In this document: positions 1 to 64,000 of the stretch, piece after piece
Layout of the letters: each line of letters begins with the position of its first letter
Position numbering within the stretch: the stretch's first letter is position 1
Assembly (NCBI RefSeq): GCF_032062105.1
Contig: NW_026938807.1
Location: 372,001-436,000 of the forward strand
Source of the DNA: Saccostrea cucullata
Lineage: Eukaryota
DNA length: 64,000 nt
Direction: 5' to 3'
Notes under the pieces: generated by a model
Told to the model about the DNA's origin: nothing
What the model saw: the letters and a program-made list of their open reading frames with translations, nothing else
The model's database searches: none
Made by a program: the position numbers and the translations under genes

Positions 1-77
1 GTCAAAAATTCTTTAGCAATCAATCCTCTTTGGGCATCACAAAATTAAAATTGAAAGAGTATATACTATATTATACA

Positions 78-556
78 GAACTTATACTGCCTCGCTAGTG
101 AGCTAGCTTTCTGGTGAGTTTCCATTTCAAGCAAGTTAAGCAACGGCAAGCATGTTTAACCCTTGGAAGTTGACGGACTTCATGTTACAAAACTGATGGC
201 AGCATCATGATTCTGGTGTTTGGTGACCTGCTTCAGGAAGTCTTAGAGCTAGGAATTTATGTCCATTTACAAAGTTTGTGTCTGTGGACGGCAGGGGTTG
301 TTGTGACTGAAGAGGTTCTAGGCCTACTTCAGGAAGCTTTATGGGTAGGATTTTGTGTCTACGTACAGACTTCGTGTCCAGGAACGGCAATGGTTGCTGT
401 TACTGAAGAGGGTCAAACACTCAGTCCGAACTCATGCTAAGCTTTGGGTCAAAGCTTCCCTGAGCGGAAGGAAGTGAAGCAAACAGTATATAGGGAACTT
501 GTACTGCCTCGCTAGCAGCTAACTTTCGAGTGATGCTTATTTCAGGTAAGTTTTAA
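78..556. repeat. Diverged nested tandem duplications (~417-bp spacing, containing two ~97-bp subrepeats)
   Basis: GAACTT(A/G)TACTGCCTCGCTAG at ~78 and ~495. CTTCAGGAAG...ACTGAAGAGG at ~230-312 and ~327-411. The second large copy continues at 1417-1478 after the transposon. Confidence 0.65.
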
Positions 557-1416
557 CATACATGTTAACCTATTGTGATGAAAAAGAGGGAGATTCAGAC
601 CTCAAAAGCGGTAGTATTGCGCACGTGTTGTTTAACGCTTGGATTATCGATATCTTTCATGTAATATACATGTATATTATAAGCCATTTTGAAATCTTAC
701 CTACACTAATTTATCTTAAATATCAACAGCAATAAGAAGACAGAAACACCTTAAGTTTGACATAAATTGTACAAATTCAAATATTTTTCATGCTCATCAT
801 TTTGCTTGGATTGGCTGCTTTACTTAGCCTTTTGAAGAGTGATCTTTGCTGAAATAGCCTAGAAGCAATAATTCTGAATGTTCATTCAGTTTTTAAACAA
901 AACAAATGATGGCATGGTTTAATCTAGATCTAAAACAGGTTCGTATCTTTCGTTATATAAATCAGATCGAAAACGAAAGTAGAGACACATGGCTTGGTCA
1001 ATCGAGTGATTTCTATTGACTTTATTGATAAAGTTGTGAGCTTCTGTGCTTTTGAAGACGATGTCAAATGTTTTCATCTAATTCTTAAAAGCTGTATCTC
1101 ATTTTTCATGGCAGGGATGTTGATTAATTTATCGTAACCAATGTAATCACTGGTAGTCTTATGTTGTTGTCGTTGTCAAATCCGTGCTTGAAATCTATGC
1201 ACAAAAAAAGCGTTTGTATGATTGCGAGTCAAATCACGCGATATCTAGCGAGATTTTATGAGAGTGGCTTCAAAAATGGATACCCAAGCGAACCAAAAAT
1301 ACTTTAGACGCAGCTTTTGTAGAAAAGCGGTAGATTTCATTGAATTAAATCGGTAGGCGGGAGATGGAGTAAAAAGCGGTAGACTCCCGCCTAAATCGGG
1401 AGAGTTAACATGTATG
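557..1416. mobile_element. 860-bp non-autonomous DNA transposon (P-element/hAT-like MITE)
   Basis: 13-bp TIRs CATACATGTTAAC (557-569) / GTTAACATGTATG (1404-1416), flanked by a 7-bp direct repeat GTTTTAA (550-556, 1417-1423). Excising it rejoins a sequence matching the copy at ~125-190. Confidence 0.8.
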
Positions 1417-1913
1417 GTTTTAAGCAACAGCAAGCATGTTCAACCTTTGGATGGATGACTGCTCCACATTACAAATGGTTCAATTTCCACATATGAGTAG
1501 TCACACACTTGTGACTTTTCTGTCTATTTCGTTAAAAATATTTGAAAAAAAACTATATTGAAATTCTTTTCAAGCTATTTCAAATAGTAAATCTATTGAA
1601 CAACATGATAATTGAATAACTTAATAAAGCTTTATTGTTGATTCAAACTATGTAATACTAAATCAAAAGACTGTTTGATATGTAATTGAGAGTTTCTCAG
1701 AAGACAAATAAGGGGTCAGCCACCTCCTACAATAATTGACTGCATGAAAGTGTATTTGTAAAAATAATTTGCACACATTCCTACATGATTTCTAGAAATT
1801 CAAACGAGAACAAACAATCTCAACACCATTTCTATATTTTCCTTGTTTTCTGTTGAAATTCAAAATAGCAAGACTCTTTTAAAACACTAGAAATCTCTTT
1901 CTAAAAAGGATAT

Positions 1914-1950
1914 CTACCAAAATTTGATTTCCAATCATGGAAGCCGCCAT
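1914..1950 (-). CDS. Probable first coding exon (MAASMIGNQILV-) of an unidentified gene divergent from FAM92
   Basis: Minus strand AAAAATGGCGGCTTCCATG (YY1-type/strong start context), 37 nt open, then ATATCCTTT (U12 AT-AC donor) at 1913-1905. No second exon was identified in the window. Confidence 0.45.
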
Positions 1951-2225
1951 TTTTAAATAATTTTAAATTAACTCGAACATCGAATGTTTCATACTTTTTA
2001 AATCTCATTTAAGGAGACGCAGACATACATTCCAATATTTGGTCACTTTTGATGGCATTTTTTCTAAATAAAAAGAAATGAATAATATTTGTATGTCTGA
2101 AGAGGGTTAAATAATTTAACGTTGGAAATTTAAATCGGAACTCTTCTATATAGAAAACAACATTTGGTGTAATGAGGAATTTCAGAGGTTTTTCGGTCTG
2201 TTTTGTGTTGTAGGGAAAAAAAAAG

Positions 2226-5200
2226 ATGAGCAGAACGGGTGCAGAAATACGTGCAAGGTAAACGATTGATTAACCTTTATGTTCGCTTATACTCATTACT
2301 TTATGACAATTATGAATGATCATTTATTAAGTCGGATAAGCGGAGGGCTTCTGTTTCATGATTTGACTTGTTTGCAAGTTTGTTTACTCAAGGTATGGGT
2401 CCCAGGGACCAGGGCAGTAAACTGAGATAAATACAGTATAAATTAATAAGTTATTTGTTCTTACTTTCAAGACAATTATTTGTTTTATTATAAGATTTGT
2501 CATTTCTCATTTATTGAGACAAGAATTGATGTTCCTTGGTTCAGAGTTCCTGACCCAGCCAAGGTTAGAACAAGTTGGTCTTAAAATGGAAATGCATCAC
2601 ATCTTTAATCAGAAGTCAGATTATTTAGCATGTTTAACAGGCAAACTCGTGGCATAATTTTAATGACCAAGTTGATGTCGACTAAGATTGTGAAGTTCTT
2701 GTTCCCGAGGTCCACTATATATGTGGGGGTAGGGAGTTGGTTAAACTGAAATTCTTTGTCTGTCAGACAAATACTTATAAGATTGTACTGTACAGTTAGT
2801 GTCATAGTAATGGACTTAATATCAGGTGTTTAACACACATATAATGGTATGGGTGTACTTAGAATAATCTAACTCAGTGTCTCAGGAAAAATCAGGTCTC
2901 TAAGACATTTATCATTTTAATGATGGAACATTTATCTATAGGGTGTACTAAATAAGCACTTAACAGTAATTTTTAAATTAGAATAAATTTAGGGTGTTTG
3001 AAGACTGCTTTCAGAGTATATGGTCTTGTAAAAGTTTACAACAGCAAATAAAATCTTAACTTAAGAAATTCTGTGATATATATGTCAATTAGAGTTTTAT
3101 ATGCTTTTAAGCAAACAAAAACCAAACCAAAGAAGCTGGATTAAACGAATGATGGGTAATGATTCTAAAGGGCAGTCCAGGTATATTGTTATGTTACATT
3201 CTTTGTTTATTTTGGCTAGCATAGATTATGTTTGTACTCCAGAGAGGCATGTTATTATTTCTCCTGCTTTTATCACTTGTGCATGTGAATTGTATAGTAA
3301 GGACAGCATGTTGCATGAGCATGACAGAGACAATACCTGTACATGTGGGGGAAAGGGGGTACCTTCATTTAGAATTTGGTTGTATACAATATCTGATATT
3401 GTAACCATGTTTGATATGCATATACCTAGTATTTAATATTGCTTGCTTGTAAAAAAAAAAATGATTTCAGGGATTATATATTTTTTTATTGCGATATTAT
3501 AATAATACTTAGTTTTGTAAATGCATTATTTACAGTCCTATTATTATAAGGTAATTTATTTGATAATGTTTTATTTTAGGTAGATATACTAATATCATTA
3601 ATTACTACCTGTACCAAAATGTTATACCTCAAATATGAAAAATATTAATGTTAACCATTTGAATGCTGCTCCATTAAAAATGATAAACCTAATTTTTAAT
3701 GCTTTTCCTTTTTACTACCATTAAATGGCTAGAATAGACCTACTGCATGTCTTGATTCATGTAATTTCTTGAAATGTAATTAATTTATCATTTGGATTAA
3801 ATGTGCAGCTGCTAAACTAAAAATCTGTGTTATTATGTTTGGTGTTGGGTCTCAAATGAAACAAATCTGTTGATGTAAAACAAACACATGAAAAAAAAAA
3901 TGAAAAGCAGAAGTATTAAATGCTCAAAAACCAAAAATGGCTGATGTAATATGCTATGAAAGAATGAATCATTGACAAATGCTGTAACACATTTCATCTT
4001 TAGCCCATTAGAATATACATACATCCTTACCATGCTTACCATTTAAATTATAATGCATGTTATTGATACTCATACAATTGTTGACTGTGACAATACAATG
4101 ATGAATAACTAGTTCTCATTGCAAGTGATTAAGACAAATCAATGTTGTTTATTTATGTACCATTTACACATGTTTGTGTACCCAGGTGCATGTTTATATT
4201 TGAAATATTTATGTCTACTTTTGTCCATGGTATTATTACATGTATTTATTTTGGTAAACTGAAATTATTAACAAACCTCGAATTTATTATTGAAATAATG
4301 TATAATGGGAAATTTTAGTGACCTTTCAATTTTAGCTTATATTAGCAATATAGCTACAGAAATGCTGTTCCCTGGTTGAGAAAATTTTGTCAGATAATAC
4401 TAGTTCATCTGTCCAAATTTTCTCAGTTAGAGAGGGAAATTCCTGGAATGCTTGAAAATGAATGTCTCTAAAAAATTATAGCTCAAATATTGTCGTTTGC
4501 TGGTCACTAAAATAACCCATTATATAGTATCTATATTGATATGCCTTCAATTGCTCTTATTATTGTTTAATTATTTTATCCTAATGGTCAACAGATATGA
4601 AGTAAATTAATGTTATTATTCTTTTTACCCTTTTAAATTTTGTATTCTCAGTATCATTTAACTAAAAACCTTTCAATATGATAAATCTATATTTTAAAAG
4701 GACACGTAAATTATTTTTGCAAAACATGTATCATGTGTATATCAGATTTCTGCCTGAACTTTAATATTTTTTCTGCATCTGATCTTGCAGTGAGAACAAA
4801 GTCAAGCTGATACAAGAGCGTATAAACCTTGTGGAGCGACACTTTGGTCAGCTGTGTGATGATGTGGCATCTTACACGCGGAAATGTGCCCGCCTCAGGG
4901 ATAAAGGTAAAATATAGCAGTGTGTGACGATGTGGCATCTTACACACGGAAATGTGCCCGCCTCAGGGATAAAGGTAAAACAGCATCTCAGTATCATCAT
5001 TAACATCAGTAATGGTACCTTTCAGGATAAAGGTAAAATAGGTAAAATAACAACTGAAACATCAATGAAGGAAGCTTTTATGATAAAGGGAGAAATATCA
5101 GCTGTCTTATCAGTAAAGGCCTTTAGAATAAAGTAATTAATGTAGCAGTGCTATTACATCATAAAGGTAGGCTATTAAAGATAAATAGATTCTGTTCTCT

Positions 5201-8200
5201 CTCTCAAGAAAGCATTAGGGACAATATAAATCATTAATCGTCATTATTATGTAGGTGAAAGAAGTCTAATATTAGTAATTGTAATTGTCAAGGTTAGACA
5301 CTCTGTATTCTGTGATTATTAAACACAGAGCAACCAATGTCTCTCCTGCATATGCCCTAAACTTTCTGAATGCTGAATACAAAGTTATAAAAGTAATCAA
5401 TTTTCTGTATGTCAAGGTAAAGGGAGTATCAAGATCACTTACTATGTCTTATCATCTTGCAAAATAAAAATCATTTACATATTTGAATGTTAGAACAATA
5501 TGGAAGATAAGAATTCTTGTCTGGACAAGGTGGTAATAGAAAAGCATGAGGATCATTCAGTGTATATTCCTTCAATGGAGACATAATACACTGTATAAAG
5601 TAGTCGCAATTAAGATTTCCTAAAAGAGGAATGAATCAATCCTAGCTGTGATCTTCCTCTAGGTTGACAATTGCTTGATACTGCCTTACTGGGTGTCACT
5701 TTAGAAGCTCTAGTGTATGTTGCCATAAGATATTGTCCTACATCCATAAAAACTACAATGAACATCATGAACATACAAGTATAATTTTGCTTTGCTGTAG
5801 GTGATCAGATAGCGAAGGACCTGGTGGATTATACAGATGCTGAGACCTATAACCCCAGTATGGTCAGGTCACTGTCAGAGTTTGCTTCAAATCTGTCTTC
5901 AGTTCAGGACTACAGACAAGCTCAGGTACAGACTTATTAGATGACTGTAAACAAGCTCAGGTACAGATTGGTGACAATGTCTTATTACATGACTGTAAAC
6001 AAGCTCAGGTACAGATTGACGACAGTGTCTTATTACTTGACTGTAAACAAGATCAGGTACAGATTGCTGACAATGTCTTATTACATGACTGTAAACAAGA
6101 TCAGGTACAGATTGGTGACAGTGTCTTATTACATGACTGTAAACAAGCTCAGGTACAGATTGGTGACAGTGTCTTATTACTTGACTGTAAACAAGATCAG
6201 GTACAGATTGATGACAGTGTCTTATTACATGACTGTAAACAAGCTCAGGTACAGATTGGTGACAGTGTCTTATTATATGACTGTAAACAAGCTCAGGTAC
6301 AAATTGTTGACATTGTCTTATTACATGACTGTAAACAAGATCAGGTACAGATTGCTGACAATGTCTTATTACATGACTGTAAACAAGATCAGGTACAGAT
6401 TGGTGACAGTGTCTTATTACATGACTGTAAACAAGATCAGGTACAGGTTGCTGACAAGCTCAGGTACAGATTGGTGACAATGTCTTATTACATGACTATA
6501 AACAAGATGAGGTACAGGTTGGTGACAGTGTCTTATTACATGACTGTAAACAAGCTCAGGTACAGATTGGTGACAGTGTCTTATTACATGACTGTAAACA
6601 AGCTCAGGTACAGATTGGTGACAGTGTCTTATTACATGACTGTAAACAAGCTCAGGTACAGATTGGTGACAGTGTCTTATTACATGACTGTAAACAAGAT
6701 CAGGTACAGATTGGAGACATTGTTTTGTTCTGTGACAAGCTCGGGTATGGATGGATGACATCGTCTGGTTACATGATTGCAAACAAGAATAGTTACAGTC
6801 AACAGACATTGTCAGATTACAGTTTTATTAACAAGTTCAGGTTCAGATAGGAGACATTGCCTAATTTCAATACTTTAATCAAGCTCAGGTATAAAAAGGT
6901 GACATCATGTTTTCCATGACTTTAAACAGCTCAGGTATAGAAAGGTAACTGAACAAGCTTAGTTAATTGTAAAATGACATTATCATATTATGAGATTGCA
7001 TTGTTAAATGACATTGCCTCACTGCAAGACACATATGGTTTATTGAAGAAATTATATCCACTTTTTATTTTTGAACCAGAATTTATGGGGTTCTTCTTTC
7101 TTCTCTGTTAGTCAAGATTTGTCTAGAAAACAAATCTTAGTCCTATAAGGATTGCTTTTGTTAATTTTTTAATACATTTAGATATAAATGATTAATTTCA
7201 TGACATTAAAAAGTATCATTCTTCAATGTAGGTAACAAGGCTGGAAGCCAAGGTTCTAACACCTCTTGCAAATTATGGACTAAAATGTAAACAAGCTAAA
7301 AATGATATCAAGGAGGGAATGAAGACACAAGAACTAGAAGTCACCCAGCGTAAGAAGCTGGAAAAACTGCGACAGAAAGCACCTGCTAACAGAGCCCAGC
7401 TGACAATGGCCGAGACAGAGCTACAGAAAGCCAGCGTCAAGGCATCAGCCATCACAAAGAATCTAGAACAGCTGATTGATAAATTTGAGGAGGAGAAATT
7501 AAAAGATCTAAAGGTATATTGGATAGGAACAGATGGATATCACACATTTACATAAAGTATTTCCTACTGCAAAATAATGTTAATACACATGTACTTATCG
7601 ATATAGGGAGATCATTGTGGATAATGTTTAATTTGATTTTATTAAACCAGTATTTCATTATCATTCATTCCTTACAGAAACAAAATGAATAAAGTGTTCC
7701 ATAATGATAAACAATTGTACATCTGAATATACATATATTTATAGTACATGAAATAGTAATCTTGTGATTTTATGCTCAGAGTTATGAAATAATTTATTTT
7801 TGTTTCACTTCAACAGAAAATATTGACAGACTTTGTCAACATTGAGATGATCTACCATGCCAAAGCTTTAGAAATGTACACAGAATGTTTCCAGAATATT
7901 AAATCATTTGATTTGGATGAAGACGTAGAGGTATAAACAGTGTAAAATTAATCAGATATGTTTTCTAAAGCCAGTTTGAGACTCAGGTGGGATTCACTTC
8001 TGGAAGTTGGTCCATCCATTTTAAATATGTTATATGTATCTGCATATTGAATTAATTAGTAAAATTAATTTGGATATAGATTTCTTAAAGGCCAAGAATT
8101 TTTTCAATTTCTTGATTCATATAAAGTTATCATATATTCATTACTAGTACATTGTAACTTTTTAATTCATTAGGAATTTAGGTCCAAAATGCAGCCATCA

Positions 8201-10196
8201 AATTCTGCCACCAGAATGAACATGGTGAGGTCTTCCTCATACACATCGCTGGAGTCAGCGGAGGACCGCCCCCCACCGTCCAATCTCCGACGACAACAGT
8301 CGGCCCCCACCAGCCGTAATGTCACCCCCACCAAGTCAGCCAACACTAGTGCCTCATTACCTCTCAAGTCCACTGTGGATTCCAGGGTACAACCATATGT
8401 TTTATGCTCATCTAGGCCTTTCTCGTCAAAATGTGTCTTACTTTTTTAAAACAAAAATTCACAATCTTAAAAATTCCTAAAAGTGTAAATGGAGACAATT
8501 TTATTATTCTATTCTATACGTTTTCGTCTGTCGTCGTGCGTCGTGTGTCGTGTGTTAACATTTGAACATTTTCAGCTTCTTCTCTGCATTTACTAAAACC
8601 AATTTCAACCAAATTTGGTATACAGCATTAATGGGTGAAGGGGAACAAAAATTGTGAATTTCATGGTCCTTGCCCCCGTGGGTACTCGTGGGTGGGGCCA
8701 AAACCACTAAAATTAGTGCAATCAAAAAAATAATCTTCAAGTGGTATTTCTAAAATTACTCCTGGACATCAAAAAGTCAAACTGTTGGCATGAATGAAAT
8801 GAGCATTGAGTCCTCTACCAAAATTTTGAAATTCATGGCCCCAGGGTCAGGGGTTCTAGTGTTAGGGTGGGGCTATATAGATTATATAGTGAAAATACAT
8901 TAATTCTTAGAAAATCTTCTTCTCTGCTTCTGGGTATTTAATAAACTAACTAAGTACATAGTTATGGTGAGCAAGAGTGCTTCTTTCAAAGTTATGAAAT
9001 TCATGGCCCCAGGGTCAGGGGTTCTAGTGCTAGGGCGGGGCTCTATAGATTTTATAGTGAAAAGACATTAATTCTTAGAAAATCTTCTTCTCTGCTTCTG
9101 GGTATTAAATAAACTAAACTAAGTACATAGTTATCATGAGTCTCAAGACCACCCTATTTTTTGGCTGGTTCATGGCCCCTGGGTCAGGGGTTTTGTCATT
9201 TGGTGTGTGTGTGGGGGGGGGGGGGCTCTAATAATTGATTATATAGTGAAAATATATTAATTCTTAGAAAATCTTTTCCTTTGCTCCTAGGTATTATGCC
9301 AATGATCTAAGTATATATATTTATGATGAGGAAAGGTGCATCTAGCATCGAGCAAAATGATTACTTTCATGCCCTGTGGGTCAAGTATTTTGGGGAGGGG
9401 GGGGTATTACATAGTCTGAAAATAAATCAATGCTTTGAAATCTGCTCTTTGGTATTAATCAACCATTTATGATGAAATAAAATTTGATAAAATTTCCAAA
9501 ATTTTGAAATATTTGGCCCAGGGTCAGTGGTTCCTGTGGGGTGGGGTGCACAACTGGTTATAAAGTGGAAGTGCATTTTCTCTTTGTTATTCTGATCTAC
9601 CTCTGGGTATTAAGTAACTAGAGTAAGCATGCTAAGTGTATAATTATGATAAGCAATGGTGCCTCTTTCAAACTTGTGAATTTAAATCATGGCCCCTGGT
9701 TTAAAACGCGAACCAAATTCAATTGTTGGAAAGTTGTTACATGATACTCAGGTGACCTATAAGGCCCGTGGGCCTCTTGTTATATCAAGGGATGTAGAGA
9801 TTCATATTTTAATTACCTGTATTTTCAAGTTACACTGTAGTTTTCTGTGAAAAACTTGAAATGCATGTAAATAGAGCAAATTGAGCACTTGAGCTTGAAG
9901 TCCATGAAAATCACTGTATTATATTACTGGTAATGCATTTAGTACACTATAAATACAATCTGATATTTTAGAATGGTTTGGATGATGAAGAATCGGAGGA
10001 AGATGAAGATGATGAAGAGGAATCTGATGACGACGACGATGATGATGATGATGATGATGACGATGAATACACAGAGACGGAGACAGCTCGTACAGAGACA
10101 GCTAGATCCACCGCACGGACAGACAAACCATCAGGTCAATCAGAAAAGACTGTCATTAGGCCGCCCTCTAGTCTGATAAAGAAGGTCTCCCAGTGA
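2226..10196 (+). CDS. CIBAR1: FAM92/CIBAR BAR-domain protein (Chibby interactor, ciliogenesis), ~368 aa
   Basis: GT-AG exons 2226-2257, 4791-4906, 5801-5925, 7232-7513, 7817-7930, 8174-8386, 9972-10196 join in frame (1107 nt). Motifs VERHFGQLC, RKCARLRDKGD, VQDYRQAQVTRLEAKV, AETELQKA, IEMIYHAKALE match FAM92. C-terminal poly-Asp/Glu tract. Confidence 0.93.
4296..4529. mobile_element. MITE (Tc1/mariner-like, TA-flanked), ~230 bp
   Basis: TATAATGGGAAATTTTAGTGACC (4301-4323) is an imperfect inverted repeat of GGTCACTAAAATAACCCATTATA (4502-4524). Internal hairpin at ~4378-4424. Confidence 0.7.
4850..4985 (+). repeat. 68-bp tandem duplication of FAM92 exon-2 3' end plus donor site
   Basis: GATGTGGCATCTTACAC(G/A)CGGAAATGTGCCCGCCTCAGGGATAAAG|GTAAAA occurs twice (GT at 4907 and 4975). 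Decayed ATAAAGG echoes continue to ~5170. Confidence 0.9.
5910..6950 (+). repeat. 48-bp minisatellite seeded on the FAM92 exon-3 donor
   Basis: Unit ATGACTGTAAACAAG(C/A)TCAGGTACAGATTGGTGACAGTGTCTTATTAC. 17 AG|GTACA copies follow the real donor (5926) up to 6704, then decayed copies to ~6940. Confidence 0.95.
8500..9781 (+). mobile_element. Helentron-associated non-autonomous element (HINE-like) with ~166-168 bp satellite array
   Basis: 5' CGT/GTC microsatellite (8525-8555), tandem AAATTCATGGCCCCAGGGTCAGGGGTTCTAG units ~168 bp apart, and 3' end CTCAGGTGACC...AGGCCCGTGGGCCTCTTGTT hairpin. Confidence 0.8.
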
Positions 10197-12492
10197 GGCC
10201 TCAGTGACGGAGAGTCTGTAAATCAAGTCTGATGACATCATCAGTGATTAGTTTGGCCCTCATCAACACAGCTCTGTTAACCAAACACAAGGCATGGATT
10301 CAGGTGGAAAATTAGGCTATGCAATATTTATGTAAGAAATAAGTTTTAATTCTTGTGCCTACTTGTACTTATGAAATTTAAAGGTTTCCTGCCATCTACT
10401 ATTGAAATTTGAAGAGAAGAGATTAGAGATTTATACACTTGGAATTCTGTAAAGTACAATAATTATCATGTATATTAATGCATGTGTATAAGTAAAGTAT
10501 GTCTTAGTTAACTTTTGAGAACACATATATCTTTAATATTTTCAACAAATATTAAGTATTGGTGCTCATGTGATGAACAGAACTGTACTGACAAGTGGTT
10601 GTTTTTGAGAGTCTGAATATTTTGTATACAGTGAATTTATGCATTTTCTGTGAATGGTTCACACATCCGTCCAGCATTTATCAATAACCAAGTTGTTATT
10701 TAGTATTGTGATATTTTAAAGGTTAACAATGTATTTGGTTGTTGATTTTAAGATTACTTTATTAATTGCCAAGAATAACGTGTTATTTATTATATTTCAT
10801 TTCCCTCTTTCGAAAAGTGCATTGACATTTTACTTTTTTGGTTATTCCAGTAAGAAGCTTAATTTATATATGATACTTTTATGATATAAACCCATGTTTA
10901 AAAAATATTTAATGGCAGTTTATATTTTGTGCCATCATCATAATATGTATATTACATAGGATATTTTAATAGGTTGGAAGGAAAAAATACAAGGGTTTTC
11001 TATTAAAAAGCATGAATTTAAAAAAATAATCTCAGGAAATCTATAGATCTTGCATAAATCTATATTTACAACATGAGTACATTTACCAGTACATGTACAA
11101 AGCATATGATCTGCCATCAATATTTTTTGTTAACTACCACTCATTAATATATCATTTTAGTGCAATTGTTATTTATTTTTAAAAAAATATGCCCTTTTAC
11201 AAGAAATTGGTTCACAAATGCAAAATAAATTTTTCAAGAAAATATAATCTAGAGAGCCATTTTGACATGACCAGTTTTGTTGTGTATTTTCAAATATCCT
11301 CATAAAATTCAAATTTTAAAAAAAATCATGCTATTTCCATCAAAAATTTATACTGGTATTTGTAATATCTGCCTTGAAAGGAAATTTAACATTCGTCAAA
11401 AGGGTAGAAAAAAAGAGTTTTTATATGTTATTAGATTATATGGCATAAAAATCAACAGGTTGTGAGACCAAGAAAACCTGCATTTTAGATAACTTTATAA
11501 CAGTATTTCTGGGCCAATTCTTTTTCACCTTGCCACAGTACACTGAATTTCACATTTTGTATTTATTATAATATCATTATAGCATGAGTAAATTTACTAT
11601 TTGTTTCGTAGTATTGTTTTTAATATTTCTTGTTTGCATTTGTGAAAGTTTATACTATAAATATGTAATAGTAACATGTTAGGTATTTTGTCACAAAGAT
11701 TTGAAATCTGGTTTATTATATAGAACCATGAAAGAATAATTTTGGTTTTCTTGTAATCTAAAGAAAGTATCATTTGGGCCCATGTTATTTGTAGCTAATA
11801 TATAAATTTAATTTCAATATTTACTTGCCAGCAGAATAAAGAAAACCTGTACTGCTTGACAAAAATGAACTGTGTAATTGATATGCCATATGTATTTTGC
11901 ACGGTATTACGCACTCCTCTGTTGTTGTTTTTTTTTCAGCCACTCTATTAATATAAAATTGGTAACTTTTTAAATGAATCATTATAATAAAAATTATCAC
12001 TTGAAACTTTATTATAGACAAACGTACAAATTTATACATGTATGTTTTGAGATTGAAGTTACATAGAATCTCATTCTTACAGAATTTTGTTTCATATATT
12101 CTAATGCCTATAGACTCTGATTTGTTTTTATATTATTATTTACAGGTACATACACTTGAAATTTTTCTTTGAATATTAAATTATTATTTGTGTCGAATAT
12201 CGTTTCTGGCAGTGTATTGAGAAATAACTTTTGCACTACGCTGTTAATGCAATGCACAGTCTGTGATGCAAGGACAGATTCTACACACAAATGTTTGATA
12301 AAAAGCAGTTCAATAAAATCATAATTATAGAGAAATATTCTTCTAATTTTTGTAGAGATTAAAGTTACCAATACCAGATTCCTGATGTGTGCAAAAACTT
12401 TGGATTCTCCATGACTTGTTGAATTGTGCTTTCATTTGAATTTTGACAGTACACATCTTTAACAAAATTGTTTGGTTTTACTTCAGAATTAG

Positions 12493-12650
12493 AAACAGAG
12501 GCCTATGGGCCACATCACTCACCTGAGTTTTTAAGCTTCAGCTGGAAAAATGAGAAAAGTTTAAAAATAAATTGGTTTTGGGGAGAGGAGGTCATGATTT
12601 GAAAAACTGGATTCTACATTACTGAGGATGATTCAACATAAATTTCATTT
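12493..12650 (-). mobile_element. HINE-like terminal fragment
   Basis: AACAGAGGCCTATGGGCCACATCACTCACCTGAG is the reverse complement of the terminus type seen at 9747-9781. Confidence 0.6.
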
Positions 12651-14387
12651 TTTTTTTATACCAGTATATTAATACTTATAACAAAGTACCAGGGACAGAC
12701 GATCTTGCTTTGTTGATAAACTTAATTTTTTATATCCGTTAACTTTAAAATATGTTTAAAACCCAGGAGGAATGAAAATCTCTTCGCTATAAGCATAAAT
12801 TCATTTGTATTTCACATACAGTCAACAAGGAAAACCATCGGATAATTGATCAATAATAAAGTCAGTGCTATGTTCTAAAATTTAATAGCTAAAAATAAAT
12901 GACTGTACAAAACATGCTACAATACATTGGTTTAAATGAATTACCAGCTAGTAGAATGAATAAAATATTCACTAAAACTTAGGACAATTCGAAAATGTTC
13001 AAACAAAATTCAAAATACATGTGCATGTATTCAGACAAACTCCCATGTATTGTGAAGTTTTATTTTCATGGTGATGTTAAATTTCGTTGTGTGAAGATCC
13101 AACAAATTCATGTTTGTCCATTGTCGCAAATCACTGCCAAATTTGTGATCCTCTCTCGGAGAGATGAGGACTCCGGATAGTGGCTTGAGACATTGATGTC
13201 CACCAAGAAATGTAAATTTTATACATATAACTATACTCATAAATTCAAATCCCTAAGAACAATTTTTTTCATTTGAAATATAGCTTCATAAAAATTTGTC
13301 ATTTTACAGTATACACAAGTAATTAAGGTGAATATTGCTTGTCATTTCTATTTTACAAAAGAATACAAAATACTGGGTGCTATATATACTATTATATATC
13401 TATGATTGATAGTGCAACTGGTCCCTTGATACTTGTCAAGTCTTTTTTATGAAGAAAAACTGAAATTATATAACAACACTAAAATAAACTTCTACAGTCA
13501 ATGTGCACTTCACACAATATAAAATAATACAGCATGTATCAAATCATGCAATCAAAACATATATATTGGACCACAAAACTTGGCGACTATGTTATAATCA
13601 TCTTTCTCTTAATTATAGAATATATAAAAATTCACACAATACATATACATCTATTTCAATTTTTTTTCATTTTTAAATGAAGTACATAAAGAAAATCAAG
13701 TATTGCTGTAATACGTGGATTCCCTGATTTGCTCATGTCATCTACTGCTGTGGCTTTTAGACCTTGTGTCGTTGTGCATTGTCCGTTGTATGTGTGGATG
13801 AGCACCTTTTTTGGAACCATTGAATCAATTTCATTTTCAACTTGTGCATAAGTTAATGGGGAACAAAAATTATGAAGTTCAGGGACTCTGACTCCCTAGG
13901 TTTTGAGGGGATATAACCAACATCATAAAAAGTTTAAAATAGGCATTATTTGAGTATTGCATTTGCAATGCTAGTCCTCTATCAACAAGAGTAATCATTT
14001 TCCCATTAAAAATTGAAAATGTCATAATTCCATAATTGGGTGGGAAAAAACACCTTTGATTAATCTCTTCAACCAAGTGATAATTATTATAGTTACTTGT
14101 CAGCAGTTCACATAGAAAAAAAAATAAAAAATGTACCCTTTAACATGTTTAAGGGTTTTCTTAAAGAGTATAATTATCACATTTTAAAGAACTATTTCAT
14201 AGCTATGCATGTATATCACATTACAATCTGTTTTACCACTCTTTTTGGTCAATAGCAGAATTTTTCTAAATGTTGCTATGTGAAAACATTGTAAATTTTT
14301 ACCTAATTATCAATTTAATTTAAGAAGTCATCATAAAAGTACAATGCTGTAGTTAGCAAAAATGCACTGTATGTTTGCTTACTCGGC

Positions 14388-15437
14388 TTAGCAGTATGGC
14401 ATTAAATCATACCCCAAAAGCATTTCAGCTATTGGCTCACTCAAAGAAAGAAGCTTGAAGGGTGGGTGCTCACATATCATTTTTGCATGAGGCAGTGAAT
14501 CTGTGATCCAGAAATTTTCAAATTTGACTTCAGAATCTATAAACTTTCTCCAGGACTCGTTAGGAAACACAGCATGGGTGACATAGGCACTGACTTTTAC
14601 TGCTCCTTTCTCGTACAATGCTTTGGCACACTCTCGCAGTGTTCCTCCAGATTGAACCAGATCGTCAATGATAAGAACATGTTTTCCAGCAGGGTTTCCG
14701 TCTTTGACTTTCACAATCCTACGATTGCCATCCCTGATCTTAACACATGTAATAGGATCGTCACCAGGAAAAAAAGTGTGGAACCTTTTGCATGCTCCAT
14801 CATCAGGAAATGCAACACTCATGCTGTTAAAATCAGGCAGGGTTTTCATTTCCCTCAGCAATAGAGGAACAGCAGATTCAAGCCTTGGGATGACATTGTC
14901 TGAGAAGTAAAATCTTTCTTGAAGTGCATGTATGTCAAATATGACAATCTGAGCTGGCCCTTTCGTTGTCAGTGGTATGCCTGATAATAATGTTGCCATA
15001 GTTTTTGCTGTAGCTATCTGCCCCTCTGTGTCAACACGTTCCATGGTTCCAGTTGGAAAATAAGGCATTATGAAGTGAAAGGAACGCGCTAAATATCTTG
15101 GGAACATGTACAGAACTGACAGCTGCTCAAAAACAATATCGGGAGAGTGGAAACTCCCAATGAAGATGACATCCTTTCCTGCCATGTATTTGACATCCTC
15201 AATGAACAAATTTGGAAACCCATCTGGAAAAGATTTCCACTTAATGGTTTTTCTGAACTGGACTTCTCGGGGTCTAGAGACACTTCCCGAAATTGAGAAA
15301 GAACGTACACCACGGAATACTTGCTTCTCCTCCTGCTGTTCTTTCGGACGAGTAGAACATATATTGGCAATATTTTCTGCTAATGCTTCCATTGAAGGAT
15401 GTGCATAGAGCAGAACTGGGCTGTCATCCCCATTCAT
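14388..15437 (-). CDS. Ribose-phosphate pyrophosphokinase, class II (plant PRS3/PRS4-like), 349 aa, no coding introns
   Basis: First ATG at 15437 (the ORF-track start at 15458 is TTG within a likely acceptor TTTTGCAG). Motifs WKSFPDGFPNLFI, PYFPTGTMER, DIHALQERFYF, AFPDDGACKRF, IIDDLVQSGGT (PRPP loop), SAYVTHAVFP, FWITDS are characteristic of class II PRS rather than animal PRPS1/2. Confidence 0.92.
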   Translation of the reverse strand: MNGDDSPVLLYAHPSMEALAENIANICSTRPKEQQEEKQVFRGVRSFSISGSVSRPREVQFRKTIKWKSFPDGFPNLFIEDVKYMAGKDVIFIGSFHSPDIVFEQLSVLYMFPRYLARSFHFIMPYFPTGTMERVDTEGQIATAKTMATLLSGIPLTTKGPAQIVIFDIHALQERFYFSDNVIPRLESAVPLLLREMKTLPDFNSMSVAFPDDGACKRFHTFFPGDDPITCVKIRDGNRRIVKVKDGNPAGKHVLIIDDLVQSGGTLRECAKALYEKGAVKVSAYVTHAVFPNESWRKFIDSEVKFENFWITDSLPHAKMICEHPPFKLLSLSEPIAEMLLGYDLMPYC

Positions 15438-15759
15438 GCTGCAACTGCAAAATAACAAAATGACAATCTAATCTACGTCGTTGACTCGTTCTTAGTTTCG
15501 ATTCGATGTTATGTTTGTTTTGTTTTCGAAGAGTAAATTTTATTGTATTCTCGATCCCGGTCTTAATTTATTCGGAGACCTTGCAGGTGTCGGCAACTTT
15601 GTATAATTTTACCAATGACTGTAATTGTTTCTGTGCCAATAAAATATCTGAAATAGAGCACTCTATGCATAAATCAGAAAAAAAACTTCCGCGAATAAAC
15701 GCGAAAATTCGCACAATATAACGCGTAAATTTCACGTAGTACATGTACTTATAACGCTT

Positions 15760-16480
15760 TTAAATTTGTGAATTTCATGGTAATCTATTGATTACATTAT
15801 TCCTTAAAAATCTCTGCTCCTGGGTATTAAACAAACTATAAATTGAGTAGATATATAGTTATCATGAGCAAGGATGCCTCATACAAAATTGTAAATTTCT
15901 TGGCCCCAGGGTTGGGGATTCTAGTGGAAGGGGGTTCTATTGATTATTGAATAAAAAATGCATAATAGCTTTGAAATATTCTTTTCTGCTTCTGGTTAGT
16001 TATGTACAATGCTTGTTTTAGAATTGTGAGTTTCATGGCCCCTGGGTCAGATGTTCTGGTGTAAGGATGAGGCTCTATTGAAAATACATTAATTCTATTG
16101 ATTAATCCTCTCTGCTCCTTAGTGTTGAGCAGATAAACAAATTGTGTCGTTATGATGGAAAAGTAGCTTCTAAGAGAATTTTTAAACTTGTGGTCCCAGG
16201 GTCAGAGGTTCTTGCATAAGGGGGGAGCTTTTGATAATATAGAGGAAATGTGAATTCTTTGAAGTGCATAGTTATGATGATAAGGGTAACTTTCTTGACC
16301 CTGGGTCTTGGGTTCTGGTGTTAGGGTAGGGCTTTTCAGAATCTGTAGTGAAAATGCATTGTACCTGTGAAAAATCTTCTCAGTTTCATCTATCAATTTA
16401 TTTGATAATCTATGGATCCTCGAAATTGTTGTATTATACTCAGGTGATCGTTAAGGCCCCTAATTATTAGGCCTCTTGTT
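15760..16480 (+). mobile_element. HINE-like element with diverged ~166-bp satellite units
   Basis: Repeats of TTTCATGGCCCC(T/A)GGG... units, ending CTCAGGTGATCGTTAAGGCCCC...AGGCCTCTTGTT. Confidence 0.75.
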
Positions 16481-16762
16481 TTTTATCTTTGAAAACTTTT
16501 TTTAGATATGGAAATAAAAACAAACAAACACACAAGAGTCACAAGACACACCCTTGTTAAAAATATAGTTAATCTGATAAATACACGTACATTGTATGTG
16601 AAAAGTAAAACTATATAATGGTTAAAAGAAATCTTTATAATGTTCACGCAGAATGTGCGTAATGTTTTTCAAGACAAGCGCTTGGAAAACGGCAGAGTTT
16701 TAGACAAATAATGATTGTATGCCAAAATCTGGGTTATAATATGTAAGCTTATGTTTGAGGTC

Positions 16763-18500
16763 CAAGTTCAAGTTCATTTATTCTCTCAAAACCATTTAAA
16801 ATACATGGTACATGAGGACAATGAAAAATATTTACAGCATAAATATATTCAGGTCAGAGGTATAAGTTAATGATATACATAATCAGAAAATGGCAATGTG
16901 GGAAAAAGATAAAAGAGAAAAAAACACGTATGATACGTGTAAAAATGAAATAAATGAGGAGAAAAAATTATGGAGGACAGACTAAATCATATATTTTTAT
17001 TATAAACATACAAAGTTTTTTAAGTGACATTGCATCTTGTTTTGTCATCAGTTGGGAAAATTTCAAAATATTTGGTCTAGTAAAGTAATATTCATTAATA
17101 TACTTTTTCCTAACATTTGACAGTGCATTACATTCAAGTTTAAAATGGAATTCATCAGCAACATGTTTAGCATTACAATGTGTATATAATCTTTCATTTA
17201 ATGGTATACATGCCCATCTTCCCAGCTCAACTGGTAGACGGTGATTAGTAGTTCGGAATTTGACAAGTATTTTTCTAAATTTTGATGATAAAATATTTAA
17301 ATAATTTTCACACGCAAAATAATTTGTTTTAAAAGTTTTATACAAAGTGCCTTTAGAAGAACTATTAATATCAGAATGCCATTTTTGTATAGATTGATCT
17401 TGTAATCTTTGTTTAACAACAGAAGTAACCCAGTCTTGATTAGGATTACAATAAAATTGTTCATTCCAAATATGAGATAGACCACATGAGTCAAAAATAC
17501 GATGAGGAAAGTCAATCCAAGGATTCTTACCTATATATTTCAGATTGTGAGTTAGCAATTAAATATTGATATAATATACATGAAATTTTCTTATCTGTGC
17601 TATTCATTAACTTACACCAGAATGAGACTATTCTTGAATAAATAAGAACAGATAGTGGGAAACGCCCTGTTTCACCATAAACCATATAATTCGGGGTATT
17701 ACTTTTCAAGTACAGAATATGTTTCAAAAATTTTAAATGAACACGTTCAATAATATCTAGTTTTTCAAAACCCCAGATTTCACAGCCATAAAGTAACACT
17801 GGTAAAACCATTTTATCGAACAAATCAAGTTGACATTCTACAGGGAGGTTAAATTCTCTTATTTTTCTGATAAGATCATACATTGCCTTTTGGGCTTGCT
17901 CACAGAAATGTTTCTTGGCTTTAAAAGAAGAGCCAGATCATGAGAAAATGATACCAAGATATTTAAATTCTTTGACAGTTTCGAGACTCTTGTTATTATA
18001 GTAAAATACCCTTTTGTTTAAGGGACCTTTTGAAAAAATTAATATTTTAGTTTTCTCAATATTTACTTGTAATTTCCACTCTGAGCAGTAGCTTTCAAAT
18101 TCATTCAAAGCATTTTGTAAATCATCTGGAGTTTCTGCTAAAATGACAGTATCATCGGCATATAAAAGTATAAGAAGTTTCAAATACACACATAAGTCAT
18201 TTTCTATAGAAGTAGTAAGACTTTGTAAACCAATTATATTTCTATCAACAAGATAATTCTCTAGGTCATTAATACAATGAAAATAAAAAAGGAGATAAGT
18301 TTTCACCCTGTCGGACTCCGACATTACAAAAGAAAAAATCGCTTGTTGTACCGTTCATCTTTATAAGTGATTTAATTCCCTGATACATATTTGTAATATA
18401 CGTAAAGCATTTGCCTTTAATTCCATAATTTAAAAGTTTACTCCAGAGACCGTTTCTCCAAACAGTGTCAAACGCTTGCATGAAATCTATAAAAGCACAA
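16763..18500 (-). mobile_element. 5'-truncated, frameshifted non-LTR retrotransposon (LINE; RTE-X/L2-like, clade uncertain)
   Basis: Four ORF pieces (18269-18481, 17938-18324, 17527-17883, 16968-17558) carry RT motifs FIDF.QAFD, GVRQGENLSP, LLYADD, FKYLG and C-terminal LLYGCEIWG, DEFHF.LEC. 3' end AATAAATGAACTTGAACTTG. Confidence 0.9.
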
Positions 18501-19259
18501 TTTTAACTTGAAAACATCTGATAAGTAAACGAAAGGATAAAGATTTTCATTTAATTCTGAAATTCTGTTTCATTTCATTCGTAAAAGCTTAGCAGAAGTT
18601 ATGGACAGTGCCATGATCAGTTAGTGAAGAAATCTGTTTGATTCAACTTAATAAATAAATAAGTAAATAAAGCGCATCGGACATCTATACAATAACTTCA
18701 TTTGCGAAAACATATTGATTTAATTTTCGTATAAAATTGTTCATGTATTTCGCGAAAACCGCGAAACCTTTGCATTATTTAACGCATAACTTTCGAGTTA
18801 TAAAGCGGAACTTTTGCGATTATAATAAACGTGTTCTAAACATTTGCTGTAAAACCGAGACATTTGCACAAGTTTTTAAATTCTCTTTTTACCCGTTACA
18901 TTGTGTCTTTCTCAACGCTGTTCAGTCTATGCAAGTTTTTCAAAAGTAAAAAGGTATATTAATTATTATAAATTTCGGGGGAAAGATTAAAAAAAAAGTT
19001 TTGAAAAACGTGACAAGCGGAGATCTCCCTGAGAAAGAAATCAGTCTAAAGAATCTCTACGATTCTATAAATGAAAAAAAATATTTAAAGAAATATTCAT
19101 TTTATCTATTAGTAGGGTTTTGAAAAAAAGTGCAAAATTCTTTATACTAATCTGTTCTATATTCTTGCATATAATTTCTCTTTTACATCATCTGAGCAAT
19201 GTCAATAATAAATCGATAGAAGTTCCCGTCTACGTTCATGTTTCTCATCTGTCAGTCAA

Positions 19260-19830
19260 TTAATACCCTGGAGCAGAGGAGAAGATTTTTAAAACAAAAA
19301 TGCATTATCATGATATAATCAATTGAGCCCAGCCCTAACACCAGAACCCTTGGGCCATGAAATTTCACATTTTTGTATAAGGCATCCTTGCTTATCATAA
19401 CTATGTAGTCAGTTTGTTTAACATCTAGGAGTAGAGAGGAAGATTTTCAAAGAATTGGTGCATTTTCACTATATAATCAATAGAGCCCCATCCTAACACC
19501 AGAACCCCTGACCTAGGGGCCATGAAATTGACAATTTTAAAAAGAAGCATCCTTGCTCATCATTAGTATGTAATCAATTACTTTTTTAAATACCAAGGAG
19601 CAGAGGAAATGATTTTTAAGGAATAATGCATTATTACTATATAGTCAACAGAGCCCCATCCTAGCACCAGAACCCCTGACCTTGGTGCCATGAATGTCAC
19701 AATTTAGGTAGAAGGCTCCATGCTTATTACAATCAAGCTAACAGTTTGACTGATTAATGTCCAGATGTAAACAAGATTTTTGCATTAATTTTGATAGTTT
19801 TGGCACAACCCCTCAGGCCCAAGGAAGGGT
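19260..19830 (-). repeat. ~166-bp satellite units of the HINE family, reverse orientation
   Basis: CTA(A/G)CACCAGAACCC...GCCATGAA units at ~19335, ~19492 and ~19661, reverse-complementary to the units in 8500-9781. Confidence 0.75.
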
Positions 19831-20381
19831 ATTCACCTCATACTTCCAAGGCATGGCATAGCACAAAATGCAACCAGAAAGGAGAAAAAACAATGGACTA
19901 GACCAGGATTTGAACTCCTGAATTTTCAGTTAATAAGTGCTTTACCAACTAAGGTTCATCTGGCCACCCACAAATAAACTGCCACACTGCTCACTGATTA
20001 TAGGATTGCTGTTATTCTTACATCTATGATTAAATACAACAATACATGTACACTGTATTACCAACAAACATTCATATTTCAAAACATGAGCCATCTCTTA
20101 AAAAGGAGCAACTTCTGAGAACATGAGTTAGCAGGAAAACAATTTTGTTGCCTCCCAGAAGAAAATGATAAAAAGAATTAAAATAAGTCTCATAAAAATT
20201 CAGCAAATTTCTTTCATTCATCGCGTAGATATTGTACATATCTGTACTATTAGAATAACGCTAAACAGTCTTAAAATAAAGGCATCATTATACATTACTA
20301 TTTTTTTATTGAGAAATTTTATAAACATTATCTAATAATATCACAGATAAACAAAACAACTACACATACAATACAATAATA

Positions 20382-21520
20382 AACAAGAGATGTTTGTAAA
20401 ACACTTATGCCCCCCTCCCCCCAATTGGAATTTTTTTGCAAGTCCAAGGGGGATTAAACAACAGTTTTGAAAAATGACACGATTGTACCCAAAGCAGAAC
20501 TTGACCTAGATATTCATCTGATTAATCTGTATTTTAAATTTCATCTGGTATGTGAAAAACGGTTGCAAAAGAAAATGAACGGCATAAATTTCTGCAAATA
20601 ATTGAAATTTAATAAACTCCAAGGGGCATCACTCATGTTTCAAAAATGGTGTCAATTAATACCCAAAACAGAACTTGACAAAAATATTCATGATGATATA
20701 TCTGTATACCAAATTTGATTTCACAGTTTTTGCAATGGTTGCAAAGAAAATGTAGTCAGTTTGAAACTGCAAATAATTGAAATTTTTTCAAAGAACTCCA
20801 AGGGGCATCACTATATAAAAATGGTGCGATCATACCCAAAACAGAACTTGACCTAGATATTCATGTGATATATCTGTATACCAAATTTGATTTCAGTATT
20901 TGCAATGGTTGCAAAGAAAATGATTTTTGGAAACTGCAAATAATTGAAATTTTTTCAAACTCCAAGGGGCATAACTGTGTCAAAAATGGTGCAATTATCC
21001 CAAAAACAGAACTTTACCTAAATATTCATGTGATATATCTGTATACCAAATTTGATTTCAGTACTTGCAACGGTTGCATAGCACAAAATGCAAGCAGAAA
21101 CTGCAAATAATTGAAATTTTTCCAAGTCCAAGGGGCATAACTCTTTCAAAAATGGTGCAATCTGGCCACCCACAAACAAACTTGGCCAGATATTCATGTG
21201 ATATATCTGTATACCAAATTTGAATTCAGTATGTGCAACGGTTGCAAAGAAAACATTCATATTTCAAAACTGCAAATAATTGAAATTTTTCCAAGTCCAA
21301 GGGGCATAACTCTGTCAAAAATGGTGCCTCCCATAGAAAACTTGGCCTAGATATTCATGTGATATATCTGTATACCAAATTTCATTTCAGTATGTGCAAC
21401 GGTTATGAAGAAAATGAACGTCTTAAACTAAAGGCAATATACATTACTATTTTTTTATTGAGAAATTTTATAAACATTATCAATAATATCAGCAGCAAAG
21501 CAAAACCCTACACCTTCTTA
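20382..21520 (-). mobile_element. Second HINE-like family with ~160-bp internal tandem repeats (same family as 39682-40395)
   Basis: Starts AACAAGAGATGTTTGTAAAACACTTATGCCCCC (reverse complement of the 40365-40395 terminus). Six CCAAGGGG-anchored units. The distal end is garbled (see findings). Confidence 0.8.
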
Positions 21521-21578
21521 AATAATAAATAACATGGTTTATTTGACACAATGAATTTTAAATGATTCTGCAGTATTT

Positions 21579-24500
21579 TTATGTGGAGTCGTAATTAACA
21601 GGTGGTTTCTTATTCCTGTTTTCTATGGCTAGTTTCTGTCGGAGTCGCCTGACTTCGTTAAGCAGAGCGAGCTCCTGTTTATCAAATGTCCGGCTACTCC
21701 TCTCTAGTGACACAGAAGACTCCGGATCAGAAGATGTCTGGAGGGTGTTCCAGGCCGAGGACTGAGTCGTGTTGTTGAGGTACGACTGACCAAGTCTTTG
21801 TTCTACAAACAAAATATTAAAACATTTAAAGCTTTTTGTAAATTTTTAGAAGCAAATGTATAACCCTCTTAACAGAAGAGCATGGGTCTGTTACAAATCA
21901 AACATATGTACATGTATTAGGGGTTATATATGTAAATCAGCTGAAAAGAAGCAATGTTAATGGTCCTAAAAATAATTAAAACTGATATAAATACATTTAC
22001 AGTTCTCTTAAACCTAACTCTATGCTGGCATGATAAGACCCCTGTTTGTGTGACTTACTTTTGGTGGCGTACAGTACGCCCTGATTGTATGACTTACTTC
22101 TGGTGGCGTACAGTACGCCCTGTTTGTATGACTTACTTCTGGTGGCGTACAGTATGCCCTGTTTGTATGACTTACTTCTGGTGGCATACAGTATGTCCTG
22201 TTTGTATGACTTACTCCTGGTGGCGTACAGTACGCCGTTTGTATAACTTACTCCTGGTGGCGTACAGTACGTCCTGTTCGTATAACTTACTCCTGGTGGC
22301 GTACAGTACGCCCTGATTGTATGACTTACCTCTGGTGGCGTACAGTACGCCCTGTTTGTATGACTTACTTCTGGTGGCGTACAGTACGCCCTGTTCGTAT
22401 GACTTACTTCTGGTGGCATACAGTATGTCCTGTTTGTATGACTTACTCCTGGTGGCGTACAGTACGTCCTGTTCGTATAACTTACTCCTGGTGGCATACA
22501 GTACGCCCTGTTTGTATGACTTACTTCTGGTGGCGTACAGTACGCCCTGTTTGTATGACTTACTTCTGGTGGCGTACAGTACATCCTGTTTGTATGACTT
22601 ACTTCTGGTGGCGTTCAGTACGTCCTCCGTCATGGACTTGCCGTGTTCCTGAGCGTTCCTGGCCTCGTCCTCTACAAACTCCAGCCGTCGTTTATCTGCC
22701 TTGGTGGCCGCCTGCTTCTGTTCCTCCAGCTCCTCTTGCTTATCCTCCACATCTCTCTCCTGTCAGGAGGAAAATGTCATTATTTACATTAATTCATAAA
22801 CTATTAAAGGAAAAGGAGAATTAAACATTGTACATGCATAGTAAGGATACTGACCCTTTTCTCCTGACACTGCAGCATCAGATCATGGACTTCCCTCTCT
22901 AGCTGCCTGTTCTGACTGTTTGTCTTTGAGAGCTGAAATAAAAGAGGTAGTTGTTTTTTCAGTTTCAATTTATTGTCATGAGAAATTTTTACCCCACCAT
23001 TTTGGCCCTGAAATAGACACAATGGACCAAAACATGTGGATTAATCAATTTTGATGTGACTATGAAACTTGCAGATGCTGTTATGAAGAGAAATTTTTCC
23101 TTTCAGGATTAATAAAGCAATTAATACATCACTAATTACCAAGTACTTATGTTTACTTTTCTTTTTACCAGGTATATGTACAAATATAACATGTTTGATA
23201 CATAATCTAGTTCATAAGGAATATCATAAGGCCATAATAAATAAATTGCTAGATTCTCATCCAAATTTTTTTAAAAATCGAGGCAGGTGGGCAGCTTTTA
23301 TTTTATATTTTTTATTTTTTCAATTTTACAGATTTTTTATTTACCTAGTCAATCGGTGTAATTTTATCTACAATACCCGAATAAAAGTCATAGTAAAGGT
23401 TCAATTATCTTAATATATATGCATGTATTACAGCAATCACCATCTTTTCAGCTGTCAAAATCATGTTGACTTTCGCGGGATTTAAAACGAAAGTAGGATG
23501 GTAGATGAATATCGATCCCGATCAGAATTAACACGAAGAAAAACAGAAATAAAAAAATCAAGGCGAGGGTATAAAATTGGGGCGGGCGGGGATGAGAATC
23601 TACGAATATTTTTATTATGGCCTAATATTCAAATTTTTATTACATGTCCAAATTAGAGAGGGCAACAAAACAGATACTGATTGAGCCCTTGGACAACAAA
23701 CTGAACTGTTGCAGTGGTCTTCAGCATTGGTCAACAGGTCAGTTCCTGATTTAACAACTCTCTCCAGACTTGTACAATCCCCGATATCATCCGAAGACTC
23801 CTCTGACCTGATGTATAACGTACCTGTACACTCTTAGTCTCTCTCTCTAAGTCCTCCACTCTCCGTCGGTACTCAAATTCATTCTGGGCCCAAGCTTCTA
23901 TATTCTGCTGTGCTGCCTTAGCCAAGTTTTCTTGTAATTGCTAAAAAAAAATGAGATTACAGATAACAATAAAACAATCAAATGACATTACATAGAATTA
24001 GATCAGATGATTACTGATTTTACCTTGCGGATTTCCACCTGTCTCTCCCTCTCTGCGTCTCTCAGTCGCTGCTGGATCCGTTCCTCCAGCTCCGCTTGCT
24101 TTCTGTGCATGTCTTGTTCTGTTCTCAGCTGCTGTCCAGCCGTGGCAAAATCCCTGAACAGCTCCTAAACAAAGGAAAAGGAGTGATTATCAATCTGCAA
24201 CTATAACAGCTTAAACAAGACTGCTCAAAAACATTGTTTTACATTTATAATTTTGCAACTTATTTATCAATGCTGAGGATTCTGACCAAATAAATATATT
24301 TCATAATTGTTTACCTGCTCAAACATTTTCTTCTGAAGTTGGAGCTCTAGGTTTCTAATTTCTGCCTCCTCTAATGCAGTTTCAGTTTCTTGGTCTCTTA
24401 GTAAAGCCTGAAATATACATAGATTTATAACAACTTGTACAGTACTTGCAGAGCAAAAGAGTTGAGCTGTTTTAAAATGATCATTTTTAATACCTTTCTC

Positions 24501-27500
24501 TGGACTTCATCATCCAGTCGTTTGAGCTCTGACTCTCGCTGTTGTTTCTGGAAATGGAGAAACTTTCTCCTGGCAGCATCCAACAACTGAAGTTCCTTCA
24601 GTTTCACTTCCCTGTTCATCGCATACAGCCTAAAAAATACATTTGTCTGATTAATAGTAAATACTCTGAGGAACTCATATATATAATAAAAAAAAAATCA
24701 TAGATCTAAAAGATTTTGGGAATACTTTGTGAAAAAATGTAACATGGTTTAGTGAACAAATACATGTACATAATACAAAATGACAGAAGACTGGACAGCA
24801 GCATGTTTGACTGACCTCTTCCTCTGGTCCACTAGTTTCTGCTCCTCGGTCTGTATCATGTGCCTCCTCTTCTCCTCGGCCTCCAGGAGGAGCTGCTGCT
24901 GTCTGTACCAGGCCTCCTCCTCCTGCTGTCTCTTCACCGTCTCCTTCTGCATCTCCAGGGACACTTGTCTATACATACATGTAATATGTTATTATTAAAC
25001 ATTACAAGTAACTTAAAAAAGTGAATGTAGCAACAATATTGATCCTCTTGTACCCTGCATGTATTACAAGTATCATAAGATTTACATTCTTTAGCAAGAA
25101 AGATTTTCAGCAGAACAATACTAGTAACACTCTATCATCCAACATTCATGATGCAGCATAAATATCAAAGACCATATAAGACTTTTCCATGCATAATTTC
25201 CATAGAAAAGATGCCAGAAATACATATTTTATCTGGTTAACAGTAGTCTGATAAGTGTACACGAAGCAGACATTTAATTCTCACTGCTGTAATATCTGAC
25301 CTTTGCCTCATGTAATCCAGTTCCTCCTGCCTGATTCTCTCCCTTTCCTGTACCTGGTAGTCCACAATGAACTTGGGGTACTTGTTAAACACCGGGTACT
25401 GTCCGACAGTGAGGGGACGGAATTCCTCTAGGGAGTCCCGGGGGTGTATGTCCCCTGGGGTGGCCTCCATCAGTCTGTAGGCTTCCTTTATCACCCTCCT
25501 CACATCCACAGCATTACGATGATGGTAGAAATACTGCACAGTGAAGGAAATATAAAATGAACAGATCATGATCACTTGATTATATATTAATTTTCATACA
25601 TTTGTATTGTACCATGTGATTGCATCATAAATTGTAATTACATATTTAACTGTGTAACAATTTTTAGTTTAAAATTTCAAGAAATGAACATTAACAACTA
25701 GGTATTTTTCTTCAACCTTGGGTTTAAATGAACCATTTTATTTTCAGAATTGTAGACTTACTCTGAAGTCGTCCAGTTCTACACACTGCATCAGTGGTCC
25801 CCGGGCAGACATGGCGTAAGCAACCACCACCATCAGTAGAAAGGAGGGGTGGTTAGTGAAGACGTTATCAAACAGCATCAGCCACTCGTCCCGAGTCAGG
25901 ACCTCGGAGAACAGGGTCTCCAGTAACGGCCATGCATAGATCTGCAGCAGGAAAAAATAACACTGATCACAACAGGATAACTTACAAATTAAAAATACAT
26001 AAAATAACTGCCCAATCTAATTAAAATCAGACTTCTTAGATCTGCGCGGTGTATTCACACTTACGCAGAGTGAATACGGCACGGATCTAAGAAGTCTGAT
26101 TTTGATTAGATTGAATAACTGCCAAGCCAGCATTTAGTTCTCTTCAAGTGTTGAGTAATTTATCAGCTATGATCACAAAAGCTGATTCATCAAAATGACT
26201 TCCAGCAAATGTTCAAAGATTTAACTTTTTTGTAGATGAAGAAATTATATAGATGAATGCCAATATAGATTTCTATAAATGTGTACAGTTGAATTATGTG
26301 TGCAGGCTGATGAATAAATTCAGGCACTACAAAATGTGGTAAAACTACACAGGGAAAGCATTTTACATATTGGTGTACTGATCTTTTCCTGGCATTGGTG
26401 ATTTCATTCATGATGAGATAATTTTGAATGCATATGTAACAAAAAATTGTAAGAATTCTATTACTATTGGTGTAAATGTCAACAATCAAAAAGGTAAGTT
26501 TATAACATTTAGCTGTGTATTTTTTTCAAAATTATTTTCAGAGAGCTGCATCAACTGAATCACGAACGTAGCTGAAGGAGAAACTTGTTAAAAAGTAACT
26601 CCTTCCATCATCCAGATACTGTACAGTTGATCCAAAATATGCATGTCCAGTATTTTCATTGTCCATATTTTCAGTACAATTGTACATTGAAATACATGTA
26701 TATTAACATGATTAAATAAATCACTTTTAATCAGGTCCAGCCCAAAGGCTTTTTCTACCTATATACCTTTTAATAGCTACCTATACATGCTATAGGTATT
26801 TACAGTATTTAAACCTACTTGAAGTAGCTTCTTCTGTCTATTTGGCCTTAATTCATATCATGTTTATTGTTATAACAGTGACTGTTTAAAAAAATTTAGT
26901 ACTCATCACATTGTGCTGTTCCCCACCCCTGCCATAAAATAAAAGTTAAGCAAACATAGGTAAAAATAGCTACTGAAGTAGGTTGACATACCTAAGTAGC
27001 TAAAACTAGCCACATAGGTAGAAATAGTCTTTGAAATGGACTTAAGTCCTGCTTATATTTGCTTAAATTCATAATTTTTTTTTAATTTTCCAAATTCACT
27101 TTTATAAACCATTAAAAAAAAATTATATCTTAAATATTTACAATTTATTGCATACTGTACATAATTATTAAAACATTTAAATACAAATTATGTACTTACA
27201 AAGCACTATACAAAAGCAACATGCACTAAAACATCATTTACAAGAGCTCAAACTGGAATGTCTTGCTTTGATTTTTTTGACATAGTCAATTCAAGCAAAG
27301 AAAGTCCACTTCAAATCAGATAATTTCTCAGTAAAAGAAACAAAAGACTATGCACTTCCATTACTTTCCTCACTTGACAAAAGAAAGTCAAATTCTGGTT
27401 TCTCAAATCCTTGGTTGAAGGCGGTAGTATTGACAATGTCAGAAAGTTGTTGAATGATCTCCCCATACATTCCAGGCTGTTTGGACGAGCTTCCTGTTAA

Positions 27501-30500
27501 CTCTGAACAAATGCTCAACAACTTTTTCTCCACTTGCATTTTCTGCTTCTTTGGTTTGGTGTTGCTGGTCCGATTTCTCTTATTAGCGAACCAGGCCTTG
27601 ACTTGTGCCACAGTTATCCCCCCTTCTCGAGCCAGCTGTTCCTTCTGTTCATCAGAAGGGTATGGGTGGTTGATGTTTTTCTCGAACCACTGTGACATGA
27701 TGGACGTGGCCTTGGAGTTGAGTTGACGAGAGCGTGGTCTCGTGGTTGTGGAACTGTCGGGGAGTTTATCCATGCTGATTTTGAGGAGCTGTAGACTACT
27801 ATACACTCGGTTAGTGAGGTGAGATCGCTGCTTTTCATGGTAGGCATGTATGCTGGTCATCTCTTTCAGATACTGTGATGGTGTATCAATATGATGAGCC
27901 TTTAGTTTAGCTACAGCATCCAGTCTCTGTGTTTCTATGGTGGCTAGCTGGGTGTTGTAAAATGTTTTTAGTTCCTGGACTTTGGGGTTGGAGTTCGCAG
28001 AAAATTCCAGGAATTGCTGCTGTAATGTTGTTTCTTGCACCACTGCATAAGAATATTCTGGCGTTGACTTGGATTCACAAGAAGGCACAGTATCCTCAGA
28101 GCACAGAGCATAGGGAACAGTCACCTGAAGACAGTCTGACACCAGAGTGGCCTGTAAATCCTCAAACATGGGGTGGGATGACAACCTAGCCAGTCCTTCA
28201 CATCCTGTCACATTCAGCTTAGAATTCTTAATTATTGATGCCATAATCAAAATGTTCAAATGGCAAAAAAAGTTCTGAATATTCTTCAAAGTCCAACACA
28301 GTTGAATTGTAACCTGTCACACACTTTCTCTGAGTAATAAGGAACAAGTTTGCAGGGCTGGAAGTCATTAAGTCTGTGAGCCTGTCCATGTGACCTCTGG
28401 TAATTAGTGTGGAGTCTCAAAGTCACCCAGATTTATTTTCCCACAGAACAGTGTTCACTGAGACCCTACCTTGACACATGCATTTCACAGATCATGCCTC
28501 TCCTGAACACCTACTCAGACTAACTGACCAATGAATAGCTCCCATTGCATGACAATGGACCAATCAGAATGCTTGGTTTGCCTGTCATGATCCTGTGTAT
28601 CACAGTTATTATTTTTAATGATACACAATAAAACAAATGATAATTGTGTTATTGTTGTTACAAAATGCAACCAATGAAGTTTGGCTTGGAACAAAACAAG
28701 GTGATTGAGAGGCAATCACATACAGTCAATATAGGAATGGATACAGGTAATTTTCCCAGGCTCTCAAGCATTATTATCATTCTCAATCAACACTATAATT
28801 TTGACATTACCTTAATTTTTTAAGTTTTAATTTTTTATTTCTCAAATGAGATCCTTTTTTCAATGTCTAATAATAATATAAGTGCAATGTTGTTTTTTTG
28901 TTTTAAGTCACTTCAGTTAAAAAAAATTGTATCTTTTGGAATCAGAATAATTTGTCTTCAAATAAAATTATCAAATGGTAACATATATTTATTTTTGCAC
29001 CTTGAGTCTGAGATAAACGTGAGCTCATGAGTTCTATGGCCCTGGAGCCTGATTTTCTAATGGACTTTTGCAAGGAGCACTGACTATTACAGTTGACAGC
29101 TTACTTTTACATTAGAACAATGTATGGAAGCTCTTTTACAAATATAAATAGCCCAATATTTAATTCAACAAAAATAACTGCTTATTTCAATGCACATATC
29201 AGTCGACCTTGAAGAAAACAACAACAACCCTACCCTCAACTCCCGTCCTTCATATTTTAGTGTTCCTTATACCATACAATTACACTTCTACTAGTATTGA
29301 GAAAAAATTATTGTAAGGTAAACATTTCGTTCAACAACAAATACTATGACTGTCTGATGAAAATGCAAATGTGCATGAATATTTTTAATTCAATTGTAAT
29401 CATGCAATTTCTTAGGTAGATAAAAGGAGTTGTGGAAAGTCGGTCAATTGGATGAAATCAGAACACAAGAGAAGAAGAGCAATGGTCAAGCAGTGGTTCT
29501 AAACTATGAAATTCTACCCAATAAACAAAAACATGTTTTGCCTCAGCAAAACAATATTTTCTTTAACAACAAATAAAGCACAAGACATGATAATTGGAAT
29601 TTGGAAAGGATATTTTTCATCATTGAATATAAAACAAACCTAGATGACTATATCCAAGGGTAAATAATACATAACACATGTAGACCACACAGATTTAATT
29701 TACACCCAATACATTTTTTTGCACAAATAATTTTCTCATCTGAAAGCTTCTCTTGAGATTTTGCTCCCATCATTTTCAGGACAATAATTACTTTTTTCTT
29801 TTGTATTCTGACAAAATGCATGGTACCCTGGTATTGCTTTTAAATATGAATGTTTATGCCACTTATAGTTTGAACTTAGCACTTTCTAGGAAGTGCATAG
29901 TCTGGTTCATAAAATAACTTTTAAAACAGCCAATACATTCCACATCAAGAATTTTGTTTTAAAGCATTTCATTATGAACTGGAATCTAATAGCTACCCTT
30001 TTTTTAATCTCAATGATTTTCTCTAACAAATTACACAAGACCTCTTTCCATGAATTAAATGCTTGCTTACTCATACATATATATTTAAGTAAATAAAATG
30101 ACAAAACAATAAAAAACATTAGTAGAAAATAATTTGCAGCTATATTAAAAGTAAAATAGGTTCTGAATACTTGAAACATGAAATAACGTTATCGGGTACT
30201 TGTTGCTAACACCTGATTAATCACCTGAGATATACGAACTTACCTGTGATGTGACCCCGTACTTAACAAAGTGCTGTAGTAAGTATTTATCATGGTGAGC
30301 TAGGACATTTTCAATCATGGCTAGAATGTTGATGGGTGGATTAGGAAAATACTCAAACCAATGCTCTCCCCAGTTTACTGCAAAAGAAAATTGAAATATA
30401 ATAAAAAAAAATTAAAATTATAAAAAATGGTTGGTAATAGGACAGGATTGTGAAATGGAAAAAGTAACAATGATATCCCTACATCATAGATGCTTTACAC

Positions 30501-33500
30501 TGTTATGTTGATAAGTCCCCCTCCTTAAATTTTTCTAATCATATATTAAAAAAATCATCCTCTCCCTAACAACCACAATACAAGAAACAAGGTAGCTATA
30601 GATTTACATAAGTCCCCTTGATCCTGCCATCCTTCAGAAAATTGAGTTTAAAAGATTAAATTAATCTTTCATCCCTATTCTTAAATAATTTTTGATCCTG
30701 TGACCTTGAAATTTGACCTACTTTTCAATTTTTTTTTAAAAAAGCTACAGCTTGTTTGCATCTCAAGAGATATAGCTCTCAAAATTTTCATTACGTTTTA
30801 TGTGCAATACTTTTGACAAGACATTTTAGAATGCATTATGAAAAATACCTACCCATAAATGATGCTAAGATTTCAAAACAAACAAGATGGTTATTCTGGA
30901 ACAGTTTGACAAATGGGAATGCTAAGACAGGAAGGTACTGGGTTTCTCCAAAGATCGGGGACCAGTGAGCAAGGGCAGATAATATCCTGAAAAATACAAT
31001 AGTAAGGACATATATTGTACAAAATCTATAGTCTACATGTATACATTATATCTTAATGAATATTAGCATTTACTATGTATGTGTACAAGTCTACACTACA
31101 AGATATAAAAACATTCGTTTACATGTATATCTTTTCTGAGCATTTGTAGTCAAAGTAAGGGTATCAACTTGTATAAAAATACATTGCAGCTTTTTAAATT
31201 CCGAAAACCAACTTTCAGAAAAAGCTGATTGTAGATTGATGCTTTGCTTACATCAGAAGTGTAATCATTGACAAACATTGTGTATTGAGGTTTAAGTTCA
31301 ATTAAAAAAAAAAGTTTATGCATACCTCTGCAAGATGCGTAACAGTTTCCTGCTTTTGACAGGGTAGTCTTCGTGAATTTTGGAATATGCTGGATGTGTG
31401 CCTTTGTCAACAAGGGCAGCATATGCCGTGTGGTTCTCTGGTAATCGCAGAATAGACCTCCAAATAAACATTCTATATTTAGCTGGGTATTCTCCGTATC
31501 CCTTTAATATGGCCTTTAATCTGTCAGCATTTAATGTTTCTGGAAGTTCCTTCTACAACAGACATACATCAAATTATTTTTTTTAATCATCTAACACACA
31601 ATTTAAACTGTTTTTACAATGATCTCAAATGTAACAAAATCCAAAGTGTGCTAAATATCATTTTCAGAAATTCTTTGTTACACTAAAAAAAATCTTCATA
31701 TGGAGTACGAAACTTAGATTTAACATAACTAATACGATCAGAGAGAACATGCTGGTTCTTTTAACTTTTTAAAATTAATTCTTCTTTTATGTAGAAAGTA
31801 GTTAATGACATTGACCTCTATATCTGAGTCCTCTAGGCGGTTTTCTTTACCCCTGGCTGGAGCTGATAATGACCGGTTTTTCTTGAGTATGGATGACCGC
31901 TCAGTGGACATTGTCTCCGACATCTTGTTGTTGGTGACCACTTTGACCAGAGGAGCTGGAGGCTGTAAAGAACTTCTTATCATGAAATGATTGCACATTG
32001 CATGATGCTTGATCTAATTAAAACTAGATGTATACATATAAGTCTTGTACATTTCTGATTTGTTTATTACTAATTAGTGCTTGTTTCGAATCTGAATCCA
32101 CCACTGACCCACAACAGTACATGATGCCATACAAAACAAGGGATCAACAAATTACCTTGCTGAGTTCATCAGACATGGTGTGCAGATTGTAGACATGTAA
32201 ACTCCCGTCCTCCATGACCGCCACTAGATACCGCCCCCCGGGACTGACCGTCACATTGTTAATTCTGTTCTCCACCCCTCCCACATCAAACAAAAGCTTA
32301 CAAGTGTTGATATTGATAAACCGAATAATTCCATCCTGGCTTAAAACTCCCAATGTCTGAAATAAAAGAACGATCTGATTTTTCATAATCCAAAAAATTG
32401 TTTTATCATAAAGACAAATTGGCTATGTATACACAAATATGTATGTTTTTAAAAAATGTTTGTTTTGAAACCTTGAGATAAAATTACAATTATGTTTAAT
32501 TAAACAGTTTAGTGTCAAACCTGACTAGCTCCTGCATCAAAGTTATCAGGTAGAAACACAAGTTGTTTGACTGTAGTGACTTTAATTGGTAACTCTATAA
32601 TCCTTAGCAGTCTATGAGTGTCTAAATCCCAGAGATGAATAAACCGGGATCTTCCTCCAGCTGCCAAAAGTCTTCCATCCCTATGATATGGAAGATGAAA
32701 GGAAAACATTAAATCAACATTTCCATCATCAGAACGCATACATACATGTGAATCAATCCAATTTCTTCCATAACATAATAAATGAACAAAATACCTTGTG
32801 GGAGCATATGCCTTATAGTGGGGGGATTTGCCAGGAGGAACAGGGAGCTGGTATTTACAGTTGAGGGTGTCAGACTCCCATCCAAATATTGTGTCATCCT
32901 TAAAACCGGTGATGATGGTGTTACTCAGGGGCAGGAAAAACACCTGGAATACAACAAAAATATGATGTATATTGTTACTGCAGTCTGTTTACATCTTATA
33001 TAATATACATGTATATGAAAGGAGAATGATTCCATTCCTAAATTGGCCTGTCTTAAGAACTTTTTAAAGATTTTTCAATTATTATAGAACATCAGTGTAA
33101 AGACTTTTTATTACAAAAACAAAATAATGAAATTTTATATTCTGAGATACATGTAGAAACACAACCTTTAAAATGCACTTGCTGTAAGTAAATTCCAATT
33201 TAAATGTAAAATGTTTAGAGTAACTATAATATAAATACCTGCACAATGCCTACGTCCTCCTTGATATTTAGTTTTCGTTTGCGCTGGAAGGTGTCTAAAT
33301 CCCAGAGCTGTGCGACGTCAAAGGAAGTTGTGAGGGCGTACCTCCCCGAGGCATGGACTGATATACTGCTGATGGCAGACTCATGGCCCTTCATCCAGGC
33401 TACCATCTCCTTTGTATCTAAAAGATTTTATCATCAAGTTCTTACTTAATTTTAACATTTTATATACACATATAAATAATACTTTATTATAGTAATTGGA

Positions 33501-34466
33501 CAATTATTAAATTTAGCCATAAATATGCTAAATATTTTATACAGCTTACAGTTTTATTGTTAACATTACAACATTCAGGATTAATCTTAATTCACGAAAA
33601 TGTATATTCATGTACCTGTATCAAAACATTTCAATGAATAGTCTGATAAGCCGACAAGGAATTCTGTTTTTCTGCGCAAGTTGTAGGCTAGTGCTGTACA
33701 TGGATGGCCACATTTCTGTGTGAGAGCAAACCTATTGGAAAAATCAAAATAATAAAAAAAAAAATAGGCACTCAGAATAGCATTTAACTTATATGCAGCT
33801 GTATATTTATTAAATCAAGATGTTACAGAATATGAATCTAAACTTTGCTTCAATGTAGGTCTATAGGGAAATATGCAAAATGATTTTTTTTTTAAAACTG
33901 TACCTGTTTTTGTTGAGGTCAAATAAAAATATGTTCCCTTGGTGATCTCCCGCTATGAAGCAATCTCCGGTGTTATCAAATGATGTGTGTAAAAACCTTA
34001 TACTCCTTCCATTCTGTGATAAAGGTCCAGACTGACTGTTGGTTATTGAAACCATTAACCTACAAAGTCAAAAGAACTAATTCACTTTTTGCCATCTCAC
34101 TCTAGAAAAAGGAAATTCAATATGCAAGTTTCGTGATTATCTCCCTTGGTGTGCGTTTATGAAGAAATACAGTGAATAGCTTATTATCACTATAAAAGTA
34201 GACATATATTGAGCTAAAGATTTCATTAACAAAACATTTTAACAATTCCGGTCCTTGCTAATATTGAAAAAAAATTATCAGTCTTCCAGCTGTTTTTTTT
34301 TATAATAATTGTTTCATCTTTCTTGGGGTATATATAGGATTTGAATTTGAGCACTCTTCCAGCAGCCGTTATGTTAAATGTAAATTTACCCATTGTCAGT
34401 TGATGGAGTTGGTTTTCTGTGCCAAATTTTTCCTGATGTTCTTTTACAAACATCTAAAGACTGCAT
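21579..34466 (-). CDS. TBC1D31: TBC1 domain family member 31 (WDR67): WD40 + Rab-GAP TBC + coiled coil
   Basis: N-terminus MQSLDVCKRTSGKIWHRKP. 21 GT-AG exons: 34466-34390, 34059-33904, 33731-33616, 33417-33239, 32943-32795, 32680-32521, 32356-32156, 31962-31816, 31552-31326, 30986-30853, 30377-30244, 25941-25762, 25533-25301, 24968-24816, 24629-24494, 24407-24315, 24164-24024, 23940-23824, 22932-22855, 22759-22603, 21802-21579. Motifs GHESAISSISVH, LWDLDTFQRKRKL, LKGYGEYPAKYRMFIWR, GQYPVFNKYPKFIVDYQ. Confidence 0.93.
22030..22625 (-). repeat. 39-bp minisatellite seeded on the TBC1D31 penultimate-exon donor
   Basis: Unit GGCGTACTGTACGCCACCAGAA|GTAAGTCATACAAACAG. 15 GTAAGT copies (plus-strand ACTTAC from 22053 to 22597), all 39 bp apart except one 37-bp step (22209-22246). 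Confidence 0.95.
23230..23622. mobile_element. 393-bp MITE, PIF/Harbinger- or Zator-like
   Basis: ~33-bp TIRs GGCCATAATAAATAAATTGCTAGATTCTCATCC / GGATGAGAATCTACGAATATTTTTATTATGGCC with TAA on both sides. Confidence 0.85.
26013..26113. mobile_element. 101-bp palindromic mini-MITE with 10-bp TSD (Mutator-like)
   Basis: Near-perfect fold-back CAATCTAATTAAAATCAGACTTCTTAGATC...GATCTAAGAAGTCTGATTTTGATTAGATTG. AATAACTGCC at 26003-26012 and 26114-26123. Confidence 0.85.
26733..27043. repeat. Decayed long inverted repeat (old MITE)
   Basis: GTCCAGCCCAAAGGCTTTTTCTACCTAT pairs with ATAGGTAGAAATAGTCTTTGAAATGGAC. AACCTACTTGAAGTAGCT pairs with AGCTACTGAAGTAGGTT. Confidence 0.65.
27348..28244 (-). CDS. 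Divergent TALE-class homeobox protein, 298 aa, single exon, nested in a TBC1D31 intron (spiralian-specific TALE/SPILE-like)
   Basis: Homeodomain RSRQLNSKATSIMSQWFEKNINHPYPSDEQKEQLAREGGITVAQVKAWFANKRNR with the TALE PYP loop. First ATG at 28244 (ORF-track start is TTG). AATAAA at 27149-27144. Lies in intron 25942-30243. Confidence 0.9.
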   Translation of the reverse strand: MASIIKNSKLNVTGCEGLARLSSHPMFEDLQATLVSDCLQVTVPYALCSEDTVPSCESKSTPEYSYAVVQETTLQQQFLEFSANSNPKVQELKTFYNTQLATIETQRLDAVAKLKAHHIDTPSQYLKEMTSIHAYHEKQRSHLTNRVYSSLQLLKISMDKLPDSSTTTRPRSRQLNSKATSIMSQWFEKNINHPYPSDEQKEQLAREGGITVAQVKAWFANKRNRTSNTKPKKQKMQVEKKLLSICSELTGSSSKQPGMYGEIIQQLSDIVNTTAFNQGFEKPEFDFLLSSEESNGSA

Positions 34467-34869
34467 CTTCTTTGGTACCCTTCTTCTCTATAAAAAGAAG
34501 TAAAATAAAAATATAATTCAGCATAATTATAAGTTGCAGCAGCAGCACAATATCATTTGTTTGTCATTCTATCATGTCTATGGTTATCTATGGTACTTGT
34601 AAACTAAAGACATTTAGAAGTAAAATCTGCAGTCAAAGTAAGAGATATAGCAATGAAAAGAATATTTTACAATATTGATTTGCAACCATCAGCATAGGGA
34701 AAATTAGCTTCTCTTAGAGCAACACTTTTGTAGAGAGGTAACTAATTTTTCAAAATTTAAATAAATGATGTCAGGGGGTTGTTTAAAATCGTCGTTTCAA
34801 AATCAATCATGCTATATTTCAAACTTCAATTTCAAACAAATACAACATTATTTAAAAAATAAAGTACTT

Positions 34870-35280
34870 ACATGCTTTACATGAATTTACTGTACATATG
34901 TCAACATCATTTTTACCGTTTTCATTCGAGACCAAACATGTTATTGAATTTGACGCGCTATAAATAACATTTGAAATAGCAAAACGAATATTAAAATTTT
35001 GTCTTTAAATTAATTTTTATTTATATGAAAATATTTTAAGATAAATATGCATCTGAAATGCACATAAATAAAATTTATATTAAATTCATAGCAATTATTA
35101 AATTTGATTTTTTTTTTCGTTTTAGCAAATATAATTACTAAATTTTACATATGGTACTTCCGGTTTTGAAACCAAGTTTGTTTTGGTTTAGGACACGTCA
35201 GATAATTATTTTTTTGTAGATTGTGTGATTTGGTACATTTAAAAAGACGTTGTAGCGTCAGAAATTAACTAAGAAGAAAG
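34870..35280. promoter_or_regulatory. Short bidirectional promoter/5'UTR region shared by TBC1D31 and DERL1
   Basis: ATGs are 815 bp apart, head-to-head. Candidate TBC1D31 5'UTR donor (minus GTAAGT) near 34870. ETS motif ACTTCCGG (35156-35163) and XBP1/UPRE-like GACACGTCA (35192-35200). Confidence 0.6.
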
Positions 35281-48561: not shown

Positions 48562-51500
48562 CTAATGCATTTCATTTGTCTCGGATTCTCGTAAACCTGA
48601 GGAAGCTTGCTGATTCTGTTTTGGTTGCATACAAGATCGAGCCACGGATTCAAACAACCTGAAAAAATATTACGACCATAATTAGTACAAAACTTTTTAT
48701 AATTAAGTTTCATCCAAGGACATCATGCATTCAAATATGTATCATTTTTTTAGTTTGTTTGCTTGAAACAGCATTTGAAAAACCAAAACTGTATATTACA
48801 GATGCTACTTTGTCTTCTCTTTATATCCAACACTTGCTTCTTTAAATCTTCCCAGAATCTCACATTTTTACTGATGAGTAATTGTTATGAAGAGGACAAC
48901 AACAAAACTATGTGGTACATACTTTTCTATTTCAGGTGCACAATGGACAAACTCATGGTTCCAGAACTTAAACTGGGGATTTTTGATCAGCTCAATAAAG
49001 GTGATGAGAAGTCCCCAGGGATGTGGCCGGTTTACAATTAGTCTCTCCAAAAGAACTCTACAATAAAAAGTTTTGCATTAACTACCGAAGCAAAAGACGT
49101 TAAAAAAATTTGAACTGTAAAGGTATGTTACACCCTGAATCAATACTGTTGGCAAACCAAGACGCTTGAATAAACATCAACTACAATATCAAACTCTTGA
49201 ATTATCAAGACGTGCCTTTGAATGAAATGGCTTGAAAAATATACCTAGTTATTTGCTCTTGAATGGCCTCGGTGTTTGCTTCAGCAAACAGGTACAGAAG
49301 AGTACAGCTGAAGTAATGGGTGTGACTGTTGGGATACCTCAGCTGGTTAGCAATGGCAGTCAAAAACAGGTAACGACCTACAAAAGTCAACAATAAAATT
49401 TACTTTCTTCTGTATTGTCAGTACTTTCTTGCTCACTGAACACTAAATGATGGAAAATTCTTTTCTTGTGACAAAAAAAATTCCATAAATTTAATGAGTA
49501 TCACAATCATTTTCTCCCAATATGAACACAACAGATTTATGCATTAAATACATGTCCATGAAGGACTTCAAATGACAGGCTGGTTTTACCTTCTGTATCT
49601 AAGGCCACAGCGAGGTTCTGGAAGATGTCCATGTGTGCAGAATGGGCAATTGTACTCATACTTGGAGTCAGGCCTTTTCCGTGTATGAACTGTATAGCTT
49701 GAGTTCCCACATAGAGCACTAAGGCATTCATTAGTTGAATGTTGTACCGCGTACCTGGCTCACTGGACTGTTGTAAAATATTACAGATAAAAACACAATG
49801 GAAGTTACAATGTCTCACGAATTGAAATACATAAACATATACAAACATCAAGAATCAGAATGGACTTTAGTACCTGTAGGTAACTTCTAAGGTCTGATAC
49901 AAATGTCACAGGTGATCTTGACTTTAAATAAGAGTCTAAATCCTGCAAAGAAAAGTAGACATTTCAAATCTAATGCCAGTTCTTCTGTAGTTCCTATTTC
50001 AATTAAGCATCTTTCACAAATTAATGTGGAATCATTTTAAGATGGTGAGCCAAATTTTAACTAGGTCATAGGGATACAAGTTCAAGGGTAGCTCTTACAT
50101 GCATACTTGCTTACACTATTGTTTTGTGCGGATGTGTCTTTATTGGTAAGGGTAATATTAAGCAAGGTTAGCCATATCTGCTTTCTAAGTTTCAGTATAA
50201 TATTTGACTTTACCAATGATAAATCATTTGTTAAATAACTACCTATATACTTAACACTTAAAACATAAATTCTTTGAACCCTACCTTCTTAAACTGAGCA
50301 GGCTGTATCTTGCTTGCAAAGTTGATGAGAATGCGGGGTGGATTTGAGATGTCTGCCAGCATGTCTACCTTTAGGTGAGGTGTAAACGGGTCAGGAAGCC
50401 GCATGTTACGAGGGAAAGCACTCAGAATTAAATTACGCATCTGAACACAGTTTGGTGGAATGACATCACAGAATCCATAATGGTAATCACAGAGGAATTC
50501 TGGGAAGTCATGAAGCAAGACCAGTAACACCCGAAGTGTGCCCTAAAACATTCAAAACATTGAAATCATAATTCAAAATGACCTGCAAAAAATTAACACA
50601 ACTTTCATAAAAGGTACCAATCATATTTACACTAACATGTATGGTGACTTTTTATGCAATGATTTATGTTTGACATAAACTTAGAGATACAAGTTCTTCG
50701 ATGAAAAATCTTTTGAGGCTAATATCTCAATTAAAAGACAGGGTTTATAAAAGACTCTTGCTTAAACAGGTCCCTGTGAAATTGTTTAAAATATATAAGT
50801 GCATATAGCAGAAGTATCCATCTAATACAATAAATTACCTTGTACAACATCTGAGTGGGTTTAGTGAGATCAGCATTTCTCAGAAATGGAGCCAAGAACT
50901 TGAACAAATCAATCAACAACTGGGCATACATTCCCCATCCCTACAAAAATATATACAACTCATATTTCAGCAGCCTTACCATCTAAGCCATTTTTGTTAC
51001 AGTAGAATTCATTTACTTGAATGTAAAATGCATAGAAAATCTGTACGCATTTATGTCAAAGTTTCAGATACTCAGTATGCATTTTATGTCAAAGCATCAA
51101 AAACTAACTTTCTGTTGAGGTGTCAGAGCAAGCATTCGACCAATGAAGACACGATGAGAAATAAACTCCAACCATGCGTAGGAAAATCCAGGGGATTTGG
51201 CAGGTCTTAACACGTGGAAAGTATTGCTACAAAGAAAAGTTCATCTTTATATATCATTTAAGACACATATATATAAACTTACATATAAATTAAATAAACA
51301 ATGTAATCCAGTAAAATGAACTGGCCAGTGACCACTGTCTTTGACAATCCTTGGATGTTCTTACCAGAATGCGGTGAGGACCTGATAGTTAATGTTTTCT
51401 AGGATATGTTCTGGTGCGTTCAGCTCAATGAAGAGCATGATGAAGATCCTGTGATAAGGAAGTTGTTGGAATTCAGACATCCTCACGATGTGATCCTGTA

Positions 51501-54500
51501 GTAGAACTCCGGCCACAATCCCTAGTACCTACAGTAGCAATGCAATGGTTTAACATTAAATTACATGTAGCTTCTCTATACCAAACATTATCAATATAAA
51601 TGTACATGTACTTTGGTTCTAGGAGGTCTAAGAGAGTTGTTCTACAATATACATTTTTTAAATCTCTCTTTATTATTTTAAGAAATAAACATGTTAATGA
51701 ATTTTTAACAATTTCTCTCTATAATTAGCATTACAAACCAAGATTTCAGCCCGTAGCCATACCTTGTTGAGGAGATTTATTTTTGTTACGGTGTTGGCAT
51801 TGTCTCCTGAGTGTTTAATCAACAAGGCAATGAGGCGGACAAAGGCATCCAGCGTGTAGAAACACTTGGCTCTGATTAAGGCCTGGTTTGTGGAGGGTGT
51901 AGCTTCACCCATGGCTCTGTAGCACAGGTCTACACACATCTCAGAGCAGAGACGGAAGAATCGCGTTATCACATCATCATTCTTCAGTATACCCTGCTGG
52001 TGCATCTAAAACACAAGAAAAGAAAGCCTTCAGTCAAGTAAAAAATAGCCATTTAAACACCAACCAGATGTCTCCTATGTGACTGTACTTGAAAAAATAC
52101 TTGCTCCTTGACTTGAAATAGAATTTGTCTAATCTAGACACCACTGGTAAAATAGAAATAAGCCAGATTGGACAAAATTCTGAATTACAAAATTTTAAAC
52201 CTGGATGTACTGAGAGGGACTTAAGTTTAAATCATATAAGGAAAGGTTTCAGAGAATATCACATAAAGATTTAACAAGTTGTACTAACTTTTCTTTCATA
52301 AAACATACCATTTCTTAATACATTATATGAATAATGAATATCCACAAAATGTTCTTTAAAATGCACCTATATATAAAAAAAACTTGATTACCTGTTGTAC
52401 AAATGCAGTGAATGCTTTAGTACTGTCCCTCCCAGCAGCAGGGGAGTGGTACATATTGACCCACTCCCTGAGGAGGTACTCGGCTTTCTCGTGAAGCCCC
52501 GGGGGATCCCCATCTATGTCCCTGGCCTGTATGATCCCCGTGTGCATCATTCCCGAGGCAGCTTTAAAAGCCGCAGTCTGGTCCATTAGGTTGAAGTCCG
52601 AGCTAGGAGCGGTCCCACTGCCACTGTTACTGCTTCCTCCCCCACTCGTGGAGCGCAGGTTGTCCAGCAGGGTCTGTAATCTGTTGATGAAAAATATACA
52701 TGTAGTTATACAATCATTTCATACATGTATAGGTAAACAAACAAACACTTGTTTTTAATCAGTATTTTAACAGAAAACTTCAATATAAATAAATATTTTA
52801 ATTAATTGAAATAGAATTTCAAAGGTGTCAAGTATAAAATATCAACAATATTTTTTTTAGTATAAATGCATATAAAGATAGATCTCATCTACATATTTCA
52901 ATCTAAATATATATATTTGTCTTACCCTTCCGGTGGGTTAATGGACCGGGTTGAGAGGGCACTCAAAACCTCTATTGTATTTACAAAGTCAGCCTGCAAA
53001 TAAAAAAATCATACAATTTACACAAATCAATTTGCTGTTTATATGATAGAAATGACAAATTTACACAAATCAGATTGCTGTTTAGATGATAGAAATGACA
53101 AAGTCAAACACAGCGTAATAATAACCCACCTCAGTAAGTCCAGCATTATTTTTATCACCAATGCAGTATCTCTGAATTAACTGCATAGCGAAAGCCACGG
53201 CCATGTAATTCATTCCGTTTTCCATCAGTTGTACTATGTACATGTCATACTGGGACAGAACCACCAGCTGGCTACGAATGAGACAATCCAGAGCTTCCAA
53301 GTTATACTTGGGTTCATCCGTACGCTCAACGAGAGCTCGAGTCACCTGCTTCTTAAGCCAAGCCTGGCCGTACGCCCGGGATTCTCTTAAGCATTTTAGA
53401 ACCAGAAGGTGGCAGTCACGGAAGTGACTCATCAGCTCCTGTTCCGTGGTATTGTTGGTGTAGAATTCCAGGAATCCACTCACCGTCTTCTGCACCAGAG
53501 TCTCTATGGAAGCCATTTCTCTACTACTTCGTGAAAACATTACTGCATCTAGTAATTTTCGCAACTGGTTTCCTAGAGGATTCGATGGGGGGATCATCAT
53601 TGTTTGAAGCACTTGTTCAATTTCCATTCCTATCTTCTCCAACATTTGAGAAATTTCATCTGGCTGGACCTAAAACAAACATTCAGACATGCATCTACAA
53701 ATTCAGAAATACTCTACATGCATTGACATTATTGCAGTGATTTAAAAAATTTAGTATGAAAGTTGACCTGGACTTTCCAGTACACATATTGGTAGACTTC
53801 TATGTCAAAGCTTAGCCCACTAGAGACTGTGCAACAATTTGGATCTTGCTTAGGAACACAAACAGAAAATGTATGATAAGGAACTCCTTAGTGTACTTCA
53901 AAATCTATTTGACTTACAGGTGTGGGTTTGGCCACAACAGCCTGCGGCGTCTCACTGGTTGGGAGAAATCCAGGAATATTGTGAGCAAACTCCTCATAAA
54001 CTGATATTTGAGCTTGAGTTACACCTCCAACCTGTTGATCAAGAAAATAAACATATTTTTCATGATTATTAAGCTACACATCTTTATCTATTTTCAAAAA
54101 TAGAAATATTTTGTCACTGCACCTTTCAGCATCATCAGCTGGATAAGTTCAGCTACCTTTCTGAGATTACCTTTAGTCTGATCTGCTCTGGCATTCTTTC
54201 AGCTTGGTACGTCAGAACCCCAGGATCACAGTAACGTCTGCCTTCATTACGGGCATGTTTACGAAGTTCATATTCCTAGAAAGAAGAATAAAACCCATAC
54301 AGATGTGCACCAGAACTTCTGTATACATGTACATATATAACAATAGAGAATGTTCTCATATACTAATTATTTAATAATCATTGTATTGCAGTTTGGAACC
54401 ACACACATGTATAAATTCATGTGTACATTTATAATGCAGCTTTAGTAGCTTAGAATGGGAAAAAAAATTGTAACAAAAATGATTGAACTTTGGTTCATTT

Positions 54501-57500
54501 TCAGTTTTCCTAGCTATTTAGACAGAGGACTCTGTTAATAAGCGCAGTATCCATGATTTTCTTTCAATACAGGAGCTTAAAAATAGAGACGAGTATCTTA
54601 CTGTAGCAAGCCTCTTGTCCATTTCTGGGATAGCCCTCTCTACAGCTGTTTTCTGTATGAAGACACAGGCTAACTCAGCATTGTCAGTGGCCAGGACAGT
54701 AGCTGCTTGTTCTATGGCATCCTTCTCCTGAGTACTTGCTAACTGTATATCAATGATTTAAGATTTAGGATATAATATAATGAAATATGGCTGATATATT
54801 GCCAAATCGGCATAAAACATTAGCAATCAGTCAATCAATCCATCATAAAAACAACAATTTTAGTGGGGATTAATTGTCCTTGTTTTCCCGGTTTGCAGAC
54901 CCTACACCTGTCCTCCATGAAATATTAAATGTCAAACTACACTATCGCATCTCTTATCACAAAACAAAATCTCCATTGTTTAACCACAAAATAAAATCTC
55001 CATGAACCAATACTTTTTTCCTCAAATCTTAAGACCCCACAAAAATATGTGTTTTTAAAATATGCAATTAATGAGATTTCCATAATTATAATAATTATGA
55101 AGAGTAGTATTTCAGTTGGACTGCATTGCATAAGGAAATAAACACAAGACTGTTAATTTCAGTGGTTACTTTAAATAAATAGCATGTTAAATAAAAAAAT
55201 CATAAATGTTGTGAAGATACAGGTAAATTTAGGAATGCATTTCATTTATGAATTTTTATAAGGATATGACTAGACACTTTCATCCAAACATTTTTTCCAT
55301 GAATTACAAATGCACATATGAAATATTTCTGGGTGAATATCTGGTCATACATTTATACAAAATGAACAGATATGTCATCAGACTTCATCTTGATATTACC
55401 TCTGCTGTGAGTCTGAGTGCACTCATAAATGCGGTTCTGAGATTTGAGGCAATGCTGTGGTACAGAGGTTCCCTGGAGGTGATGAGAGCGAGGGCAGAGG
55501 TCATGTTCCTTATCATGATGTGAGCTGCTGCCCGCATTCTGGTTTCCTCAGGGTCCAATGCAAAATCCTGTAAGGTCACATTTCAAAATTCAATCAAAAT
55601 AACCTTTTTATTTCAAAAAGAACTTTATTTCTCAGTCAGAGTGATGATGAAAGAAACAAAATTGCACCTTTTTGATGATTTGTTCACATGTGGTGAGTGT
55701 GATTTTGTTTGTCCGTTCTACCACTGGTGGCATCAGTTCTTGTACAGACTTCTCAACTGCCATCTTCACCAGCTGCTTCAGTTGTGGATGATTTTGCAAC
55801 AATCCAAGCTACAAGACAGAAACATCAATATTCAATGTTTCTTATTGATCATTTAGCATATTGTATTGTATAGACATCAATTATATGTTTTCAACAAAGA
55901 ATACAAGATTTGCTTATCAGGGTATAAACTCTATTACTTACACTTTTCAGCTTATCCTGTAATTGTTAATTACATGTATTTCAAATTCACTATTTTGCTC
56001 CTAATCTTTTCTTCCATCAAGTAAAATCTTGTTTCACCTACCTGCCCACTTATGTGAATCTGGTAAGCCAAAGTAGCAAAGTTGTTGGTGTTGATCTCCT
56101 CGTAGGCAAACTGGGGCCTGGGTGGCAGATTGGGGGTCCCAGTGGAGGGGGCAGGGGCCGGGGCCGCTGTCGTCGTGGTGACAGTGGTGGTGGTGCTGAC
56201 AGTCGGGGTGGAGGCTGTCAGGATCAGGGACGGTTCAGGCTGGGGGGTCACCACTGTAGGTGGCAGCGTGGGTTTCACCGATGCAGACAATTGAGGTTCA
56301 TGGGTCTGTAGTCTCAGGGTGTCTTTCAAGTAGTTTCCTGGTTTCAGCTCCTTTAACAATAAAGACGGATTTTTAAACAGTTTTTCCCAAATAATGAACT
56401 TGAGATAATTGTATAAAAGCAGCAAAATGAAGTGAATGTAATGATTAATTTTTTTTTAATACCAACACTCACCGATAAGTCTATATTCAGAGTCTTACAT
56501 AGCACTTCTATTTCAAATTTCAGGTTCAGTTTGAGATCTGGCTCTTGATGAAGTTCTGCCAGTGCATTCATGATGGCCATGGTCCAGGGATTTGGGGGTT
56601 TAAAAACCTGTAAATGATTATCATTGAGAACATAATGTAGAGAAATTCTTTGAATGAGCATATCCACCTGGATTCCATGGTGTAAATACTTGAAACGAAA
56701 AGTACATACCTTGCTTTTAGCACACGACTCCAGAACTTTGGCAGTAAAAGGTACAACATACAACAATTCTCGAAAGCTTTTATGGTAGGCCTCGTACAGT
56801 AGACCTTTCAGATCTATGTCCTGCAATAAAGTCACAGGTAAGTTAAGTTCTATGACTGGCCGTATACAATCATGTAGTATTTAGAAAATTCACTACCGAG
56901 ACATTGTTGACTTACTATTTGCAGGATTGGCTTATTTTTAGCTAAGGTTAACATCCCCAGCCAATGACCTAAATTTTTCAGCAGTGTTCTGTCTGAGAAA
57001 TTGGCATCTCCTTTGTCACTCCTCAATAAAACCTGGGGGATAATAACATACATACAACTCATGACAAAACTGTTAGGAAATATAACTTTACAGAATGAGT
57101 ATTGATTAACTTTACGTAGGTATTATCATAGTATAGCAATTAAGATTATGAATGGTACATTTAAGCTTTTTCATGTTTTCTTTGTTCACCGGCAAGTTCC
57201 CTGAAGAACTAAATACTACATTCATTCAAACACTTACCCTGATATTTCTGAAGGTCTCTCTAGTCACCATTGTTGAAAGCTTTGGGATGTTCAAGGCATC
57301 CACAAAGTTGGCATATAAGGTGTGGAAGTTAGGCTCTATACTGGCCCTCTTCATCACCAGATACTGGGCTGCCCAGGGTAGGTAGTCCTCTGTTACCTCT
57401 TTCTTAAACTCCTCTGCCTGTTATCAAAACAATATCAATGAAATATGAATCCAAAATGCATTTGACAACATAACTTCAATAACAGAATAAAGTGCCCCGC

Positions 57501-60500
57501 CACAGCATGATACGCCCGTCAAATATATTGTTCAATAATCATAAATTGGTAAAGGTGCAAAAAAATCAAATAACCTTGATTAACAGATTGACACAGATTT
57601 CAATGATCTAATTTCAATTTCTTATCATGTTTAAAATATTGTACATATATACATCTCTAAGAGACTTACAGTGTAGGGATTAATTATAACAAATAATACA
57701 TCATATAATTCTAAACTGGCTGTGTTAGAACTTAACAAATATCCATCTGCAGCTTTAAATTGTTAATTGCATAATTTTCTGGAATAATGGAAATGCTACA
57801 GTCTAACAAAAAAATCAAAAATACATTATTCTTTAGACTATAAAATTCTAAGTGAGACATGACTGCAATTTGTTGCAAATATATAAAAATTGAAATGTAA
57901 TTTTTTTTCAATGAACACATGTATAATTAGTTTTAATTATATTATACAATACTAATTTAGTTTTAATCATACACTAAAACATCAATTTGTTTTAATTACA
58001 TTACACTAATTGAAAGATCTTTATCTCGGCTATTGCCATCAAGAACTCTTAATTAACACAAGCAACTATGAGGCCATTTCTTTTTGCCCAACTCCCAAGA
58101 GATAACAGCTGAATTAACAGAGATGCTCTTAGACAACCAGTTAACTCCTGACAATAAACTCATTAATTTCTCTCTAATTTGACATGCAATTTCTGCTATC
58201 AAAATTTTTCTTAACCAGTGCTTGATAATTATTCCCATGGGACAAACTGAATTCCTCTCAAAACATTAACATTTGCTACAGTTTGCTGTAAAAGTACATT
58301 ATAATGATGAAAAAAATAAGTTTTTACTTAATTTAACATTTTTTAATAAGGCTTAGTTTTAATTATATTATGCAATATTAATTTAGTTTTTATTATACAC
58401 TGTATTTTAAAGCATCAATTTGTTTCAATTACATTACACCAATTGAAAGATCTTTTTCTGAACTAGCCATCAAGAACTCTTAATTAACACAAGCAACTAT
58501 GAGGCCATTTCTTTTTGCCCAACTCCCAAGAGATTAAAGATAAAGATAACAGCTGCATTATAAGAGATCTGCACTACCAGTCCAGCTCCTGACAATAAAC
58601 TCATTAATTCTCTCTAATTTGACATGCGAATTTCTGCTATCAAAATTCTTCTTGACCAGTGTTTGATAATTATGCCCATGGGACAAACTGAATTCCTCTC
58701 AAAACATTAACATTTGTTACAGATTGCTGTAAAGTATATAATGAAAAAATAAGTTTTTACTTGATTTAACATTTTTAAATAAGGATACAACTATATTTTT
58801 ACATTTTTTAGGATTATGAAATTTAAAATTTTAAAGACTTAGTTTTTTTAAAAAAATTCACTTAAAATTAAGGTCACAGTGACCTTGAAATAGGCCGCGA
58901 CACACCTTCTACCTTAGATGTATAATTTTGCCAAGTTTGAAAGCTCTAGGTCTAATAGTTTTCTAGTTATGAGCCGGACAGGATTTTTCCATATTTGGCC
59001 ATAGCATCTTTATTAAAGGTCACAGCGACCTACTTTTCGTGCATAACACACCGTCTACCCAAGAAGTATCAACTCTCAAAGTTTGATAATCCTAGGTCTA
59101 ATAGTATTCAAGTTATGAGCCGGACACGAATGGACAGACGGACAGACGGACGGACGGACATGAAGCCTATAACATAATACGTCCCGTCTTAAGACGGGCG
59201 TATAAAAACGTTTATGCATAAAAACTTATTTTGTAGAACTACACTTTTATTTGACACTTTCAATTTTTCCTCCATACCTTCTGTGACATGTTGGCCAGTG
59301 AGAGATTGTTGAAGATAAAGAAGACTTTGTCCTGAACTGCCTCCGGGGGAACAGAAAACTCTTCCTTCCCTTGACCAGCCAGCAGGGTATCAATATTTGT
59401 AGCACTTGCAATGGAGGGCTGTGGAAATTCAGTGACCTTTGTTAAATCTTATAGTATGAAGACAGAAATATTAATATTCTGTTTTTACGTTAAAAAAAAA
59501 AGAAGCTCTCAATTTCAAAACTGTTTATCATGAGTACCTTTACATTTTTTATTTTTTACCTACAAGAATACAAACTGATTTTCAAAACAAAAAGAAAGAA
59601 CCAGTAAACCTACCAGACCTACACAAAGCCTGATATTACCTTTGGTAGGGGTTTGGCTGCTGGTGTTGAGGAGGGGATAGGTGTGGACACGGTGGTGGTG
59701 GGAACTCCCTCCTGACTAGATCCTGCCACACTGGGTGTGGGGGGCCCAGCCTGCTGCATCAAACCCAGAGGTCCGGTCTGCAGGCTGGTGAGACCCAGCC
59801 CCCCGACTGTGGGGGTAATACTGCGGGTTGCTGGAGGCTGCTGAGGGGGCTCCTGGGACTGGGCTCCATACTTCACATACTAAAATAAACAAAACCACCA
59901 TTAAAAGTGTACAGATACTGATGCTAAAGATGAATGATTATTGGTATTACTGAACATGAAGCAAGTAAGTCAATTTATTCCTGTGAAATCATAAATTTTT
60001 GTAGGGGTATAATTTTCATTGTTTTTAAGATATGAAGAAACCCATGAATTCATGTCCACCACAAAATGTCAAGTGTAATAAATACAGAACTTCTCAACAA
60101 TTATTACATTCCCAATGACCAAGAGTTTTTTTGTCAAACCTCGGAAAATTGGACTCCACCAAAATATGTGATTTTAGAGTCTATTTCTGATCAGATAGAG
60201 AAGATAATGTTTAATTGCAGATATCACATTTTTACCTCAATAAGATGCTGTGGAAATTGGAGAAAATGTGGAATAGCTGCCAGATGTTGACAATACTGAG
60301 GGTAATCTTTTAATCTGAAAAGCAGAGCACTCATGAAGTCTCTTATATCTAAATTAAGAATATACTGTAGAAACAAAGAATTTATATTCTGCATGCTTCC
60401 TTCCTAACACACCTTGTTTTAAATCTGTCTAATGCCGCAATTCCAAAGAAATACATCTTAGAATTGTGCTGCTTCTTCAATGCCTCCAATACATATCTCA

Positions 60501-63500
60501 GAGCGATTCCCAATGCCATGTACCTAGTAAATATCAATTTGTTTAGCTTAGGTATTTCAAGATTAAGTATCAAAAGAAATTATTAAATACATAAATTTAT
60601 GCAAAGTACTTGTACATATTAACATGCAGACATAATCTATCAAATGTATATACATGTATCATCACCATATCTTTTGCTTCGAAAGAGTGGCAAAAAAAAG
60701 AACAGGAAAGAATTTTTTCCCCTGCAATTCACCTAAAGTAACTGCGAGACACAGTGATAACATTTTAAATCTTGCCTCTATAAGAAGGAAATATTATTAA
60801 TTCTCTAACCTCTGTAGTCAAGAAACAATGTATCTTACGTTGCTAATCCCTTTTCAATGATCCCTCCAAACAGCACTGCTGTTGTGTGTAGCTCTCTCTC
60901 CGGGTACTGAGGGAAAAATCTGTACTCCTCAAACAGGTTCCTTAGCATACACTCGTACACATCCTACAAATAACAATAAAAATCTGTACTCCTCAAACAG
61001 GTTCCTTAGCATACACTCGTACACATCCTACAAATAGCAAGCACTGTAGAGAAACTCTATATATTCTGGATTTTCTTTTCAAAATGCTTTCTTCATTTAT
61101 TTACATGTAACATAATTATAACTTCAATTTTAATTTATTTTGATATCCTTAATTACCCACTGTTGAACCATTAACTTTTATCGACAGTCTAGTGAGTCTA
61201 CATTTAGTGCTGATAACCTATCCATTTACACATGTAGCTATTACTGACAGCAAAAACCTAAACTATAATAAATTAAACAAAACTGACCTTTTCTTTTTTG
61301 TCTGGAGAATCTTTGAATCTCTTCAACATGTCTAGCACTTCATCAATTGACATTGTAGGTGTTGGGGGTTGGTTATAAATCCTCTGAAAGTAAGAGTTTG
61401 CTTCATCCTCCACCTCTTTGGAAAACTGCTGCTGAATATCTGGGAATATACTGGATATGTCTCCCGTTGTCTGTCCTACTATACAATTGAAAGAAAATTA
61501 ACATATTAGTATCACTTTAAAATCATTGTAGTATAAATGAAAACAAAAATTTAGGATCAATGGGTTTTTTTTTTTTTGCAATGTTTAAAATTTTATGAGA
61601 CAATAAACTAATTCAAAAGACATATAATTTATTTTTATACAGAAATTCTGAAGATCATTTTAAGGATAAAAACTTCTGTATTAAATTTTTAAAAACATTT
61701 TTACTTCAAGTAAAAGCAAATTCCAAACTATACATGTAGACCAATGCTATTCTACTTAATCAAAACTAATGACTATTGATAATAAATGTAAGTAATGACT
61801 GTACCAGAGAACTGACCGGGTCTGGCCACAGTCTGGGGCCCCAGGGGCTGTTGTTGGCCCAGGGTGGGGGGTGTGGGCTGCTGAGGGGGTGCTCCCTGTG
61901 GGGGTGTGGGCTTTAGCATGGTCTGTCCCACTAGTGTGTTGATTCCTGGATTTCTTGGGGGTGCCAGAGGATTTGGAATGGAAAGAGCTGCAAAGAATTG
62001 GCCAATCTCAAATTATTTGATATGAATAACAGATTATCAATGCATAAGAACTGTAGGGCAATTAAAATCAGGATCACAGTTTTCACTAGAGCTTACACTG
62101 AAGCTGTGATGTTATGCCCTGCAGTCCTGTGACAGATGTGGGCTGTGAGATCTGCTGGAATCCCGGCTTGGCTGGGGACCCTGGGGTCGTGGTGGAGGTC
62201 AGGGGAGCGGCTAGTCCCTGGGGAAACCCCGAATTCCCCACAGCACTCATGCTCCAGGACTTGGGAATTCCTAGAGGATTGCTCATATTGCTCTCACCGA
62301 TATCCAACTAAAAATACACAAAGAATAGCTAATTGACATTTCTTTTAAAATGCAGTAAATATACACTGTACTTGATTATGAAAATTGTCCTTAATTTGAA
62401 GTTTTTGATAAATTTTAACATTTTATGACACTTGGCATTTATAGTTTTAATCAAACAATTAACCTCTTCCTTCTGGATACCTACTTACTAAAGTATTGAA
62501 TATTATTAAAACTATTCCAAGTTCAACAAAATGAGACTTACAGGATTACTGGGAGGTGGGGGCATGGTTTTGGGTCCCGGTCCAACAACTCCTGGAGGGG
62601 CCTGTCTGGCTTTGTTTATAATCATTGCGGCATTAGTTACCATGGTTACAATGGCTTCTGACAGTTCCTGGGATACTTGACTGTAAAATACAAGGGCACA
62701 TATGACAGGTAACGTGGGTAAAACTATTATAATCAGTTTCTGTTAATCATCTTTTACTATCACAATAAATTTCTCTTTTTATATTAAACAATCTGGGTAT
62801 TTGCCATGCAGGGAAAAGAAGCAGTCTTGGCCATATACATATAATTGTAAAATGTGTGTCAACCAAATGAGCAAATATTTCAGGTTTTAATTATGAAGCT
62901 TCTTCAGTCACTTTCACTTTTCCCATTAACCCCCGAAATGAAAAATCTACTACCTTCTAAGACTACTGATCCTGAAACAAGATTAAATATGTATGAGGTA
63001 TGACTATTTGTTACTGGTATAATGGTTACAGACTCTTTTTACCAGTGAAGTTCTATCTTTAGTACCTAGCACACTGCTGGAGACAGGATAACATGGTGGC
63101 TATAGTTTCTGTTGGTAACATCTGACTCTTTATCTGAGGCTGGTTCTCGTCTTTACTGAGTCCCCCCACCAGCTGAGGACATCTACGCTTCAGGAAATTC
63201 ACACAAGTCTGGATAAAGGGCTCCTGAAAACATCAAATGCAGCAATCAACAAAATAACTTACTTTATTACTAGAAAAACATGATTCAGCAGCCTATCCCC
63301 AAAGCTGAATTGTTGGAAAATAATATACCGGTACATGATAGAAGGAACACAGTAACAGATTTTACAGCTATAGCACTTACCCCATGTTCTCTGATCTTGT
63401 CAGAGAGCCACTTGTCCAGTTTGAGGTATTCTCGTCTGGAGGCCAAACATGCAAGGTCAATCACAAAGGCAAAGGGAGTGGCATTCAGCAGCATCGATAA

Positions 63501-63908
63501 CGCCTACAGAAAAAAAAACTCAAATGTAATGGATATCAAATCTTATATTCTAAGTAACTTTATTATGATTCCTACTATTCTTTTAGATTTGCTTGTATTT
63601 GTACATTTCAGTTAATCATTGTGTGACAAGCTTTAAAACATTATTGTGTGCCTAGCTTTAAATCATTATTGTGTGGCTACCTTTAAATCCTGTGCGACGT
63701 CCAGTATTCTTGAGAGCCTGGCCTGGTCATGCTGTTCACCCCTCATGTACCACTCTGCCATGGAGTGCATGATAAGGGTACGGATTGTACTGGAGTGTCC
63801 CTGACAGTGCCAGGCATAGTGTAACACCACCGCAGAATTGGAATGATTACCAAGAAAGATGGGCATCAAAGTGGATATTAACTCCTGCTTCAGAGTGTTC
63901 CATGAGGG
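48562..63908 (-). CDS. CNOT1: CCR4-NOT transcription complex subunit 1 (5' part lies beyond the window)
   Basis: Many GT-AG exons encoding [124 protein letters not shown]. Last exon 48658-48562 ends [11 protein letters not shown]...EMH*. Confidence 0.96.
57481..59208. mobile_element. Helentron/DINE-1-like non-autonomous element with internal ~426-bp tandem duplication
   Basis: Sub-TIRs ATACGCCCGTC (57510-57520) / GACGGGCGTAT (59193-59203), terminal palindrome CCCGTCTTAAGACGGG, (GGAC/AGAC)n microsatellite 59131-59160, and two ~426-bp copies at ~57927 and ~58353. Confidence 0.85.
60914..61036 (-). repeat. 64-bp tandem duplication spanning a CNOT1 acceptor and exon start
   Basis: AAAAATCTGTACTCCTCAAACAGGTTCCTTAGCATACACTCGTACACATCCTACAAATA is repeated exactly at a 64-bp offset. 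Confidence 0.9.
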
Positions 63909-64000
63909 CTGAAAAGTATCAAAAGAAGTACTGTTGACAAATAGTTAAGAAATGGTAAGAAATGCATTGATAGATACCCATAGTTTTGATAGCAAACATA

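Follow-up and report, generated by a model that had tools for sequence, protein, structure and literature searches.

Exon–intron boundaries lie repeatedly inside tandem duplications within a single window of 64,000 nucleotides (the whole stretch of Saccostrea cucullata DNA analysed here), which raises the question of whether splice sites attract repeat growth or whether repeats merely survive there. An earlier note reported four such duplications in three genes, proposing either a mutational process focused on splice sites or survivor bias, with a possible link to intron gain. The reading favoured here, with a probability of roughly one half, is that multi-copy junction repeats are enriched at donors, likely through a germline expansion favouring units in which the donor works; arrays within exons, and most of those at acceptors, would probably have been purged by selection.

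Junction-spanning repeats in the window

The four reported duplications are all real, as Tandem Repeats Finder (TRF), gene models, homologues and RNA contigs place the junctions inside the units. A fifth case, a donor array in CNOT1 (63618–63689), had been overlooked. A real exon–intron boundary lies within all five units, as placed by RNA joints and homologues (in TBC1D31 by homologues only), and each unit carries 14–16 nt of intron side from the existing junction. The RNA consists of assembled contigs from other animals or a related species, in which rare forms are dropped and allele state is not seen. Two of the repeats belong to one gene:

2226..10196, plus strand: FAM92/CIBAR-like gene, 8 coding exons, 391 aa (gene model, oyster homologues)
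4853..4980, plus strand: 68-bp two-copy duplication at the exon-3 donor (TRF, 1.9 copies, 96%)
5893..6760, plus strand: 48-bp minisatellite at the exon-4 donor 5925/5926 (TRF 5933–6723, 16 copies)

RNA contigs join introns 1–4 of this gene. The exons concerned had been numbered 2 and 3, but RNA, homologues and the gene model show a 69-nt exon spliced in at 3112–3180, which makes them coding exons 3 and 4. The 68-bp unit comprises 54 nt of exon and 14 nt of intron side, the latter made of 6 nt shared with the native intron and 8 nt of filler. Its native donor lies at 4906/4907 and its decoy at 4974/4975, use of which would shift the frame and reach a stop at codon 76. The 48-bp unit comprises ~33 exon-derived nt (21 ungapped) and ~15 nt of intron, is in frame and open, and provides 17 decoy donors, with a degenerate tail to ~6950; a first unit shortened to 35 bp connects the array to the donor, which is why TRF starts the array 8 nt inside the intron. 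In RNA, the original first donor alone is used at both sites: at exon 3 it is joined to the next exon in RNA of related organism B (X14 only), and at exon 4 the X1, X2 and X14 RNA all exit there.

The second gene holds the other long array:

21579..34488, minus strand: TBC1D31, 21 exons modelled, 5' end not found (homologues)
22040..22626, minus strand: 39-bp minisatellite at the last TBC1D31 donor, 22603/22602 (TRF, 15.1 copies)

This donor was placed by oyster homologues only. The unit consists of 24 nt of exon and 15 nt of intron, and retains GT in 14/14 further copies. Being in frame and open (13 aa), it would add repeats and no stop if decoys were used. The 13-aa repeat is absent from the TBC1D31 homologue cluster (13 checked, with the anchor motif in 12/13); as none of these is named as Saccostrea, the cluster says little about the S. 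cucullata protein. Our own gene predictor read straight through this array.

The third gene combines an acceptor duplication with the additional donor array:

48562..63908, minus strand: CNOT1 gene, 3' part, 35 exons, 1947 aa open frame
60914..61040, minus strand: 64-bp two-copy duplication at an acceptor (TRF, 2 copies, 98%)
63618..63689, minus strand: 25-bp unit, 2.9 copies, at donor 63681/63680 (TRF, RNA)

We take this gene to be CNOT1 from sequence features and the earlier reader's naming. The model is based on the open frame and RNA, with RNA contigs joining 11 of its introns; a homologue search with it gave no match, the full protein being probably longer than the searched length. In the 64-bp unit, 50 nt of exon, identical between copies, adjoin 14 nt of intron side; splicing at the exon-proximal acceptor, 60963, preserves the reading frame, whereas the upstream acceptor 61027 truncates the protein. 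RNA shows one copy of this unit, and its source animals may lack the duplication. The 25-bp unit holds 9 nt of exon and 16 nt of intron. The splice site is repeated inside the intron in the FAM92 and TBC1D31 arrays, while GT has been lost from both extra copies of the 25-bp array. At both two-copy joins (FAM92 68-bp and CNOT1 64-bp), 5–8 nt do not match the native intron and look like filler, possibly arising by later substitution instead.

That the duplications are assembly errors is very improbable. Both FAM92 cases recur on a second haplotig with allelic differences: haplotig L002 also holds the 68-bp duplication, and the 48-bp array varies from 17 units to ~4 good units on a haplotig with 97.5% identical flank. 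The 48-bp array is also carried by DNA contigs of related organism B (depth 490 vs ~50), and repeat units differ from one another by 4–18% (TRF). On the other side, the CNOT1 64-bp duplication is absent from organism B DNA and its copies are identical over the exon bases. A second haplotig was searched for and not found for the CNOT1 and TBC1D31 cases, the evidence for which comes from this assembly alone.

The claim that the two largest minisatellites of the window span junctions also holds: among arrays of period ≤150, those of 791 bp and 587 bp rank first in size; bigger satellite-like arrays at 20487–21417 and 39757–40329 match other loci. Altogether, 4/9 non-transposon arrays of period 25–150 in the window span a predicted junction versus 0.95 expected, a post hoc count.

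Recurrence outside the window

A comparison with a GC-matched background, which the earlier note had proposed genome-wide, was made in 1.6 Mb outside the window (drawn from the window's own contig and from around chaperonin genes), and the recurrence holds there. This sample over-represents housekeeping genes, and its arrays cluster by gene. Junctions were called by our own GHMM predictor (precision 0.76–0.89 and sensitivity 0.44–0.81 when trained outside the window and scored on window truth; the final version was trained on the window too), after removal of arrays with ≥30% multi-locus coverage (190/495). Prior to curation, 11/91 non-transposon arrays of period 25–150 span a predicted junction versus 3.2 expected, or 9 versus 1.9 with stricter exons; arrays of period 12–24 show no junction excess (3/190 vs 2.6 expected).

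Among curated arrays (≥3 copies, period 20–100), 8 of 354 predicted donors are spanned, ~2% (95% CI 1.0–4.4%), versus 0.47 expected on a flat and 0.59 on a GC-matched null. This represents an excess of ~14-fold (6–27) over the GC-matched non-exonic rate (P 2e-7; 3e-6 without a borderline case), the eight arrays having been chosen by eye, with 10/68 arrays of ≥3 copies (exon overlap, no credible junction) kept out of the background. Three of the eight have a clear Pfam match, which on their own give 3 versus 0.59 (P 0.02). Intron DNA 3–150 nt from junctions shows no excess, with 2 arrays versus 4.6 expected (donors 1 vs 2.3; acceptors 1 vs 2.3). The proposed mutational focus on splice sites is supported for donors and multi-copy arrays. 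Support is lacking for acceptors (1 spanning array vs 0.55 expected) and for donor-spanning duplications of two copies, of which the TRF set holds 0 versus 0.65 expected, where a 14-fold enrichment would predict ~9. One further two-copy donor case came from our own duplication finder. Two of the four originally reported cases are two-copy, a class without enrichment outside the window.

Acceptor-side arrays do occur, and several genes bear two or three junction arrays. Arrays of acceptor words are anchored in 4/12 cases versus a background of ~11% (P 0.04–0.09), and 6/7 multi-copy acceptor units, partly read by eye, hold 21–30 nt of intron side.

Survivor bias alone is excluded, because survival can lift junction arrays at most to the intronic rate, and the donor arrays exceed it while adjacent intron arrays are not raised. 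A broader version, in which the pattern comes, with no donor focus, from survivor bias, from GC content, from fewer deletions being possible beside exons or from exon-predictor artefacts, is unlikely. It draws on the imperfect predictor and the curation by eye: at least 6/14 automatic junction-spanning calls appeared false, and our own finder, uncurated and with two-copy cases included, gave an edge density of just 1.4–2.1 versus 0.86 per 10 kb, on both junction sides. However, neither the GC-matched null nor the adjacency control accounts for the excess, Pfam backs many anchors, and word counts that involve no predictor point the same way.

Genome-wide splice-word triplets

These counts cover both strands genome-wide, and refer to overlapping matches of word triplets, not loci. 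The donor word AGGTAAG forms 3268 triplets versus 335 for the reversed word, whereas outside arrays the reversed word is the commoner (168 vs 232). For AGGTGAG, the counts are 2084 versus 855 against a background of 157 versus 86, only 1.3-fold when scaled. Acceptor words versus their reversals gave 512 versus 451 (TTTCAGG) and 1467 versus 953 (TTGTAGG), and the control AGGATAG reached 838 and 1182, most of these matches coming from a single transposon family. Thirteen of 17 distinct AGGTAAG arrays begin in an exon end (the anchor coming from the predictor or Pfam in 10 and from reading by eye in 3; one via an opposite-strand donor), compared to a background of 34/206 AGGTAAG sites that are predicted donors. 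The same holds for 5/5 AGGTGAG loci examined, versus 16/161 sites. Pfam confirms 10/35 anchor exons at E ≤1.1e-4, mostly up to the junction.

Unit anatomy and decoy donors

It is possible, at lower odds than the favoured reading, that duplications are seeded or grow faster throughout methylated, germline-expressed exons, and that only those crossing donors survive, exon-internal and acceptor-side ones breaking the frame. Such seeding accounts for donors exceeding acceptors and for the lack of an intron-side excess; the truncation expected from the upstream CNOT1 acceptor and the intron share of the multi-copy acceptor units fit with it, as does a CpG observed/expected ratio of 0.27–0.54 in 5/6 array-bearing 20-kb blocks. 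Nevertheless, this methylation proxy does not differ significantly between array-bearing blocks (0.41, 6 blocks) and the rest (0.51, 39 blocks; P 0.3), GC matching moves the expectation just from 0.47 to 0.59, and two-copy duplications are not enriched. Furthermore, 5/35 donor units have only 2–5 exon bases and three of these reach ~20–45 copies; therefore, exon-like sequence is not required for expansion.

Positive selection for spare donors, acting as back-up sites, as U1-binding sites against premature cleavage or in regulated isoforms (as in the TBC1D31 ladder), seems quite unlikely. It would account for both the specificity for donors and the large number of copies, the units of TBC1D31 and of the FAM92 48-bp array are in frame and open, and some decoys are used in human 6-16 and CBS according to the parts covered of PMC1557585. 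However, decoy GT columns vary like the others (0.32 alleles per column vs 0.34; in the motif-found set, 0.29 vs 0.37), donor columns likewise show no extra conservation within the unit, GT is missing from one or both extra copies in three short arrays, units in multiples of three (12/33) are at chance level, and the FAM92 array differs ~four-fold in length between haplotypes. Decoy donors look neutral, and selection on them or on the reading frame left no sign in GT columns or period multiples.

A fixed intron share of 12–17 nt, striking in the first 15 cases, was dropped as a rule: among held-out, motif-found donor arrays the share ranges over 5–41 nt, and 7/22 fall within 12–17 nt versus 3.7 expected (P 0.06), a weak lead. 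Basic periods and some intron shares were corrected by eye where the script chose multiples.

Relation to known boundary repeats and to intron gain

Microhomology or templated filler at a join is a signature of polymerase-theta-mediated end joining. The 5–8 nt non-matching stretches of both two-copy cases may be such filler or may be later substitutions. Small tandem duplications are ascribed to this pathway (PMC7368036, PMC8654963); multi-copy expansion and donor specificity are left unexplained by it.

The repeat arrangement itself is already known. Human minisatellites at exon–intron boundaries include the F7 IVS7 37-bp VNTR, CBS IVS13, 6-16 intron 2, lamin B2 and PDGF intron 4, and in these splicing normally takes the donor furthest upstream (Borensztajn et al. 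2006, PMC1557585, in the sections covered). The oyster arrays are like the F7 type in that the first monomer lies over the junction and the donor recurs through the intron, and also, as seen in FAM92, in that the length is polymorphic (48-bp array) and the upstream donor is used (both sites). Unlike the human examples described there, a handful in single genes, the oyster arrays occupy ~2% of predicted donors, a frequency measured to lie above that of intronic arrays; some genes have two or three of them, and acceptor-side arrays are present. The test of donor enrichment is the new element: no genome-wide test of donor-spanning minisatellites was found in the literature searched, mostly open-access main texts, and PMC10078293, which catalogues splicing-associated repeats, holds none in the parts covered.

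Regarding intron gain, one model invokes tandem duplication of an exonic AGGT segment (PMC3443670), and a second paper suggests that variable repeats at exon–intron boundaries may form new introns (both as far as covered). The oyster repeats are similar in that tandem duplication multiplies splice-site-like words. However, their units include an existing junction, and the outcome is a longer old intron. No new intron was found between copies: RNA joints, also in organism B, use the old junctions, and homologues align without insertion. The junction repeats here are not intron gain, contrary to the link drawn earlier.

A model for donor-anchored growth

Since survival bias by itself could bring arrays no higher than the intronic rate, expansion is likely favoured at donors, and selection probably adds the asymmetry between donors and acceptors. 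Under the favoured reading, the first duplication would arise at an ordinary rate, by end joining or slippage, as the fillers at both two-copy joins may indicate. Donors would tolerate it, since splicing takes the donor lying furthest upstream, as in human F7. A pair of donor copies within a transcribed intron would then multiply more quickly than other duplications in introns, most plausibly owing to processes acting on nascent RNA where the 5' splice site lies (U1 or spliceosome engagement, polymerase pausing, or out-of-register RNA–DNA pairing). Later, decoys would drift as neutral VNTRs and lengthen introns. We infer this mechanism in all its steps. As a more tentative proposal, 5' splice-site recognition or cleavage on nascent RNA might drive germline expansion of donor-containing duplications, as an undescribed general route of intron growth that also lies behind the human cases.

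Significance

Donor-spanning minisatellites have so far been regarded as single-gene curiosities. Their donor-specific excess over the intronic rate suggests that repeat growth is favoured by some property of 5' splice sites. This matters for the questions of whether splicing influences local mutation and how introns become longer. Donor-spanning arrays can also mislead gene prediction, as in the TBC1D31 array crossed by our predictor. By rough extrapolation, the oyster genome may hold a few thousand VNTRs that echo a donor. In oysters, the first-donor scanning rule could be examined beyond mammals on thousands of naturally occurring, polymorphic arrays.

Junction Arrays in the Window

Five spliced gene models were built in the window (G000:C20944:372001-436000, from an assembly of 1.17 Gb): FAM92 (8 exons), TBC1D31 (21), a presumed Derlin-like gene (8), a presumed dioxygenase-like gene (4) and, for the gene we take to be CNOT1, its 3' part (35). 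All are stop-free on translation and comprise 142 junctions in total. The FAM92 exon compared with homologues shows 96% identity to proteins from Saccostrea and 87–90% to those of other oysters, which marks the genome as one of the rock-oyster type. The four tandem arrays that an earlier note had placed across splice junctions are all present, with a real junction inside each unit, although the two FAM92 donors belong to exons 3 and 4 rather than 2 and 3, and a fifth array crosses a CNOT1 donor:

4853-4980 (+), 68-bp duplication, FAM92 exon 3 donor
5893-6760 (+), 48-bp array, FAM92 exon 4 donor
22040-22626 (-), 39-bp array, TBC1D31 donor
60914-61040 (-), 64-bp duplication, CNOT1 acceptor
63681, CNOT1 donor crossed by a 25-bp unit in 2.9 copies

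The second haplotig also holds the 68-bp duplication, and its 48-bp array has about 4 good units versus 17, with a flank identity of 97.5%; this array is therefore a VNTR. DNA contigs from a related organism contain the FAM92 48-bp array and lack the CNOT1 64-bp duplication. Support for the TBC1D31 and CNOT1 cases comes from this assembly alone.

Other features of the window are as follows:

3112-3180 (+), FAM92 coding exon of 69 nt, overlooked in the earlier note, spliced in RNA and matching Saccostrea protein P0002
5021-5170 (+), more degenerate echoes of the FAM92 exon 3 donor word behind the 68-bp duplication, likewise in the haplotig; possibly an older, decayed array
14388-15437 (-), intronless ORF of ~350 aa, presumably PRPP-synthetase-like, contained in RNA-sized runs
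16968-18502 (-), presumed remnant of a LINE-like reverse transcriptase, broken and spread over several frames
27348-28244 (-), ORF lacking introns and bearing a homeodomain-like, presumably TALE-like, stretch; it is nested in an intron of TBC1D31 and shares that gene's strand
43225-43291, two-copy duplication (34 bp), 10 nt inside an intron, junction not crossed
53015-53102, two-copy duplication (43 bp), ~21 nt inside an intron, junction not crossed
57975-58784, two-copy duplication of 441 bp (87%) in a CNOT1 intron

Splicing at the Arrays

In RNA-derived contigs, the first donor is used at FAM92 exon 4 (sets X1, X2 and X14) and exon 3 (X14 only), and the CNOT1 exon is single-copy (X1, X3 and X14); these contigs are assembled and come from other animals, so that rare decoy use and allele state are not visible in them. 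Splicing from the second FAM92 donors, or into the upstream CNOT1 acceptor, is predicted to truncate the protein. The TBC1D31 decoy ladder stays open and in frame for ~10 units of 13 aa each, and judging by the reading frame, isoforms with added 13-aa repeats are possible.

Enrichment at Predicted Donors

Enrichment was measured in 1.6 Mb drawn from 9 contigs, all of it outside the window and with multi-locus repeats masked. Exons came from our own GHMM, which, when trained outside the window, reached a precision of 0.76–0.89 and a sensitivity of 0.44–0.81 on the window junctions (thresholds 3–12 and 0). The uncurated set had 91 non-TE arrays with a period of 25–150, and 11 of them spanned a predicted junction against 3.2 expected (9 against 1.9 with stricter exons); no such excess was found among uncurated arrays of period 12–24 in the same sample. 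Each spanning case was then read individually, and 10 were judged credible. Enrichment over a GC-matched background, for which the earlier note proposed a test, holds for donors with arrays of at least three copies (8/354 versus 0.59 expected, or 0.47 under a flat background), but not for acceptors with such arrays (1/360 versus 0.55) or for two-copy duplications at donors (0 versus 0.65, plus one further case from our own finder). Arrays beginning 3–150 nt into the intron are not enriched on either side (1 versus 2.3 for donors and for acceptors). The raw edge profile, uncurated and including two-copy events, is much flatter (1.4–2.1 versus 0.86 per 10 kb), and the signal therefore sits in the multi-copy class.

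Word Counts and Locus Reading

Genome-wide word counts, which are overlapping matches rather than loci, give a check that is independent of the predictor. Triplets spaced 18–48 nt number 3268 for AGGTAAG versus 335 for the reversed word, and pairs 5074 versus 1191, whereas outside arrays the order flips (168 versus 232). AGGTGAG triplets outnumber their reverse by 2084 to 855, just 1.3-fold once scaled by background; acceptor-word triplets stand at 512 versus 451 and 1467 versus 953, and a shuffled word at 838 and 1182, mostly from one transposon family.

Locus reading is more telling. AGGTAAG arrays begin in an exon end at 13 of 17 loci (3 judged by eye, the other 10 via predictor or Pfam); the background is 34 predicted donors among 206 words. 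For AGGTGAG, the figures are 5/5 and 16/161. Of the 35 anchor exons, 10 have Pfam support (E ≤ 1.1e-4), with chaperonin (twice), MUN, Rubicon, GH38, carboxyl transferase, formin, 5'-nucleotidase, DNA polymerase A and VWC domains. Among 12 non-TE acceptor-word arrays, 4 are acceptor-anchored and 2 donor-anchored. At one exon (L185, G000:C574:79300-80200), nested acceptor-region duplications adjoin a three-copy donor array. As AGGTAAG stands at 20 of 421 donors, and ~17 loci were found in the first 1751 of 23869 contigs, a rough extrapolation gives a few thousand donor arrays genome-wide, haplotigs counted.

Some gene regions hold several arrays, which hints at gene-level hot spots:

G000:C1160:36000-54000 (loci L193, L222, L225), carboxyl-transferase-domain gene region, three long arrays across junctions, two of them at donors and one at an acceptor; similar arrays recur further along the contig
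Contigs C9465 (chaperonin gene), C1751, C1348 and C14951, two arrays per gene region

Mechanism and Rival Readings

Since a working donor within the unit is the common factor and the excess lies in expansion, the favoured reading, at a probability of about one half, is a donor-coupled expansion in the germline. A unit holding a working donor would promote expansion, the excess being placed in this step and not in the first duplication; donor arrays would be tolerated through the first-donor rule, and acceptor-side arrays would be thinned by selection. By hypothesis, U1, polymerase pausing or R-loops would supply the molecular connection. The main rival, seeding across whole exons followed by the same filter, is considered unlikely. 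Survivor bias, offered in the earlier note, does not suffice as the sole cause, its ceiling being the intronic neutral rate, and the excess survives GC matching and an adjacency control. Positive selection for spare donors finds no support: GT columns in the decoys vary as other columns do, and the frame is kept by 12 of the 33 units, as expected by chance.

The AGGTAAG word alone does not suffice, as the number of arrays seeded per site is far lower where the word is not a donor. Nor is exon-like sequence required, units with 2–5 exon bases attaining 20–45 copies. An apparent intron share of 12–17 nt did not stand in held-out loci (7/22 versus 3.7).

Relation to Known Systems

Individually, these arrays belong to an already known class. 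PMC1557585 demonstrates the first-donor rule for human F7 and describes the same arrangement in human F7 IVS7, CBS IVS13, 6-16, lamin B2 and PDGF. The suggested link to intron gain by AGGT duplication is not supported, the oyster arrays not being of the kind described in PMC3443670. In the literature, incompletely covered, no genome-scale test of donor-spanning minisatellites was found. The new part, for which replication on an RNA-based annotation is required, is the measured excess, specific to donors and to copy number.

What the first reader, a model, noticed from the sequence alone, without database searches (positions are those of the whole stretch)
27348..28244. Lineage-specific TALE homeobox gene nested same-strand in TBC1D31
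Seen: an intact intronless 298-aa ORF with its own AATAAA inside the host's largest intron, on the same strand. Helix 3 reads WFANKR, combining Irx-type A50 with the Pbx-type NKR. I recognise no PBC, MEIS or IRO domain, and the N-terminal helical region (QELKTFYNTQLATIETQR...) is unfamiliar. Known: spiralians have expanded novel TALE genes (SPILE and related oyster clades) active in early cleavage. Inference: a retroposed or divergent member whose poly(A) site could truncate host transcripts.
Basis: partly seen in the sequence, partly recalled or inferred. Interest (0 to 1): 0.75.

Follow-up and report, generated by a model that had tools for sequence, protein, structure and literature searches.

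The report
Oyster SPILE-D homeobox gene inside TBC1D31
This is an oyster copy of SPILE-D, a known spiralian early-embryo homeobox gene, sitting without introns inside an intron of the centriole gene TBC1D31, and relatives elsewhere suggest that it lost its introns by being copied back from RNA.

Summary
An intact 298-aa ORF lies on the minus strand (28244..27348). It sits inside a 4,302-nt intron (25942-30243) of a minus-strand WD40 + RabGAP-TBC + coiled-coil gene. The only PDB sequence matches of that gene's TBC exons are TBC1D31 chains.

RNA of a close relative (5-7% diverged) splices the host across this intron. The same RNA covers the ORF as a separate, unspliced unit (27203-28628).

The gene is not lineage-specific. 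It is the orthologue of Spiralian-TALE-D:
- It is 48% identical to limpet NfSPILE-D over 95% of its length.
- It is 86% identical to the Magallana gigas protein and 80% to the Ostrea edulis protein.
- The D group is one branch in my homeodomain tree.

The "unfamiliar" N-terminal helices are the published PADRE-type domain. WFANKR is invariant in the clade. The gene is under purifying selection: 11 of the 12 coding differences shown are synonymous.

Three points are new here:
- An unnamed relative (L057) has the same gene in at least 6 exons.
- Its homeodomain intron lies at exactly the position of the PBX homeodomain intron.
- Another relative (L054) has an intronless copy nested, same strand, in VPS16 rather than TBC1D31.

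So the intronless state is derived, probably by retroposition. I found no sign that the gene truncates host transcripts. The scan's earlier notes hold no such finding on other DNA.

The parts
27348..28244 (-). Coding sequence of the SPILE-D orthologue: 298 aa plus stop, a single exon.
   Evidence: ORF list. Pfam Homeobox_KN. Full-length orthologues.
27552..27740 (-). TALE homeodomain, aa 169-231. Helix 3 WFANKR is at 27576-27593.
   Evidence: PDB alignment to PBX1/Exd over aa 169-231. AF2 helices 177-189, 198-208 and 212-226. QVKAWFANKRNR..NTKPK is invariant in 45 of 45 rows.
27768..28052 (-). PADRE-type helical domain, aa 65-159, in the 'modified', slightly longer D-clade form.
   Evidence: Aligns to 6 of the genome's own A/C-like paralogues. 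A profile of this region finds 155 representative proteins; 113 of 144 scanned carry a TALE homeodomain. The literal PADRE motif stands at the start of the match in P0084. AF2 gives three long helices at pLDDT above 90.
28140..28193 (-). Conserved N-terminal motif (L..L.SHPMF..LQATL), aa 18-35.
   Evidence: Nearly invariant columns P25, F27, L30 and L34 in A1.
27435..27473 (-). Conserved C-terminal helix motif YGEIIQQLSDIVN, aa 258-270.
   Evidence: A1 consensus YGxIIQQLSDIVN. AF2 helix 260-274.
27203..28628 (-). Extent covered by collinear RNA contigs of a close relative. This is the transcribed unit, with no splice joint inside it.
   Evidence: tables 2, 5 and 8: X6 contigs 27203-27520, 27589-27983, 27987-28175 and 28146-28628; X1 contigs 27203-28378. 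Intron stretches 26185-27169, 28746-28942 and 29337-30124 have depth 0 or at most 0.41 in X6.
27144..27149 (-). AATAAA hexamer, 199 nt after the stop. Its use is not shown.
   Evidence: RNA contigs end at 27203.
25942..30243 (-). Host (TBC1D31) intron of 4,302 nt that holds the gene.
   Evidence: Joint 25941->30244, CT..AC, in 4 of 4 runs.
30244..30377 (-). Host exon upstream of the nesting intron (TBC domain).
   Evidence: Joints 25941->30244 and 30377->30853.
25762..25941 (-). Host exon downstream of the nesting intron (TBC domain).
   Evidence: Joints 25533->25762 and 25941->30244. PDB hit to TBC1D31 chain 9qzc_AE, E 1.1e-3.
21582..34067 (-). Mapped part of the host gene: WD40 exons 34067..32147, TBC exons 31552..25301, coiled-coil exons 24988..21582.
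   Evidence: Open frames. Weak WD40 and RabGAP-TBC Pfam hits. PDB hits to TBC1D31 chains only.

Best explanation
The ORF is this oyster's single orthologue of Spiralian-TALE-D. That clade is the SPILE D-clade; its bivalve members were earlier filed under 'TALE clade VII' and its limpet members under 'TALE-XVIII'.

It encodes a sequence-specific transcription factor with four conserved parts:
- a short N-terminal motif;
- a three-helix PADRE-type domain, inferred to be a protein-protein interface;
- a TALE homeodomain with the clade-invariant recognition helix WFANKRNR;
- a C-terminal helix.

Shown: it is transcribed as its own unspliced unit of about 1.4 kb from inside a 4.3-kb intron of TBC1D31, on the same strand, at levels that vary independently of the host.

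By orthology with limpet NfSPILE-D and mussel MvSPILE-1, it most likely acts as a maternally supplied mRNA and protein of the egg and cleavage stages. In those species expression becomes restricted to animal-pole blastomeres and takes part in early cell-fate specification. This step is inferred, not shown here.

Its lack of introns is derived. The ancestral D-clade gene had at least 5 introns, one of them at the PBX homeodomain position. The oyster gene therefore most likely descends from an old processed (retroposed) copy that replaced the parent. Its nesting in TBC1D31 reflects where that copy, or a later relocation, landed.
For: Identity. The protein is 86% identical over 100% of its length to M. 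gigas K1PG94, 80% to O. edulis LOC125664086, and 48% over 95% to 'Spiralian-TALE-D' of Nipponacmea (E 3.8e-75). It is about 44-54% identical to mussel, scallop, Mya, Dreissena, Ruditapes and Haliotis proteins. The genome's own next-best locus is only 34% identical (E 9e-26).

Tree (48 rows x 71 columns). The 19 D rows, including the window and NfSPILE-D, form one side of a branch with support 85/85, recovered in 92% of bootstrap trees. The genome's own Meis/Pknox/Tgif/Irx-like rows are apart (96/87*).

Single copy. There is one D-type locus among the 31 places found in the genome. [quoted passage not shown]

Domain evidence.

Transcription. X6 depth is 56-115 over the ORF against 10-29 on host exons, and about 0 on the rest of the intron. 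The TALE:host ratio reverses in X19 (<=2.4 against 5-20).

Selection. All 12 ORF differences listed lie at third codon positions. 11 are synonymous and 1 is E->D.

Maternal, animal-pole expression of orthologues: PMC8524836 sections 7 and 13. Egg-to-blastula expression of oyster TALE1-4 and TALE7-14: PMC5322547 passage.

Intron history:
- L057 carries a collinear D-clade gene in at least 6 exons with GT..AG borders.
- L056 and L057 have an intron at ITV.Q^VK.WFANKR, phase 0.
- The genome's own PBX has ITVSQ|gt...ag|VSNWFGNKR, the same position and phase.
- The genome's own Tgif-like and Irx-like homeodomains are uninterrupted there, and the Meis/Pknox-like frames break 3-4 codons later.
- All 10 of the genome's own SPILE-like loci hold PADRE plus homeodomain in one open frame.
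Against: - The RNA evidence comes from runs labelled 'organism A', whose reads are mostly 90-95% identical to the window. This is a close relative or a divergent strain, not certainly the same species. Tissue and stage are unknown to me, so maternal expression is not shown here.
- Only 12 of the ORF differences are visible; one search says 106 more across the stretch are not shown.
- No retroposition hallmark remains (no poly(A) tract, no target-site duplication). Stepwise intron loss cannot be excluded.
- The organisms behind L054, L056 and L057 are unnamed. Polarity (introns ancestral) rests on the shared PBX intron position alone.
- D-clade support in the homeodomain tree is moderate (85/85, not starred).
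- I could not map K1PG94 to 'Cgi_TALE4', because the supplements are closed.
- A function for SPILE-D itself, as opposed to other SPILE genes, was not seen in what I read.
Confidence: 0.85

Rival explanations
1. An ordinary SPILE-D orthologue that lost its introns one by one. It sits in the TBC1D31 intron by chance rearrangement, with no retroposition and no interplay with the host.
For: No poly(A) remnant or target-site duplication was found. Introns make up a large share of such genomes, so small genes often lie in them. The host splices normally across the gene.
Against: All of the at least 5 introns seen in L057 are absent at once, both here and in L054. Two intronless copies sit in introns of two unrelated hosts, TBC1D31 here and VPS16 in L054. 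That means at least one relocation.
Confidence: 0.35
2. A recent, lineage-specific retrocopy or decaying pseudogene of a TALE gene. This is the strong form of the first reader's 'lineage-specific'.
For: The gene is intronless and lies inside an intron.
Against: The frame is intact. Full-length orthologues occur across molluscs. 11 of 12 visible coding differences are synonymous. It is transcribed above host level in 2 of 4 runs. No closer parent exists in the genome.
Confidence: 0.02
3. An alternative terminal exon of TBC1D31, or a host-TALE chimeric transcript. In this reading the ORF has no promoter of its own and its poly(A) site truncates host mRNA.
For: The gene is on the same strand as the host, and an AATAAA lies downstream.
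Against: No joint links host exon 30244-30377 to the TALE unit in any of 4 runs. Coverage is 0 between 28746-28942 and 29337-30124 in X6. The TALE:host depth ratio changes from about 4:1 (X6) to about 1:8 (X19).
Confidence: 0.05
4. A divergent PBX (PBC-class) orthologue.
For: PBX1/Exd are the best PDB sequence matches (E 2e-14). In the tree the genome's own PBX joins the SPILE cluster in an unresolved fork (87/79). Relatives of the gene share the PBX homeodomain intron position.
Against: The genome has a true PBX with a PBC domain above Pfam's cut-off. The window protein has no PBC hit. hhalign of A1 against the genome's own PBX PBC-B exons gives probability 0.15%. 0 of 144 PADRE-profile hits carry PBC. 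Homeodomain identity to PBX1 is about 49% by my count on the alignment, and position 50 is A rather than G.
Confidence: 0.03

Closest known systems
SPILE D-clade: NfSPILE-D (Nipponacmea fuscoviridis), MvSPILE-1 (Mytilisepta virgata), and the C. gigas D-clade gene
   Same: Full-length similarity (48% identity over 95% to NfSPILE-D). TALE homeodomain with QVKAWFANKRNR..NTKPK. A modified PADRE domain upstream. Conserved sequence outside the homeodomain. One copy per genome (PMC8524836).
   Different: This is a new species copy; the best database match is 86%. Its nesting in TBC1D31 and its intronless structure are not mentioned in the papers I could read. 'intron' occurs 0 times in PMC8524836 and PMC5322547, 'intronless' 0 times in PMC6118893, and 'retro' 0 times in PMC6118893. 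Maternal expression was not tested here.
PBX / Extradenticle (PBC class of TALE homeobox genes)
   Same: The closest canonical homeodomain. Intron-bearing relatives of the gene share the phase-0 homeodomain intron between Q and V of ITV.Q^V..WF.NKR. Both have K at homeodomain position 52.
   Different: No PBC-A/B domain is detectable. Position 50 is A, not G. Homeodomain identity is only about 49%. The genome has a separate true PBX.
The genome's own SPILE A/C-like and B-like paralogues (PADRE-bearing TALE clades VI/VII/XV/XVII and two-homeodomain TALE-IV)
   Same: PADRE-type region plus a WFANKR-type homeodomain in one open frame. Seven A/C-like and two B-like loci were found.
   Different: They are 31-37% identical. 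They lack the D-clade N- and C-terminal motifs and the NTKPKKQK tail. Several lie in tandem pairs.
Intronless TALE retrogenes of mammals such as TGIF2LX (retrogene status recalled, not tested)
   Same: A TALE homeobox gene without introns, derived from an intron-bearing family. The TGIF2LX homeodomain is a weak PDB hit (E 6.9e-6).
   Different: An unrelated TALE class. Here the presumed parent is gone, and the copy is the only D-clade gene in the genome.

Membership tests
SPILE D-clade (Spiralian-TALE-D) | Homeodomain groups with NfSPILE-D rather than with other TALE clades. | tested here: met
   IQ-TREE on 48 homeodomains. The 19 D rows, including the window and P0012, form one side of a branch (85/85; 92% of bootstrap trees). 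No shuffle of 500 scored as low.
SPILE D-clade (Spiralian-TALE-D) | Highly conserved sequence outside the homeodomain (PMC8524836, Table 1). | tested here: met
   A1: 45 full-length rows. The N-terminal motif, PADRE-like helices and C-terminal YG.IIQQLSDIVN are conserved. 48% identity over 95% to NfSPILE-D.
SPILE D-clade (Spiralian-TALE-D) | [quoted passage not shown] | tested here: met
   aa 65-159 align to 6 of the genome's own A/C-like paralogues with extra residues in the D row. Local HMM E-values run from 6e-9 to 1e-4. The literal PADRE motif stands at the start of the matched region in P0084. The published alignment is in supplements I could not see.
SPILE D-clade (Spiralian-TALE-D) | Single copy per genome. 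| tested here: met
   One D-type locus in G000. The next hit groups with the A/C-like paralogues.
SPILE D-clade (Spiralian-TALE-D) | Maternal transcript, later restricted to animal-pole blastomeres. | not testable with these tools
   Transcription is shown in 4 of 4 runs, strongly in X6 and X1. Stage and tissue of the runs are coded.
PBC class (PBX/Exd) | PBC-A/PBC-B domain N-terminal to the homeodomain. | tested here: not met
   No PF03792 hit at E<=1. hhalign probability 0.15% against the genome's own PBX PBC-B exons. 0 of 144 PADRE-profile hits carry PBC. The single-exon comparisons have low power.
PBC class (PBX/Exd) | Glycine at homeodomain position 50 (WFGNKR). | tested here: not met
   The window has WFANKR. 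PBX1 and the genome's own PBX have WFGNKR.
Processed retrogene | All introns absent where relatives or the parent have them. | tested here: met
   L057 has at least 6 exons and L056 a split homeodomain. The window ORF and L054 are uninterrupted.
Processed retrogene | Poly(A) tract and target-site duplications at the insertion. | tested here: not met
   None found. This is expected to decay in an old insertion.
Processed retrogene | An intron-bearing parent gene elsewhere in the genome. | tested here: not met
   No second D-type locus among the 31 places found. If this is a retrogene, the parent was lost.
Nested intronic gene | Lies wholly inside an intron of a host gene that is spliced across it, and has its own transcript. 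| tested here: met
   Joint 25941->30244 in 4 of 4 runs. A separate collinear unit spans 27203-28628 with no joint to host exons.

The most novel reading that the evidence does not exclude
SPILE-D began as a multi-exon duplicate of PBX: relatives share the phase-0 homeodomain intron. It has since been replaced more than once by processed copies of its abundant maternal mRNA. These copies landed, same strand, in introns of unrelated housekeeping genes: TBC1D31 in oysters and VPS16 in the organism of L054. The oyster gene would then be an orphan retrogene, perhaps relying on its host's open germline chromatin. The whole intronless mollusc SPILE expansion may descend from such a copy.
Probability: 0.35. 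Interest if true: 0.55.

Novelty: new member of a known kind. Interest (0 to 1): 0.35.

Why it matters
SPILE genes are the best candidates so far for the lineage-specific regulators behind spiral cleavage fate maps. Knowing that the D-clade gene is single-copy, strongly constrained and separately transcribed in another oyster adds little by itself.

The gene-structure evidence is more useful. A homeodomain intron shared with PBX gives a concrete, testable origin for a family so far treated as TALE 'orphans'. The contrast between intron-bearing and intronless copies nested in different hosts points to retroposition of a maternal transcript as the way the family moved, and perhaps expanded.

Nesting on the same strand as a centriole gene also offers a natural case for testing transcriptional interference, although I saw none.

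Tried and rejected
1. PADRE as a degenerate PBC-B domain. By eye the two looked alike. hhalign of A1 against the genome's own two PBX PBC-B exons gave probability 0.15% and 0.14%. The A1 profile search of the whole genome did not list those exons at E<=1. The PADRE profile found no PBC-bearing protein among the 144 scanned. Not supported. The power was low, because single exons were compared and I had no PBX family alignment.

2. Fold search. The AF2 model (mean pLDDT 72.3) against PDB by Foldseek matched only homeodomains, with nothing at E<=0.001. No analogue was found for the helical domain. pdb_via_wide was not tried.

3. Naming the host through the ESM Atlas. Recognition was weak, and a RabGAP-TBC cluster came only at rank 4. 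Pfam on single exons gave only sub-threshold WD40 and RabGAP-TBC hits. PDB sequence search settled it.

4. Conservation of the TBC1D31 nesting.
- The metagenome scan gave 7 loci. None has a TBC1D31 exon in its flanks at E<=1e-3.
- L051-L053 are too short (flanks of about 0.4-1.6 kb) and of unknown molecule type, so they say nothing.
- L054 shows a different host.
- Conservation among oysters therefore stays untested.

5. Taxon names for the distant D-group proteins. The listing of cluster members returned no names for 10 of 10.

6. Retroposition hallmarks. None were found.

7. Strand of the TALE transcript from reads. The few raw reads (X18, X19) all had the first mate on '-'. The same libraries show both directions on host exons, so I draw no strand inference.

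8. Literature.
- Morino et al. 2017 is not held. I know it only through citations in the papers read.
- Searches for nested or intronless TALE genes in oysters found nothing relevant.
- The SPILE searches found only PMC8524836, PMC6118893 and three preprints or papers with single mentions.
- Supplements are closed. They hold the PADRE alignment, the gene-ID tables and the full trees, and may already list this gene's C. gigas ID.

Full report
**Observation**

The ORF is real but lies on the minus strand. The ATG is at 28244 and the stop occupies 27350-27348, giving 298 aa. One search lists the TTG-start version, 27348..28289, and one search shows the sequence.

Pfam finds Homeobox_KN (E 5.5e-17, aa 186-225) and Homeodomain (1e-8), and no PBC, Meis or IRO family at E<=1. 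Against PDB sequences the best matches are PBX1/Extradenticle homeodomains (E 2e-14 to 5e-13). Meis1/2 (about 3e-12), PKNOX1 (1.4e-10) and TGIF (7e-6 to 1e-3) follow.

Helix 3 reads WFANKR. A50 is shared with the genome's own Irx-like genes (WFANARRR). K52 is shared with PBX (WFGNKRIR).

An AATAAA on the gene's strand lies at 27149-27144, 199 nt past the stop.

**Host gene**

Minus-strand open frames from 34067 down to 21582 carry, in order, WD40-like pieces, TBC-like pieces and coiled-coil pieces. Pfam hits on single exons are weak: WD40 at 1e-4 to 3.5e-3 and RabGAP-TBC at 0.073.

Two TBC exons, searched against all PDB sequences, hit only two distinct sequences. Both are chains of entry 9qzc: 'TBC1 domain family member 31' (E 3.3e-9; 1.1e-3) and 'Rab-GAP TBC domain-containing protein' (1.3e-10; 0.28).

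[quoted passage not shown] That is the order seen here, so I accept the host name.

**RNA evidence**

I laid four runs on 25200-31100 at 90% likeness or more:
- X18 and X19, raw oligo-dT RNA reads;
- X6, contigs of an RNA-seq run;
- X1, contigs of a run whose type is a guess.

Most reads are 90-95% like the window. The runs therefore come from a close relative or a divergent strain ('organism A').

Three host joints appear, all CT..AC (minus-strand GT..AG):
- 25533->25762;
- 25941->30244, skipping 4,302 nt (X19 11 reads, X18 1 read, one contig each in X6 and X1);
- 30377->30853.

The ORF thus lies inside a spliced host intron, on the host's strand.

In X6 and X1 collinear contigs cover 27203-28628 (X1 only to 28378), with no joint inside and none to a host exon. 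X6 depth is 56-115 over the ORF against 10-29 on host exons. It is 0 (or at most 0.41) on 26185-27169, 28746-28942 and 29337-30124. In X19 the relation reverses (<=2.4 against 5-20).

So the unit is transcribed on its own and regulated apart from the host. Contigs end at 27203, short of the AATAAA, so the 3' end is not fixed. If the leader really reaches 28628 it carries 8 upstream ATGs.

**Selection**

One search lists 12 differences inside the ORF, and says 106 more across the whole stretch are not shown. All 12 fall on third codon positions. 11 are synonymous and one is E137D. Nine of the ten listed in host exon 25303-25533 are also third positions.

**What it is**

The protein database search returned 67 hits:
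- 86% identity over 100% of the length to M. gigas K1PG94 (named 'PBX4' or 'PBX1' by its sources; C. virginica is in the same 90% cluster);
- 80% to O. edulis LOC125664086;
- 63% to an unnamed protein;
- 44-54% over 87-100% of the length to proteins of Mytilus, Mizuhopecten, Argopecten, Mya, Dreissena, Ruditapes and Haliotis;
- 48% over 95% to 'Spiralian-TALE-D homeobox protein' of Nipponacmea fuscoviridis (E 3.8e-75).

An alignment of 45 of these (A1) shows conservation along the whole length:
- an N-terminal motif;
- a helical region;
- a homeodomain with QVKAWFANKRNR..NTKPK invariant;
- a C-terminal YG.IIQQLSDIVN motif.

In the window's own genome the gene is unique. The next loci are 31-37% identical.

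With the A1 profile I found 31 places:
- seven single-frame loci with a helical region plus homeodomain (A/C-like);
- two loci with two homeodomains (B-like);
- canonical TALE and SINE genes.

This resembles the counts given for C. gigas in Table 1 of PMC8524836 (A/C 7, B 3, D 1, E 1).

**Tree**

I built a homeodomain tree of 48 rows and 71 columns with IQ-TREE LG+C20. The 19 D rows, including the window and NfSPILE-D, form one side of a branch. Support is 85/85, recovered in 92% of bootstrap trees. One unlabelled row, P0066, falls inside.

The genome's own A/C-like paralogues are the sister group (93/86). The genome's own PBX joins in an unresolved fork (87/79). The Meis-, Pknox-, Tgif- and Irx-like rows are apart (96/87*). 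The labels for these canonical genes, other than PBX, are my recollection of their motifs.

The tool warns that there are few columns and several long branches.

**The N-terminal region**

Paps et al. 2015 (PMC5322547, passage) named an approximately 87-aa region upstream of the homeodomain of TALE clades VI and VII the PADRE domain. Phuangphong et al. 2021 (PMC8524836, section 5 passages) state that all D-clade genes have a similar, slightly longer region.

Here aa 65-159 align with six of the genome's own A/C-like paralogues at 26-29% identity, with extra residues in the D row.

A profile of that alignment, run against 1.84 billion representative proteins, found 155 at E<=1e-3. Of the 150 listed I scanned 144. 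113 carry Homeobox_KN and none carries PBC (six known D-clade rows were left out to fit the size limit).

The best hit, P0084, has the literal letters PADRE at residues 134-138, where the match begins.

AF2 with A1 gives three long helices (63-82, 87-116, 122-159) at pLDDT above 90, then the homeodomain, then helices 230-250 and 260-274. Mean pLDDT is 72.3. Foldseek found only homeodomains.

**Function**

By orthology only. NfSPILE-D and MvSPILE-1 are maternal, uniform to the 8- or 16-cell stage, then concentrated in animal-most blastomeres (PMC8524836 sections 7 and 13). Oyster TALE1-4 and TALE7-14 are expressed from egg to blastula (PMC5322547). I could not test stage here.

**Gene history**

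A scan of metagenome contigs with A1 gave 7 loci. None has a TBC1D31 exon in its flanks.

L054 (20.8 kb) has an uninterrupted D-clade frame at 9933-10811 (+). It lies between Vps16_N exons (1045-5752, +; E 8e-11, 1e-6, 2e-12, profile positions rising) and a Vps16_C exon (18259-18504, +; 1.5e-17). That is also same-strand nesting, but in a different host.

L057 carries a collinear D-clade gene in at least six exons. The A1 profile positions are 2-57, 58-87, 87-116, 120-163, 172-218 and 213-246. L056 has the homeodomain split likewise.

In both, the homeodomain intron lies between Q and V of ITV.Q^VK.WFANKR, in phase 0, with GT and AG borders. The genome's own PBX has ITVSQ|gtcagt and, 4.8 kb on, cag|VSNWFGNKR. 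That is the same position and phase.

The genome's own Tgif-like and Irx-like homeodomains run through that point, and the Meis/Pknox-like frames break a few codons later.

Exon by exon, L057 scores best against L054 and its nearest proteins, with summed bits of 228-238 against 191 for the window. Intron-bearing and intronless copies therefore coexist in one subgroup.

I read this as follows:
- introns are ancestral, which points to descent from a PBX duplicate;
- the intronless state is derived, most simply by retroposition;
- this happened more than once, or was followed by relocation.

Against this reading:
- no poly(A) tract or target-site duplication remains;
- the organisms of L054-L057 are unnamed;
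- PADRE shows no detectable similarity to PBC-B.

**Novelty**

The family, the clade, its domain and its expression are in print. This species' copy is new to the protein collection (best match 86%).

I found no mention of the intronless structure, of retroposition or of nesting in the text I could search. 'intron' occurs 0 times in PMC8524836 and PMC5322547. In PMC6118893, 'intronless' and 'retro' each occur 0 times, and 'intron' occurs twice, one of those on TALE-IV homeodomains. The searches added nothing. Morino 2017 and all supplements were not seen.

**Verdict**

This is a correct observation of a known kind of gene. The 'lineage-specific' and 'unfamiliar domain' readings are corrected, the 'retroposed' idea is strengthened, and the 'truncates the host' idea is unsupported.

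Noticed in passing
L054:1045-18504 (unnamed contig from metagenome contigs): An intronless D-clade TALE ORF (9933-10811, +) lies between Vps16_N and Vps16_C exons on the same strand. It is nested in VPS16 rather than TBC1D31.
   Followed up: partly
L057:159-2833 and L056:255-1248: D-clade-like genes split into several exons. The homeodomain intron is at the same phase-0 Q^V position as in PBX.
   Followed up: partly
L058:4810 and L058:4974 (G000:C11018, about 328.9-329.1 kb): The genome's own PBX has two tandem copies of the exon that encodes VSNWFGNKRIRYKKNI..., each behind a cag acceptor. They look like mutually exclusive alternative exons.
   Followed up: no
window 26013-26113: A 38-nt inverted repeat (89% complementary, 25-nt loop) lies just inside the host intron. 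Many RNA reads match it only partly, with loose ends and a 'goes back 29' joint. It is probably a repeated hairpin or MITE-like element transcribed elsewhere.
   Followed up: no
window 28943-29336: This intronic stretch has RNA coverage and loose ends in all four runs, while the surrounding intron has none. It is probably a repeat or a small separate transcript.
   Followed up: no
window 28245-28628: If the longest RNA contig marks the leader, it carries 8 upstream ATGs. Depth there is about a quarter of that over the ORF, which suggests more than one start site.
   Followed up: no
window 16971-18502 (-): Fragmented reverse-transcriptase ORFs (RVT_1, E 6e-14) of a retroelement lie 3 kb beyond the host's 3' end.
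   Followed up: partly
window 7232-7552 (+), 14391-15467 (-), 42807-45386 (+), 49000-64000 (-): Neighbouring genes by Pfam: FAM92, an uninterrupted 359-aa open frame with PRPP-synthetase-type domains, a TauD-family dioxygenase, and CNOT1 (NOT1_connector 2.7e-61, Not1 1e-36).
   Followed up: partly
G000:C9542:91665-97007 and G000:C11446:335010-343261: A/C-like SPILE paralogues lie in two tandem pairs, 5-8 kb apart. One copy (C9542:96486-97007) has an in-frame TGA.
   Followed up: no
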